A stretch of 64,000 nucleotides of DNA from an uncultured archaeon (GTDB lineage Archaea; Asgardarchaeota; Lokiarchaeia; Sigyniarchaeales; SOKP01), in contig CAZALK010000004.1 of assembly GCA_964486045.1 (NCBI GenBank), forward strand, positions 192,001 to 256,000. The letters run 5' to 3'. A program made the translations under genes and the position numbers. This document shows positions 1-64,000 of the stretch, in pieces. Each line of letters begins with the position of its first letter. The stretch's first letter is position 1. The notes beneath the pieces are model-generated. The model was not told the origin of the DNA. It was given only the letters and a program-made list of their open reading frames with translations, and searched no databases.

Positions 1-1330
1 GGTATTGAATTTTCTTATGCCAGATAGCCATCTGCTTTTCTCGGGCTTCATCCTTGTTATCACCACCTAAACCTCCCAAAACTACAAAATTTCCGTTTGG
101 TAAATAATATAACATCGCGGTGAACATTCCTGGAAAATTCCCAGTGGGAAATTCGTCTTTATGGGCTACATCAAAATTGATAACTTTTTGATGCACTTCT
201 CCCATATTTGAGATTGGAATCTTATGGCATGTTACCATTGAGATCCTTGCTGGAGCTGGGGAAATATTTGCTTGAAAGAAATGAAAGGTCGCTTTTAAAT
301 TATACCCGAATATTGTTGAATCATCGGATCCTTCTCTGATAGCTAAGCCAGATATAGATGTACATGCATCATCTTTTGTCATAATTTCTTCAAGTTTTTG
401 GAGATAAGTATTTAGAATACTTTCCTCCGTTGCTTCCAATGTAATATTCATTACGGGACCTTTAATTCTAAGCTTTTTACCATCAGCAGTTTTAGTCTGA
501 CCAGCAATCATCTGAGCTGCTATTGTTGGATATACAGATAGATCACGTAATCCATCAGTAATTTCAAATCTTATATCATGGGCTAATTTGGCAACTTTAC
601 TGTAATCTTCTTTATTGAGGGCATACATCCTTGCAGCTTTAAAAGGGGGATCACGAAATAATCGTAGAGAAGCTTTCACTTTTACTCCAAGGGTCCCAAC
701 ATCTCCTAAAAATAAACCTGAGAAATCTGGTGACACTCCATACCTACAAAAAGGCTTCGCATATTTGTTTGCCCATGATCCAGTCTTTATAATCGTCCCT
801 TCAGGATTCGGAAGTACGACTTCAAGCCCAAGACAAATATCTGGAACGAGCCCGTACTTAGTAGAGCCCCCACCGGCAGTACTGTTTGAAAGCCCTCCCC
901 CTATGGTCGCTGCGTAACCACTCCCAGGCCCGATCACACCTGTAGTATAGCCGAGAGGATGTAACGCTGAGATTAACGCGCCCCAAGTAACTCCACACTC
1001 AACCACTACATAGTAATCATCCGTATTGATTTCAATAATCTTGTTCATTCGGGTTAAGTCAAGGAGGATTCCACTATCTGTCACAGAACCACCAACCAAG
1101 TCTGCTCCGCCCCCTCGCGGTACGATCCGCAGTTTGTACTTATTTGCTACTTTGACAATTTCAGACACTTCTTCTGGAGTCTCGGGGCGTACAATTATAT
1201 CAGCCCATCTATCTGGGAACGCAGGATCAACATTCCGAGAATATGCTGCCTTCATAAAATCTTTATCAGTAACAAAGTCCGATCCTAATACGTCCTCTAT
1301 TTCTTTGTAAGCTTCTTTTACCTTAGACAC
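1..1330 (-). CDS. FAD-binding oxidoreductase (VAO/PCMH-GlcD superfamily), paralogue 1; runs off the window edge
   Basis: Not in ORF track. GTG at 1330 behind GGTGA. Reads SKVKEAYKEIEDVLGSDFVTDKDFMKAAYSRNVDPAFPDRWAD at the start and DNKDEAREKQMAIWHKKIQY in the same frame at the window edge, collinear with 1531..3024 and 12645..14192. Confidence 0.9.
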   Translation of the reverse strand, partial: MSKVKEAYKEIEDVLGSDFVTDKDFMKAAYSRNVDPAFPDRWADIIVRPETPEEVSEIVKVANKYKLRIVPRGGGADLVGGSVTDSGILLDLTRMNKIIEINTDDYYVVVECGVTWGALISALHPLGYTTGVIGPGSGYAATIGGGLSNSTAGGGSTKYGLVPDICLGLEVVLPNPEGTIIKTGSWANKYAKPFCRYGVSPDFSGLFLGDVGTLGVKVKASLRLFRDPPFKAARMYALNKEDYSKVAKLAHDIRFEITDGLRDLSVYPTIAAQMIAGQTKTADGKKLRIKGPVMNITLEATEESILNTYLQKLEEIMTKDDACTSISGLAIREGSDDSTIFGYNLKATFHFFQANISPAPARISMVTCHKIPISNMGEVHQKVINFDVAHKDEFPTGNFPGMFTAMLYYLPNGNFVVLGGLGGDNKDEAREKQMAIWHKKIQY

Positions 1331-1530
1331 ATTTTTCACCATATATTATTTTAGAAATATAAGAAATTTCATCTTTTAAATAAATAAAAGTTTACTTATT
1401 AGATTAACCATTTAGTCAAAGTTGATATTCATTTAAAAAGCTATTCGTTTTCCAAATCTGGAATTAGATATTCTCAGCTATTCTGAAATCTATAAACGAA
1501 AAATAATTAAAAAAAATATTATTGATTATT

Positions 1531-3024
1531 TTAATCTGGTTCTGTATAATAATCTGCGAATTTTGAATCGTAAGTATGAAGATGAAATTTGTTAGGGCTC
1601 AATAAGAAGTTTGGGTCAACTGTTTTCTTCATGTCTCTAAAAAATTGCTCGTACTCGGGTGTGTACGCTCCTGCTTCAGTAACTGCTTGTGAGATGGATT
1701 CCCCTAACCAATAATGTGCTCCACCGTATCGGACCTGCGTTCTGATTTTTGAATGCCATAGCTCCATATTCCTTTCCCTCATTTCATCAACATTATCTCC
1801 CACTACACCTCCTAGCACAACCATATTTCCATTAGGTAAGAGGTATTGCGTAGCTTCAAATATTCCTTTCGTCACGGCGCCTGGTATGTCATCTGCATGC
1901 CTATTATTCCAATCGACGTTTTCGTCATGAATTTTGCCCAAAGTTGAGATAGGGACCTTGTGACAGGTGGCCATAGCGATTTTACCCGGCACTGGGGAAA
2001 TTCCTGCTTGAAAATAGTGAAAAGCCGCTTTCAAATTAGGTTTAACGTTAGCGCCAGGGGCGGCAGGAACCATAACTGTGTCCTCTTTCATGATTTCTTC
2101 AAGTGTTTTAAGGTACATCTCAAGGATCTCTATTTCCATAGCCTCTAGTGTAACCGTTACCCCTGGGCCTTTAGTATCTTTAAATTGTGGGACATTTTTA
2201 AATTGTGCAAAGTAAAACGGTGGAAATGAGCTTAAACCAAGTAGACCATCAGGGATTTCGTACCTAATTTTTTTAGCTAATAAATAGACCTTGTTATAAT
2301 CATAATCTTTGAGGATAAAAACCCGATTGGCTTTATAGGGATGTTCGCGATATATTCGCATGGAGGCCTTGCACTTAATTCCCATTACACCAACATCACC
2401 TAAAAACATTCCCGAGAAATCTGGTGATACACCATACCTACAGAAAGGTTGCGCATACTTGTTTGCCCATGATCCGGTCCTTATAATTGTTCCTTCTGGA
2501 TTTGGAAGTACTACTTCAAGACCGAGACAATTATCAGGAACAAGACCATACTTAGTAGAACCCCCACCTGCGGTACTGTTTGAAAGCCCACCACCAATAG
2601 TCGCAGAGAATCCGCTTCCGGGCCCAGTAACACCTGTAGTGTATCCTTGAGGGACTATTTGAGAAAGTAAATCCCCCCACGTAATTCCCACTCCAACTAT
2701 TATATAATAATCGTCTTTGTTAAATTCTTCAATCTTATTGAAACGAGTCATGTCTATTAAAATCCCTTCTTCTGTCGTAGAACCACCGACCAAATCAGCC
2801 CCGCCCCCGCGAGGAACAATTCTTAGTTTATACTTATTTGCAACTTTTACGATTTCAGATACTTCTTCAGTAGTTTCCGGTCTTACGATAATGTCCGCCC
2901 AACGGTCGGGGAAAGCGGGATCTACATTTCGAGAATAAGCAGCCTTCATGAAATCTTTATCAGAAACATAATCTTCTCCAACAACACTTTCAATCTCAGA
3001 ATAGGCTTCTTTTACTTTTGACAT
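1531..3024 (-). CDS. FAD-binding oxidoreductase, paralogue 2
   Basis: PRGGGADLVGG FAD loop, ATIGGGLSN, GLEVVLP, C-terminal DPNFLLSPNK. Confidence 0.9.
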   Translation of the reverse strand: MSKVKEAYSEIESVVGEDYVSDKDFMKAAYSRNVDPAFPDRWADIIVRPETTEEVSEIVKVANKYKLRIVPRGGGADLVGGSTTEEGILIDMTRFNKIEEFNKDDYYIIVGVGITWGDLLSQIVPQGYTTGVTGPGSGFSATIGGGLSNSTAGGGSTKYGLVPDNCLGLEVVLPNPEGTIIRTGSWANKYAQPFCRYGVSPDFSGMFLGDVGVMGIKCKASMRIYREHPYKANRVFILKDYDYNKVYLLAKKIRYEIPDGLLGLSSFPPFYFAQFKNVPQFKDTKGPGVTVTLEAMEIEILEMYLKTLEEIMKEDTVMVPAAPGANVKPNLKAAFHYFQAGISPVPGKIAMATCHKVPISTLGKIHDENVDWNNRHADDIPGAVTKGIFEATQYLLPNGNMVVLGGVVGDNVDEMRERNMELWHSKIRTQVRYGGAHYWLGESISQAVTEAGAYTPEYEQFFRDMKKTVDPNFLLSPNKFHLHTYDSKFADYYTEPD

Positions 3025-3223
3025 TTTATCACTTTTTTGATATTTAATTTTCTTAATTTTCTTGTAATGATCGTTTGAATTTAATTATTTCTCATTCTTC
3101 TTCTTGATTATGAAATCGATAACACACTTAACCAGAGCTTTTAAATTAATTAAAATCTTGAGTTTAAATATTATGGATTAGATGTGAAGGTGGTGTGATT
3201 TATTTTAATTCAATTCAACCTCA

Positions 3224-3595
3224 AATAATAACTACGCAGATGCCTATTTAGTAAGAACATTTCTTGAAATGAATCAAATTCCCATAATTCCCGTCGATAT
3301 TTCATTAGAATTGCCAAAATTTAGGGATCCTGGTGAGACAAGCTGTTATATCTTAGCAGAATCAGAAGGTCTATGTATCAGCTCAGATATTCGCGCAATA
3401 AAAAAATTTAATAATTTTCAGATCCCTTGTATCCAATTAGATACATTCTTTTACAAACAATTTTTAAATAAGAAGATAAGAAGAAATAAATTTACTAGTA
3501 TTCTAGGAGATCTTAAAAACGTAAATGGTACATCAGCTAATAGGATATCAATTTTTTTAGAATTAATTTCACAAGGAGGAATAAAAGATGAGTAA
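3224..3595 (+). pseudogene. 5'-truncated PIN-like (DUF3368-like) toxin
   Basis: Frame extends upstream of 3269 as NNNYADAYLVRTFLEM, resembling the middle of 21360..21857 (KNYTEAFIIESFIK). GE and SSD motifs present; N-terminal PIN strand and start absent. Confidence 0.6.
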
Positions 3596-3902
3596 AACCA
3601 TAAGCACAAGAATAGATGATGAATATGTTAAAAAATTAGAAGAAATAGCAAAAAGAGAACATATCGACCGTTCTGCATTAATAAGAAAATTTATTCTGCA
3701 AATGTTAAAAGAATATGAGCTTAAACGGATGGCAGAATTATATCGTAAGGGCATTGTTAGTCTCCAAGAGGCTGCAACACAGGCAAAACTATCGCTATAT
3801 GAAATAATGGAATATGTTAAAAAGGAAAATATTCACCCTCCAGACCAAACTAAAGAGGAAATTCTCTTTGAAATTGAAAAATCCAAAAATTATGATGTAT
3901 AA
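3588..3902 (+). CDS. RHH + UPF0175-family antitoxin
   Basis: TISTRID...DRSALIRK RHH; LYRKGIVSLQEAA UPF0175 motif; overlaps toxin remnant. Confidence 0.8.
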   Translation: MSKTISTRIDDEYVKKLEEIAKREHIDRSALIRKFILQMLKEYELKRMAELYRKGIVSLQEAATQAKLSLYEIMEYVKKENIHPPDQTKEEILFEIEKSKNYDV

Positions 3903-4043
3903 TTTCATTTATGATAGTGAAAATACTTTACCATTCATTTAGATCAGAGAAATAGGTCAGGAAATTTAATAACAAAACTTTACTAAAATAATCCCAAGGT
4001 AAAGGAATTTGAAAAAAAAATTGGTAGATAGTTATTAATATGT

Positions 4044-4073
4044 ATATTCACATATATTCACATATATTCACAT
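4044..4073. promoter_or_regulatory. 3x 10-bp direct repeat ATATTCACAT, probable TA operator
   Basis: Perfect tandem repeat about 30 bp upstream of the antitoxin start at 4103. Confidence 0.6.
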
Positions 4074-4102
4074 AACTAACAAATCAACAAATTAAGATTA
4101 AA

Positions 4103-4327
4103 ATGGCAAATTTAACTTTATCAATTCCCAATGAATTAAAAAAAATGATGGAAAATTTTCCAGAAATTAATTGGTCTGAAGTAGCAAGAGATTCAATAAA
4201 AAAAAAAATAGCACAATTAAATTTTATAAAAGGTTTCCAACTCGATAGTGAAATATCTCCTGAAGAAGCTTTAAATCTTGGAAGAGAAATAAGTGAACTC
4301 TTACTAAAACATTATAAGAGTGAGTGA
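4103..4327 (+). CDS. RHH/CopG-like antitoxin
   Basis: MANLTLSIP...EINWSEVAR archaeal VapB-type motif, upstream of PIN gene. Confidence 0.8.
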   Translation: MANLTLSIPNELKKMMENFPEINWSEVARDSIKKKIAQLNFIKGFQLDSEISPEEALNLGREISELLLKHYKSE

Positions 4328-4330
4328 AAA

Positions 4331-4750
4331 ATGAAATTAGTTGTTGATGCTAATATTCTTTTTGCTGCTTTAATAAAAGAGGGATCAACAGCTGAGCTCT
4401 TAATTAGCGATAAATTACAGCTTTTTGCCCCCGAATTCTTATTTACGGAATTTATTAAATATGAAGAACTTATTCTTAAGAAAACTCATCGTTCCCGTGA
4501 AGAATTCAAATAGTTTTTAGAATTATTAAAAGAACAGATTACCATTATTCCAAAAAAGGATATAACCTCTTTTATAGATAAAGCCGAAAAAATCTCTCCC
4601 GATCCCAAAGATACAGTATATTTAGCTCTTGCTTTCGCACTTAAATCTAATATCTGGTCGAACGATAAAAGGTAAAAGCAACGTCAAGTAAAAATAACTG
4701 TATTCTCAACAGTAGAATTAATTCATAAAACCAGTTTATTAAAAACCTAG
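4331..4750 (+). pseudogene. PIN (VapC-like) toxin with two nonsense codons
   Basis: LVVDANILF start. Frame continues past TAG 4511-4513 (FLELLKEQ...PDPKDTVYLALA...IWSNDKR) and TAA 4673-4675 to TAG at 4750. Confidence 0.85.
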
Positions 4751-4931
4751 ATAGATATAGCATTATTAAAATATGAGAAATTACAAGAATATGGATGGTA
4801 TTAAATTGAAGCTATTAAAGAGTGGTTTAAGAAATATTCAAAAAAGCTGATAATTTTTATTAAACTACTTTAAGATCTCCTAATGAAAAGTGTATATTTT
4901 CCTTCTATTCATTCAGAAAAAGGTCACAGAC

Positions 4932-5180
4932 TTAATTAGTTTTAATATTAAGTGTCAATAGTGGGTTTTTACTCGTAAATATCTCTGTTATAAAACCTTC
5001 AAGGAAAGGAAAATTCTTTAATTCAATAACTTGGCTCGTTTCAGAAAACCTATCAAGAGTTTGCATTATTGAAGGAATATTTTGGAGGCGTTCGATAAAA
5101 TATCCCAACTTCTTTTTTGCCACGTATGTTTGACCTTTATATAAATAACAGATTGAGAACTTTGAAATAGTTTCGATTAA
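4932..5180 (-). pseudogene. 3' remnant of longin-like C-terminal domain gene
   Basis: LIETISKFSICYLYKGQTYVAKKKL...TSQVIELKNFPFLEGFITEIF matches the C-terminus of 7762..8673; no 5' part. Confidence 0.8.
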
Positions 5181-5213
5181 ATATTATGATTTTTAACCAA
5201 CCAATCCAACTCT

Positions 5214-6167
5214 TCAAGAAGGGGTGTTCCGTTTCAACCAATCTAGCAAGAAAACATTCACTTCATTAGACTTTTCCTGTTGAATCCAATGTCCGCAGTC
5301 TAACGTAATGCTTTCTAGATTCGGGATATAGTTCGAAACATCACCACCTTTAGCTACAATGTCGTGGTTACCATATATCATTGCACAGGGAACATCAATG
5401 TGTTGAATAAGTTCAGCCGAGTTCTCCCAGTTTCGAGTGATGTTTCGATACCAGTTGATCGGTCCTGTAAAACCGCCTTTAATGAATGCAGAAACAAACA
5501 CGTCCATTTCCTCTTCCGACATAAGAGGTTCACCCGGAGGATCCAACATCTCAAGTATATTCATCAGAGACACAACGGGAGCAGGGTCACCTGTTGAGGG
5601 TAGTGTAGTTTGATTTACCCATTGTCGTTGACGGAATATATTATTGAAAAAGCGTTTTGGTTTGGCTGCAAAAGCAGCATCGGCTACACCGGGTTGTCGG
5701 TTGAAATGAACAATATAATTTTCCGGACCAAGGAACTGCTCTAACGCGGAGATGGGTTCAAAATTTCCTCGAGGGAAAAAAGGTACACTCATTCCAACCA
5801 CACCCGCAACCCTTTTGGGGTGCATAAGCGGCATATTCCAGACAACCATGGATCCCCAGTCATGTCCGATGAAGATCGCTTTTTCTATGTCGAGGGTATC
5901 CATCAACCCAATTAAGTCACCACAAAGATGACGCATATCGTATGCTTCTACGGGTTCAGGTTTGTCTGTCTCTCCATATCCCCGCTGATTCGGTACAATA
6001 ACCCGGAATCCTGCTTCAGCCAGTACGGGAATCTGAAATCGCCAAGAATAGGCGAGTTCAGGAAATCCATGTGCTAAAATTAATGGAAATCCTTCTCCTT
6101 GCTCAAAGATTTCTATATTGATCTCGTTGACACGAAGAATCCTCGGTTCGGGAAATTTAATATCCAT
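5214..6167 (-). CDS. Epoxide hydrolase-like alpha/beta hydrolase
   Basis: HGFP, RGYG, GHDWG nucleophile Asp, NWYR, GHWIQQE. Confidence 0.88.
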   Translation of the reverse strand: MDIKFPEPRILRVNEINIEIFEQGEGFPLILAHGFPELAYSWRFQIPVLAEAGFRVIVPNQRGYGETDKPEPVEAYDMRHLCGDLIGLMDTLDIEKAIFIGHDWGSMVVWNMPLMHPKRVAGVVGMSVPFFPRGNFEPISALEQFLGPENYIVHFNRQPGVADAAFAAKPKRFFNNIFRQRQWVNQTTLPSTGDPAPVVSLMNILEMLDPPGEPLMSEEEMDVFVSAFIKGGFTGPINWYRNITRNWENSAELIQHIDVPCAMIYGNHDIVAKGGDVSNYIPNLESITLDCGHWIQQEKSNEVNVFLLDWLKRNTPS

Positions 6168-6466
6168 TTTTCTTAATCCTCCTTTTACATGAAGTTTTGA
6201 TTTTTAGTAATGATTATTTCATTCTTTTTCATAATAAATTAAATTATTTAAGCCTTTACTCTAACGAGTTAAGGTAATTTTATAAAACCTGACAAAAAAC
6301 TATAAAATTATTAATATTTATTGACTTTTTACTTAAATAATTTAAAACAAATTCTATTTTAGAATTTAATAATTATTGTTTTATTCTATTTGTGTTTTAA
6401 ATTTTTTAAATTGAATGAAATCGAAAAATTAAAAAAATGAAATGAAAAAAATAGGAGCCAAGAAAA

Positions 6467-7045
6467 ATGAGTGTAACAATTTTGAACGGAAGCAGAAATG
6501 ATCTGGAGCAAACAATGGTTGTTAATAAGATACTTGAGCAAGAATTCGAAAATGCAGGGTTGAAACCAGAATCAATAATTCTCCGAAATATTGAAGATCT
6601 AAAGCATTGCGTGGGATGTTTTAGATGCTGGGACGAGACACCCGGTATATGTATTATCCCCGGTCCACATCGGGAAATAAATCAAAAGATTATCAATAGC
6701 GATCTATTAGTTTACTTGACACCTTTGACATTCGGCGGATACTCATCGGAGATCAAAAAAATGATTGAATTTCAACTTGGGCTTCTACTTCCTGATATGA
6801 CCTTGAGCAGTGGTGAAACACACCATAAAAAAAGATACAAAAAATATCCATCCGTACTTGCAATAGCAACAACCGAAAATCAAGATGAGGAAGAGGAACG
6901 GATGTTTAAAAATCTTATCGACCGCCATGCACTTAACTGGTATCCCCCAGAGCACAGAGCTGTTATAATTCATGCGAAAGAAAATGAAAAGTCCATTCAA
7001 GATCGGCTTAAACGCATCATTGAAGAAATGGAGTTGAGAAAATGA
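6467..7045 (+). CDS. Iron-sulfur flavoprotein / flavodoxin family protein
   Basis: LNGS start; CVGCFRCWDETPGIC cysteine motif. Confidence 0.8.
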   Translation: MSVTILNGSRNDLEQTMVVNKILEQEFENAGLKPESIILRNIEDLKHCVGCFRCWDETPGICIIPGPHREINQKIINSDLLVYLTPLTFGGYSSEIKKMIEFQLGLLLPDMTLSSGETHHKKRYKKYPSVLAIATTENQDEEEERMFKNLIDRHALNWYPPEHRAVIIHAKENEKSIQDRLKRIIEEMELRK

Positions 7046-7758
7046 ATAATTTTAAAAAAGTTTTATTGCTTATCGGTAGCCCCCGGGGTATAAGAAGCAA
7101 TTCTACATCCGTAGGTAATTATTTGGTTGACACGCTGAAGAAAAACGGAACCATTGATGAAACAGAAACCATCGTACTTACCAGAACGATACGATCTGAT
7201 GTAAAAATGGAAGAAATGATAGCTTCAATAAAAAAATCAGATTTAATAATACTCGCTTCACCTATTTATGACGACACAGTTTCTTACGTAACTTTAAAAG
7301 CGCTTGAATATATCGCGGAACACCAAAAGAAACCTGGAAACGAAAATAAATTTAATGAAAAACTCTTATTTCCCATCGCAAATTCGGGATTTCTCGAACC
7401 GGAGCAAATGGAAATGCTTATTGCGCTATTCCATTTCTTTGCAACTAAGACAGGGTTTAAATGGGCAGGTAGTTTATCGGTAGGATCGGGACAAGGTTTG
7501 GGGGGGGATAAAGGTAAGACTCTTGAAGAAGGGGGAAAGATGGTTAAATCCGTAATGGAGGCACTGGAAAAAGTAGCAGACTCATTAGCAGAAGGAGAAT
7601 TCTCGGATGAAACCGTGGGATTGTTCCCGGATCTGTTCTTCAAGTGGTATTTCCGCCCGATGACGAAACTTTTTGTTTGGATTGGAAATAAATCCTGGAA
7701 GAAAGAAGCGAAATCGAATGGTGGAAATGTCAAAGCGAAACCTTATGCAAAAGGATAA
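7042..7758 (+). CDS. NAD(P)H-dependent FMN reductase / flavodoxin family protein
   Basis: IGSPR...SNS and ASPIY motifs; ATGA overlap with previous gene. Confidence 0.8.
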   Translation: MNNFKKVLLLIGSPRGIRSNSTSVGNYLVDTLKKNGTIDETETIVLTRTIRSDVKMEEMIASIKKSDLIILASPIYDDTVSYVTLKALEYIAEHQKKPGNENKFNEKLLFPIANSGFLEPEQMEMLIALFHFFATKTGFKWAGSLSVGSGQGLGGDKGKTLEEGGKMVKSVMEALEKVADSLAEGEFSDETVGLFPDLFFKWYFRPMTKLFVWIGNKSWKKEAKSNGGNVKAKPYAKG

Positions 7759-7761
7759 TTT

Positions 7762-8673
7762 TCAGATTGGTTCTTTCCTTTGAGTAAAGATTTCAGTAAT
7801 GAGTGATTCGAGGGAGGGGATATCCTTTAATTCAACAACCCGGCTTGTTTTATAAAACTTCTCTAGAGTTTGAGATATTGAAGATTTGTTTTGTATCTCT
7901 TGTGCAAATTTAGCTAATTTTTTCGCAGCTAGAGAGGTTCGGCCTTTGAATAAATAACAGATTGAGAAGTTTGCTACAGATTCCATTAGTACTGTATATT
8001 GACCGAATTTGGCTCGATCGAATTCTTCAGAAAAGAACTCATCACTGAAGGAATTAAATGCAGATAAAAAACTTCCAAATAGAACATCATCACGTTTCCA
8101 TTCATCAACAAAAGGATAAGAGAATAAAAGAACACCACCAGCTGTTATAATGAGAAGTACTACTGGTTCTTCATCAACTAACTCCTCGGTAGTAGAGCTA
8201 GGTTTTTCAGTGAAAAAGAATAATGAGTCCTCAACTTTAGCCTGCTTTTTAGGTAATAATTTTTTAGGTTTAGCGGATTCTTCTTTTAATCCTAAGTAAA
8301 AAAACAAAAAACAAAAATTAATCCCAATTCTTATGATATATAATCCGAATCCAGGAGCTAAAAATAGATCAAAAAACGTAAAGAAAACAAAGATAAAGAA
8401 GCCAATTGACAAATACAAATTTTTTCTTCTTATAATGCCTTTTGATTGAAGACTTTTACGAAAAAAGCCAATTCCGTTAAAGAGAACAGAAAAATCGAAA
8501 ATTACTATAAGAATAAATGCGGGATATAAAATTTTAAAACTAGAATCAATTAAACTCCATCCTGGGTTCTCGGGAAGATGAAATATAAAGGAATTCTCAT
8601 TATCAAAAAATACAAAAATTATTCCCAAAATAATGTAAATTGAGACTATATACCATTTCTTCTTGGTAAACAA
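7762..8673 (-). CDS. Membrane domain + C-terminal longin-like domain protein, probably 5'-truncated
   Basis: About 4 hydrophobic helices, then EEPVVLLIITAGGVLLFSYPF...LFGSFLSAFNSFSDEFF. TTG start only 22 nt after upstream stop. Confidence 0.65.
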   Translation of the reverse strand: MFTKKKWYIVSIYIILGIIFVFFDNENSFIFHLPENPGWSLIDSSFKILYPAFILIVIFDFSVLFNGIGFFRKSLQSKGIIRRKNLYLSIGFFIFVFFTFFDLFLAPGFGLYIIRIGINFCFLFFYLGLKEESAKPKKLLPKKQAKVEDSLFFFTEKPSSTTEELVDEEPVVLLIITAGGVLLFSYPFVDEWKRDDVLFGSFLSAFNSFSDEFFSEEFDRAKFGQYTVLMESVANFSICYLFKGRTSLAAKKLAKFAQEIQNKSSISQTLEKFYKTSRVVELKDIPSLESLITEIFTQRKEPI

Positions 8674-8695
8674 AATCTCAACAACTTCTCAAGGA

Positions 8696-9661
8696 TCATT
8701 CTGGGAACAAATGCAAACCCTGCTTGTATATTTTTTCCTCATACCAGGTAATCTGTTTTCTAAGTATCTCTTCCAAGCTAGTTCTAGGTTTATAGTTCAA
8801 GATACTCCTGGCTTTATCAATGTTAGCCTTGGTACGTAGTTGATCTCCAAGACGTTTTGGCATCGATTTAAACTGGGCTTTTCTACCCATTATTTTCTCA
8901 ACAAGGGCAATCCCCTCACTTGTTTTGATCTCTTTATCAGAACCTATATTGAAGATCTCTCCAATGGCTTTTTCAGGTTGTTTGAGTATAGCTATAAATC
9001 CTTCCACAATATCCGTAACAGCAGTATAGCTGCGTGAATGATCCAGACTACCTTCGAACAACGGAAAAGATTCATCTAATAGAATTGAACGAATTAGCTT
9101 TGTAAAAAGCTTTTCTGGTCTTTCACGAGGACCGATAACTGAAAAAATTCGCAAAGAACAAGTCGGTAATTTTAACTCTCGGTGATAAGCTAATACTAAC
9201 TGCTCAGCGGCTAGTTTAGTAACACCATAATATGAGGTAGGTTTAGGTGCCATATCTTCATTATCGTATGCAAATCGACCATAAATCGAGGAAGTAGCGA
9301 TATTGACTATACACTGCAGATTTGGTAGAGATTTCGCGGCTTCCAATAAATTATGGGTTGCGTGTATATTATTGCGGATATATAGCTCATATGGGGTTGT
9401 AGGGGAAATTCCAGGTTGTGCTGCTGCATGATATATGAATTCAACACCTTCTATGATGTCAACTAAGTTATCGGTGGCTAAATCTGCTTCAAAAATCCTC
9501 ACCCCTTTATCAGAGATGTCTTTAGCATTAAGTCGCTTTAATTCAGGAGCATAATAAGTATTGAAGTTATCAATCCCAATAACTTCATGCCCCATTTCAG
9601 CTAGGGTTTCAGATAAATGAGAACCTATAAATCCAGCCGCACCTGTGACTAAAATTTTCAT
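8696..9661 (-). CDS. NAD-dependent epimerase/dehydratase (nucleotide-sugar epimerase type)
   Basis: TGAAGFIG, TSSIYG, YGVTK. Confidence 0.9.
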   Translation of the reverse strand: MKILVTGAAGFIGSHLSETLAEMGHEVIGIDNFNTYYAPELKRLNAKDISDKGVRIFEADLATDNLVDIIEGVEFIYHAAAQPGISPTTPYELYIRNNIHATHNLLEAAKSLPNLQCIVNIATSSIYGRFAYDNEDMAPKPTSYYGVTKLAAEQLVLAYHRELKLPTCSLRIFSVIGPRERPEKLFTKLIRSILLDESFPLFEGSLDHSRSYTAVTDIVEGFIAILKQPEKAIGEIFNIGSDKEIKTSEGIALVEKIMGRKAQFKSMPKRLGDQLRTKANIDKARSILNYKPRTSLEEILRKQITWYEEKIYKQGLHLFPE

Positions 9662-9927
9662 GGTTGTGTTCTCTTTTGATTGATGTTTCTTTAATTGTTG
9701 TATTTATAGAGTTTCAGAAAGAAAATAAATACATGTATATTCAAAATGATGAAATTAACAATAGTAATATTAACGCCTATTTAAGAAAATTAGATAAAGC
9801 AAAAATAATAGAATTAAAATAGGAAGATTGAAATTATATAATAGTAAATTCAAAACCTAACTTCATCTTGATTGAAAAACATTGTGTTTGTAAGATGTTC
9901 TATTCCTTGAATATAGTTATAAAATAA

Positions 9928-10473
9928 TTATCCGACTTCTATAAATTTTTCTTTTAAAGCTCCACAAACTGGGCATTTAGTTGGAGTAGTTCCCTCCGAA
10001 GGATAACCACAGAGTGGACAAAGAAAAATCTCCCCATTAGGCAAATCTTTTCCATTTTTAAAAGAATTCAATGCATTTTCAAACACCTTATGATGGATTT
10101 TTTCAACCTCACTTGTCATATGAAATGTTCGTTCAGCATCTTTGTTTCCTTCTACCTTTCCATCTTCAATAAATCCAGGATAAATCTTTGTGAAAGCCAT
10201 GTATTCTCCCATAACTACTGCGTTTAAATTCTCTTCTAGTGATTTTAACTGAATTTTACCGACTTTTAAATCCTTTTTTAATATTTTCCCACCACCCATG
10301 GCACGTAACATATTGTGCGCATGGATTGATTCTCCTATAGCTCCTGCTCGAAATAGTTTCGCAATTTGAGGAAATCCTTCCCCTTCTGCGCCTTCAGCAA
10401 AAGCTAATAATATCCTATAACCGTAGTTTTCTCCAGAAAACGACCCTACAAGATTTTTTTCTGATTTAGTCAT
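9928..10473 (-). CDS. rbr: Rubrerythrin (atypical diiron site)
   Basis: Two ExxH motifs plus C-terminal CPLCGY...CPVCG rubredoxin domain. Confidence 0.85.
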   Translation of the reverse strand: MTKSEKNLVGSFSGENYGYRILLAFAEGAEGEGFPQIAKLFRAGAIGESIHAHNMLRAMGGGKILKKDLKVGKIQLKSLEENLNAVVMGEYMAFTKIYPGFIEDGKVEGNKDAERTFHMTSEVEKIHHKVFENALNSFKNGKDLPNGEIFLCPLCGYPSEGTTPTKCPVCGALKEKFIEVG

Positions 10474-10769
10474 TTAATCACCATTATATCAATAATTTTT
10501 TATAAATAAACCATATTCTCAATAATTAAACTTTTTCCCTATTATTTTATAAATGCTTTCTTAGAAATAAAATTCTAATAGCAAGATTCATAGATTAGAT
10601 AATAAAATTGTAGGATTGGAATATAAATAAAAAAATCAAAACCTAGCATTTTAGAATTTAATATTTTTTGAAAAATTCCTGCTGTTTCGAGTGAGAAGTC
10701 AAGAAAGATCTTTTATTAGATCACGACCCTATTTAATATAATAATATAAAAAAATATAGAGGAATAGAT

Positions 10770-11087
10770 ATGGCAAAAATAAAAATATCAGTAATTAAAA
10801 CTTTCCACCCAGAAGAAGTTTTTGGCCATGAAATGAAGTACCCCAATGGTAAAGTAGTAACTTCGTGTGATCATAAAGGATTGAGTGAAGGAAAGGAATG
10901 GGTTGTAGAAAATTTGGAAAAACCAGAGAATTTTTGTGAATGGGCGTGGCACGATTTGTATAAAGACTTATGTATACTTTCATTTGGGGGAGATCATTTC
11001 TGGTCAGAACCAGGTGTCACATATACAGCCTGTTCTGATGGAATGAGACCGGTATGTTATAAACTTGAAAGGTTTGAATCGACTTAA
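10770..11087 (+). CDS. TIGR04076 family protein
   Basis: KPENFCEWAW and CSDGMRPV motifs. Confidence 0.8.
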   Translation: MAKIKISVIKTFHPEEVFGHEMKYPNGKVVTSCDHKGLSEGKEWVVENLEKPENFCEWAWHDLYKDLCILSFGGDHFWSEPGVTYTACSDGMRPVCYKLERFEST

Positions 11088-11452
11088 CTTTAGATCTTAG
11101 CTGTGTTAGAACATTCCTCAAACCGTTCCAACGATGTAAATCTTTTATAATACTTAAGCTAAAAATCTTTATTTTTTCTAATTCATCAATATTATTTTTT
11201 CGATGATAAATTCCAAATCTCGTCTGTATTGTTCTCTTCGTATTATTCTGAGAATAATGTAATATTTTTTTAAGTTCAAATAGACATATTCCGCTAGAAA
11301 ACCTATTGATTAAATTTAATAAGCTTAAATAGTAAGAATTACTTTTTCATTATTTTTAAATTAATATTACCTAATTTATCGTATTTCTACATCCCAAATT
11401 CGAAATTGAGAATCCAAATATAAAAATTTCCTTTAATTCAAGTAATATAGAA

Positions 11453-11875
11453 TTAAGAGATAGGGTCAATCACTTCAATGTTAGGTACTTGTTTAAAACT
11501 TTTATCGTGTGTACATATCTTTTGAACTGATAACTTCTTCATTGAGGCTAATATTGTTGCATCTCTAGCTCCTATCCCTGTATGTGTAAAATCTGATAGT
11601 TCATTAAATACAAGATCTAAGTCTTGAAATGTTAAATCGTCGTATAAGAAATTCATAGAAGAAAAAAGATCCCATTTAGGTTTAGCAAGATTAGTTCCTA
11701 ATCTTTTTACAAGGTAATGCATAACTTCGATCATTACAGGGATATTAATAGCAAATTGACATTGATCATAGATTTTTTCAAAATGATTTTTAACATCAGT
11801 GTGTTCTACTGTAGTTTCGTCGAAAAGATATATCCAATAATTTGAATCAATGAAAATTATTATTGCATTTTCCAT
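11453..11875 (-). CDS. vapC: PIN-domain VapC toxin
   Basis: FIDSN, EVMH, RDATI, THD acidic motifs. Confidence 0.85.
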   Translation of the reverse strand: MENAIIIFIDSNYWIYLFDETTVEHTDVKNHFEKIYDQCQFAINIPVMIEVMHYLVKRLGTNLAKPKWDLFSSMNFLYDDLTFQDLDLVFNELSDFTHTGIGARDATILASMKKLSVQKICTHDKSFKQVPNIEVIDPIS

Positions 11876-12099
11876 ATTTCTTTAATCGACTCCGGGGTAG
11901 GTTTTTTTTCAGAAGGGATCTTAATACAACCTACTAGTTTCTCAAATATTTCTTCTTTTGAAGGTTTTTTCTGAAGAGTTATAGTATTATCCGGATTCGT
12001 TTTAATAGTTAGTTTATCTCCTGGTTTTATGTTTAAGGAATCTCTTAATTTTGCGGGTAATGTTAATCGACCTCTATCATCAATTTCAATCTTTCCCAT
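11860..12099 (-). CDS. vapB: AbrB/MazE/SpoVT antitoxin
   Basis: IDDRGRLTLPAKLRDSLNIKPGD; overlaps vapC. Confidence 0.88.
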   Translation of the reverse strand: MGKIEIDDRGRLTLPAKLRDSLNIKPGDKLTIKTNPDNTITLQKKPSKEEIFEKLVGCIKIPSEKKPTPESIKEIWKMQ

Positions 12100-12129
12100 T
12101 TAATTTCCCATTCCCATAATTTTACCCAT
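12093..12129. promoter_or_regulatory. 4x T(T/A)CCCAT direct repeats over the antitoxin start, candidate operator
   Basis: Copies at 12093, 12105, 12111 and 12123. Confidence 0.45.
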
Positions 12130-12152
12130 TAAATGAAATATGAATTTTCTCT

Positions 12153-12444
12153 TTATATATTTACTGGATTTCTACTTGTAAAAATTTCTGTTATAAAACC
12201 TTCAAGGAAGGGAAAGTTCTTTAATTCAATAACTTGACTTGTCTCATAAAATTTATCAAGTGTCTGCATAATTATAGGAATCATTTCTGGTATTATTGCT
12301 TCTTTAGTTCCAATTAAATTTTCAATTGAGTCACTTAACGATGCAAGATTCAATGTAGGTGATTTTATCAAGTGCCTCTGACAATTTACCGTCATACATG
12401 AGTTCTTCTGCTTTTACCACTTCTTCGGACCTTGGATCAGACAT
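12153..12444 (-). pseudogene. Internally deleted TPR/longin-tail gene (N- and C-terminus only)
   Basis: 12444..12331 encodes MSDPRSEEVVKAEELMYDGKLSEALDKI; 12281..12153 encodes the longin-like tail IMQTLDKFYETSQVIELKNFPFLEGFITEIF. Confidence 0.65.
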
Positions 12445-12644
12445 ACTTCTTCTAAAGAATATACTTGGATTAAAAAAGAGAAAGAAAAGTTTCCTTAAAA
12501 GCCTTTTGAACTGTGTGATATCAACCGTTAAATTTGACTCAATAAACAGAATTTTTTCTGTTAAAACTAAACCAAATCTAGAGAAGTAACTTTTATTAGG
12601 TTATGAGGTCTATCTTTTAATTATTACAATTTTTAAAAAGTAGG

Positions 12645-14192
12645 GTGTTAAAAATTAGCAAAGTTAAAAATGCGTATAAAGAAATAGAAGATATCCTTGG
12701 ATCAGACTACATATCAGATAAAGATTTCATGAAGGCGGCTTATTCTCGGAATGTTGATCCTGCGTTCCCAGATCGATGGGCTGATATAATTGTAAGGCCT
12801 GAAACCACAGAAGAAGTATCTGAAATTGTTAAAATTGCCAATAAATACAAAATTAGAATTATCCCTCGTGGTGGGGGCGCTGACCTTGTCGGGGGGAGTG
12901 TAACTGAGAAAGGGATTCTTCTCGACATCACACGAATGAATCAAATACACGAAATTAATGTGGACGATTATTACTGTATTGTGGGATGCGGTATTACTTG
13001 GGGTGCGATGCTTTCAGAATTACAGAAAAAAGGAATGACTACCGGAATTCTTGGGCCAGGCTCTGGATATTCTGCCACTATTGGAGGAGGTCTTTCAAAC
13101 GCAACCGTAGGATTTTGCTCTACTAAATACGGAGTTGTACCAGATATTTGTCTTGGGCTTGAAGTCGTACTTCCGAATCCTGAAGGGACGATTATAAAGA
13201 CTGGATCATGGGCAAACAAATATGCGAAGCCTTTTTGTAGGTATGGAGTGTCACCAGATTTCTCAGGTTTATTTTTAGGAGATGTTGGGACCCTTGGAGT
13301 AAAAGTGAAAGCTTCTCTACGATTATTTCCTGATCCTCCATATAAAGCGCGAAGATATTTTATGCTTGCAAAAGATGATTACAATCAAGTATTCAAGATA
13401 GCTCACAAAATGCGCAGGGAAGTCGGGGATGGATTAAACGATTTAATGGTGTGGCCATCCATATTATTTCAAATGCTTTCCGCCCAAGTCACAAATAAAC
13501 CAAGTACTAGGCCAAAAATAACCGGTCCAGCATTTGGGGTGACATTAGAAGCAACCGATCAACGAATTTTAGACGTTTATCTAGAAAAAACTAATGAGAT
13601 TATGATGAAAGACAATGTGTGTCGACCATTTGAATGGCAAGAGATTGATTTAGACATGGTATTGTCGAGAGACTGGAAGTTCACACTAAAGGAAGAGTTC
13701 AATTTCTTTCAAAAATACATATCAGCAGCTCCACCAAAAATCTCGTGTACAACTTGCCACAAGGTTGCAATATCCAGACTTGATGAAAGCGTTCAAAAAG
13801 GCGTGCAATTCAATATTACTAATCAAAAAGAGTTTCCACCAAAGAATCCACCATATCCCGTTTTTGCTTCCTTCTTGATGTTTTTACCTAATGGAAATGT
13901 TGTTATAGTTGGGGGACTCGGCGGTGATAATACTGATGAACATCGTGAAACTACTATGAACATTTGGCATAAAAAGATACGACACCAAGCACGGTATGGG
14001 GCTGCTCATTATTGGTTAGGTGAATCAATCAGTCAGTCAATTGTCGAAGCTGGTGCTTTCACTCCTGAATATATGCAATTTTTTAAGGATATGAAAAAAG
14101 CAGTCGACCCAAACTATCTCTTGAGCCCAAATAAATTCCACATGTATTCATACGACCATGATTACACCCAACATCTTGTAAAAGACGAGTAG
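12645..14192 (+). CDS. FAD-binding oxidoreductase, paralogue 3
   Basis: Same motifs as 1531..3024; AHYWLGES. Confidence 0.9.
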   Translation: MLKISKVKNAYKEIEDILGSDYISDKDFMKAAYSRNVDPAFPDRWADIIVRPETTEEVSEIVKIANKYKIRIIPRGGGADLVGGSVTEKGILLDITRMNQIHEINVDDYYCIVGCGITWGAMLSELQKKGMTTGILGPGSGYSATIGGGLSNATVGFCSTKYGVVPDICLGLEVVLPNPEGTIIKTGSWANKYAKPFCRYGVSPDFSGLFLGDVGTLGVKVKASLRLFPDPPYKARRYFMLAKDDYNQVFKIAHKMRREVGDGLNDLMVWPSILFQMLSAQVTNKPSTRPKITGPAFGVTLEATDQRILDVYLEKTNEIMMKDNVCRPFEWQEIDLDMVLSRDWKFTLKEEFNFFQKYISAAPPKISCTTCHKVAISRLDESVQKGVQFNITNQKEFPPKNPPYPVFASFLMFLPNGNVVIVGGLGGDNTDEHRETTMNIWHKKIRHQARYGAAHYWLGESISQSIVEAGAFTPEYMQFFKDMKKAVDPNYLLSPNKFHMYSYDHDYTQHLVKDE

Positions 14193-14382
14193 AATCTGTA
14201 ATATTTGGTTTTAATAAAATTTTAATTCATTTTTTTTAATTTCATAATATTTTAATATTATATTCCTTCTTTGAGAAATAGACAGTTGAATTTGTATTTA
14301 CTAAAATTTTTTAATACTCGCACTATTAATTTTTAGGAGATTAGTACTCGTTTTTAAATTAATTAAATTAAAGTCTGGCACA

Positions 14383-15222
14383 ATGGATACTGAAAGAAAC
14401 GATTATTACGAAGCTTCAAAAGCACAAGAAAAAAGCCGTGAAGATTTAGAATCATATAAGGAAGCGTTAAAGAAGGAACTCGATAGTATTAAATCTTTAG
14501 TGAGTTCTGAAATCCCAGAAAATAATACGGCTAACAAAGCGAGTATAACCTCAAATAATTCAATTTCACCGGTTGAGTACGAGAAATTAAAGGAAGAAAA
14601 CAGAACACTAAGATTTGAAAATGAATCTTTGAATTCTACCAATTTAATGTTAGTAAATGATAATAAATTACTAAGAGAGAATCTTGAGAGATTAAATCTG
14701 CAAACCTCAAACACCGCCGAATTAGAAATTGAAATTACAATGTTAAAAGAAGTAATATTAAACTTAGAAAAAGAAAATTTAGAGCTTAGAGCGAAAAAAC
14801 CCGCAGTAATATCTAAAGAACAAGTTTCTCATGACCAAAATCTCCCTGTAGATGTTTCAAATGAGATTAAATCAATATTTGATAGCAATCAACCTCCAGA
14901 AACGAGCACTCCACCGGTTCATACAGGTTATACCGTACCTCCTTTAAAACCGAAAAAATTCAGGAGGAAAACAACCTCAAAACCTGAAGAGTTGAAGGTA
15001 GAAGGCCCAAAAACCACTTCTAGTGAAGATTCCTCTGCTTTTCAAGAGGTAGACTCTGAAAAAATTATTGCAGAAACAGTAAGAAGAAGGTGTCCAACCT
15101 GCTTAAACACAAATAAAAAATTTATTCGTGAATTTCCCGATAAATCTAATATAATTATGCAATATCCACGGATATATGGGAAAATGTACAAATGTGGTTT
15201 GTGTACAACAACTTGGAAGTAA
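14383..15222 (+). CDS. Coiled-coil, Pro-rich linker, C-terminal zinc-ribbon protein
   Basis: Heptad-like E/L/N-rich segment; CPTC...YPRIYGKMYKCGLC. Confidence 0.7.
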   Translation: MDTERNDYYEASKAQEKSREDLESYKEALKKELDSIKSLVSSEIPENNTANKASITSNNSISPVEYEKLKEENRTLRFENESLNSTNLMLVNDNKLLRENLERLNLQTSNTAELEIEITMLKEVILNLEKENLELRAKKPAVISKEQVSHDQNLPVDVSNEIKSIFDSNQPPETSTPPVHTGYTVPPLKPKKFRRKTTSKPEELKVEGPKTTSSEDSSAFQEVDSEKIIAETVRRRCPTCLNTNKKFIREFPDKSNIIMQYPRIYGKMYKCGLCTTTWK

Positions 15223-15362
15223 GGAGTGGTTTCTGAACCTAATAAAATACTAATAGTTTTTTCTTTAGAAACAACTCTTCCTCCGTAATTTCTGCAATAA
15301 ACTGTACATATAGTTTCTTGATTTTGATTTTTCCTCATATTTACTAAAATCTCATTCTTAAA

Positions 15363-15517
15363 AAAAAAATTAAATAACCATTGTTTATTTTATGAGTTAG
15401 AACCAAGTTCTCTAAATGTTAAGTGCGTAAAATGGAAGTATATCTCATATTAAAAATAAATAGTAATCCGAGCTAGAATTAAGAGCACAAAATTACTCAA
15501 ATTGCTTTAATGGCCGG
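15363..15517 (+). repeat. Decayed copy of the promoter and 5' end of the 3-hydroxyacyl-CoA dehydrogenase gene (16703..16860)
   Basis: Shared blocks AAAAAATTAAATA, AACCAAGTTCT.TAAAT.TTA, AAAATGG, AGTAATC, TTGCTTTAATGGC.GG in the same order. Confidence 0.8.
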
Positions 15518-15544
15518 AAATCATAATGATAAAATGAAGATTAT

Positions 15545-16651
15545 ATGAAAAACTTCGACATTATTGTTATTGGGGCAGGACCAGGAGGATCAATAGCAGC
15601 TAAGGTAGCTGCTGAGAATGGATATTCGACTTGCTTGATAGAAAAAGAAAAACTAAATGAAGAGGGTAGATATAAAGCCTGTGGAGGAGCAATAGCATGG
15701 GATTTGATTAAAGAAATCGGCTATCCTGAAGAAAAAATAAGCCGAATTATTGAGTCTTTAGAGTTACATCATCTTGATGGTAATATGTATTCCAAAGCAG
15801 GAAAGGGAGCTGTCATTTGGAGAAGCACATTTGATAATGTTCTAACTAATAATGCATCGAATTCAGGAGCGATACTAAAAGATCAAGAACCTGTGATTAA
15901 TATAAAACAAATAGAAAACGGTTATCAAATTATCACTGAAAAAGAGAAATATTCTACTAAATATGTGATTGCAGCTGATGGGGTAACATCTTCAGTTTTA
16001 AAACTGCTGAAATGGCCTTTTTTCAAAAAAGAAGATATAATTTTAACAATCACTCAAGAGATGAAGACATCGAGAGAATATATTAATAAAGTTCTTGGAA
16101 AAGACTCACTTCATCTATTCTTTAGTATTAAAAGTTTAATTCCTATGGGATATGCGTGGTTATTCCCTAAAAAAGAAACTATCACCGTAGGATGGGGGAA
16201 TCAGATTAATTTAATAAAAAACAGTAGAACAGAATTTACAAAATACCTTACACTACCATTTGTTAATCAAGCGCTAAAAAATTCAAAACTTGAAATTTTT
16301 AAACCCCACTTAATTCCAGTAGGATTAAGACCTATCATTTATAGCAATAAAGTTTTTGCAATTGGGGATGCGGGTGGATTTGTAGATCCTATAAGTGGAA
16401 AGGGGATACCCTATGCTATGTTATCTGGGAAGATAGCAATAGAATCAATTAAAACCTGCGAAAAGAAGGATATAATTAATAAATTAGGAAATATCTATAG
16501 AAAATCATTAGATAAAAGTTTTTTAAAAATTTTAAAACTTAAAAGAATCGCTCGAGATGAAATTTATAGAAGCGACGAAACTTTGAAAAAATTTCTATCA
16601 TTGTGGGAAAAACATCGCAGTTCAGAAATAGTTTTGAGAAAATTGATGTAG
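15545..16651 (+). CDS. Geranylgeranyl reductase-family FAD-dependent oxidoreductase
   Basis: GAGPGG, KACGG, AADG, GYAWLFPK, GDAGGFVDPISGKGI. Confidence 0.85.
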   Translation: MKNFDIIVIGAGPGGSIAAKVAAENGYSTCLIEKEKLNEEGRYKACGGAIAWDLIKEIGYPEEKISRIIESLELHHLDGNMYSKAGKGAVIWRSTFDNVLTNNASNSGAILKDQEPVINIKQIENGYQIITEKEKYSTKYVIAADGVTSSVLKLLKWPFFKKEDIILTITQEMKTSREYINKVLGKDSLHLFFSIKSLIPMGYAWLFPKKETITVGWGNQINLIKNSRTEFTKYLTLPFVNQALKNSKLEIFKPHLIPVGLRPIIYSNKVFAIGDAGGFVDPISGKGIPYAMLSGKIAIESIKTCEKKDIINKLGNIYRKSLDKSFLKILKLKRIARDEIYRSDETLKKFLSLWEKHRSSEIVLRKLM

Positions 16652-16771
16652 ATTACCTTGTTGTTTTACAGTCCGAATCTTATTATAATCCTTACAAAAA
16701 TTAAAAAAATTAAATAGCTAATCGTTATTTTAAGAGATAAAACCAAGTTCTATAAATATTAGGTGTAAAAA

Positions 16772-17971
16772 ATGGTAGATATATCTTATATCAAAAATAT
16801 TGCAGTAATCGGTGCTGGAATACAAGGGCACGCGATTGCTCAAGTTGCTTTAATGGCTGGTTTTGAAAAAGTATTTTTAAACGATCTTACTATGGAAACA
16901 ATAGATAAAGGAGTATCTTTAATTAAAAATAATCCAAGACTGGGATTGAAAAAACTTGAATCTGATGGGTTATTAAAAGCAGGGGAGACAGCAGATCTTA
17001 TCCTAAAAAGGTTGATAAAAGAACCAGATCTTAAAAAAACGGTCGAACAAGCCGATTTTGTATTTGAAGCAGTACCAGAAGTAATGGAAATTAAGAAAGA
17101 GGTGTATCGAAAATTGGGTGAATATACCCCAAAAGCCACTGTTTTAGCTTCAAATACGTCTACCATGAGTCCTACAAAATTAGGTGAAGCGTCAGGTAAA
17201 CCAGAAAATGTTATAGGAATGCACTTTTTTGGACCAATAAGGAATGAATTAATCGAAATTACAAAAGGTGATAAAACTTCAAGTAAGACCATGGAAATAG
17301 GTATTGCTGTAGGTAATAAGTTACCATCTACGGGGGGAAAAAGGGTTATAATTCAACTCGAAAAAGAAACTCCCGGACACATCGCGAATAGAGTAGTTGT
17401 ATCAAGTTACATATATATTAATTGGATTTTCGATCAAGCACGAGAAAGAAATATACCTTTTGAACAACTTGATGCCGATTTTATGGAACTTACTCCTAGA
17501 GGTATTTGTGTTCTAGCTGATACTGTTGGATTAGATACACTTTATAATGTATTGAAATACTATTCAGAGACATTATCACCCGAATTCACCCCCGGTAAAG
17601 TTCTATCTAATCTAGTCGAAAATGGGGATTTTGGCGTAAAGACGGGGAAAGGCTTTTATGATTGGTCTAAGGGATCCCCTCCTAAAATCGATCCCTCAAA
17701 GAAAGCTGGATTTGTGGATGTTGAAGTTTTAATAGCTCACATGTTAAACGAAGGTTGTAGGCTTTTAGAACAAGGAATCGTTAAGGGATACAGAATTATA
17801 GATAAAGCAGTTTCTGTAGGATATCGAATGCCGGGTCCTTTCAGCTTGGGAAAAAGAAATTACAAGCACTTATCAAACAAGTTAGAAGAAATTTCAGAAG
17901 TTTCAGGTATAACCTATTTAAAACCTTGTTCTCTTATGAAATCTGGTGAATTTCTTAAAATGAGAAAATAA
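16772..17971 (+). CDS. 3-hydroxyacyl-CoA dehydrogenase
   Basis: GAGIQG, EAVPE, ASNTST, GMHFF, GVKTGKGFY. Confidence 0.9.
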   Translation: MVDISYIKNIAVIGAGIQGHAIAQVALMAGFEKVFLNDLTMETIDKGVSLIKNNPRLGLKKLESDGLLKAGETADLILKRLIKEPDLKKTVEQADFVFEAVPEVMEIKKEVYRKLGEYTPKATVLASNTSTMSPTKLGEASGKPENVIGMHFFGPIRNELIEITKGDKTSSKTMEIGIAVGNKLPSTGGKRVIIQLEKETPGHIANRVVVSSYIYINWIFDQARERNIPFEQLDADFMELTPRGICVLADTVGLDTLYNVLKYYSETLSPEFTPGKVLSNLVENGDFGVKTGKGFYDWSKGSPPKIDPSKKAGFVDVEVLIAHMLNEGCRLLEQGIVKGYRIIDKAVSVGYRMPGPFSLGKRNYKHLSNKLEEISEVSGITYLKPCSLMKSGEFLKMRK

Positions 17972-18141
17972 AAGTCGTTTTTAAAATAACGCTCATCTTC
18001 TTTTTTTAGGTGGTTTTATACAAAGACAGAAACAATTATTTTCAAAACAAATTTTGAAATCACTTATTATTATAATAATAACTTTTTAATTCTGTTATAG
18101 ATAAAATATGATTAATAAATATCAACAAACCAAGTTAAAAT

Positions 18142-19170
18142 ATGAAAGAAATTACTTTTGAGAGCCAAGCGACTAAGATCGAGAATTTTTATAACGGTTT
18201 TGCGGCGACTCATTTGATTCACATAGGAGATAAATTAGGATTATTTGAAGTTTTAAATGATGCTAAAAAAGGGTTAACAACTTCAGAATTAGCTTCAGAA
18301 TTAGGTCTACACGAGCCTTATTTAAAAATTTGGTGTCAAACAGCTCTATTTTTAGGGATCTTAGATTATGACGAAGGGGGAAGATTTAAATTCCAACCAT
18401 ACATGAATGAGATCTTAGGTAATAAATCCAATTTCAGAAATATTTTAGGAAGATTTAATTCAGCTGTTAATATCCATGGAGAAAGACTTAAAGAAAGTAT
18501 TATACTTTATAAAACTGGAAAAATCTTAGAAGGATATAGCCCGCAGCATTCAGAAATGGTAGCAAAAGCAACAAAACCTTTTCACACTTATTTAAATGTC
18601 TACTTCAAACAGTTACCTAGTACAAATCCTCTCAAACAAATGTTGGAAAAAGGTGTTAATTTTCTTGATATTGGTTGTGGAAATGGAAGGCTCATTATGC
18701 AGTTGGCAATGTTATTTACAAATAGCCGTTTTACAGGTGTAGATCCTAGTCTATATGGGATTAATAGTGCTACAAAAAATATTGAACAATTAGGATTAAA
18801 AGATCGTGTTTTTGTAAAGAATCTTGGTGGTGAAGAGCTCCAATATAAAGAAGAGTTTGAAATTGCATGTATGACAGTAGTCTTTCACGAAATTAATCCC
18901 ACTATTCGTTTTAAAGCATTGGAGAACATTTACAAAGCATTGAAAAAAGGAGGACGCCTTATTATTTTTGATTTTTCTTACCCAGAGCATATTGATGATT
19001 TCAAAAACCCAAATTACGGTTCAGCAATAATTCATCAATTTAACGAAACATCCTTAGGAGTTGTATTCCTTAACCCTACTGAACAAACCGAAATGTTTAC
19101 AAAAATCGGATTTAAAGATATCCAACGGATGTCATTAAAAGCAATTGAAATAATTACCACCATGAAATAA
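18142..19170 (+). CDS. Class I SAM-dependent methyltransferase with N-terminal wHTH-like domain
   Basis: FLDIGCGNG; LKKGGRLIIFD. Confidence 0.85.
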   Translation: MKEITFESQATKIENFYNGFAATHLIHIGDKLGLFEVLNDAKKGLTTSELASELGLHEPYLKIWCQTALFLGILDYDEGGRFKFQPYMNEILGNKSNFRNILGRFNSAVNIHGERLKESIILYKTGKILEGYSPQHSEMVAKATKPFHTYLNVYFKQLPSTNPLKQMLEKGVNFLDIGCGNGRLIMQLAMLFTNSRFTGVDPSLYGINSATKNIEQLGLKDRVFVKNLGGEELQYKEEFEIACMTVVFHEINPTIRFKALENIYKALKKGGRLIIFDFSYPEHIDDFKNPNYGSAIIHQFNETSLGVVFLNPTEQTEMFTKIGFKDIQRMSLKAIEIITTMK

Positions 19171-19240
19171 ATATATTCAGTGAATTCTATCCATATTTTC
19201 ACCATTTTCTCCCGTGATACAGCGAAAACAAAAATCCCAT

Positions 19241-19425
19241 TTAGGTTTTTTCCAAGGTTATAACTACATTTCCCTTTTTATGCCCTTTATCAACATAGCT
19301 ATGAGCCTCGACCATTTGTTCCAAAGGATAGCGTCTATCTATGACCGATTTTAGCTTCCCTGCCTCAATCAGTTCTCTGAGGAAGATCAAATCTTCTTCC
19401 TTTTCTGTTGCTGCGCCACCTTTAT
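19241..19425 (-). pseudogene. 3' remnant of an MDR-family (zinc-binding ADH/quinone reductase-like) gene
   Basis: [46 protein letters not shown] is the typical MDR C-terminus; the rest is missing. Confidence 0.85.
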
Positions 19426-19555
19426 ATTCAAAAAATCCAAATCTTCGCTTTTCATTTACTAAATTTATCAATATTCATAGAAAAAATCATAAATAATCAA
19501 ATTTTAAACAATATAAGGAAATAAGGAGACATTTTGTTGTTATATTGTCGGAGAA

Positions 19556-21154
19556 TTGATAATAAAAATGAGTGATTCAGTATTTAAAATTGTTGATTTA
19601 TTTTATAATCCAAAATCAATAGCAGTGATTGGTGCTTCAAAGGTTCCCATGAAAGGAGGAAACCGGATAGTTAACAATCTACACTCAAATGGCTACAAAG
19701 GTCAGATTTATCCTGTTAACCCCAACTATAGCATAGAAGATGAAATATATGGTTTCAAATTCGTAAAATCTGTTTTAGATATTGAAGGGGAGGTAGATCT
19801 TGCCATTTTTTATGTAAACAATCGAATCGTAACTAATATTCTAAAAGATTGTGTCAAGAAAGGAATAAAAGCAGCTATAATACAAAGTGCTGGTTTTGAG
19901 GAAGTGGGGGTAGAAGGGTTAAAACTAAGGGATGAAATTGCAGTTATAACAGAAAATTTCTCCAAACTACGTATTATTGGTCCTAACTGTATGGGAATCA
20001 GTCGGTTCGATGGGGATTATGATGATAAAAAAGGGGGTTTCTTTACTGGACAATTTGCTCTTACAAATTATAAAAAAGGTAACGTTGCGATCATCACTCA
20101 GAGTGGTTTCTTGAATGGTGGAATAGCACCACTAATTTTTCGACAGTACCCAAATCTTGGATTTAGGTACATTGTTTCAATTGGAAATAAGATGGACTTA
20201 GGAGAAAATGAATTTTTAGAGTATATATTAGAAGATGAATCTGTGAATGTTATTGCAATATATTTAGAGTCATTTAAAAACCCTAGAAAATTCATCTCTT
20301 TATGTAGAAAAGCAAAACAATTACCTAAAAAGACTATTATTCTTGTAAAAGGTGGAAAAACAAGCCAAGGGATGAAAGCAGCTTCTAGTCACACAGGTGC
20401 TTTAGTTGAAGATGAAAGATTAATTGATGCTATCATTAAACAAGCAGGAATTATTCAAGCAAATAACTTTTTTGAAATGTTCCAATTTCTAAGAACGTTT
20501 TCTATGATGTATAAATCAGGAAAGAAATTCCCTATAAAAGGAAATATCGCTCTTGTTGTTGGGAGTGGAGGTATGGGAACTGTAATGGGAGATATTGCTA
20601 TGAAATACGGTTTAAAGTTCCCTGAGTTTGGTGAGAATAGTTATAACATTCTTAAAAGTGTATTCCCTGATTGGATGCCTCCAAATCGATTTGCTCTCGT
20701 TGATGTTTGGCCTACCATGGAAAAAGCAATGATGGATGCAGCCAAAAAAGCCAAGAGTACTGTTAATAAGTCAACTAAAAAACCTATCAAGAATAATAAT
20801 GAAAAAAATCCAATTCATGTTATGGGTTCTTTTGGAAATGTTATGCAAGTGATTCAAAGAGCCGTTTTAGAAGAACCTAAAATTGAAGGTTTGTTTACAT
20901 CCATGCCAGGTGGTCCAAGAGGACGTGGAGGGACAATGGACTTTATGAAACTGATGCTGGAACGCATAGCAAAATACCCAAAGCCCGTTTTCTTTTATTC
21001 AATGATGGAAAGTGAGGAATCTTTAGAAATGTTAAGGTTATATGGCAAGTATAATATTCCTTTATTTACCAGAACAGAAGACATTGCCAAAAATTTTGCA
21101 GCTTTGGTTCAAGAAACAAAGAATAAAGAAAGATTTTCAAAATTTGGTTTTTAA
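19556..21154 (+). CDS. ADP-forming acyl-CoA synthetase, alpha-subunit family
   Basis: PKSIAVIGAS, IIGPNCMG, TQSG, SIGNKMD, phospho-His SHTGAL; ATG at 19568 is a likely start. Confidence 0.88.
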   Translation: MIIKMSDSVFKIVDLFYNPKSIAVIGASKVPMKGGNRIVNNLHSNGYKGQIYPVNPNYSIEDEIYGFKFVKSVLDIEGEVDLAIFYVNNRIVTNILKDCVKKGIKAAIIQSAGFEEVGVEGLKLRDEIAVITENFSKLRIIGPNCMGISRFDGDYDDKKGGFFTGQFALTNYKKGNVAIITQSGFLNGGIAPLIFRQYPNLGFRYIVSIGNKMDLGENEFLEYILEDESVNVIAIYLESFKNPRKFISLCRKAKQLPKKTIILVKGGKTSQGMKAASSHTGALVEDERLIDAIIKQAGIIQANNFFEMFQFLRTFSMMYKSGKKFPIKGNIALVVGSGGMGTVMGDIAMKYGLKFPEFGENSYNILKSVFPDWMPPNRFALVDVWPTMEKAMMDAAKKAKSTVNKSTKKPIKNNNEKNPIHVMGSFGNVMQVIQRAVLEEPKIEGLFTSMPGGPRGRGGTMDFMKLMLERIAKYPKPVFFYSMMESEESLEMLRLYGKYNIPLFTRTEDIAKNFAALVQETKNKERFSKFGF

Positions 21155-21174
21155 AAGGAATTTTCATGATTTTG

Positions 21175-21263
21175 GGCGAAGAATCTATGTGAATGGTATT
21201 GAAATTGAAGTAGGACCAGAAATTGAAAAAAACAAACTTAGAGAAGCAATTAAAAATGTATAA
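21175..21263 (+). pseudogene. Probable 3' remnant of an unidentified gene
   Basis: RIYVNGIEIEVGPEIEKNKLREAIKNV is protein-like, starts about 20 nt after the upstream stop and has no own start. Confidence 0.35.
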
Positions 21264-21359
21264 ATAGGAAGCCTACTTCATCATCTATCTAATTAATAGT
21301 TTAGTATGAGAAACTCAGATATTATCATGTTTATATAGGATAAAATCGTATACTATAAT

Positions 21360-21857
21360 ATGGTAATATCCAATTCAAGTCCATTAATACATTTAACTAG
21401 ATTAGGAAAAATCCAGTATTTATTTAAATTGGCGAGAAATATCAACATCCCCAAAGCTGTATTTGATGAGGTCGTGACACAAGGAAAATTGAAGAATTAC
21501 ACAGAAGCATTTATTATTGAAAGTTTTATAAAAAAAGAAAAAATTACGGTAATTAATTTAGATCCCTTTGATGAATCATTTTATCCTCCACTAGGGAGAG
21601 GCGAAATAGAGGTTCTAGAACTAGCAAAACAGAAAAATGAATTATTAATAATTGATGAAAAGAAAGCTAGAAATATGGCTCAAATCCTTCAAATTAAACA
21701 TCAAACAACTATTGCAACAATTTTTGAATTATTAATATCAAAAAATATAGATTTTTTGGATTATAAAACTAATTTGAAGATGTATGCGGAAAGTAGCTGG
21801 ATTTCAGCAGATGTTATCCAAGAATATATTGAAAAAGGTGAGAATTATGGGGGATAA
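21360..21857 (+). CDS. DUF3368-type PIN toxin
   Basis: VISNSSPLIHL, IPKAVFDE, LGRGEIE, IIDEKKAR. Confidence 0.85.
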   Translation: MVISNSSPLIHLTRLGKIQYLFKLARNINIPKAVFDEVVTQGKLKNYTEAFIIESFIKKEKITVINLDPFDESFYPPLGRGEIEVLELAKQKNELLIIDEKKARNMAQILQIKHQTTIATIFELLISKNIDFLDYKTNLKMYAESSWISADVIQEYIEKGENYGG

Positions 21858-22164
21858 AATATCTATTATTCTACCAGATGATTTAAAGAAAGAAATTGAC
21901 AAGTTAAAGGAATTACATAAGGAAGATCAATCCTCGTATATAAGAAAGCTCCTATGGAAAAGTATTGCGCAAGAAAAATTAACTTATGCTCTAAACCAAT
22001 ACCTCGATGATAAGATATCTCTGGGAAAATCTTCCGAAATGGCAGGGATTTCCATTTGGGAAATGCTCGATGAATTACATAAAAAGGATAATACATTAAA
22101 ATACAAAATTTCAGAAGCAGAATTAGAAATTGAAAAGATATTAAAAAAATATATGAAAATTTAA
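21847..22164 (+). CDS. UPF0175-family antitoxin
   Basis: ATG 21847 overlaps toxin end; YLDDKISLGKSSEMAGISIWEM. Confidence 0.82.
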   Translation: MGDKISIILPDDLKKEIDKLKELHKEDQSSYIRKLLWKSIAQEKLTYALNQYLDDKISLGKSSEMAGISIWEMLDELHKKDNTLKYKISEAELEIEKILKKYMKI

Positions 22165-22415
22165 GATTAATTTTTGAATTATCTTTTTTTCTTGATGAGT
22201 ACAGCTGCTATCGATATCATAGGAACTATTTATGTATTCTTGCTTATCATAATTTCAAAAGAATTTTCATTGAAATCAGACGATGAATTCACCTTTCCAA
22301 CCCAATTACAAGGGAAATTGAGACAAAATTTAAAAAAGCTCGAACTTTACAATGCAGAAAGAATTTTAAAAATCAACAAGATTATTTAAAATAATATTTA
22401 GGGAGATTTTAGAAA

Positions 22416-22835
22416 ATGAATAAAAATACTAAAAAAACTTCAATCGGGGAAGCATTTGCATCGCAGTATGATAAAATTTGGGAAATACTGATGGAAGCCA
22501 TTGATAATGCTTCGGATGATTTATGGAAATACTTCAAAAACACATGGCGTTATGCGTAGAACGTATTTCACGTGGTAGAGGTAATCTTTTATTTTACTCT
22601 TGACGATCCCGAAGGGATGAATTGGGGTGAACGTGCAAATATAAACTGGGAGAAAGATAATGAAATCAAATCTTTAGAAAAAATGACAAAAATAACAAAG
22701 GAATTAGTTAGAGAGTTTATTGATGAGATTAGAGATAGTTGGTACAAAAAAATAAAAGAAAAGTCCGACGAACATTTTTTGTCTAAGGATGATTTCGGTA
22801 CCTTTACATCGAATTTAGAACGATTTACTAAGTAA
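22416..22835 (+). pseudogene. DinB-like gene with in-frame TAG and apparent 3' truncation
   Basis: ATG 22416 is in frame with 22572..22835 across TAG 22557-22559 (WRYA*NVFHVVE); ends at ERFTK before the expected C-terminal His motif. Confidence 0.6.
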
Positions 22836-22869
22836 TGATTATTTAGTAAAAATATCTAAACTAAAAGAA

Positions 22870-24123
22870 TCAAATTGCTTCTAAAATATGTACACACATG
22901 GCTGCGGGTCCTGAACCAATGGTACCGCCACCATTTTCAGCTAATGCAAATTTTGGGTCATTAGTTTGTCTTTTTCCAGCGTCTCCACGTAATTGTGTCA
23001 CAAGCTCATAGATTTGTGCTAAACCAGAAGCACCTAGAGGGTGTCCACGTGATAATAAACCACCGCTAGGGTTTACAGCGACCTTTCCTCCAATCTCTGT
23101 TTCCCCGCTCTCAGTAAATTCCCCTCCTTTTCCTAATCCGCAAAATCCCATCTGTTCAATTTGTTCGAGTTCTCCATAAGCTGTAGCATCGTGTACTTCA
23201 GCAACGTTTATATCATTAGGGCTAAGACCTGCCATTTTATAAGCCGCTGTAGAAGTTCGCTCAGAAACATTATCTTTTTGCCAAGAACCAGATCTTAGAA
23301 TTGAAGCTCGAATTAACACAGCTTTATCGTTGGGATGCTCTTTTAAGAACTTTTCAGAACAGAGTATTGCTGCCGCCGATCCATCTCCTACTGGGGCACA
23401 CATTGCTCTAGTTAATGGAAAAGCTACTTCATAATCATCCATTACCTGATCCACTGTCATGGGAAAAGTATATTGAGCAAGTGGATTCATTGTAGAATTG
23501 TTATGGTTCTTTGCTGCGATTGCGGCAAGTTGTCGTTGAGTAGACCCGTATTCTTTCATATGGGCTCGGGCTCCTGCTGCATAGAAATCCATGAAGACAG
23601 AATGACCTCCCTTTCCTTTCTTTTTTCCACCGTCTTTTTGACTAGCAGCTTTTTCTGCTCTAAGTTTTGCTGCTTTTTGCATTTGTTCCATCATGGCTTT
23701 AGTTCTTTCAACATCTGTATAAGTAATAAATCCTCTCATCATTTTAGCTCGATCTTCTTGATATACTTTTTCAGTGCCGATAGCTAAGGCGCAGTCAAAT
23801 ACTCCTGCTTTTATGCCCATCCATGCTCCATTAAATGCTGTACTCCCACTGGCGCAGGCATTTTCTACATTTGTAATTGGAACTTTATCAACACCATTCG
23901 GAGTAAGTGCTACTTGACCACGAATGCTATGTTGAAAATCTGTCATACCCCAACCTGTATTAGAGAACCAAGCAGCCTCAATATGGCTCAAATCAAAATT
24001 GTTATCACTTTTTATAGATTTAAGCGCTTCCGCAGTCAAATCTTTAATACCCCTATCAAGAAATTTACCAAACTTAGTCATTCCTACACTATACACATAA
24101 ATCTTATCACTCATCGGTATCAA
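22870..24123 (-). CDS. Thiolase, SCP2/SCPx-like type
   Basis: ENACASG, EVHDA, GHPLGASG; start may be 24114. Confidence 0.9.
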   Translation of the reverse strand: MIPMSDKIYVYSVGMTKFGKFLDRGIKDLTAEALKSIKSDNNFDLSHIEAAWFSNTGWGMTDFQHSIRGQVALTPNGVDKVPITNVENACASGSTAFNGAWMGIKAGVFDCALAIGTEKVYQEDRAKMMRGFITYTDVERTKAMMEQMQKAAKLRAEKAASQKDGGKKKGKGGHSVFMDFYAAGARAHMKEYGSTQRQLAAIAAKNHNNSTMNPLAQYTFPMTVDQVMDDYEVAFPLTRAMCAPVGDGSAAAILCSEKFLKEHPNDKAVLIRASILRSGSWQKDNVSERTSTAAYKMAGLSPNDINVAEVHDATAYGELEQIEQMGFCGLGKGGEFTESGETEIGGKVAVNPSGGLLSRGHPLGASGLAQIYELVTQLRGDAGKRQTNDPKFALAENGGGTIGSGPAAMCVHILEAI

Positions 24124-24288
24124 CTCTTAAAAATTAATGCTACAAAATTATAATACAATATAATTGATAATTATTTCCAATATTGTTATTGGCAGTGCAA
24201 AATAAAATATTAATATTAGTTTTCCTTCTTTTTTAGTTATATACTTTTTTAGATAATTAAATAATCTTACAAAATCAATTGGTATATT

Positions 24289-25797
24289 ATGAACGAAACT
24301 CAAACTGCTTACGAGGAAATAGAAAATATCGTAGGAACAAAATATGTCAGCGATTCAGAGCCAATACGTTATTCTTATTCAATGAATTGTGATTTCACGT
24401 TACAAGGCATCCCAGACATGGTTGTGAAGCCAAAAACTCCCGAGGAAGTTTCTGAAATCTTAAAAGTAGCAAATAAATACGGCACAACAGTTATTCCTAG
24501 AGGTAATGGTGCGGATTTAACTGGAGGTTCTAAGCCTATTGGAGATGGGGGCATCGTACTTGACGTTACGCTAATGAATAAAATATTAGATGTCGATGAG
24601 AAAAACCGTGTCGTTACTGTAGAAGTTGGAATTTCGTGGAGTGAATTGTGTGAGCAGTTAAGCAATGTGGGAATTGGATATTATACGGGATCTACTGGTC
24701 CGGCCTCTGGATTTTCAGCTACTATTGGTGGTGGTCTTTCTAACAATTCGGTTGGAGGAGGAGGTGCTGCCATGTATGGAGCTGTAACAGAGCAGTGTGT
24801 TGGATTGGAAGTCGTGTTGCCTACAGGAGAGATAATCAATACTGGAGCAAAAGCTAATTCCTTTCGAGACAAAGCTTTTACTAGATTTGGACTAGGCGCA
24901 GACTACTCTGGTTTATTTTTAGGTGATGTTGGTATTCATGGTGTAAAAACAAAAGCTTCTTTTAATATATATCCACTTCCAGAATATAGAGGATATGCGA
25001 CATATGTTGTTAGAAAAACTGGTGAGAAGACTCCAGTAGAGCGAGTGACAGAATTAATGACTAAATGGCAACATCAAAGATTACCACTACATGATTTCTT
25101 TTATCTTACCCCAAATAATGTGAAAAGTAAAATAACCCGAAAGATAGCAAAGGGTTTGTTGAATAAAAATATCGAGGGAGGAATTCTATATTATACTACT
25201 GTAGCAGATAGCCAAAGACAATTAGATTATAATATTGAAAGAATAGAAAAGCTTGCTGATGAAGCTGGACTTGAAAAATTAGGCCCTACCGTTGAAGAAG
25301 GTAACATAGGAAAGTGGTTTTATGAAGAAGATGGAAAATGGCAATGGGCTAATGGTGGTTGGGGAGGGGGATTTGTATTCAGTTTGAGTGCTTGCTTAAA
25401 AGCTCCTACAAATCTTTTACCTGAGTATCGCAAAATGTATGATGAATGGTCAAGAAAGAATTTTTCAAAAATGGCTGAAATTGGACCCGGTGGAGGTGCT
25501 GGTTTTATTGCGTTTGGTGTTTATCCATCTTACCTTGATGTTGCGGGTGGTGTAGGTCTCATAAGTACTATAGAACACAGAGAAAAACAGGAGGAAATAT
25601 GGAAGGATCTCTTAACTACTCAAATAAAAACATTGGGAGGTGTGCACTACTGGATGGGAGAAATTATTGGAAGAGCATTAGTTGATTCAGGGGCATTGAC
25701 GGAAGAATATTATAATTTCATGATTACAATAAAGAAGGCTCTTGATCCTAACAAAATTTTAAGCCCTGGTAAATTTTATCTCACCGATAATTATTAG
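24289..25797 (+). CDS. FAD-binding oxidoreductase, paralogue 4
   Basis: PRGNGADLTGG, ATIGGGLSN, VHYWMGE, DPNKILSPGK. Confidence 0.9.
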   Translation: MNETQTAYEEIENIVGTKYVSDSEPIRYSYSMNCDFTLQGIPDMVVKPKTPEEVSEILKVANKYGTTVIPRGNGADLTGGSKPIGDGGIVLDVTLMNKILDVDEKNRVVTVEVGISWSELCEQLSNVGIGYYTGSTGPASGFSATIGGGLSNNSVGGGGAAMYGAVTEQCVGLEVVLPTGEIINTGAKANSFRDKAFTRFGLGADYSGLFLGDVGIHGVKTKASFNIYPLPEYRGYATYVVRKTGEKTPVERVTELMTKWQHQRLPLHDFFYLTPNNVKSKITRKIAKGLLNKNIEGGILYYTTVADSQRQLDYNIERIEKLADEAGLEKLGPTVEEGNIGKWFYEEDGKWQWANGGWGGGFVFSLSACLKAPTNLLPEYRKMYDEWSRKNFSKMAEIGPGGGAGFIAFGVYPSYLDVAGGVGLISTIEHREKQEEIWKDLLTTQIKTLGGVHYWMGEIIGRALVDSGALTEEYYNFMITIKKALDPNKILSPGKFYLTDNY

Positions 25798-25887
25798 TTT
25801 AAACTTTATTTTAACTAGATTTTCTTCTTTTTATGTTATTGAATTTTTTAATTAATTTTATAATGTTTCAAAATCTATAAATGAATT

Positions 25888-27408
25888 ATGAACGAAACTC
25901 AATCTCAAACTCAAAACGCCTATGAAGAAATAGAAAATATCGTAGGAACCAAATATATCAGCGATTCAGAGCCAATACGTTATTCCTATTCAATGAATTG
26001 TGATTTCACGTTACAAGGCATCCCAGATATGGTTGTGAAGCCAAAGACTCCCGAGGAAGTTTCTGAAATCCTAAAAGTTGCAAACAAATACGGCGTTAAA
26101 GTTGTTCCTAGAGGTAATGGAGCAGACTTAACCGGAGGTGCTAAGCCTATTGGAGATGGTGGATTAGTCTTAGATGTTACTTTGATGAATAAAATATTAG
26201 ATGTTGATGAGAAAAACCGTGTCGTTACAGTGGAAGTAGGAATTTCGTGGAGTGAATTGTGTGAGAAGTTAAGTAATGTAGGAATAGGATTTTATACCGG
26301 ATCTACAGGTCCAGCATCTGGATTCTCTGCTACTATTGGTGGTGGTCTTTCTAACAATACAGTTGGAGGGGGTGGTGCCGCTATGTATGGAGCTGTAACA
26401 GAACAGTGTGTCGGATTGGAAGTTGTTTTGCCTACAGGAGAGATAATCAATACTGGAGCAAAAGCTAACTCGTTTCGTGACAAACCGTTTACTAGATTTG
26501 GGTTGGGAGCAGATTATTCCGGTTTATTTTTAGGGGATGTGGGAATTCATGGCGTAAAAACTAAAGCTTCACTTAATATTTATCCGATTCCAGAATATAG
26601 AGGATATGCAACTTATGTGGTCAAAAAAACGAAGGAGATGACTCCAGCAGAGCGTGCATCAGATTTAATGGTAAAATGGCAACATCAAAGATTGCCATTA
26701 CATGATTTCTTCTATTATACACCATCTACTGTGAGTAGTTTAACATCACGAAAGATTGCAAAGGGTTTAGCTGATAATAAAGTTAGGGGAGCAATTTTGT
26801 ACTATACAACTGTGGCTGATACTCAAAAACAATTAGATTATAATGTAGAGAGAATAGAAAAGCTTGCTGATGAAGCTGGACTTGAAAAATTAGGACCTAC
26901 TGTTGAAGAAGGTAACGTAGGGAAGTGGTTTTATGAAGAAGATGGAAAGTGGCAATGGGGTAATTCTATGTTTGGCGGAGGAAATTTTTTTGGAATGAGT
27001 GGTTGCTTGAAAAGTCCCACGGGACTATTACCTGAGTATGATAAGATGGTTACTAATTGGGTAAAAAGGAATTTGCCAAAAATGACGGAAATTGGAGCTG
27101 GCGGTGGTGCCGATTTTGTTGCGTTTGGAGTTTATCCTTCTTATATCGATGTAGCCGGTGGTGCTGCTGTCTTTAGCTCAATTGATAATAGAGAAGGTCA
27201 AATAGAATTATGGAAAGATTACTTAATCACTCAAATAAAAACTTTAGGAGGAATTCACTACTGGATGGGTGAAATTATTGGAAGAGCTTTAGTTGATTCG
27301 GGGGCATTGACGGAAGAATATTACAATTTCATGATTACAATAAAGAAGGCTCTTGATCCTAATAAAATACTTAGTCCGGGAAAATTCTACCTGACTGATA
27401 ATTATTAA
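25888..27408 (+). CDS. FAD-binding oxidoreductase, paralogue 5 (tandem duplicate of 4)
   Basis: Near-identical FAD domain to 24289..25797. Confidence 0.9.
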   Translation: MNETQSQTQNAYEEIENIVGTKYISDSEPIRYSYSMNCDFTLQGIPDMVVKPKTPEEVSEILKVANKYGVKVVPRGNGADLTGGAKPIGDGGLVLDVTLMNKILDVDEKNRVVTVEVGISWSELCEKLSNVGIGFYTGSTGPASGFSATIGGGLSNNTVGGGGAAMYGAVTEQCVGLEVVLPTGEIINTGAKANSFRDKPFTRFGLGADYSGLFLGDVGIHGVKTKASLNIYPIPEYRGYATYVVKKTKEMTPAERASDLMVKWQHQRLPLHDFFYYTPSTVSSLTSRKIAKGLADNKVRGAILYYTTVADTQKQLDYNVERIEKLADEAGLEKLGPTVEEGNVGKWFYEEDGKWQWGNSMFGGGNFFGMSGCLKSPTGLLPEYDKMVTNWVKRNLPKMTEIGAGGGADFVAFGVYPSYIDVAGGAAVFSSIDNREGQIELWKDYLITQIKTLGGIHYWMGEIIGRALVDSGALTEEYYNFMITIKKALDPNKILSPGKFYLTDNY

Positions 27409-27411
27409 AAG

Positions 27412-28650
27412 GTGATAATTATGACTGAGATAAAAGAATCATTAAAAAATTTGAGCAAATTTGAAGAAGCAGCTTTAGCATGTGCTCAATGCGGACAGTG
27501 TAGGGTTGCTAATTGGCCATCGAAGGGAATATTTTACAGTTGTCCTGTTTATAAGACTGAGGGTATACCAAAATTTGATCCATTTATTCCTCGTGGTAAG
27601 AATCTTATCATGAAAGGTCTTCTTTGGGGTCATTTAAAACTAAGCCAAGAAATCAGTGATGTAATTTTTCAATGTACACTCTGTGGTCTATGTGAAGAAT
27701 TTTGTTTTAACTCTCAAAGCGAAAGTTTTGACTTTCCTTTACATAATATCATGGACCATGTCAATACATTTGAAGCTCTAAGAGCTGATTTAGTAGCTGC
27801 TGGATTTCCAATAGAATCTCAAGTTCCTATGAATAAAGCAATGGTTGAATTATTAAATCCCTACGAGCGTGATAATAAAGAAAAACACACTTGGACCGAA
27901 GAATTGGATTTCAAAATTAAAAATGCTTATACTGAAGACGCTGAAATTCTTTATTTTGTTGGATGTACCTCTGCATTAACTCCTCAAATCAAACATGTTG
28001 TTATAGCTTCTGCAAAAATATTCAATAAACTAGGCATTGATTTTTCTGTATTCGGAGAACGCGAAGTCTGTTGTGGGAGTGTAGGTATGAGAACGGGAGA
28101 CAGAAAATCTTTTGGAAAAGTTTCAGAACAGAACGCTAATTTATTTAAAGAAAGGGGAATAAAGAGGATTGTTACAAGTTGTGCTGGGTGTTATAGAACT
28201 TTTAAAAAGGATTATGGAGAAAACTTAGAAGGTATCGAGGTTCTCCATACAGTTGAATTTCTAAATGATATCATAACTGAAAAAAATGTGCAGTTAAAGA
28301 ACTTAGGGATAAAAACAACTTATCATGATCCTTGTCATCTAGGACGACATATGGGCGTATATGATGCGCCACGAGAATTATTAAACAAGATATCAACTCT
28401 GACTGAAATGAAAACGAATCGCAATGGTGCAATGTGCTGCGGAGCAGGGGGCGGTGTGAAAAAAGGGTTTCCAGAATTATCTATGGAGATGGCTAAAAAC
28501 CGCGTAAAAGAAGCTGAAGATACAGGCGCAGAATATTTGGTTAGTACGTGTCCATTCTGCTGGAGAAATCTATCTGACGCAATAGAGGCCCTTAACTCCA
28601 ATCTAAAAATGAAAGATTTAGTAGAATTAATTCTCGACTCTATTTCTTAA
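27412..28650 (+). CDS. Fe-S oxidoreductase with two CCG domains (HdrD/GlcF/GlpC-like)
   Basis: CAQCGQC, CTLCGLC, VCCG, TSCAGC, YHDPCHLGR, CCGAGGG, TCPFC. Confidence 0.9.
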   Translation: MIIMTEIKESLKNLSKFEEAALACAQCGQCRVANWPSKGIFYSCPVYKTEGIPKFDPFIPRGKNLIMKGLLWGHLKLSQEISDVIFQCTLCGLCEEFCFNSQSESFDFPLHNIMDHVNTFEALRADLVAAGFPIESQVPMNKAMVELLNPYERDNKEKHTWTEELDFKIKNAYTEDAEILYFVGCTSALTPQIKHVVIASAKIFNKLGIDFSVFGEREVCCGSVGMRTGDRKSFGKVSEQNANLFKERGIKRIVTSCAGCYRTFKKDYGENLEGIEVLHTVEFLNDIITEKNVQLKNLGIKTTYHDPCHLGRHMGVYDAPRELLNKISTLTEMKTNRNGAMCCGAGGGVKKGFPELSMEMAKNRVKEAEDTGAEYLVSTCPFCWRNLSDAIEALNSNLKMKDLVELILDSIS

Positions 28651-28680
28651 AAAGAGCTTTAAAATTTTTTTTAAATTTAT

Positions 28681-29724
28681 TTATGCTTCTTGTTGTTCTG
28701 TCTGGCGAACGCTTGTTTTTTCTGGTATTCCCGGTTTGTCCTTATCTTCCCTAAACCATTTCACGGGTCTTCTTTCACGTGGCACCATTCCTTCTTGTTT
28801 AAATTTAGGGTATCCTATGCACAATGAACTAACACAAATCCATGGAGGTTCAATTCCTATTTCTTTCTTTAAAGTTGGGTGATAAGTAGCTCCTATTGCA
28901 AAAAAACCTGACCATGTAGCCTTAATACCTAATGAATTAGCAACCAAATTCATAGTCTGACCACATATTCCAATACTTATTTGAGGATCACCAATTGATC
29001 TTTTATCAGCAAGTAATAGTATTACCGCGGGGGCATTCAAACTTGGTGTTAATCCTCCTTCTGTTCCAACTGCACCCATCCCTCCAATAATAATTCTCGG
29101 ATCAAAACCCCCTACACCTCCTTTTACCATACTTTCAAGAGCTTTTACAGAATTATCATTCATATAGGAATTATGCAAATTTTTAATTATATTAATTGTG
29201 GTTTTGTCAATTTCCTCTATCATTTCTTTATTGGTGATAACTACAAATTTCCAGGGTTGGCAATTACCTCCACTTGGAGCAAATCTACCAGCTTCTAATA
29301 TTCTCTGAATTAAAGGTTCTGGAACTGGTTTATCTTTAAAATTTCTCACACTTCGTCTTGTAAGAACAGCTTTCTCAATTTCATTCCATTCTGCTGGATT
29401 TCCCTCAGTATTTTTGGGCTCAAGTGGCATTTCAGGGGGTAATGGATGCGGTTCGGTTTTAAAAACTCCTGCATCTACATGGTACGAATCAATTATTGAT
29501 ATTGCATTGTTCGGGCATGCTATTTTACAGTTATAGCAACTAAAACAGGCGTATTCTTCTTTTAGAATTGGAAACCCTTCATCATTTTTTTCCCAACATC
29601 GGAATGGGCAGTTTTGCATGCATAATTCACACTTATTACATTTGGCTTCATCAACTTTCATGACACCCATATGTACGTCATCCAAATTTGGGCGTAAAAT
29701 ATCTTTTACATCTTCCCATGGCAT
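28681..29724 (-). CDS. 2x[4Fe-4S] ferredoxin-nitroreductase fusion
   Basis: CNKCELCMQNCP, CFSCYNCKIACP, RRSVRNF, APSGGNCQPW. Confidence 0.88.
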   Translation of the reverse strand: MPWEDVKDILRPNLDDVHMGVMKVDEAKCNKCELCMQNCPFRCWEKNDEGFPILKEEYACFSCYNCKIACPNNAISIIDSYHVDAGVFKTEPHPLPPEMPLEPKNTEGNPAEWNEIEKAVLTRRSVRNFKDKPVPEPLIQRILEAGRFAPSGGNCQPWKFVVITNKEMIEEIDKTTINIIKNLHNSYMNDNSVKALESMVKGGVGGFDPRIIIGGMGAVGTEGGLTPSLNAPAVILLLADKRSIGDPQISIGICGQTMNLVANSLGIKATWSGFFAIGATYHPTLKKEIGIEPPWICVSSLCIGYPKFKQEGMVPRERRPVKWFREDKDKPGIPEKTSVRQTEQQEA

Positions 29725-29754
29725 AATTTTTTTATTTCTCCTTAAAAATTGCTT

Positions 29755-29811
29755 TTAGACATAAATTTTGAGTTATAAAATATTAAATTAACACTATTTT
29801 AAACTTTATAC
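29755..29811 (-). promoter_or_regulatory. Conserved upstream region with BRE/TATA-like AAAGTTTAAAA (copy 1)
   Basis: Closely matches 31037..31093 upstream of the paralogue. Confidence 0.55.
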
Positions 29812-29954
29812 AATTCTTAAATTACAAAATTATTGGTTGGTTGAGAAAAATAAAGTCATTCAAAACCGAAATGTCGCTGTACGAGACTATAATAAAAAAT
29901 GTTGTAAAAAAAATTAGAGAATAAAATAATTAATTTTTGGATAATTTTTTTACT

Positions 29955-31007
29955 TTAAGCTTCTTGTTGACCTTTTGAAGGAACCTTTACTTCTTCTTTT
30001 ACTTCAGATCCTTCCGATTCTTCCTGGAACCAAGCTACGGGTCTGTACTCACGTGGTACAATCCCTTCTTGTTTAAATTTAGGATATCCAAGGCACATTG
30101 AGCTAGCAACAGTCCAAGGTTTCTCAATACCGAGTTTTTTCTTTATTGGTTGGAAAAAATTTACACCAGCAGCCATAAATCCATTCCAGCATGCTTTAAT
30201 TCCTATAGAATTCGCAACTAAATTCATATTCTGACCACAAATACCAAGGTTTAATTGAGGGTCTCCAATGGATCTTTCGTCAGCGAGAAGTAAAATAACA
30301 ACAGGTGCATCCATACTAGGAAAAAGTTCTCCATGCTTAGCAAGTGTACCAAAGCCTCCGAGCATAACTCGAGGATCAAAAGCCGAAACACTCAAAGGAG
30401 GGCCCTCTACCATAGATGCTAAACCCTGTACTGACGTATCATTCTTATACATATTGTATAAATTCTTGAGTAGATTTTTAGTAACCTTGTCAATTTCCGA
30501 AATTATTGCTTTATCGGTAATCACTATAAATCTCCAAGGTTGACAATTCCCTGCGCTTGGCGCAAATCTTCCGGCTTCCAAAACTCTCTCGATCAATGAT
30601 TTTGGTATTGGTTTATCCTTATAGTTTCTTACACTTCGACGAGTAAAAATTGCCTTTTCAATCTCATTCCATCCTGTTGGATTTCCTTCAGCGTCTTTAG
30701 CTTCACGTGGCATCTCAGCGGGGAGTGGATGTGGTTCAGTCTTCCAAAATCCATCATCCACATGGTAACTCTCTATTATGTTTACCGCATCATTTGGGCA
30801 GGCTACTTTACAGTTATAACAACTAAAACATTCATGATTCTCTTCAAAAATAGGAAATCCTTCATCATTCTTTCCCCAACAACGGAGAGGGCAGTTATCG
30901 ATACATAATCCACACTTATTACATTTATCCTCATCTACTTTCATAACCCCCATGTGGAGACTATCCAAATTGGGGCGTAATATATCTTTCACATCTTCCC
31001 ATGGCAT
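29955..31007 (-). CDS. 2x[4Fe-4S] ferredoxin-nitroreductase fusion, tandem paralogue
   Basis: Same architecture; identical first 14 aa. Confidence 0.88.
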   Translation of the reverse strand: MPWEDVKDILRPNLDSLHMGVMKVDEDKCNKCGLCIDNCPLRCWGKNDEGFPIFEENHECFSCYNCKVACPNDAVNIIESYHVDDGFWKTEPHPLPAEMPREAKDAEGNPTGWNEIEKAIFTRRSVRNYKDKPIPKSLIERVLEAGRFAPSAGNCQPWRFIVITDKAIISEIDKVTKNLLKNLYNMYKNDTSVQGLASMVEGPPLSVSAFDPRVMLGGFGTLAKHGELFPSMDAPVVILLLADERSIGDPQLNLGICGQNMNLVANSIGIKACWNGFMAAGVNFFQPIKKKLGIEKPWTVASSMCLGYPKFKQEGIVPREYRPVAWFQEESEGSEVKEEVKVPSKGQQEA

Positions 31008-31036
31008 AATTTACTTATCCTCCTTAATAATCATTC

Positions 31037-31093
31037 TTAGACATAAATATTGAGTTATAGAATATTATATTAACAATATTTTAAACTTTATAC
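31037..31093 (-). promoter_or_regulatory. Conserved upstream region with BRE/TATA-like AAAGTTTAAAA (copy 2)
   Basis: Matches 29755..29811. Confidence 0.55.
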
Positions 31094-31097
31094 GGTT

Positions 31098-31248
31098 TTC
31101 AAAATAATTATGTTACATTTTAATTCTTAAAGGAGAATGCATTTAGAAATGATAAAAAAATTTCTTACTTGGTTTTCAAAACTATTCCATCTTCCTTCAA
31201 AATAACTATGTTACTTTCTAATTCCTCAAAGGAGAATGAATTTAGAAA
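31098..31248. repeat. Imperfect direct repeat of about 52 bp (31098..31149 / 31196..31248)
   Basis: TTCAAAATAA.TATGTTAC.TT.TAATTC...AAAGGAGAATG.ATTTAGAAA in both; second copy lies in the toxin 3' part. Confidence 0.8.
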
Positions 31249-31529
31249 CTTTTCAAATTTTGGAAGAACATTTTCATCAATTAAGGGATGGATATCAATT
31301 AGAATTAAAAAATCTTCATTTTCCGCTTTAATTCAATGAAATCTTTATCATATGTTATAAGAATGCGACTTTCTTTACTGGCTATTTCTAGAAGGGTGCT
31401 ATTTTTCACCCCTCTTTTGTTCAAATCTTGAACTGTAATAGCATCATATCCTTTAGAGATCAATAGCTTTCTTAAGTTATTAGATACGTTTTCATCTAGT
31501 AAAAATTTTGCTTCATGAGATTGAGGCAC
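31165..31529 (-). pseudogene. DUF5615 PIN-like toxin, frameshifted
   Basis: FLLDENV...RILITYDKDF to 31305; the -1 frame continues FLILIDIHPLIDENVLPKFEKFL...IVILKEDGIVLKTK to TAA at 31165. Confidence 0.75.
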
Positions 31530-31740
31530 TTTCCTCTTCCTCGATTATTTTTCTTGCGTATCTAACAGTAGCAGATATATCTTCTTTGGATAACTCGGGG
31601 TAAGCATCCATAATCTCCTCAAATGTTTTCCCTGCTTCTAACCATTCAAGAATAATTGAAATTATCATACGAGTTCCTTTTATGCGTGGTTTACCATGGC
31701 ATATTTCAGGATCTATTTCAATTTTCTCCTCAATTACCAT
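31513..31740 (-). CDS. DUF433 antitoxin
   Basis: IDPEICHGKPRIKGTR...YPELSKEDI. Confidence 0.9.
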   Translation of the reverse strand: MVIEEKIEIDPEICHGKPRIKGTRMIISIILEWLEAGKTFEEIMDAYPELSKEDISATVRYARKIIEEEESASIS

Positions 31741-31856
31741 TACTATTATCTCAACATGCTAATTACAAATATAAGAATATACTTCTTCATTAAATAAATG
31801 ATCAAATCTCAATTAATATTTATCTTTCTCAAATTGAATTTGAAAGTAAGTAACCC

Positions 31857-32014
31857 TATATTGCACAAAAGAAATTACTCGGTTTTGCTAAAATCATTCA
31901 ACAACTTAGTTAATCCATACCTTAAATGATTTGCACCACAATAGCCAAGTTATTGAATTGAAGGATTTTACTTTCTTATAAGACTTCATTAAAGATATTT
32001 TTGTATATGAATAA
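31857..32014 (+). pseudogene. Heavily decayed 3' remnant of the longin-like tail
   Basis: YIAQKKLLGFAKIIQ, then after indels NSQVIELKDFTFL*DFIKDIF, matching 4932..5180. Confidence 0.7.
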
Positions 32015-32100
32015 AAGATTGTTTTTACACTTTCTTATTTGGGATAACGTTATGCCTAAGCATTTATCATATTTATATAAAAGAAATTCCCATATTCATT

Positions 32101-32550
32101 ATGGAGAAATTTAATATTGATTTTGGAAAACTGAAAGTTGACCAGTTGGGGTTTGTATTCAAAGATATCGAGAAACAAGCTAAAATTATCGAAGAATTAT
32201 ATGGTCTCTCTAAATTTGTATATTTACCAATAGGAGAAGCCCCAACTGAATATAAGGGCAAGAAATCGAAAACTAAAGCAAAACTAGGGTTTAGCCAATT
32301 AGGCGATACTGAAATTGAATTAATAGAATGGAAAGAGGGTGAAAGTCCATACAAAGAATTTTTGGAACAAGAACGAGAAGGATTCCACCATATAGGAATT
32401 AATGTTGATGATATCGATCCCCACCTTAAGGAATTTAAAGAAAAAGGAATAGAAATTTTATTCTATGGTGAAATTGGCAATAGTAAATTTGCCTATATGG
32501 ATACTGAACAGACATTTGGTATAATAGTAGAATTTATCCAAAGGGGCTAA
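32101..32550 (+). CDS. VOC family protein (methylmalonyl-CoA epimerase/glyoxalase-like)
   Basis: DQLGFV, IELIE, EGFHHIG, IVEFIQ. Confidence 0.85.
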   Translation: MEKFNIDFGKLKVDQLGFVFKDIEKQAKIIEELYGLSKFVYLPIGEAPTEYKGKKSKTKAKLGFSQLGDTEIELIEWKEGESPYKEFLEQEREGFHHIGINVDDIDPHLKEFKEKGIEILFYGEIGNSKFAYMDTEQTFGIIVEFIQRG

Positions 32551-32736
32551 ACCCGGAAGTTTTATCTCACTACTAAATTTTCTTTCGTTTCTGGATGTTT
32601 TAAGTTACAGATTGATAAACTTACTAATGAATTATACAAATACATCCACGGCAACAAAGAAGGAATTTAAAACCCTATTTTTTTTAGTTTCTATTATCTG
32701 ATCTATTTAACAATAGCATTATATGCTAAGAAGCTT

Positions 32737-33174
32737 TTACGTGAAAATTTGTTCCACTTGCTTCAGACTTTTTACATTTTTTTTTAAAGTTGAAGGTAGT
32801 TTTTTTATAGTTTTGTCATCTGCCGTGATAAAAACTTTTTCTAAACCTATACTTAATCCTAGATAGGAGGCATCATAAATTGAAATCTCATGGTCAACAG
32901 CAAATTTTATCATGAGTTTGCGTATCTCCTTTTTAATAGTGATTACTTTAAATCCATAATTCTCTAAACTCTCTCCAGCATCGTTAAGTTCACTTGCATC
33001 AAATAATTGACTATATTTCAATGCATTCAAGACTTCAAAGTATAATAATGATGGAACTATCAACTCAATTTTGCCGTCTATGAACTTATCTCGTAGAAGT
33101 CTTGCTTTATCTGAACCATTTTCTTCTATGAACCACTTAACGACTACACTAGCATCAATAACTATTTCGTTCAT
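32737..33174 (-). CDS. vapC: PIN-domain VapC toxin
   Basis: VIDASVVVKWF, EVLNAL, YDASYL, ITAD. Confidence 0.9.
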   Translation of the reverse strand: MNEIVIDASVVVKWFIEENGSDKARLLRDKFIDGKIELIVPSLLYFEVLNALKYSQLFDASELNDAGESLENYGFKVITIKKEIRKLMIKFAVDHEISIYDASYLGLSIGLEKVFITADDKTIKKLPSTLKKNVKSLKQVEQIFT

Positions 33175-33199
33175 TTAATTTTGCACTCCTAATCTTTTT

Positions 33200-33430
33200 T
33201 TAATGCCTTTCTTCCCTGAATTTACGAATAAGATCCACGCTATTGAAATTTTCAGGAGCCATTTTTCTGATTTTTTCATTTAGCAAAACAGCTTTAGCTC
33301 TATTCATCTCTGTTTCATTCTGAATTTCTGATTTAATAGCTTTCCGAATAACTTCACTCCAGTTAAGGTGCTTAAGCGAATCCATTTTCTTTTTTAATTC
33401 AGGATCTATTCTTACACTTATGTTTGTCAT
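33200..33430 (-). CDS. vapB: RHH antitoxin
   Basis: ISVRID...NWSEVIRKAI. Confidence 0.85.
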   Translation of the reverse strand: MTNISVRIDPELKKKMDSLKHLNWSEVIRKAIKSEIQNETEMNRAKAVLLNEKIRKMAPENFNSVDLIRKFREERH

Positions 33431-33440
33431 TTTGCATCAG

Positions 33441-33463
33441 TATATACATATAATACGTATATA
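33441..33463. promoter_or_regulatory. Inverted repeat TATATAC-N9-GTATATA, candidate TA operator
   Basis: 10 bp upstream of antitoxin start. Confidence 0.45.
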
Positions 33464-33732
33464 AAAATATTACGATTTAAATAAATTTTGTAATGGTATA
33501 TCTTTCGGTCTTGTATCCTTAATAACTGTGAAACATAAAAGCATATTCGACTCATAACTATTTTTTTTGTTATTTTTTTATAAGAATATGAGTTGATTCT
33601 AAACAATCGGTTTGAATTCTCTCATTAGCATCACCAATTCAAATCAAAATTAGAAAATTTATCAAAACAACAATTTATTATAATTTACATGATTCTAAAA
33701 AAATAAAATTACTAATAGGTTTTGAAAAAAAA

Positions 33733-35439
33733 ATGTCATCATCAATTGAAACACTCAGAAAAAATATACAAGAAAAGAATAATATCACTCCCACAACGAG
33801 TTTCGCTGATTTAGTAAAAACTAAAGCAGAGGTAGTCGGCAATAAAGTTTACCTAACATTCATTCGAGATTTTGACAAAGGCATAGATGAAACTTATACA
33901 TACAGCGATATGCATCTGCAATCCAACCGAGTCGCTAACGCTCTATTGAATGCAGGATTGAAAAGAGGAGATGGTATTTCTATCTATCAAATCAACAGTC
34001 CCGAATTTCTGTTTGTATTATTTGGTGCCTGGAAAATTGGAATATATACAGTACTTGTGAATACAGGATTGAAGGGTGATGGACTACAATATATCATAGA
34101 TCATAGTGACAGTAAACTTATTGCAACACATTGGTCTTTAATGGATAATTGTTTAAAGATAAAGGATCAGTTACCAAAAATTGAGCACATTTTAGTAGAC
34201 ATGAATGAAGCCCCTGAAGATTTTACATTACCTGATGGGGTAACATCTCTTCAAGAATTTATGGATGCATCTGATGAGGATACTAATGTTAAAATAGATC
34301 CGAAGGATATGGCTACTCTAATCTATACTTCAGGAACAACAGGACTCCCTAAAGCCACCACTTTCTTTCATAGAGGCATGTATGGAATTGCTTTCATTGG
34401 AGTAATGATATGGGCTTCTAGAATAGCACAACCTGGCTTTAAACTTTATACTTGCTTACCTTTATTTCATGGAAATGCACTACAATTATGCGCTATGCCC
34501 GGGTATTATGGCGAAGTTCCTGTCGTGCTATCTAAACGATTTTCAGCCTCACGGCTTTGGGATATAGTACGAAAATATGAGGTTACCACCTTTAACGTTT
34601 TAGGTTCAATGCCACAATATTTAATGAAACAACCACCTCGTCCAAATGATAAAGGCCATAAAGTTCAATTTGTTGGCTCTGCTGCAGCTCCAAAAGAATT
34701 GGTGAGAGATTTTGAGGAGAGGTTTGGACTAAAATTATGGGAAGGATACGGCGCAGTAGATGGTGGGGGTTTCAGTTTGGGAGCCCAAGGAGACCCAAAT
34801 GCCCCCGTAGGTTCTATGGGAAAAGTACAAGGAGGTACTATTGGCGAAATTATGGATGACGATTTAAATATTTTAGGACCTGATGAGGTTGGGGAATTAG
34901 TCTTTCTAGTTAAGGAAGCCGAAAAAGATCAACGAAAAGTATCCTATTACAAGAATCCAGAAGCATCGGCAGCACGAATTCAAAAAGCTTCTGATGGTAG
35001 GTTTTGGTTTCTCACCGGTGATTTAGCTACTAGAGATGATAATGGTTGGTATTTCTTTGTAGATCGAAAGAAAGATTCAATCCGTCGACGTGGTGAAAAT
35101 ATCGCTGCATGGTCTATTGAACGAGCTATTAATCTACACGATAAAGTACTGGAATCTGCCGCTTATGGTATTAAAGGACATCAAGTTGGAGAAGATTATG
35201 CTGAAGACGAAGTTATGGTTGCTGTAGTATTACAACCAAATCAAACAATGGAAGCTGAAGAATTATTGGATTATCTTCAAGATAAGCTTGCTTATTTTCA
35301 AATACCTCGCTTCATAGATTTTGTTGATGAGTTGCCAAAGTCGAAAGTTCATAGAATAATGAAAAGATTCCTAAAAGAACATGGTGTAACACAAACAACC
35401 TACGACCGAGAAAAGGCAGGTTATGAGGTAAAGAGATAA
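33733..35439 (+). CDS. AMP-forming acyl-CoA synthetase (CaiC-like)
   Basis: YTSGTTGLPK, LPLFHGNA, EGYG, TGD, DRKKDSIRRRGEN. Confidence 0.9.
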   Translation: MSSSIETLRKNIQEKNNITPTTSFADLVKTKAEVVGNKVYLTFIRDFDKGIDETYTYSDMHLQSNRVANALLNAGLKRGDGISIYQINSPEFLFVLFGAWKIGIYTVLVNTGLKGDGLQYIIDHSDSKLIATHWSLMDNCLKIKDQLPKIEHILVDMNEAPEDFTLPDGVTSLQEFMDASDEDTNVKIDPKDMATLIYTSGTTGLPKATTFFHRGMYGIAFIGVMIWASRIAQPGFKLYTCLPLFHGNALQLCAMPGYYGEVPVVLSKRFSASRLWDIVRKYEVTTFNVLGSMPQYLMKQPPRPNDKGHKVQFVGSAAAPKELVRDFEERFGLKLWEGYGAVDGGGFSLGAQGDPNAPVGSMGKVQGGTIGEIMDDDLNILGPDEVGELVFLVKEAEKDQRKVSYYKNPEASAARIQKASDGRFWFLTGDLATRDDNGWYFFVDRKKDSIRRRGENIAAWSIERAINLHDKVLESAAYGIKGHQVGEDYAEDEVMVAVVLQPNQTMEAEELLDYLQDKLAYFQIPRFIDFVDELPKSKVHRIMKRFLKEHGVTQTTYDREKAGYEVKR

Positions 35440-35551
35440 GATCATATTTTTTTTTCCTTTTTCTTCTGATCTCATTTTATCTAATTGTATCAACAATTTA
35501 TTAAACTTTATACAATTTTACAAACTAAAATTACAAATTGATTGAAGAATT

Positions 35552-37258
35552 ATGGGGATGTCGTTTGAGTCAATTAGGAAGTTTCTAGTTGAGAAGAATA
35601 AGATAACTCCTACATCTACTTTCGCTGATCTCGTAAAAAATAAAGCGGAAACAGTAGGAGATAAAGTTTTCATGACCTATATTAGGGATTTTGACAAAGG
35701 CATTGATGAAAAATACACATATCGAGACATGCATATAATGTCCAATCGATTAGCGAATGGATTTTTAAAGCTGGGGCTACAGCGAGGGGATGGGGTTTCT
35801 ATAGTCCAAATTAATAGTCCTGAATTTCTTTTTGCGCTGTTTGGTGCGTATAAAATTGGGAATTACGTAGTGTTAGTAAATACGGGTTTGAAAGGTGATG
35901 GCCTGCAATATATCATTGATCATTCAGACAGTAAAACTCTCGTAATACACTGGACGTTATTAGACAACTATCTAAATATTAAAGACCAATTACCAAAGAT
36001 CAAGTGTGTCATTGTAGATATAAATGAAGCTCCACCTGATTATAAACTGTCTGATGGTATATTATCACTTCAAAGTGTGATGGAGGCATCAGAGGATGAT
36101 GTAAACGTAGAGATAAAACCAGATGATATGTCAATGTTAATGTATACATCTGGGACTACAGGATTACCAAAAGCCACAACTTCTTTTTTTAGGGGTATGA
36201 TTGGATATGCTCTTCTTGGATCAGCATATTTTGCATACGGTCTGGGACGACCTGGGGACACTTTCTTTACATGCTTACCTCTATTCCATGGAAATGCACT
36301 GGGATTAACAACAATGCCGGCATACACAGCAGAATTTCCCCTTGTGTTAGGTAAAAGATTTTCAGCCTCAAGATTCTGGGATATAATACGAAAATACGGA
36401 GTTACGAACTACAACTTACTCGGTTCGATGCCACAGTATTTAATGAAGCAGCCAGAGCGCCCAAATGATAAAGATCATAAAGTTTGGCGTGTTAATTCAG
36501 CAGCCTGCCCAAAAGAACTCGTAAGAGCTTTTGAAGAGAGATTTGGCTTAAAATTGTATGAAGGATATGGTGCAGTTGATGGGGGTGGTTTTAGCTTAGG
36601 CACAGGAGGTTCTCCGGATGCTCCAGTAGGCTCGATGGGAAGGCCACCTGAAGGAGTTACTGCTGAAATAATGGATGATGATATGAAAATTTTAGGTGCA
36701 GATGTAGTAGGAGAATTAGTCTTCCTTATTAAAGAAGAGGAAAAGGCAACGAGAAAGGTATCTTATTATAAGAATCCCGAAGCATCTGCAGCACGTACTA
36801 AAGTGGCACCGGATGGTAGGTCGTGGTTCCTTTCGGGGGATTTAGCAACTAAAGATGAGAATGGATGGTTCTTTTTTGTAGATCGGAAAAAGGATTCGAT
36901 TAGACGAAGGGGGGAAAATATGTCTGCTTGGAGTATTGAAAGAGTAATTAATGCTCACGATAAAGTACTTGAATCCGCAGCGTATGGTATTAAAGGGCCT
37001 CAAGTAGGAGAAGACTATGCTGAAGATGAAGTAATGGCTGCTGTGATTTTAAAACCCGGTAAAACAATGACAGCTGAGGAATTATTAGATTTTATAAAAG
37101 ATAAGCTAGCATACTTTCAAGTTCCTCGATTCATTGATATTCTAGATGAACTCCCAAAAAGCAAAGTCCATAGGATAATGAAAAGATTCCTAAAAGATCG
37201 CGGTGTAACTGAAACAACCTATGATCGTGAAAAAACGGGTTATGAGATAAAAAGATAG
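35552..37258 (+). CDS. AMP-forming acyl-CoA synthetase (CaiC-like), tandem paralogue
   Basis: Same motifs, same length. Confidence 0.9.
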   Translation: MGMSFESIRKFLVEKNKITPTSTFADLVKNKAETVGDKVFMTYIRDFDKGIDEKYTYRDMHIMSNRLANGFLKLGLQRGDGVSIVQINSPEFLFALFGAYKIGNYVVLVNTGLKGDGLQYIIDHSDSKTLVIHWTLLDNYLNIKDQLPKIKCVIVDINEAPPDYKLSDGILSLQSVMEASEDDVNVEIKPDDMSMLMYTSGTTGLPKATTSFFRGMIGYALLGSAYFAYGLGRPGDTFFTCLPLFHGNALGLTTMPAYTAEFPLVLGKRFSASRFWDIIRKYGVTNYNLLGSMPQYLMKQPERPNDKDHKVWRVNSAACPKELVRAFEERFGLKLYEGYGAVDGGGFSLGTGGSPDAPVGSMGRPPEGVTAEIMDDDMKILGADVVGELVFLIKEEEKATRKVSYYKNPEASAARTKVAPDGRSWFLSGDLATKDENGWFFFVDRKKDSIRRRGENMSAWSIERVINAHDKVLESAAYGIKGPQVGEDYAEDEVMAAVILKPGKTMTAEELLDFIKDKLAYFQVPRFIDILDELPKSKVHRIMKRFLKDRGVTETTYDREKTGYEIKR

Positions 37259-37436
37259 AGATAACTGATTTGTTATTTTTTTTATTTTTAGAATTTTTAG
37301 TTTAATCCAAAGAGTTTTTCTGGACCTGAAAACAACAAAAAGAATTGTTTATACTAATTTTATATGTGTTTTATTGAAACAAAAAGCCTAAAAATAATAT
37401 AAGTTTATAGAAACCTACTTACTGAGTCTAGAATAT

Positions 37437-38873
37437 ATGATGACAAAGCCAAATATTATCTTGATCTTTCCCGATCAGCATAGAGGAGATGTAATGGGTT
37501 GTATGGGAGATCCAGTAGTTATTACACCAAACCTTGATAAACTTGCAACTGAAGGTGTTGTATTCACTCAATGTTTCACCAATTCTCCATTATGCATTCC
37601 AGCTCGGGCTACACTGATGACAGGGAAATATGTTAGTGATCATGGAGTGATTAATAATAATATAGAGGCTAGTAGCTCAAGTTAGAGTCATGTAAGAAAT
37701 ATTAAAGATGCGGGGTACCATACTGCTGTAATTGGAAAAACCCATTTATATGTCCATGGAGGAAATTCAGAAGAAACTCATACCAATGAAAAGATTGATG
37801 TAATAAAGGAATGGGGTTTTGATGACATTCACGAAATTACCGGCCCAATAGCGTCTATTAGACTTGATTCACCTTATACAGATTATTTAAAAGAAAAAGG
37901 TTTACTAGAAGATCATCGAAAATATCTAAGAGACTATTATGCAGAATGGACTCGTGGTGAAGCAAAACCGTGGAAATTACCCCCCTCTCCTCTCCCATCA
38001 GAAGATCTATTAGATAGTTACACAGGTCAAAAAGCTGTAGAGTGGATACATGATTACGATGGCGAAAAACCTTTTTATCTTCAAATCTGCTTCCCAGGAC
38101 CTCATGATCCATTTGATTCACCTCAAGAATATCGAGATTTGTATGATTCAGAAGAAATGCCTGAAGGAATTTTAGAAATGCCAAAAAAACCATATCCGGG
38201 TAATATCAATTTTGTATTGAACTGGAGTGGGCTTGACGGGATGACATCAGCTCAAAATCAGATAATGAAAACTTTCTATTATGGGAAGATAACTTTAATT
38301 GATGAATGGATCGGGAAAATCGTGAGTGTTTTAGAAGAAAAGGAGTTATTAGATAATACATTGATTATATATACTTCTGATCATGGTGAAATGCTGGGAG
38401 ATCACATGATGAGTCATAAAATTGTATTTTATGAAGGAGCCTTAAGGATTCCACTCATCGTTAGACCACCAGGGGGTACTAATGGGTGGTGTTGTAATGG
38501 ACTCACTGATCAAATCGATATTGCGGTTTCTTTAATTGATACTGCTAATGCAAAACCATTAGAAGATTGCGATGGTAGATCATTGATTCCTCAAATTTTA
38601 GCTGGATCTGAAGATACACATGCACAACAAGGAAAAGATGTTATTTTTAGTCAAGTTCTTCAATATACTATGATCAGGAATGAACAATATAAATTGGTTG
38701 TAAGATCCCATAATCTAGAACCTGTAGAATTTTATGATCTCAAAAAGGATCCGAAAGAATTAGAAAATAAGGTTAAAGATCCATCACTAAGCGATCTTAG
38801 ACAAAAATTAATTGATAAGCATTTAACAATACTACTTGAACCTTCTAGAATGAAAATACCACCTAAATTGTAA
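37437..38873 (+). pseudogene. Sulfatase interrupted by one in-frame TAG (pseudogene, sequencing error or readthrough)
   Basis: PNIILIFPDQHR and CIPAR signature; after TAG 37683-37685 the frame stays open through GYHTAVIGKTH, GPHDP and TSDHGEMLGDH. Confidence 0.85.
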
Positions 38874-38878
38874 ATTTA

Positions 38879-39397
38879 ATGGTTAAAATGAATGATATTG
38901 ATGTTAGAAAAAAAAGCCCATTCACCATTGTTTCTTCGATATTAGTGTCAGAAAAATTGCTCCCCTCCAAAACAATTAAAGGAGAATATTTAGAAACTTA
39001 TGCCATCACCCCTACAATCATAATAGATAAAATAGATATTCGAAATAAGAAGGATATATTCGAGTTTGCATCAAGAAAAAAAATTTCTGATCAAATATTC
39101 GTACTAGCTCGAATGTATCTTTATGTGGATAACACAAATAATCACATATCATTCTATTTTGATGGTTTTCCTTGGTCTTATCTCTTAGAAAATGTTAATG
39201 AAGAAACCATCAAAAAGATAGATAGAATCTATGAGGAAGATCAAATCGCTGACTGTATCGAAGATAATTATCACCAAATCCAAGATCAACTCTCAAGAAT
39301 GACTGAAATACTCTTAAATGCTGGACATTCACTTACCTGTACTTTAAGATGGGCTGCAATCGAGAAATTGAATCCTCAAAACAGGATTGTAAACTAA
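38879..39397 (+). CDS. Hypothetical protein
   Basis: 172-aa ORF filling the gap; no motif recognised. Confidence 0.55.
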   Translation: MVKMNDIDVRKKSPFTIVSSILVSEKLLPSKTIKGEYLETYAITPTIIIDKIDIRNKKDIFEFASRKKISDQIFVLARMYLYVDNTNNHISFYFDGFPWSYLLENVNEETIKKIDRIYEEDQIADCIEDNYHQIQDQLSRMTEILLNAGHSLTCTLRWAAIEKLNPQNRIVN

Positions 39398-39556
39398 ATC
39401 CAATCATAGAAACTTCTTTTTCTATACTTACATAATAGCAAATTATCGAAAATTACAAAGATAAATTTCAATTAATTACTTTTTTATTATTTCTTTCTTT
39501 AAGTTAGTGTATTAGATCTCAAAAAGAAGATATAAATTGATTAAGAGGGTAGAAAA

Positions 39557-41221
39557 ATGTCAGATTTTAAAATAACAGAAACAACCACATTTAATGAAGT
39601 GGTAAAAAATAAAGCTGAAACTATAGGAGACAAGGTTTTTTTAACATATATTCGTGATTTTGATAAGAATCTCGATGAAACTTTCAATTATCGCGATATG
39701 CATTTATATTCAAATAAGGTAGCAAACGGACTATCAAAATTGGGATTGAAAGCAGGAACTGGGCTTTCACTGATGGAAATAAATTCTCCTGAATTTTTAT
39801 TTGTTCTGTTTGCGACATGGAAACTAGGGGGGTATGCGGTGTTAATTAATACTGCCTTAAAAGGCTTAACGTTACAGTATATTATTGATCATAGTGATTC
39901 AGAAGTACTAGTTATACATTGGAGCATGATTGATTCTTACTTAGACATTAAGGATGAATTACCTAAAGTTAAGCATGTTATTGTAGATATTAATGAAGCA
40001 CCAGCAGATTTTAAGCTTCCTCATGGGATGAATTCGCTTCAAAAACTAATGGAATCACCTGATGATGATATCGATGCTGAAGTTGACTTTGAAGAAAAGA
40101 GTTATCTTATGTATACTTCGGGAACTACTGGACCCCCCAAGGCCACTACCTTTTTTTACAAAAAGACCGTTGCTGGTAATGCTTTAAATAACGCTTCTGG
40201 TTTAATAACATTATTTTTAGGGAAGGAAGATCAGGTTATGTTCACTTGTTTACCTTTATTTCACGGAAACGCTCTTCAAATAACAACAGTTCCAGGATAT
40301 CTGACAGAAAATCCCGTGATTCTTTCTAAAAGATTTAGTGCAAGTCGACTTTGGGATATATGCAGAAAATATAATGTTACATCCTTTAACCTATTAGGAG
40401 CGATGCCACAATTTATATTAAAACAACCAGAACGTGCTAATGATGGGGAAAACAAAGTTAAGTTAATTATTTCAGCAGCGTGCCCCAAAGAATTAGTGAT
40501 ACCATTTGAGAAGCGTTTTAATGTTGAGATTAAAGAATTTTATGGTGCTGTTGATGGAGGTGGCTATTTTCTTGGCCCATTTTTCCAAACGAATGTTCCT
40601 GTAGGCTCAATGGGTAAAACTCTAGGAAGTACCAAAGCAGGTATTATGGATGATGAAGGAAACCTATTAGGACCTGATGACGTAGGAGAACTTGTTTTCT
40701 TAGTCAAGAAGGGAGAGTTAGAAATGAGGAAAGTTACCTATTATAAGGATGAAACTTCAACTAATAATAAAATTCGAGTAGCTAAAGATGGAAACTTATG
40801 GCTTCATACAGGAGATCTAGCTACACAGGATGCCGATGGCTGGTTTTATTTTGTAGATAGAAAAAAGGATTCTATTAGGCGGAGAGGTGAGAATATTTCA
40901 CCATGGTCAGTAGAGCGTGTAATAAATCAAAATGACAAGGTGTTAGAGTCTGCTGCTTATGCGGTCCAACCTTCTGGGGTAGTAGAAGATGAGGTAATGG
41001 TTTCAGTCGTATTAAAACCTGGTGAATCAATGATGCCAGAAGAATTACTTGATTATTGTCAAGGTAAGATGGCTTATTTTATGGTACCACGATTCATAGA
41101 TTTCATTGATGAATTACCTAAAAGTAAAGTTCATAGAACCCTGAAACAAATTCTTAGAGATCGTGGAGTAACTGAAGCAACCTACGATAGAGAAAAAACA
41201 GGTTATGAAGTAAAAAAATAA
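39557..41221 (+). CDS. AMP-forming acyl-CoA synthetase (CaiC-like), third paralogue
   Basis: YTSGTTGPPK, HTGD, RRRGEN. Confidence 0.9.
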   Translation: MSDFKITETTTFNEVVKNKAETIGDKVFLTYIRDFDKNLDETFNYRDMHLYSNKVANGLSKLGLKAGTGLSLMEINSPEFLFVLFATWKLGGYAVLINTALKGLTLQYIIDHSDSEVLVIHWSMIDSYLDIKDELPKVKHVIVDINEAPADFKLPHGMNSLQKLMESPDDDIDAEVDFEEKSYLMYTSGTTGPPKATTFFYKKTVAGNALNNASGLITLFLGKEDQVMFTCLPLFHGNALQITTVPGYLTENPVILSKRFSASRLWDICRKYNVTSFNLLGAMPQFILKQPERANDGENKVKLIISAACPKELVIPFEKRFNVEIKEFYGAVDGGGYFLGPFFQTNVPVGSMGKTLGSTKAGIMDDEGNLLGPDDVGELVFLVKKGELEMRKVTYYKDETSTNNKIRVAKDGNLWLHTGDLATQDADGWFYFVDRKKDSIRRRGENISPWSVERVINQNDKVLESAAYAVQPSGVVEDEVMVSVVLKPGESMMPEELLDYCQGKMAYFMVPRFIDFIDELPKSKVHRTLKQILRDRGVTEATYDREKTGYEVKK

Positions 41222-41379
41222 ATTACATCACTTTTTTTCGATTTTTTTTCCAATTTCGCATTTAAAATTCAGAAAAACTTATTCAACTTAAAAAAGTAGA
41301 TCATTCAAGAATTTCAAAATCAAAACAGTTTTATTAGTTTCAACTTTGTTCTAAACAATTAAATTAATGGTAATGAATT

Positions 41380-42231
41380 ATGGAAACTTATAAATTTATT
41401 ATAGTTGATCAACCTGGGAAATATATAAATCGCATTACTCTAAACCGACCCGAAAAGCGTAATGCTTTAAATAATCAACTTAGAGGAGAAATTTTTAACG
41501 CTCTTGAAAAATCAGAGATGGATCAAGATATCCGAGTAACAATAATTAGGGGAGCTGGTACTTGTTTCTCAGCAGGATATGATCTTAACTCCGATACAAG
41601 AAAGGATCGTCCTTGGTTTACATCACCGGAACTTGGAGTCAGAACTTTTTCGTGGGCTCGACATGTTACCGAAGGATGGTTTAGGATGTGGGATATGGCT
41701 AAACCAATTATAGCACAAGTTCATGGTTACTGTTTAGCAGGTGGAAGTGAATTAGCAACAGCTTGTGATTTAGTATATGTTGCAGATGACGCCCAAATTG
41801 GATATCCTGCTGTCAGATCGATCTCCCCCCCAGATTTACAATATATGGTATGGTTAATGGGTTTGAGAGGAGCAATGGAGTTCATGTTAACAGGGTCTTC
41901 TCTTAGCGGAAGAGAAGCAGCACGTTTAGGCTATGCGAATCGTTCATATCCAGAAAAAGATTTGGAGGAAAAAGTTCTAGAGATAGCTAAAAGTGTTTCC
42001 ACTATCCCTCCTGACTTACAAATACTTAATAAAAGAAGTGTACATCAAGGTATGGAGATTATGGGTATTCGGACTGCTCTCCGTGCAGGTCACCCTTACG
42101 TTTCTTTAGCATGGTACACAAAATCTAATGCAGAATTTTTCAAACAAATGTATTCTGGTGGGGGTTTGAATAAAGCCCTTTCTGACCGCGATGGCAAATG
42201 GGGAGATTATAGAACTAAGAAAAAAGAATAG
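41380..42231 (+). CDS. Crotonase / enoyl-CoA hydratase family
   Basis: NRPEKRNAL, FSAGYDL, AGGSE; second catalytic Glu appears replaced (GYPA). Confidence 0.88.
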   Translation: METYKFIIVDQPGKYINRITLNRPEKRNALNNQLRGEIFNALEKSEMDQDIRVTIIRGAGTCFSAGYDLNSDTRKDRPWFTSPELGVRTFSWARHVTEGWFRMWDMAKPIIAQVHGYCLAGGSELATACDLVYVADDAQIGYPAVRSISPPDLQYMVWLMGLRGAMEFMLTGSSLSGREAARLGYANRSYPEKDLEEKVLEIAKSVSTIPPDLQILNKRSVHQGMEIMGIRTALRAGHPYVSLAWYTKSNAEFFKQMYSGGGLNKALSDRDGKWGDYRTKKKE

Positions 42232-42259
42232 TTGTTGATCGCGTGTAAAACTCAGTTGC

Positions 42260-43480
42260 TTACTCTATAAAATCCTGACTGGGCAATCCCGGAGGATATC
42301 TCCCCTGTTCTTGCAAGCGACGCATCATTTCATCGCGGAGAATTATGTTAGGGTAAGAGAGCCCCACGCGCGTAAATCCTGGACGGTTATCGCTTAGTAA
42401 GTTGACGTCAAGGGTGTCCGCATATTGGAAATATATGTCGGCAATTTTTTCATTAGCTTCAACAAACCAATCCGCGTTCGGTGGGCGAAACTTTGCATAA
42501 GGAGAACCGGGAGTGGGCACAAATACAAGGGGAGCGCTATAGACGCCTTTTGAAATCCTTTCTTCCAGTCCCTCAACCAACGAGGACATGGGTTCAATTC
42601 CTGTCACCATACTCTGAAAAGTTCCACGACCACGTCCGAATATCTCGACTGCAGTTTCTTGAGCTTCTTTCCAATATTCTTGAGGGTGAGACTTGCTCTT
42701 GCCAGGACATATTGCTTTGAAGTATGCGGGGTCCATAACTTCGAGATCAAATTCGGCGGCATTAATTCCAAGATCTTTCCACTTGTCCATTTCCTCAAAA
42801 TCTTCAGGTGGATACACATTTGCAGCGATATGCAGCTGCGAGAGTATTTTATCATCAAGGGACTCACTTAACCCTGTCATTACTTTTTCGAGACCATTTG
42901 TCATTCTACCGCGTTGTTTCGGAGGGAGTACTCCCCCAGTTATGGCAAATGTGCCCCGCCAGCCGTTTTGAACAGCGATAACAGCCATTTCTATTTGAAA
43001 TGCTGTTAATTGGCGTGTGAAACTAACTGGGAAAGTTTTAATCGCAGGCCTGGCGAAAAGTCCGCAGTATTTACAACCTTGACCTGAGTCGTAGTTATAG
43101 CAGTGATAATTCATGACAATATTGATGATACTGGCTGAACTACCTGAAGTAGAAAATGAAGTTTCAGCAGGTGAACCATTCGTCATCAACTCATTAAGCC
43201 AGGAACGCCGTACTTCCAGTGTCCCCGAACTTATAACTTTTCCCATATCGAAAATAGTCACATTTTCTTCATTAATAACGGCTTCCAAGCGAGAATATAT
43301 ATTTGGTAAAAGAAAAACCACCAATTCGCATCCTTCCATAACAAAGGGACGGAAACTTCTCCCCGTTTTTGGTGACCTCTCCACTTTAAACCGAACGCCT
43401 TCGGAAAGCATCCGAGCTTTAAGATGGATATCTTCTTTAGTAATATTTCTTTTTTCAGTTATGGTCAATTTTATGAGCAC
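42260..43480 (-). CDS. Radical SAM protein, non-canonical Cx8Cx2C
   Basis: CYNYDSGQGCKYC, ITGG, ICPGKS, FVPTPGS. Confidence 0.8.
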   Translation of the reverse strand: MLIKLTITEKRNITKEDIHLKARMLSEGVRFKVERSPKTGRSFRPFVMEGCELVVFLLPNIYSRLEAVINEENVTIFDMGKVISSGTLEVRRSWLNELMTNGSPAETSFSTSGSSASIINIVMNYHCYNYDSGQGCKYCGLFARPAIKTFPVSFTRQLTAFQIEMAVIAVQNGWRGTFAITGGVLPPKQRGRMTNGLEKVMTGLSESLDDKILSQLHIAANVYPPEDFEEMDKWKDLGINAAEFDLEVMDPAYFKAICPGKSKSHPQEYWKEAQETAVEIFGRGRGTFQSMVTGIEPMSSLVEGLEERISKGVYSAPLVFVPTPGSPYAKFRPPNADWFVEANEKIADIYFQYADTLDVNLLSDNRPGFTRVGLSYPNIILRDEMMRRLQEQGRYPPGLPSQDFIE

Positions 43481-43547
43481 CTATTTCTTTAGGAAGTGAT
43501 ACTCTAAAAAGTCTAAAATATTTTTTTTTAAATATTTCAAGAAAGGA

Positions 43548-45020
43548 TTATGACTCTTTAAATTTTACTTTAAATAACTGAAGGAAAATCAATGCTACAA
43601 TCTGAAAAAACCCCATAGACATTAGTCCTATAGTAAGGATAACCGGATTTGTAGAATTTTCACCTTGAAATATAAACCCGTAGAGTATTGAGGATAATGC
43701 TCCAACTGTACTTGCAGTAAACATCATTAGTCCATTATATGCACCTGAGAGTCGTGTTACTGCTTGATCCTTATTCAGTGATTCCTGGGCATTCTCGATT
43801 AAATGCATCTCGGCGGCACGATCAACCATTTCGTTTAACAATGGTTGGCTGAAAAGAGTAGTTGAATACATACTTCCGATAACTGTGCCAAATGACAATA
43901 CGAAAAAGATTAACCTTAAAGGCACACTCAGTTCAATAAAAAAAATTAACTCAAAGAATGATGCAAATCCCATAATAATCAGGTTCAATTTATAGGTTTT
44001 GAGAAGTTTACCTTGTCTCTTCATTATTATTTTCCAAATAACAAACCATACAAATTTTGTAGAAATACTAATTATGATATATAAAATATAGAAACTACTG
44101 ATTTGTATTGGAAGTAAATTCCGTCCTAATACAAAGGCTATGAAGGGGATAATCGTAAAAGCAAGTGCAAACTGACTCATTTGAGTAATTACTCCAGCAG
44201 CCATAAACTTCATATATTCTTTATCTTTGACCGGAATAAACAAACCTTTAAAAGTATCTTTTATTTTTCTTTTCTCAAAATCTAAGCCTTTTAAATGAAA
44301 ACTCTCGTCGATTGAGAAAAAAGCAATTAGAATACAGATCAATGCTAAAATACCCAAAAAAATTGAAATTGTAGGCAAAGTATTCATTATGAATTTACCA
44401 CTACTAGTCCAATACCCTGTGTCTGTCGAATCGTCAACGAGACTCTGTATAATGATTGGGAATGATGTTCCGATAATTGAACTTATGATCGTTAAGTTTG
44501 CAGATAAAGTTGCGACTTTTTTTCTATTTTTCAATGTTTGAGAAATTTCAGGAAGAATTGAACTGAAAACAATAAGCAATAAACTCCCAAAAATAGCTCT
44601 TATTATGTTCAAAGCCCAATACCATATAGCTGTAGGCCAATATATAACTGTACTTAACATAGCTAGATTTTCAGGTGGGATCCAAGGGGGTAAAAAGGTT
44701 AAAATTGTGGTTATTAGCCAAATTGGTAACGCAATAAGAATATATGGTCTTCTTTTACCTATTCTTTTCGGTTTTGTATTATCCAATATTACACCAAAAA
44801 TTATACTCGAGAATGCCATTGTTACCATACTTAAAGTAGAACCAATTGAGACTAAAATTGAATCCAACCGAATAGTGTATACATAAAACGTATATGAATA
44901 TGATCCTGTAAACATAAACATTAACATAATTCCAAAAAATCCCATAGAATATCCATACAATCTTGTTCCATGGAGCTCTCTTATTGAAGATGAGGTAAGA
45001 CTTTTATCAGGATGTTCCAT
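43548..45020 (-). CDS. MFS transporter (GPH/MelB-like)
   Basis: About 12 hydrophobic segments; DNTKPKRIGKRRPY loop. Confidence 0.85.
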   Translation of the reverse strand: MEHPDKSLTSSSIRELHGTRLYGYSMGFFGIMLMFMFTGSYSYTFYVYTIRLDSILVSIGSTLSMVTMAFSSIIFGVILDNTKPKRIGKRRPYILIALPIWLITTILTFLPPWIPPENLAMLSTVIYWPTAIWYWALNIIRAIFGSLLLIVFSSILPEISQTLKNRKKVATLSANLTIISSIIGTSFPIIIQSLVDDSTDTGYWTSSGKFIMNTLPTISIFLGILALICILIAFFSIDESFHLKGLDFEKRKIKDTFKGLFIPVKDKEYMKFMAAGVITQMSQFALAFTIIPFIAFVLGRNLLPIQISSFYILYIIISISTKFVWFVIWKIIMKRQGKLLKTYKLNLIIMGFASFFELIFFIELSVPLRLIFFVLSFGTVIGSMYSTTLFSQPLLNEMVDRAAEMHLIENAQESLNKDQAVTRLSGAYNGLMMFTASTVGALSSILYGFIFQGENSTNPVILTIGLMSMGFFQIVALIFLQLFKVKFKES

Positions 45021-45163
45021 TTGGTATCGCGACTCAATTTTGAAATTTTCCTACAAATATTAGGAACATAATTATTTACTGAAATTAAAAGTTTAGATTG
45101 GGTTGAAAAGGTGTGATAAAAGAATTGAATAATTTTTTTAACCTTTCAAAATTTTGATCATGT

Positions 45164-46378
45164 ATGACTTTAGCATTAGAGAATGTTACGATTTTAGATT
45201 TATCACGTATGCTGCCAGGACCATATTGTACTATGATCTTATCCGATCTTGGAGCAGAAGTCATTCGTGTTGAGAACCCAAGCGATCCTATGAGTAATCT
45301 ACCCCCTTTTTTCCGGAAGGGCGACTATTATGAGAGCGCTTTTAATGCTGTTCTCATGAGAAATAAAAAATCAATAACATTAAATTTGAAAACCGATGAA
45401 GCCAGGAATATATTCTATGAACTAGTTAAAAAAGCTGACGTTGTCATGGATACTTTTCGACCAAAGGTTATGGCAAAGTTAAAAATTGATTATAAAACAT
45501 TATCAGCAATTAATCCTTCAATAATCTGTTGTTCTATGACTGGTTATGGACAATATGGTCCTTACGAGCAAAAGGCAGGTCATGATATAAATTACATAGG
45601 AATAAGTGGAATTTTAGATGCTACTCGAGTAAGAGCTGTATATGGGAAGGAAGACCAAGAGAGACCGCCTTTAGTTCCGGGCCTTTCCCCGGCAGATATT
45701 GGAGGAGCATTAGTCGCAGCTATAGGTATACTCAGTGCTCTTTTTGAGAGAGACCAAAACCCAGAAAGAAGAGGTCAATTCGTGGATATCTCGATGACAG
45801 ATTCTACCTTTTTTTTCCAGCCTCTTGCTGCTGCAAGTAAATTTGTGAGAGATTTAAGCGGAAAAAAAGGATGGGGCTCAGGTGGGGGCAGTGGTTCTCC
45901 ATTTTATGGTGTTTATAGAACAAAAGATCACAAATATATAGCAGTTGGAGCAATTGAGCCGAAGTTTTGGCACGCTCTCTGTGAAGGATTAGAAAGAGAG
46001 GATTTGAAAGGAAAGCAATATGTTCGGGGAGAAGAAAATGAAAAAATTATTGCTGAAGTGCAAAGTGAATTCTTAAAGAAGACTCAGGCAGAATGGCTCA
46101 AACATTTTGAAAATTTCGATACTTGCGTCTCAGCTGTTAAAAATTTTTGGGAAGCATGTGAGGATCCACAAATTTTAGCTCGAGAAATGATTGTAAAAAT
46201 GGATCACCCTATTTTAGGAAAGGTTCAAAATCTTGGTTCACCGATTAAATTGTCTAGGACACCAGCTATAATTAGAAGTTTTGCTCCAAAACAAGGTCAA
46301 AATACAGAAGAAATTTTGAAATCTCTTAATTATTCTGAGGAAGACTTTCAAAATTTTAAAAGAAATAAAATTGTATAA
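45164..46378 (+). CDS. CaiB/BaiF CoA-transferase III, alpha-methylacyl-CoA racemase-like
   Basis: LPGPYCTMILSDLGAEVIRVE, GHDINY, ADIGG. Confidence 0.88.
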   Translation: MTLALENVTILDLSRMLPGPYCTMILSDLGAEVIRVENPSDPMSNLPPFFRKGDYYESAFNAVLMRNKKSITLNLKTDEARNIFYELVKKADVVMDTFRPKVMAKLKIDYKTLSAINPSIICCSMTGYGQYGPYEQKAGHDINYIGISGILDATRVRAVYGKEDQERPPLVPGLSPADIGGALVAAIGILSALFERDQNPERRGQFVDISMTDSTFFFQPLAAASKFVRDLSGKKGWGSGGGSGSPFYGVYRTKDHKYIAVGAIEPKFWHALCEGLEREDLKGKQYVRGEENEKIIAEVQSEFLKKTQAEWLKHFENFDTCVSAVKNFWEACEDPQILAREMIVKMDHPILGKVQNLGSPIKLSRTPAIIRSFAPKQGQNTEEILKSLNYSEEDFQNFKRNKIV

Positions 46379-46415
46379 ATTTATTTTTTAAAATAATTTT
46401 AGGTTATATAAACCT

Positions 46416-47285
46416 TCATTCATTTTTTTCTTCAAGTATAGAGAATGGATTCTCTCCTTGTTCATCAAGCAATGTATTATGATTAGCTTCCATTTCACGG
46501 GATTGCCCATCAACATTTAGAAACATATTCATCCTAGCCTTCGAAGAGGGTAACGCAACAGCTTGCCCAAATAGGTATTGTTCTTCCAAGAGAGCATCTA
46601 CAATTGGTAGTTCTACTCCTGCTAGTACAGATTTTTTTGCAATGGCTATTGATTCCGCAGGAAATGACGCTATCCTATAAGCTAAATTTTCAACATAGAG
46701 GGTTAATTTATCTGGTGGAAGGGCACGGTTAATTAATCCATAAAGCTCGGCCAACTCAGCAGGAAAATCATGACCTCCAAGAACAATCTCCATTGCACGC
46801 CTTCGTCCAACAGTGCGAGGAATTCTAATTGTCCCTCCCCCTCCTGGTATAATTCCGACACCAATTTCTGGTTGAGCAAATACTGCTTTCCCGAGCTCAC
46901 CAAATATCATATCGAAACTCTGAATGAATTCAAATCCTCCTCCACGTACTATTCCTTCAACTTTAGCAATTGAAACCTTCGACATCGTACGATATGTTTC
47001 ATTTATCATATGGACTGTGCCCTCGAGGTTTTCTTTTTTTGGTGCAGCTTCATCAGGCATTACAACTAAACCAGAGACATCAAAGTGTGCAATAAAGAAA
47101 TCAGGATCAGCGCTATCAAAAACCAAAACTCGTACGTTATCATCATTTTGAACAGTTTGAGCAAGACCCGCAAATTCCATTATCATTTGCATATTCAAAA
47201 GATTCATCGGGGGGTTTTCAATTGTCACAAATGCAACGCCTCTATCTACTTTCACTTTTAACATTTTAAGATTGTCGTAACTCAT
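46416..47285 (-). CDS. Crotonase / enoyl-CoA hydratase family
   Basis: NPPMN, FFIAHFD, GGGFE, QPE. Confidence 0.88.
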   Translation of the reverse strand: MSYDNLKMLKVKVDRGVAFVTIENPPMNLLNMQMIMEFAGLAQTVQNDDNVRVLVFDSADPDFFIAHFDVSGLVVMPDEAAPKKENLEGTVHMINETYRTMSKVSIAKVEGIVRGGGFEFIQSFDMIFGELGKAVFAQPEIGVGIIPGGGGTIRIPRTVGRRRAMEIVLGGHDFPAELAELYGLINRALPPDKLTLYVENLAYRIASFPAESIAIAKKSVLAGVELPIVDALLEEQYLFGQAVALPSSKARMNMFLNVDGQSREMEANHNTLLDEQGENPFSILEEKNE

Positions 47286-47445
47286 CTTTTTTCATCCTTT
47301 CCATTTATACATATTATAAATTCTTTGATTATTGATTTAGGAATTTATCCTATGAACTTAGTTTAAGCAGAAATATATTTATAAGTTTTGAATTGAGAAA
47401 AAATGAAACTAAATCAAAAAAATAGGGTAAGTAAAAAAAAAAGGA

Positions 47446-48297
47446 TTAAAGATTGTCCCCTAATATTTTTTGCATTTCTTCTAATCTCCTTTTGGGACCT
47501 AATTCACTCTCACGTGTTTGCAACCCGGAATCAAGAACCTGGTTCATCCTTACTTTAGATTCCCCTGATCCTGCTGCTATACCAAAAAGATGACCCTCCT
47601 CAAGTAAACCTTCTTTACGGGGCATTTCCTCAGCAACAACAACAGATCTTTTAACAAGAGCTATAGTTTCAGCCGAAATATAAGCTATGCTATTAGCTAA
47701 AATCTCAACAAACTGTCCAATCTTATCTGCTGGTAATGCTCTATTAATCCAACCATATCGCTCTGCCATCTTAGCAGAGTAAGGCATTAATCCTAACATG
47801 GCTTCTAATGATCGAGATCTTCCCATTAAGCGTGTTAGCCAATGTGTCCCCCCGCCTCCGGCAATAATTCCTACTGCTGCTTCAGTTTGGGAGAAAACAG
47901 CCTTTCCAATCGCTCCAAAACGCATATCAAGAGAAAGACAGAATTCATTTCCTCCTCCACCCACTATTCCTTCGATCTTTGCAATCGTTACTTTAGGTAA
48001 TGTCCGAAATTCCATAAAATACTTTTTCCAGCCTTGTAATTCTTTGGCTGCAGGTGCAGCTTCTTCTGGGAAATCAGTTAAAGCAGTGACATCAAAATGT
48101 GAAATAAAGATTTCCGGATCAGCACTTTGAAAAACAATAACTTTTACATCATCATCTGCTTTGACTTGATTGAAAAAACGTTCCATATCCTCTAAAAAAG
48201 CCATGTTAATTAAATTTACAGGGGGATTATCAATTGTCACCCATGCTATACTATTTTTTACTTCAATCTTCCATACTTTATAATCTTTATACTCCAT
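47446..48297 (-). CDS. Crotonase / enoyl-CoA hydratase family
   Basis: NPPVN, FISHFD, GGGNE, QTE. Confidence 0.88.
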   Translation of the reverse strand: MEYKDYKVWKIEVKNSIAWVTIDNPPVNLINMAFLEDMERFFNQVKADDDVKVIVFQSADPEIFISHFDVTALTDFPEEAAPAAKELQGWKKYFMEFRTLPKVTIAKIEGIVGGGGNEFCLSLDMRFGAIGKAVFSQTEAAVGIIAGGGGTHWLTRLMGRSRSLEAMLGLMPYSAKMAERYGWINRALPADKIGQFVEILANSIAYISAETIALVKRSVVVAEEMPRKEGLLEEGHLFGIAAGSGESKVRMNQVLDSGLQTRESELGPKRRLEEMQKILGDNL

Positions 48298-48422
48298 ATT
48301 TTTAACCTTAATTTTACTAATTTTATTAATATTTTTGACAAAGTATCAAATAAGAAGTTTTTTCTTATGACCCTTAAAAAGATAAAAAAATCTTAGTGTG
48401 GTAGAAAATAATCAATATCTGT

Positions 48423-49307
48423 TTACCAATGAATAATTTTAAGGTTATCTCTGGGTTGTGTCATATATAACCACCATTTTTCTAACCATGGAGAGTAGTT
48501 TCCCTTATCTTGAGCTGATTCAACCAATATTCTTCGTATAATTCGTAATTCTTGACTAATTGGATGATCCGCTTCAGAACCTTTAAACCGAAGATTATCT
48601 TTTGCAATAAGATCGAGGATTTTCTCAACACTTGAAGTAAGTTTTTTCCCTGTAGGGGTTTGAGATGCAGCATAATAAAGCCATTTATCATAAGGATATG
48701 GTTCACCATCAAGAACCATAGCTGCCCTCAAAGCATGAGCTATTGCTTTAGGTAATGATAATAAAACACCAACTGGATCCTGTCTCTCCATCGGATTATC
48801 GCATGCACGATGCTCACTTCGCATTTCTACATAATGAAAAAAGAAAAATAAATCACTTACTTCTTTTCTCATTAGCTGACACGCTAACTTAATTAGCTCA
48901 TTTCCTATACCAGACTTATCTATCACAATTTCTGCATTTCTTAATTGAAAGACAATATCCATATCGCTCTGGTCATAATAATTTTTAAGCTGATGGAAAC
49001 GTTCTGAGAAATCTTCAGTTGATTCTGCATTTAAATGACCTGGTTTATTATTAATCTCAAGATCAAAAAACAATGAATCAGAAACTCTCTTAAGATCAAC
49101 CAGTTCTTCTTCGGGAATTAGGAACCAGAGATCGATATCCGAAAAAGGATCATCAAATCCTAGTGTAATCGACCCATGAAGTATTACAGAAGCATTCTCT
49201 TGAAAGTTCTTAAGTATTGGGTGTTGTTCAAGAAATCCAGGAATATATTTCTTTATTTTTCTCACCCAATCATCCTTCCTTTCGATATTTGGGGTAAATA
49301 TTGTCAT
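48423..49307 (-). CDS. Pol-beta-type nucleotidyltransferase with DUF4037-like domain
   Basis: HGS...DPFSDID motif; PYPYDKWL. Confidence 0.75.
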   Translation of the reverse strand: MTIFTPNIERKDDWVRKIKKYIPGFLEQHPILKNFQENASVILHGSITLGFDDPFSDIDLWFLIPEEELVDLKRVSDSLFFDLEINNKPGHLNAESTEDFSERFHQLKNYYDQSDMDIVFQLRNAEIVIDKSGIGNELIKLACQLMRKEVSDLFFFFHYVEMRSEHRACDNPMERQDPVGVLLSLPKAIAHALRAAMVLDGEPYPYDKWLYYAASQTPTGKKLTSSVEKILDLIAKDNLRFKGSEADHPISQELRIIRRILVESAQDKGNYSPWLEKWWLYMTQPRDNLKIIHW

Positions 49308-49416
49308 GCTTTTTATTATGTTACAAACTTTTTTATCTTAATTAATTAGGAAAACATCTTAAAGTTTGTAAATGTGGAAAAAAAAAGAATATTTTTTGGC
49401 TCTTGTTTTAAGAGTA

Positions 49417-50265
49417 TTACTTTTCTTCAAGTTTTTTAGTATACTCATCTACTACTTTAAAGATATCAAGTTCACCCTCACGTGTCTGACCACCCATTTG
49501 AACAAACAACCCCATTCTTTCTTTCGCAGCCGCTGATACGCACGTAAGATTGAATAAATGAGTTTCTTCTATCAATCCTTCTACAACAGGCTTTTCTAGA
49601 GCTAGTAAGACGGCTTTTTTTGCTATAGCGATTGTTTCTGCCGGATATGATGCAATCCGATACGCAAGTTCTTCTACAAATGGTGTTAATTCTTCCGGTG
49701 GAAGAGCACGATTAATATACCCATATTTTTCAGCAATATCTGCAGGAAAATCCATGCCACCTACTACAACTTCCATAGCTCGAGACCTTCCTATTAGCCG
49801 TGGGAGTCTTTGAGTGCCACCACCTCCAGGAATAATACCCAATGGTACCTCAATTTGACCTAAAATTGCTTTTCCTAGAGCCCCAAACCGCATATCTAAA
49901 GCTAAACAAAATTCACTCCCTCCCCCTCGAACTCGACCTTCAATTTTTGCTATTGATATCTTTGGCATAGTCCGATATGCCTCTTGCAATTGATGACCCC
50001 CATGTAATTCAGTCGGCTTTGGTGGTGCCTCGTCTGGATATTTAAGCAAGAGATTTACATCATAATGAGCAATAAAATAATCAGGATCGGCACTATCAAA
50101 AATTATTACTTTAACATTATCATCTTTAGCGACTTGATATGCTAACTTACCAAACTCTCCATAGAGTTCATTTGTTAATATATTCATAGGTGGATTATTA
50201 ATAGTTGCGAATAATACGCCACGATCTACACGAATTTCCAAAAGTTCGAACCCATCATAAGACAT
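49417..50265 (-). CDS. Crotonase / enoyl-CoA hydratase family
   Basis: NPPMN, YFIAHYD, GGGSE, QIE. Confidence 0.88.
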   Translation of the reverse strand: MSYDGFELLEIRVDRGVLFATINNPPMNILTNELYGEFGKLAYQVAKDDNVKVIIFDSADPDYFIAHYDVNLLLKYPDEAPPKPTELHGGHQLQEAYRTMPKISIAKIEGRVRGGGSEFCLALDMRFGALGKAILGQIEVPLGIIPGGGGTQRLPRLIGRSRAMEVVVGGMDFPADIAEKYGYINRALPPEELTPFVEELAYRIASYPAETIAIAKKAVLLALEKPVVEGLIEETHLFNLTCVSAAAKERMGLFVQMGGQTREGELDIFKVVDEYTKKLEEK

Positions 50266-50425
50266 TTCATATTTTCCTCCTAATTAGTCATAAATTTAAC
50301 AATAAATATTGTGTTACTACCTAGCTTAATATAAAATAATATATAGATTTTGAAAAATAAAACACAATGATGAAGAATAGGAAATTAGTGTTAGTAAATT
50401 AAATTAAATAGGAGCTGTTGAATGA

Positions 50426-52207
50426 TTAAAATTTCAATTTTCCAGCTTTTACTTGTTCATACAAATCAGGACTGAAGGGGATATAAGATTTTTTGGATGC
50501 ATCCCAACAATAAATTCGGTCTTTTACCTTTTCAATGTCATATCCTTCTCGCTTTAGGTCAACTTTTGTAATTTTATATGAACCGGTCAAAGCGAGAACT
50601 TCCCGAATTCGGAGAAAGACTGGAACAGAATATTTAGGTAAAGCCTCGCTGATAAATTTTGAAACGGTGCTTATATCGATCTCCGAAGCGGATTCAACCA
50701 TTAATGATGCCATACCTGCTTTCCCTTCGGTTTTTGGAATAGATACTCCATAAACTGCACTTGATAGAACCATTTCATTAATATCGAGGATATTTTCGAC
50801 TTCTAGGGTTGAAACATTCTCTCCCTTCCACCTAAAAGTATCACCAAATCTGTCAGCAAAACTAACCCAGTGGTCATCATGTAAATTCAAAAAATCAAAA
50901 GTTTTAAAATAAGCATCTCCCTGCTCAAAAACATTTTGGATTAATCTTTGTTTGGTTTTTTCATTATCCCGGTACTTCGTATAATTTTCAACATCTTCGA
51001 TTTTTAGAAGAGACATTCCTGTATCTCCTGATATACATCTTATCATAAAACCATCCTCATTTTTTAATAATTCTCCTGTTTCGGCATTTACTTTCGCAAT
51101 CGCAGAATTTGGATTAGTATTCCGTCCGATCATACCAGGAACTTCATCAAAATTAACTAACGGACCAAAACCTTCTGTTGATGAATAATATTCATAAATA
51201 TGCTCAATATTGAATCGGGATTTAAATTCTAACCAAATATCTTTTCTAAGACCTAGACCTATTAATTTTTTGAGGGTATGATTCTTATCTTGATCAGAGA
51301 GAGGTCGATTTAGAAGATAGCGAGGAATTTCACCAATATAAAACGCTACTGAAACATTATATTTCCGGATATCGTTCCAATAATTTGAAACTGAGAATCT
51401 TTTCGCTAAAACAAATGTTGAACCCGCGTATGCTGCATTTCCCCATGCTGTACACTGGCCAAGAGAATGATACAAAGGTGTAACTGAATAGATAACATCA
51501 TCAGAATCTAGATGCGCAAGACAAGATCCATAATATAATCCATTAAATGGAAAAGCCCAATTAGGAATTATTACAGCTTTTGGTAAACCTGTCGTTCCAG
51601 AGGTATAAATGTATTCAGCAGTATCTGCTAATTTTGAATCGTGAGTAGTAGGAGGATTTTCTTTAGAGGAAAGTTTCAAATCTTCGCTTAAATCCATATA
51701 TTTATGGGTTTTCTTTTCGGAATTATTTACAACAAAAATATTTTCTTTTTCAATTGATAATTCATCTACGATTTCGTCAAAAAACTCTAAAAATTTTACA
51801 TCTCCGATTATAACCCATTTTGGACTAACTATTTCTATAGCATGAATAAGTGCTTGCTTTCTCTGATTAAGGTTAATCAATGCACTTACCCCTTGGATTT
51901 TGTTGATACCCACTGTGATAAAAATATAATCAGGTGAATTTTCATGAATCAAAGCAATTATGTCTCCCGGTTCCAGACCTATACTACGGAAGTAATTAGA
52001 AACAGCATTACTTTCGTCATTAATTTGACCCCAAGTAAAAGATTCATCCTCAAAATATAAACCGACTTTGTCAGTTTTTTCCTTAGCCCAATGTTCAATC
52101 AAAGTTCCAAGACTTTGTTGGTTAGGATTTTCTCCTAATTTTGGAAGTTCTGCTAAGTATTTTTCTCTAGCTATTGATTCTTTTTCAGTTAAAATTGGTG
52201 GCTCCAT
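50426..52207 (-). CDS. FATP/very-long-chain acyl-CoA synthetase family
   Basis: IYTSGTTGLPKA, PLYHS, YIGEIPRYL, DRFGDTFRWKGENVST. Confidence 0.92.
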   Translation of the reverse strand: MEPPILTEKESIAREKYLAELPKLGENPNQQSLGTLIEHWAKEKTDKVGLYFEDESFTWGQINDESNAVSNYFRSIGLEPGDIIALIHENSPDYIFITVGINKIQGVSALINLNQRKQALIHAIEIVSPKWVIIGDVKFLEFFDEIVDELSIEKENIFVVNNSEKKTHKYMDLSEDLKLSSKENPPTTHDSKLADTAEYIYTSGTTGLPKAVIIPNWAFPFNGLYYGSCLAHLDSDDVIYSVTPLYHSLGQCTAWGNAAYAGSTFVLAKRFSVSNYWNDIRKYNVSVAFYIGEIPRYLLNRPLSDQDKNHTLKKLIGLGLRKDIWLEFKSRFNIEHIYEYYSSTEGFGPLVNFDEVPGMIGRNTNPNSAIAKVNAETGELLKNEDGFMIRCISGDTGMSLLKIEDVENYTKYRDNEKTKQRLIQNVFEQGDAYFKTFDFLNLHDDHWVSFADRFGDTFRWKGENVSTLEVENILDINEMVLSSAVYGVSIPKTEGKAGMASLMVESASEIDISTVSKFISEALPKYSVPVFLRIREVLALTGSYKITKVDLKREGYDIEKVKDRIYCWDASKKSYIPFSPDLYEQVKAGKLKF

Positions 52208-52280
52208 AGTGATTCAATAATAATTTCTGAATAATTCTTAGATATAAATTAATAATAAAAAATCAAAAAAAAATAAAAAC

Positions 52281-53507
52281 TTAGAGATCTCTTGAAAAGA
52301 CATGCATTACGTTGGTAAAACCCAAGCCTGGTTGTCCTAAAGTATGTTGAAGTCCCAGATCGAGATGTTTATCAGGAACTTGACGTTTTGCGCATTCTTT
52401 ATTCTTTGTCATTTGCCAATGTATTTCTACAATCTGTCGTACTCCTGTTGCTCCAAGTGGATGACCAACTGACAATAAACCACCACTGGGATTAATAGGA
52501 AGGTCTCCATCTATCTCAACAACTCCATCATTTATCATATCAGCACCTTCACCTTTTTTGCAGAAGCCAAAATCTTCATAATGGACAAATTCTGAGACAG
52601 AAAAACAATCGTGACATTCAACAAAACCTCGGTCATAAAAATCTTTAGCCTCAACTTTAGCCATTTTGTAGACTTTCTGTGCAGTTAAATAATCTGTAAG
52701 AAAACCTGGCGGGTAAGCACTTCCCGTCTTTTCGAACCAAGCTCTTTCATTTGCTCCTCCATAATTACTCCCCATAGCACTCCCTTTAACCCAAATAGGA
52801 GTGTCTATATGATGCTCTTTGACGTAATCTTCACTCATAAGAACCACCGCCGCGGCTCCATCTGTTCGTGGGCAACACTGAGATCTGGTTAATGGATCAT
52901 TTATCATAACATCATCTAAAACCTCATCTAACGTCATGGGATTTTGATATTCTGCTTTGGGATTTTTTGAGCCATTTCTTCTACTTTTAACTGTTATATT
53001 GGCAAAATCTTCCACTTTTGTTCCGTACATCTTCATGTGTACTCGACCCATCAAGGCAAAACCGGCTGCCATACCACCACCGCCACCCCCACCACCTGCC
53101 ATAAAAGAACCATGAGCGAAAGCTTTTGCTTCAATCTGAAACCTGGTTCCACCTCCAACCATACCCATGGATACATCTTTCATTTTTTCGATTCCCATTG
53201 CCAATGAACAGTCACTCAAACCAGAAGCTACATCCATATAAGCTAATCTGAATGCATTTGAACCGGAGCTACAAGCGTTAACTGCTCTAGTAATTGGAAT
53301 CCCAATCATCCCACTTTCATTTATGATTTCATGACCGACTCCTACGCCACCACAACTGCCATAATAAGCACTCTGGACCAGTTTACGATCAATCCCTGCA
53401 TTTTCAATGGCATCCAATACTGCAGGTCTACCAATTTCTTGATATAAAAGTGCATCGAGTCTTCCAAAAGGAGACATTCCCGCACCCACTACTGCTACAT
53501 TTCTCAT
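52281..53507 (-). CDS. Thiolase, SCP2-like type
   Basis: Start MRNVAVVG at 53507; NACSSG, HDCF, GHPLGATG. Confidence 0.88.
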   Translation of the reverse strand: MRNVAVVGAGMSPFGRLDALLYQEIGRPAVLDAIENAGIDRKLVQSAYYGSCGGVGVGHEIINESGMIGIPITRAVNACSSGSNAFRLAYMDVASGLSDCSLAMGIEKMKDVSMGMVGGGTRFQIEAKAFAHGSFMAGGGGGGGGMAAGFALMGRVHMKMYGTKVEDFANITVKSRRNGSKNPKAEYQNPMTLDEVLDDVMINDPLTRSQCCPRTDGAAAVVLMSEDYVKEHHIDTPIWVKGSAMGSNYGGANERAWFEKTGSAYPPGFLTDYLTAQKVYKMAKVEAKDFYDRGFVECHDCFSVSEFVHYEDFGFCKKGEGADMINDGVVEIDGDLPINPSGGLLSVGHPLGATGVRQIVEIHWQMTKNKECAKRQVPDKHLDLGLQHTLGQPGLGFTNVMHVFSRDL

Positions 53508-53511
53508 TTTT

Positions 53512-53898
53512 TTAATCCTCCGCGAGTTTAAATAAGTTATACTTCTCAATAGGTAATAACTCTACTTTTTGCCCAATTTCAAGACTATCAATACTTTTTA
53601 CATCAAATGATCCACTTACACCAATAGAATCTTCCCCATTATCAGAAAAAAGTCTGACAGCACCAAAAAATGTTTGTTTATCATCTGCTTTCCTTTTATA
53701 AGATGACGAAAAGGTTGTAATAACCCCCTTAGGTCCAAATACAACCTCTGTAAAATCGGTACCTTGACATTTATTACAGTAAGTCCTTGGTGGATTTCTA
53801 ACATTTCCACAATTGTTACATCGTCTAACTCTTATTTTATTTCCTAATCTTGTTGGAACTTTTACACGTGTTATTAGACTTTCTTGAATACTTTTCAT
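53512..53898 (-). CDS. DUF35 zinc-ribbon/OB-fold thiolase partner
   Basis: CNNCG...PPRTYCNKC, GVITTFS; 4 nt upstream of thiolase. Confidence 0.85.
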   Translation of the reverse strand: MKSIQESLITRVKVPTRLGNKIRVRRCNNCGNVRNPPRTYCNKCQGTDFTEVVFGPKGVITTFSSSYKRKADDKQTFFGAVRLFSDNGEDSIGVSGSFDVKSIDSLEIGQKVELLPIEKYNLFKLAED

Positions 53899-54019
53899 AA
53901 TAGTTTCCCTTAAATTAATTCTAGTTTAGTATATGACTTTTTTATTCATAAAATTTTCTATAGTGTTTCAGTTGAAAAAAACTATAGAACTTATAAAACT
54001 TACAATTTTCTTTTATATA

Positions 54020-54211
54020 CTATTTATTTTGATATTTTGGCTTTCTTCCTTGCGAAATATCCATAAGCCACTCAGCAAAATCCTCCGTTGAGGAAACTAC
54101 ACCATATCCATAGGCATCTAATTCAAGAGCAATATCCATTGGAAGAGATGCTCCAAAGGTGACCATTTGTTTTGCGATTCCAACACCTATGGGGGCACAA
54201 TTATTTAGCAA
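54020..54211 (-). pseudogene. 3' remnant of an enoyl-CoA hydratase gene
   Basis: APIGVGIAKQ...ALELD...STEDFAE...RKPKY is the crotonase C-terminal helix bundle only. Confidence 0.8.
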
Positions 54212-54287
54212 AAACGAAGAAATAAAGAAAATACTAAACTAAAAATGGATGTAATAATTTAAGACCAATTATTAGATGAATGAATAA

Positions 54288-55340
54288 TTGGTCTTATTTT
54301 TGCATAAATTAAACTCTGAAACACGTGAAATTGATGGCGTATTTCGATTTCAAATCGATTTTCCTACCTCATATGGGTTAAAATTTGTGTGCATTTATTT
54401 AATTAAAATTGAAGACAAAAATGTGTTAATTGATGCCGGATTAAATTTCCCAGATTGGGAGAAAATTTTTTTTTCAGAACTTCAAAAATTGAATTTATCT
54501 ATCGGAGATATCGATTACTTAATAGTCACACATGGACATCCCGATCATTTAGGTGTTATGAATACTTTAAAAACCAAGAATCCAGACGTTCAAATTTTAA
54601 TGCATGAACTTACTCAGGAAAGTATTGCATGGATGAAAAACACTGATAATCTAGATGAAAAAAGTAAGAGAGCAGAAGAAATGTCGAAACAAATGATGAT
54701 GTACGGTGTTAGCGAAAAACAAGGTAAAAGGATTATGCAGTTTCTTACTGCAATGCGAAGCTTCACAGAATTCCAAGAACCTGATAGAATTTTACTCGAC
54801 AATGAAGAAATCTCTATAGGTAGCAACATATTAAAAATAATTTGGACCCCTGGTCATTCATTAGGTCATATTTGCATTTTTAATGAAAATACTTCTCATT
54901 TATTTGCAGGAGATCATATTCTTTCTAGAATAACTCCGCATATCGGGAGTTTTATGGTCCCTGTGGATATCTCAGCAAATTATCAAAACTATGATTTCAA
55001 TAATATTTTGAAATATTATTTAAAATCTTTGGATCGGATAGATGAGCTAGATCCTAAAATTATTTTTCCTGCTCATCAAGATGTTATATATAATTCCCAT
55101 GAACGTATATTAGAAATGAAAGCTCATCATCAAAGTAGGTTAATTGAAATTTCTCGGTTAATTGAAAATAACCCATTAACTCCTTATGAAATCTCTCAAA
55201 TTCATTTTGGAGATGAATTAGACGAGATAAATACCTTTTTAGGTCTTGGTGAAATTCTAAGCCATCTCATTTATCTGGAAAATCAAGATAAAGTAAAAAG
55301 AATTGAGAAAAATAATAGAATCTATTTTTTAAAAATCTGA
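54288..55340 (+). CDS. MBL-fold metallo-hydrolase
   Basis: THGHPDH, TPGHSLGH, AGDH, PAH. Confidence 0.88.
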   Translation: MVLFLHKLNSETREIDGVFRFQIDFPTSYGLKFVCIYLIKIEDKNVLIDAGLNFPDWEKIFFSELQKLNLSIGDIDYLIVTHGHPDHLGVMNTLKTKNPDVQILMHELTQESIAWMKNTDNLDEKSKRAEEMSKQMMMYGVSEKQGKRIMQFLTAMRSFTEFQEPDRILLDNEEISIGSNILKIIWTPGHSLGHICIFNENTSHLFAGDHILSRITPHIGSFMVPVDISANYQNYDFNNILKYYLKSLDRIDELDPKIIFPAHQDVIYNSHERILEMKAHHQSRLIEISRLIENNPLTPYEISQIHFGDELDEINTFLGLGEILSHLIYLENQDKVKRIEKNNRIYFLKI

Positions 55341-55343
55341 TAG

Positions 55344-56189
55344 TTATTCTTCAAATGATTGCAAAATGGCATCGAATCGTTTTTTTACTTGCTCTTTCCA
55401 AAATGAATCATTATGAGTGAAAATATATAATTTCTCCTTTTTAATCGCTTGGAATACAATATCTGCTACTTGATCAGGTAGAAGCATAGGAGATCCTTCC
55501 ATTAACCTTTGTATTTCCTCTGCCCTTTCCTCACTCCTCCCTTCAGGGGATAATAACTCTTTTCTCCGTTTTTCAGATATACGGCTAAGAGCAGATAAAA
55601 ATATATTGGTCTTAACAAATCCGGGACATAGAACTGAAACTTTAATATTTGGTCCATTTTCCTCCAATTCAAAGGCTAGTCTTTCTGTAAGGTGCATTAA
55701 AGCATGTTTACAAACTCCATATGTAGCACCTCCAACTCCGTTAGAAATTACTCCTTCAATTGATGAAGTATTTACAATATGACATTCATTACCTTGTTTG
55801 AGCATGATGGGAATGAACGTACGTATGCCATGAATTACTCCCCACAAATTCACCCCTAAAACCTGTTCCCATTCTTTTAGATCATATTCCCATACCAAAT
55901 TCGGTACTGCAATTCCAGCATTGTTGAACAGTAAATTTACTTCTCCAAAGGTTTCTATTGTTTGTTTCGCTAAATCTTCAACTGCATTAGCTTTTGAAAC
56001 GTCTACTACAACTGAAAGAACTTGCGTTCTTTCCCGTTTGAATTTTCTTTCTAACCTTTTTAAACGTCTCTCATCTATATCTGATATAACTACCTTCATT
56101 CCTTCTATAGCACATTTTTCGGCTAACCCTTGTCCTATGCCACTAGCCGCTCCAGTGATTACTGCTACCTTATCCTTAAATTCTTTCAT
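55344..56189 (-). CDS. Short-chain dehydrogenase/reductase
   Basis: Start MKEFKDK; TGAASGIG, NNAG, YGVCK. Confidence 0.9.
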   Translation of the reverse strand: MKEFKDKVAVITGAASGIGQGLAEKCAIEGMKVVISDIDERRLKRLERKFKRERTQVLSVVVDVSKANAVEDLAKQTIETFGEVNLLFNNAGIAVPNLVWEYDLKEWEQVLGVNLWGVIHGIRTFIPIMLKQGNECHIVNTSSIEGVISNGVGGATYGVCKHALMHLTERLAFELEENGPNIKVSVLCPGFVKTNIFLSALSRISEKRRKELLSPEGRSEERAEEIQRLMEGSPMLLPDQVADIVFQAIKKEKLYIFTHNDSFWKEQVKKRFDAILQSFEE

Positions 56190-56332
56190 ATTAAGTATAT
56201 CATCTATATTCAATAAAAAGCTTATTCCATGCATCTCAAAACTAATCAATCCTTATTAAGAGTGAAAGATAATTAGTTATTTAATAAAATATCAATTTTC
56301 TGTAAAAACAAATTTAACGATCACGATTAATT

Positions 56333-57352
56333 ATGAAAGCGGCAGTTTTTTATGGACCACGAGATATCAAAACAGAAGAAGTGGTGGATTACAAGATTCT
56401 AGATAACGAAATCCTTATAAAAGTTAAAGCTTGTGGAATTTGTGGTTCAGATTTGCATATGTATAAATTGAATCTTTTTTCTATGATACTTGTAAAACCT
56501 TCAAAGAATGGGGGAATCCCCGGTCATGAATTTAGTGGTGAGATTGTAAAAGTAGGAAGTAAAGTCAAGGGATTTATGGAAGGAGATAGAGTTGTCGCAC
56601 TTACTAATGGGGGTATGGCTGAATACGTATCTGTTCCCATTATGGATGGCCTTAATATTATAAAATTACCCTCTGGTGTTAGTTACGAGGAGGCAGCAAC
56701 ACTCGAACCCTTAGCAAATTCTTATCATGCAATGATGAGGGGTAAACCTTTTAAAGGTGCGAATATTGTTATTTTTGGTGTAGGTGCAATAGGATTAGGT
56801 ATAATCCAATGCTTGAGAGCGCTTAGTATAGACGTAAATAAGATAATTGCAATAGATTTATCAGATCATCGTTTAGATGTTGCTAAAAAGTTTGGTGCTG
56901 ATGAAATTATTAATTCCAAAGGGATAGATCCCATTCCAAAAGTTACAAAAATTGTGGGTAGTGTTCCCCTTTTTGGATCCCCCTTATTAAAGATGCCTAA
57001 AGTCGACATTGTGTATGACTGTGTAGGTTACATGAAAGAATATAAAGGACCTATAGTTCTCCAGCAATCTATAAACATGGTTCGTGATAAAACAGGTACT
57101 ATCGTGGTCCACGGGATATTCGAGGATAGTGTCTCTTTAGATCTAGTTTTTATGGTTGGTAAAGAAGTGACAATTAAGGGATCATTTGCGTTTTCTCGAG
57201 AAGAGCTCGAAAAAAGTTTAGAATTAATGCAGAACAAACAAATTGATAGAACTCAAATTATTTCTCATGAATTTTCTATAGATGAAGCAAATAAAGCTTT
57301 TGAAACTCAATGTAACACAGAGGAATCATTAAAGGTTCTAATAAAACCTTAA
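56333..57352 (+). CDS. Zinc-dependent alcohol dehydrogenase (MDR) lacking the structural-Zn loop
   Basis: CGSD, GHE, EP, GVGAIG; no 4-Cys lobe after GDRV. Confidence 0.88.
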   Translation: MKAAVFYGPRDIKTEEVVDYKILDNEILIKVKACGICGSDLHMYKLNLFSMILVKPSKNGGIPGHEFSGEIVKVGSKVKGFMEGDRVVALTNGGMAEYVSVPIMDGLNIIKLPSGVSYEEAATLEPLANSYHAMMRGKPFKGANIVIFGVGAIGLGIIQCLRALSIDVNKIIAIDLSDHRLDVAKKFGADEIINSKGIDPIPKVTKIVGSVPLFGSPLLKMPKVDIVYDCVGYMKEYKGPIVLQQSINMVRDKTGTIVVHGIFEDSVSLDLVFMVGKEVTIKGSFAFSREELEKSLELMQNKQIDRTQIISHEFSIDEANKAFETQCNTEESLKVLIKP

Positions 57353-57469
57353 TTTTTTTTAGAAAATATTATACTTAAAAATTAAGCATTTTTTGGTTCA
57401 TTTATCTTATTTATTTTTCTTGTTTCCTTTAATTGTTTTTTAATAAATTTAAAGTAAATAAATTTAGAG

Positions 57470-57676
57470 CTATGAATCAAATGCTTTAAGAATTCCATCA
57501 AATCGTTCTTTAACTCGGCTTTTCATAAATATATCTTTATGAGTAAGAATGTAGAATCTTTCTGCTTTTATTTCTTTCATTATAATCTCAGCAGCTTTTT
57601 CTGGAGAGATAGTAAGTGATTGTTTTAAAGCTTCTTCAACATCAAAATCTAATTTTGAGTAAATTACTTTTTCTAA
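57470..57676 (-). pseudogene. 3' remnant of an SDR gene
   Basis: ISPEKAAEIIMKEIKAERFYILTHKDIFMKSRVKERFDGILKAFDS aligns with the C-terminus of 55344..56189. Confidence 0.82.
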
Positions 57677-57679
57677 TTA

Positions 57680-58585
57680 TTACATGTAATCTTCGATATT
57701 TATTCCATGTTTATGAAAGTGCTCCCTAAAGGTGTTACCTCGATTTTTTATCCCTTCTGTTAAGAAATTCTCATATTGTTGTGGATCCTTCCCTTTCAAA
57801 GCCAAGATTTCGAGATAAAAAGGATTATCAAAAACATATAATTGATTCTTTTCAATTCCCTCAAGATATTTTTCTACAGCATCGTCAGGTGAAATGGCAC
57901 CTTCGGCAACAGTACCCATCAGGGATTGATAAGCTTCATCTAATTTTTCTTTGCCAAAATCTTTTAAAAGCTTTGGAGGATATTGTATCTTATCAGTATC
58001 AATATTAAGTATGTTAGTTTTTATCCATGCTGGTACAATAACAGATACGTTTATACCAAGATTATTAAGACGTGCAAAAAAAGTTTCTGATAGTCCTACT
58101 ACACCAAATTTAGCCGCGATATATGGAAGTGGTTCTGCCATACCTAAAATACCGGCTCCTGAGGCTACATTTGCTATATGTCCAGATCGTCTTTTAACCA
58201 TGCGCGGTAAAAATGCCTTCATAGAATGGATTATACTCCATAAATCCGTATCGATTACTTTCTTCCAGACCTTTAAATCGATATTGAGCATATCCCCATC
58301 CATAGCAATTCCCGCATTGTTTATTAGAAGATCTACATCTTGAAATTTGTTATAAAATTCATCAGCAGATCTTTCAAAATCTTCATATATCGATACGTCA
58401 CACTTACTCGTAAACACCTTAACATCCTCATTTTCAGCTTCTTTCTTAACTTTTTCTAGCCCCTCAATGTTAATATCCGTGAGAAAGAGATTCATTCCCC
58501 GTTTCGCTAAAGCAAGAGCAAACGAACGTCCGATACCACTGGCTGCTCCAGTTATAAAGCCATTTTTATCTTTAAAATCCTTCAT
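57680..58585 (-). CDS. Short-chain dehydrogenase/reductase
   Basis: TGAASGIG, NNAG, YIAAK. Confidence 0.9.
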   Translation of the reverse strand: MKDFKDKNGFITGAASGIGRSFALALAKRGMNLFLTDINIEGLEKVKKEAENEDVKVFTSKCDVSIYEDFERSADEFYNKFQDVDLLINNAGIAMDGDMLNIDLKVWKKVIDTDLWSIIHSMKAFLPRMVKRRSGHIANVASGAGILGMAEPLPYIAAKFGVVGLSETFFARLNNLGINVSVIVPAWIKTNILNIDTDKIQYPPKLLKDFGKEKLDEAYQSLMGTVAEGAISPDDAVEKYLEGIEKNQLYVFDNPFYLEILALKGKDPQQYENFLTEGIKNRGNTFREHFHKHGINIEDYM

Positions 58586-58779
58586 AGTTTTTCATTCCTA
58601 TTTTGACATTAATTTATGAAAAATGAAGTTAGGCATAAAAAGTTTTAAAATGTCTACATCAAGCGATTAGTTGAAAAGTTTTTAATTGATAGAATGAAAT
58701 TTGAAGTGTGTCTAATAGTCTTCTATATTGATAATCTGTTTAAAAAATTAAAATCTTAAAATAAAAAAAAAAAAGAATT

Positions 58780-59241
58780 TTAAGGAAGTACTACTTCCTT
58801 TTCACCCATATAATAAAAAATCGCTGTTAACAGACTCCCAATGATCCCTCCATAAAATCCTGCATCAAACCACCACCACCATTCCTCATCTGTCGCAATT
58901 GCAGCAAAAATTATCCCACCTATGATTGAAAGAATAAAAGCGCCAACGGCAGAGTATAATCCATACTTAACATATTTTTTATCAGGGATTTTTTCCGGAA
59001 ATTTAAGCACCAGAATAGAAATAATCATGCTGTAGAGAAGCAAAAATGCCGTTATGATTATTGGTACACCTGACACCCCAGAGAATGCTCCTACTCCCCC
59101 CCACATATAAACACCAAGATAATAATTAGAACCGTTGAAACCACCAAAATCAGTAGCAAGAAGTAGTATTGCTCCCACTGCACTTGTTATTAAAGCACCT
59201 ACAAAAAAAGTTACAGACCTATTTTCTGACATTTTGATCAA
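58780..59241 (-). CDS. Hypothetical 4-TM membrane protein
   Basis: Four hydrophobic segments; WWWWFDAGFYGG. Confidence 0.7.
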   Translation of the reverse strand: MIKMSENRSVTFFVGALITSAVGAILLLATDFGGFNGSNYYLGVYMWGGVGAFSGVSGVPIIITAFLLLYSMIISILVLKFPEKIPDKKYVKYGLYSAVGAFILSIIGGIIFAAIATDEEWWWWFDAGFYGGIIGSLLTAIFYYMGEKEVVLP

Positions 59242-59333
59242 TTTTTAATTTTGATTCTTTTTTAATATTTGATAATAAAGTTGAGTTATTAAATTATTTA
59301 AAGATTTATTTTATGTTATTAAAATGGGCAAAA

Positions 59334-60257
59334 CTAAAAATTACCCGCTTCTACAGCATCTTTAGAAACGATTTGTATTGTAGATTCAATGATTTTATAC
59401 TTATTAGACAAAAATTCGTTGATCTTTGAAATCAAATCTTCTTGATTTGAAGTAACCATTTCATTCTTTAATTTTATATGCGATGAATATACAGTCATAT
59501 TTGGTATAATTGTCCAAAGATGGGAATCAAAAAAGTCAAGAATTTCAGGAAAATTAGTCTTTAAATCTTCGGTGATTGTTTCAATATCCATTCCCTTTGG
59601 TGCCATTTCAAGCAATATTCGAGTAGAATCTCTTAATATCCTCCACGACCAATAAATAATTACAGCAGATATGCCTAAGCTCACAATAGGGTCAAGAATA
59701 ACGATTCCTGTAAAAATTATAATTATAGCTACAATAACAATGCCTATTGAAGAAGCAGCATCTGCAATCATATGGTAAAAAACACTTTTAACATTTAGGC
59801 TGGTTTTATGAGTACTCTGAAGAATTAGAACGCTTGTTATGTTTACAGCTAATCCAATAAAAGCTACAATAAGCATATAAAAGCCAAATATTTCTTGAGG
59901 ATTTAAAAATCGAAGGATTGCTTCAAAGATGATTATCCCTACAATCGGAATAAGAAATAAACCGTTTATAAAAGCGGCTAATACTTCTGCTCGATATAAT
60001 CCAAAAGTTTTACGATGACTTGCGGGTTTTTTAGAGATCCAATTAGCTAACAAACTAATGCTAATAGCGAAAACATGTGTAAACATATGACCGGAATCGC
60101 TAAATAATGCTATACTATTGGTGATAAAACCCCCTATAATTTCTACTATCATGACAACAGCAGTAATTATAAGAGATAAAAGTAATCTTCTTCTTTCTAC
60201 AGAGCGAAATTGAAACAAATGACCAGTATAAGCACTTTTGGCATCGGTATCTTCCAT
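59334..60257 (-). CDS. Cation diffusion facilitator (CzcD/ZitB-like)
   Basis: SIALFSDSGHMFTH, TFGLYRAEVL, HMIAD, HLW; likely start MEDTD. Confidence 0.9.
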   Translation of the reverse strand: MEDTDAKSAYTGHLFQFRSVERRRLLLSLIITAVVMIVEIIGGFITNSIALFSDSGHMFTHVFAISISLLANWISKKPASHRKTFGLYRAEVLAAFINGLFLIPIVGIIIFEAILRFLNPQEIFGFYMLIVAFIGLAVNITSVLILQSTHKTSLNVKSVFYHMIADAASSIGIVIVAIIIIFTGIVILDPIVSLGISAVIIYWSWRILRDSTRILLEMAPKGMDIETITEDLKTNFPEILDFFDSHLWTIIPNMTVYSSHIKLKNEMVTSNQEDLISKINEFLSNKYKIIESTIQIVSKDAVEAGNF

Positions 60258-60262
60258 ATCAA

Positions 60263-61393
60263 TCAAGTTTTTTTCTTTTTTTCTCGATTTTTTTTGGTAA
60301 CACAATAAACTGGACCTTTTCTCATGACTACTAAGCAAGAACTACAACTTTTGCATTTTGCTGGTGAAATATCACCACTTTTCCAACGATTAGGTAGATC
60401 AGGTTCGTATATTAAAGGACGACACATCGAAATAAAATCTGCATATTGGTCATCTAGTATTTTTTCTGCAGCGAGGGGATTTTTAATGCCTCCAACCAGA
60501 ATTAATTTTGTATTATTTATAAGAGGTTTTATCAATTTAGCTGTAGGTAAAAAATAGTTTTCACCCTCCGATGATTTAATCGTTTTGCTAGGATAGGGAT
60601 TTCTATGGGTTAATTGACTTTCATAAATTCCTCCACTAGGTTCAATAGCATCAAAACCAGTATCGGCAAGAATCTTGGCTATTTTTGAACTCGTACCTAA
60701 TGTAAGCCCTCCAGGTACCAAATCGTCAGTTTGGAGTTTGACTGTTATAGGGAATTCTTTTCCAAGCTCATCTCTGGTTTGATGGAAGATTTCTACAAGT
60801 ATTTTAGCCATATTTTCAATACTTCCCCCAAATTCATCTGTTCGTCTATTTGTATAAGGTGATAGGAAATTACTTAGCAGGTAGCCATGAGCAGCGTGGA
60901 GTTGGACCATATCATACTCGCATTCGTAGGCTCTAACAGAAGTTTCTTTATATTTTTTAATAAGTTCGTAAATTTCTTTAATACTTAGTTCTTTTGGTGT
61001 TGAACCCGTCGTCTTTTCTGGAATCGGAGAAGGTGCAACGGAAGGGAATTTTGGATGCTCACCTTGCCGCCCCATATGAGCAATCTGCATAGCTAGTTTG
61101 ACATCTGGTTGATCATGAACTAAATTCACTAATTTTTTGTGACCTGGAATATAGGAATCATTATCTAATCGAAGTTGATATGGGCTTCCTGTCGCACTCG
61201 GATCAATTCCGGTAAATCCAGTTATAATTAAACCTGTTCCACCGCGTGCTAAATCATTGTAAAAATCTAGTATTTTTTGACCAACATATCCATATTTTTC
61301 AGCTCTATGCTCAAAAGTAGCAGACCTGACAATTCTATTACTAATCAAAACGTTCCCAATTCTTTGTGGACTGAATAGCGTTTTTAATTTCAT
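60263..61393 (-). CDS. NADH:flavin oxidoreductase (old yellow enzyme family)
   Basis: NRIVRSAT, HAAHGY, NRRTDEFGGS, C-terminal CxxCxxC...C. Confidence 0.9.
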   Translation of the reverse strand: MKLKTLFSPQRIGNVLISNRIVRSATFEHRAEKYGYVGQKILDFYNDLARGGTGLIITGFTGIDPSATGSPYQLRLDNDSYIPGHKKLVNLVHDQPDVKLAMQIAHMGRQGEHPKFPSVAPSPIPEKTTGSTPKELSIKEIYELIKKYKETSVRAYECEYDMVQLHAAHGYLLSNFLSPYTNRRTDEFGGSIENMAKILVEIFHQTRDELGKEFPITVKLQTDDLVPGGLTLGTSSKIAKILADTGFDAIEPSGGIYESQLTHRNPYPSKTIKSSEGENYFLPTAKLIKPLINNTKLILVGGIKNPLAAEKILDDQYADFISMCRPLIYEPDLPNRWKSGDISPAKCKSCSSCLVVMRKGPVYCVTKKNREKKKKT

Positions 61394-61414
61394 TTTTATC
61401 TTGATCTTTATCAT

Positions 61415-62536
61415 TCAGTAATTATCAGGGATTTTGCGAAAGTTTTTTATATATTTTTTTTCCAAATTCTTCTTTGTTACACAATATGTTCCGGTATTCA
61501 TTGTAGTAAAGCAGGAATTACAACTGATGCATTTCGCTGGCGATAAGTCACCACTTTTCCAACGATTGGGAAGATCTGGTTCATGAATTAATGGTCTAGA
61601 AAGTGAAATAAAATCTACTTCCCCTCTTTCTAAGATTTTTTCAACAGATATCGGATTTCGAATCCCACCCACCAATATTAAGGCACAATCATTCATTAAC
61701 GGTTTCATTTTTTTTACAGTAGGAAGAAAATAATTTTCATGTTCCTCTTTTTTAACTATTTTACTTGAAGGTGTACCACTTGGCTCAATTCCGTCGAATC
61801 CAATGTCAGAAAGAATTTTTGAGATTTCGATTCCTACTTCCTTAGTAATCCTATTTGGGAGTAAATCTAATGATTGAAATTTTATTAATATCGGAAATTG
61901 TTTTCCGAGTTGATCTCTGATTCCGTTATGAATATCTCTCAAAACTTTAGTTCTCTCTTGAATATTTCCTCCAAACTCATCAGTCCGCTTGTTTGTAAAA
62001 GGAGAAAGAAAATTATTTAAAAAATAGCCATGAGCAGCATGGAGTTGGACCATGTCATATCCACATTCGTATGCCTTAAGGCCTGATTCTACAAATTTCT
62101 CAATATAATCCTTAACTTCGTCAGTTGTCAAACCCCGTGGTATTATTCCTGTTGCTTCATTAGGGATTGGTGAAGGTGCAACTGTAGGGTATTTTGGATG
62201 AATTCCTTGACGCCCAGAGTGCTGAATTTGCAAAGCAATTTTGGTATCATCATGATCATGTACCAATTTAACTAGTTTCTTGTTCCCTGGAAGATGAGAT
62301 TTATCATACATAACCATTTGATACGGACCACCTGCACCACCTGGATCTACCGCTGCAGCTCCCGTTATGATTAAACCTGTACCACCCTCTGCCAATTCTT
62401 CGTACATTTTAAGAAGACGCTCCCCAACATAACCATCTTTCTCGGCTACATGCATAAATGTTGCAGAACGTACAATACGGTTTTTAATCTGGACATTTCC
62501 AATTTTTTCCGGGCTGAAAAGGATTTTAAGTTCCAT
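61415..62536 (-). CDS. NADH:flavin oxidoreductase (old yellow enzyme family), tandem paralogue
   Basis: Same motifs. Confidence 0.9.
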   Translation of the reverse strand: MELKILFSPEKIGNVQIKNRIVRSATFMHVAEKDGYVGERLLKMYEELAEGGTGLIITGAAAVDPGGAGGPYQMVMYDKSHLPGNKKLVKLVHDHDDTKIALQIQHSGRQGIHPKYPTVAPSPIPNEATGIIPRGLTTDEVKDYIEKFVESGLKAYECGYDMVQLHAAHGYFLNNFLSPFTNKRTDEFGGNIQERTKVLRDIHNGIRDQLGKQFPILIKFQSLDLLPNRITKEVGIEISKILSDIGFDGIEPSGTPSSKIVKKEEHENYFLPTVKKMKPLMNDCALILVGGIRNPISVEKILERGEVDFISLSRPLIHEPDLPNRWKSGDLSPAKCISCNSCFTTMNTGTYCVTKKNLEKKYIKNFRKIPDNY

Positions 62537-62737
62537 TTATGTCTCAATTTTAGCTAATTTTTGTTATGTCAATTTATATTTAATATTAACAGTTCTGATC
62601 TTTTCGGGGCTAAATAAAGTTTTTACATTCACATAAATCGCTTTTATTATGATGTTGAAATAAAATATGAATTTAATAATTATTATTTTGTGATTTTATA
62701 AAAGAAGAAATTACGTAAAACAAGGTTAAATGTTAAA

Positions 62738-63145
62738 CTAATTCTCAGCTTTAAACTTTTCAAGGATTTGTTTTAAGGAATTGTAATTAATTGCTCCAGG
62801 TTGTCTTTTCAATACTTGACCGCCTTTAAGAAATATAGTTGTTGGAATAGCTGTAATACCAAATTGTTGAGCTATTAACGGATTTTCATCAGTGTCAATT
62901 TTAACGAAAATAAAATCTTTATAATATTCTTGTTGTATTTTTTTAAAGATTGGTGCAAAAATCTTACAAGGACCACACCAGACTGCCCAAAAATCAATCA
63001 CTATTATTTTTTCATTAAAATCATACGACAATCTCTTCAAATCTTCTTCATTTTTTATTGAAACAATTTCTTTGGGGATTGATTGGAGTTTCAATAGCAT
63101 TTCCGCTTTTTTCTGACGTATTTTTTCTAGTTCATCATCGGACAT
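62738..63145 (-). CDS. trxA: Thioredoxin
   Basis: DFWAVWCGPC; likely start MSDDELEKIR. Confidence 0.9.
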   Translation of the reverse strand: MSDDELEKIRQKKAEMLLKLQSIPKEIVSIKNEEDLKRLSYDFNEKIIVIDFWAVWCGPCKIFAPIFKKIQQEYYKDFIFVKIDTDENPLIAQQFGITAIPTTIFLKGGQVLKRQPGAINYNSLKQILEKFKAEN

Positions 63146-63451
63146 TCTGATCCCAATATTCGGTTTTTTAATCTTCTTGAAACTTTTATATAAAACAAGT
63201 GAATGTATTAATTTAAACACCATGATTATTAGTGATATTTCATAATATAAGAACGGCTTTGGTAAATAATTTGAAAAAAAAAAATCCGGATTTTTAATAA
63301 ATGGATGAAAAAGGGTTTTAAACAGTTTATTCACAGAAAGATGATATTTAATCTAAAAATTTTAATAATTAGATCCATGTTTTCTTTAAAAATCCTTTTA
63401 AGATTAAAATCCTTTAAATTTACTTATAGGAGTAGTTAAGTATTAATTTTC

Positions 63452-64000
63452 ATGAAAATTCATTCTCTCTTTATCCTAAAAAAAACTGGGATTTGTATCT
63501 ATAATCGAAATTTTACCACCGATTTTGAAAATATTGAGGTTAATTTGATTACACCCTTTTTTTCCGCTATTTTTTCTTTTTCTGAGAATGTAATTTCAAA
63601 AAAAACACCTGAAATCCTTGAAATGAGCGAATTAAGATTTGTGTTTAAAATTCATGAAGGCTTTATTTTCACTATCTTATCTGATTCAAGTGCAAGTCTT
63701 ATTTTCGTTAATTCTCGGTTATCAAGGATAATAGACGAGTTTCTTGACTTATTCCCCGATCTAAGCCAGGTTAAAGATTATCAACAAATAGAGGAACCGA
63801 AATTTGATGAACTGGTTGATTCGATAATTACGGGAGAAGAAGAGATATATTTAAGTAAAGTTTTTTTCCAGAAAATAATTGATGTTTTTAAAGCTTTAAT
63901 GTATGAGAACGAAATCGTTGGGGCAGCTCTTCTCTCAATTAAGGGAAACGTTATTTATACTTCACTTCCTAATGAGATACTTGTAAATTCACTTAAAGAA
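63452..64000 (+). CDS. Longin + roadblock-like domain protein; runs off the window edge
   Basis: Not in ORF track. MKIHSLFILKKTGICIYNRNF...LITPFFSAIFSFSE (longin-like), then EIVGAALLSIKGNVIYTSLP (roadblock-like). Confidence 0.75.
   Translation, partial: MKIHSLFILKKTGICIYNRNFTTDFENIEVNLITPFFSAIFSFSENVISKKTPEILEMSELRFVFKIHEGFIFTILSDSSASLIFVNSRLSRIIDEFLDLFPDLSQVKDYQQIEEPKFDELVDSIITGEEEIYLSKVFFQKIIDVFKALMYENEIVGAALLSIKGNVIYTSLPNEILVNSLKE

Follow-up and report, generated by a model that had tools for sequence, protein, structure and literature searches.

Gene-end remnants in an accessory island of a Lokiarchaeia genome, and rows of an att-like site in its genus

The island and its remnants

We describe here a stretch of 64,000 nucleotides (C4:192001-256000, referred to throughout as the window) from a Lokiarchaeia (Promethearchaeia) MAG of 5.18 Mb and 31% GC. 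The original prediction of an Asgard host is borne out, as the nearest relatives are mostly labelled Promethearchaeia/Promethearchaeota (= Lokiarchaeia), and they belong to a single GTDB genus (54 genomes). Genes for fatty-acid and CoA metabolism characterise the region, whose backbone keeps the same order in eight relatives (G002, G004, G013, G038, G040, G053, G056 and G062) with accessory genes that differ slot by slot; the window is an accessory island with fast turnover. The five tyrosine recombinases and two RTs of the genome are encoded outside the window, and no tRNA or Rfam RNA was found within it. We also note that a sulfatase gene carries a single in-frame TAG.

The remnants predicted in the window each have a full-length homologue, although the match at 31857 is weak and the gene at 22416 retains codons 1-136 of 166 and is therefore nearly full length. 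They are listed here with the intact genes that adjoin them and one repeated tract.

655..844, no strand: 190-nt tract identical to 13140-13329 (inverted); the two paralogues are otherwise about 65% alike
3224..3595, + strand: PIN-type toxin with about 47 5' codons missing; from 3260, a 75% DNA match to a full gene in G031
3588-3902: intact antitoxin of the PIN remnant, RHH/UPF0175 by domain match
4932..5180, - strand: tail of the TPR/'longin-tail' family (blastx), 33 nt from the stop at 5214
5214..6167, - strand: intact alpha/beta hydrolase, 44% GC; the G040 copy is in an unrelated context
7762..8688, - strand: resident membrane and tail gene with about 110 N-terminal codons gone and the frame open; 71% at the amino-acid level to the syntenic 423-aa gene of G056
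8696..9661, - strand: intact epimerase (Pfam), the final gene of a 3.8-kb replacing block; not at this site in G056
12153..12444, - strand: TPR/tail gene with an internal deletion, the start and about 37 codons being followed by an out-of-frame tail; its upstream region is common to G040 and G056
15363..15517, + strand: 5' remnant, promoter and start of a dehydrogenase; a 78% copy, the intact repeat being 16703-17971 (gene at 16772)
19241..19421, - strand: MDR oxidoreductase tail, 84% at the amino-acid level to C6 paralogues; no synteny in the relatives sampled
21175..21263, + strand: 30-codon tail, probably of the GNAT family (judged by eye); 76% to C18:50607
22416..22835, + strand: gene with an internal TAG, its last 30 codons lost
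31098..31149, - strand: duplicate (89% copy) of a 53-nt near-terminal stretch of the neighbouring toxin gene, the copy lacking that gene's last 11 codons
31857..32005, - strand: decayed TPR/tail-family tail (weak, E 2e-4), within a 955-nt insertion that G038 and G062 do not have
54020..54202, - strand: crotonase tail, left by an in-place deletion of about 0.76 kb that took the promoter and 5' part; both flanks match G040:C11
57470..57664, - strand: SDR tail, left by an in-place deletion of about 1.64 kb in a three-SDR array; both flanks match G062:C19
57680..58585, - strand: intact SDR, resident and not swapped in; 82% at the amino-acid level to the syntenic G062 gene

The label 'longin' is that of the original prediction, and the family has no Pfam match. 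The two oxidoreductase paralogues that share the 190-nt tract are both still colinear with G002, and the tract is probably the product of recent gene conversion or ectopic recombination between them.

Deletion, replacement and the excess of 3' ends

Comparison with syntenic loci in related genomes, proposed at the outset as the way to find full-length resident genes, did recover such alleles, including the G040 crotonase, the G062 SDRs and the 423-aa gene of G056. The full crotonase of G040 lies between sequences that match both window flanks (81% and 79%), and the remnant at 54020 is therefore a 0.76-kb deletion. Similarly, G062 has three tandem SDRs, and the window fuses the stop of the first to the tail of the third through the 1.64-kb deletion. 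An incoming gene at 57470 or 54020 is ruled out by synteny, since both flanks are resident in each case, and neither junction contains foreign DNA. Across genomes the crotonase site is intact in four and reduced to a tail in five (14, 31, 92, about 180 and 215 nt, in two allele types), with no heads. Where the other break can be mapped it falls 64-106 nt upstream of the start, and the crotonase stop and the TATA-like box that serves the following operon are about 25 nt apart. This site is the best evidence for repeated loss filtered towards tails.

The remnants at 4932, 7762 and 12153 are all located in a replacement hotspot adjoining the conserved oxidoreductase at 12645. To the left of this gene are found a 423-aa membrane gene in G056, a 700-aa TPR gene in G040, a PIN/AbrB pair in G004 and G038, and others, such that the hotspot genes differ among G002, G004, G038, G040, G053 and G056; the tail family of 4932 is present here as a full gene in G040 and as a tail in G038. 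The window holds these gene types in series, with the 3.8-kb block between the 7762 gene and the shared upstream region. The 7762 block alone has a homologous anchor at one end (the oxidoreductase and shared upstream region, 12466-12700), foreign DNA is present at its junction, and the resident 5' part has been lost, although the join cannot be read at base level at about 75% identity. Because relatives are only about 80% identical, most junctions are likewise unreadable to the base; no donor carrying precisely the incoming block was found. G038 provides an independent case, with TA modules ahead of a TPR tail in the same hotspot. All three window remnants fit anchored illegitimate insertion, a route known from bacteria. 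The proposal that genes are swapped in over the 5' part of a resident holds at 7762 and at two G038 sites, beside a conserved anchor, but fails at the SDR pair (57680/57470) and the crotonase, which are deletions without an incoming gene, and at 21175, where the junction crosses half of an att-like site.

Genome-wide, a blastx comparison of the whole non-genic DNA with full-length paralogues yielded, once split genes had been removed, 52 tails as against 22 heads (p=6e-4). Detection in simulations was symmetric between the two ends (184 vs 183 fragments), and the excess remains when counted by reference gene (43:22) or without the tail family (46:21). It extends across the genus, with 14 tails and 3 heads at loci from ten relatives, although these loci were picked for synteny and are not independent; start-call artefacts flagged as 5' pieces were excluded from those counts. 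The window is remnant-rich, but syntenic references aided detection there, and further clusters occur at C1:858-863k, C2:118-124k and C10:64-66k. Within the partial coverage of our literature search there was no direct report on remnant polarity, 3' bias or Asgard pseudogenes.

Adjacency to an upstream stop codon fares differently. The four distances originally reported between remnants and the stops of intact co-oriented genes are correct, but a tail lies within 40 nt (<=40 nt) of an upstream co-oriented stop in only 10/34 cases (7/27 in this genome, 3/7 in relatives), and 30% of ordinary co-oriented spacers are as short. The genome-wide comparison thus sustains the 3' bias and reduces stop adjacency to background (29% vs 30%), and we reject the latter as a signature. 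This bears on the strong form of the original proposal, a single dedicated swap route that would overwrite 5' parts as far as the stop codon of the incoming gene. Intact genes do end 6-80 nt before a tail at 7762, at 4932, at the crotonase site of G038 and at the ligase site of G018; however, the SDR and crotonase cases require no incoming gene, and no junction motif is common to the remnants apart from the att-like site. Taken with the background level of stop adjacency, this makes such a route improbable.

We consider it reasonably probable instead that the remnants are illegitimate joins produced by host repair and recombination, through deletion and anchored insertion, followed by selection that spares tails and removes expressed heads. 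Joins without new DNA gave the crotonase and SDR tails; a decayed row of att-bounded genes occupies 19450-22870; at 7762 a foreign block has taken the place of the resident 5' part, beside the conserved oxidoreductase and shared promoter, presumably by homologous pairing at the conserved gene and an illegitimate join at the far end. A head would retain its promoter and start and would be purged because truncated products are made, and a tail would be silent and would border the promoter of the next gene or the terminator of a convergent one, which would limit deletion from that side. A short microhomology (CTGG) at a recent junction elsewhere speaks for this account, as does the 190-nt tract, a sign of recent recombination between paralogues. 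Support for such selection and border protection is weak from convergent neighbours (a convergent gene adjoins 28/52 tails where 39.5% would be expected, p=0.046), and head length and start retention lend none: a start codon is still near 15/22 heads, and no significant shortening of heads is seen (p=0.13). We also note that the 7762 frame is still open, so that later trimming to about 17 nt from the epimerase stop is not obvious, which counts against this account.

Two artefactual or non-recombinational origins are weighed against the same data. Chimeric assembly from a strain mixture might be entertained given the MAG contamination of 7.8%, but we regard it as very improbable, as the remnants, 70-89% like their paralogues, are too diverged to have been collapsed with them, independent MAGs show breaks at the same sites, and several genomes share the gene order of the backbone. 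That tails are 5'-truncated reverse-transcribed copies deserves still less credence. Reverse transcription would be expected to leave copies truncated in this way, and two RT genes are present in the genome; however, 4/5 testable tails (all except 31857) sit where relatives carry the full gene or family, which contradicts a retrocopy origin for the syntenic tails, and most of the distant remnants reach just 67-90% similarity to any gene of the genome.

In a more substantial alternative, integrative elements inserted at or in gene 3' ends, duplicated or displaced those ends and later lost their integrase, with most of the tails as their scars. The best DNA match of 16/53 tails lies 0.3-10 kb upstream in the same orientation, some matches being themselves remnants, and recent duplications of gene ends are seen as exact repeats of 42-135 nt that bracket cargo at sites empty in relatives. 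A GTPase site on C1 is empty in nearly all relatives, and the cargo there meets the tail at a 4-nt microhomology within coding sequence. Three genomes carry a duplicated acs end, and integration beside acs is reported for a Lokiarchaeum provirus (10.64898/2026.02.13.705702); the att element described below also displaces C-terminal modules. These duplicated ends were probably left behind by elements that have since decayed, or by anchored insertions. However, the testable tails of the window are in-place deletions or have no upstream homologue, the repeat boundaries at acs differ between genomes and are not fixed, the tail excess remains outside the near-repeat class (about 36:18), and the att-like site contacts 1/74 scored remnants, plus 21175. 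We therefore think it unlikely that integrative scars account for most tails, and reject the att-like repeat as a general cause of remnants.

An att-like site, its rows and its parent element

The window had been described as holding no mobile-element gene, attC-like array or TIRs, and no transposase or integrase domain is present in the 20 ORFs scanned, the remaining ORFs being judged by homology. It does contain one full and one half copy of an att-like site, the only copies above noise, within a segment that also includes an acyl-CoA ligase.

19450..19466, + strand: possible collapsed att copy, the putative left edge of the CoA-ligase unit; a full site is here in G062 and G013; below HMM detection
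19556..21154, + strand: acyl-CoA ligase unit, shared with several genomes at 89-92% DNA identity, the contexts being different; att on both sides in G062
21149..21167, + strand: left half of an att-like site, holding the ligase's present stop codon; the only orphan among 9 genome-wide matches with <=1 mismatch
22251..22345, + strand: full att-like site and about 50 nt of element leader (HMM E 3e-15)

The half site at 21149 joins the ligase end to the 21175 tail. Because the ligase is flanked by att sites in G062 and its stop lies inside the half site, we interpret 19450-22870 as a decayed row.

The repeat has about 24 copies in this genome and is present in 24/24 genomes of the genus and 0/16 genomes of other genera. 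The sites are co-oriented in rows, with only two opposite neighbour pairs, and 42/63 intervals contain one ORF; the genes are in the same orientation as the sites in 38 cases and opposite in 45. Some site-to-site units are common to several genomes, with homology that ends 0-8 nt from the sites, and 15/18 shared pairs keep their orientation. The copies have a sharp left edge and extend 30-400 nt into the leader of a 172-aa NikA-like RHH gene, and the next gene encodes a tyrosine recombinase of 302-307 aa (PF00589, 7e-23); the two genes make up the parent module. Close copies of this recombinase occur in 4/53 genomes, two of them partial, and there is none in this genome. Intact elements of 6-12 kb have a second direct att copy, with the recombinase beside one site (loci L163, L166 and L175-L177).

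The opposite strand of the site encodes a conserved peptide, the start of variable tips of 400-550 aa. This peptide is sometimes in frame inside toxin-like genes, one of which is 41-44% like giant proteins, and the toxin and immunity matches (deaminase and SUKH) are weak, below Pfam cut-offs. The target may be a polymorphic toxin system, in which a large constant N-terminus would be joined to a variable toxin tip, with an immunity gene alongside. The copies diverge right after an ACCTT/ACCAT stretch, and this sequence boundary suggests that it may be the exchange point. Several other identities were considered for the repeat. A role as an operator is rejected, as many copies lie between convergent genes and the repeat reaches into the integrase operon; a canonical attC or Rfam RNA is unsupported, with no AAC/GTT boxes and a fold of about -4 kcal/mol. 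No exact match was found in viral contigs.

The att element is apparently a genus-specific integrase element, undescribed, whose scars form integron-like rows; no published description of the element or its cassettes was found in the searchable literature. We further infer that the recombinase may act on the rows. A wider reading is possible but tentative: integration of the RHH and tyrosine recombinase element at a site that also codes for a peptide in giant toxin-like genes would swap the C-terminal tip and leave orphan 3' ends, and stripped derivatives (the site and one gene) would be moved in trans, building integron-like rows in every genus genome tested, including 19450-22870. With the genus-wide 3' survival bias, this would constitute an undescribed route of Asgard gene turnover.

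Relation to known systems

To our knowledge, the routes by which Asgard archaea gain and lose genes are little understood. The collection of remnants reflects mostly known processes in Lokiarchaeia, together with a measurable tail survival bias of 2-2.5:1 that is testable in other prokaryotes. The att rows weigh more: the recombinase can be named, the site is defined and units of one gene are shared, and this makes a non-attC cassette system in an Asgard lineage directly testable, in E. coli or in vitro.

Homology-facilitated illegitimate recombination (HFIR) with sequential displacement at T6SS/Rhs loci is a described mechanism (PMC5361080), and the present case resembles it in the conserved anchor, the incoming block, the resident 3' part that is pushed off, and an integrase being unnecessary. 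It is unlike it in that the genes are metabolic and toxin-antitoxin genes, the host is an archaeon, and many of the events consist of deletion alone. Bacterial HGT hotspots that lack mobility proteins are common, 27% of hotspots having none (PMC5635113), and TA islets decay into remnants (PMC13617665). The window similarly has different accessory genes between conserved flanks in each syntenic slot, TA modules and remnants, with no integrase or transposase gene inside (20 ORFs scanned, others by homology); it differs in its setting in a Lokiarchaeia genus and in the 3' bias of remnants, which the available parts of those accounts do not report. The original suggestion of an undescribed turnover route does not stand, since homology-anchored illegitimate recombination and hotspots without mobility genes are already described there (PMC5361080; PMC5635113). 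With hotspots, TA-islet decay and Asgard integrons all known, the remnants are therefore a variant of known turnover and not one new route; the new part is the att rows, although these explain few of the remnants.

Integrons and CALINs are known in archaea, including Asgard archaea (PMC9668308). The att rows share with them co-oriented sites between mostly single genes, units common to arrays, and a recombinase that is often missing. However, the att consensus does not have the R and L boxes (RYYYAAC/GTTRRRY) and strong hairpin of attC and folds weakly, the genes of the rows point either way and have upstream regions of their own, and the site, which also codes for protein, forms the end of an integrative element. 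Outside the window's genome, the recombinase beside a site and the second direct copy several kilobases away are the arrangement of a tyrosine-integrase element. Asgard archaea also have integrated elements (PMC11529989; Fylgjavirus, 10.64898/2026.02.13.705702) that are alike in their tyrosine recombinase, att duplication and targets other than tRNA genes, beside acs; those covered in the available parts of these sources have short att sites or are single insertions, with no report there of the single-gene att rows or in-frame exchange of tips seen in this genus.

Interrupted and missing genes in the window

Four window loci carry in-frame stops or a frameshift (window coordinates):

37437-38873, 478-codon sulfatase gene interrupted by one in-frame stop, a TAG, at codon 83
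4331, PIN gene with two in-frame stops, TAG and TAA
22416, gene with an in-frame TAG
31165-31529, DUF433 TA pair with a frameshift in the toxin near codon 68

The orthologue of the sulfatase gene in the relative G013 is intact. A 61-nt stretch (window 22824-22884), which has 12-bp inverted arms with 3 nt between them and is 93% identical to a sequence at C19:60952 of the same genome (G000), truncates the 22416 gene at its 3' end. At window 3024-3269 a third tandem FAD oxidoreductase, found in five relatives, is absent.

Fragment families and cargo elsewhere in the genome

The TPR/tail family is represented in G000 by 15 loci, of which one holds the gene at full length and about 14 hold fragments, unlike the relative G040, in which many full copies are kept. 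The cargo at C1:31732-32451, which lies behind the GTPase at a site where a duplicated gene end brackets the insert, consists of a cut coding piece and a small gene of an immunity-like family with at least seven relatives within G000. Two reverse transcriptase genes are present in this genome (C41:635-1309 and C14:142544-142948).

Genes associated with the att element

Three giant ORFs of 5,200-9,470 aa in G000 (C7:85-28497, C8:142-28344 and C4:281939-297592) have C-terminal regions similar to the att-target gene of L176, a relative's locus carrying the attachment-like site (att). At a second such locus, L175 (G053:C129:1-19999), there is a tandem pair of integrase modules, and the variable tips are headed by att sites, each followed by more genes, either LRR-like or small immunity-like. 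An att copy also adjoins an ORF at G000 C4:91464-92663, which may derive from transfer or contamination, and the start of which we take to resemble bacterial-type EF-Tu.
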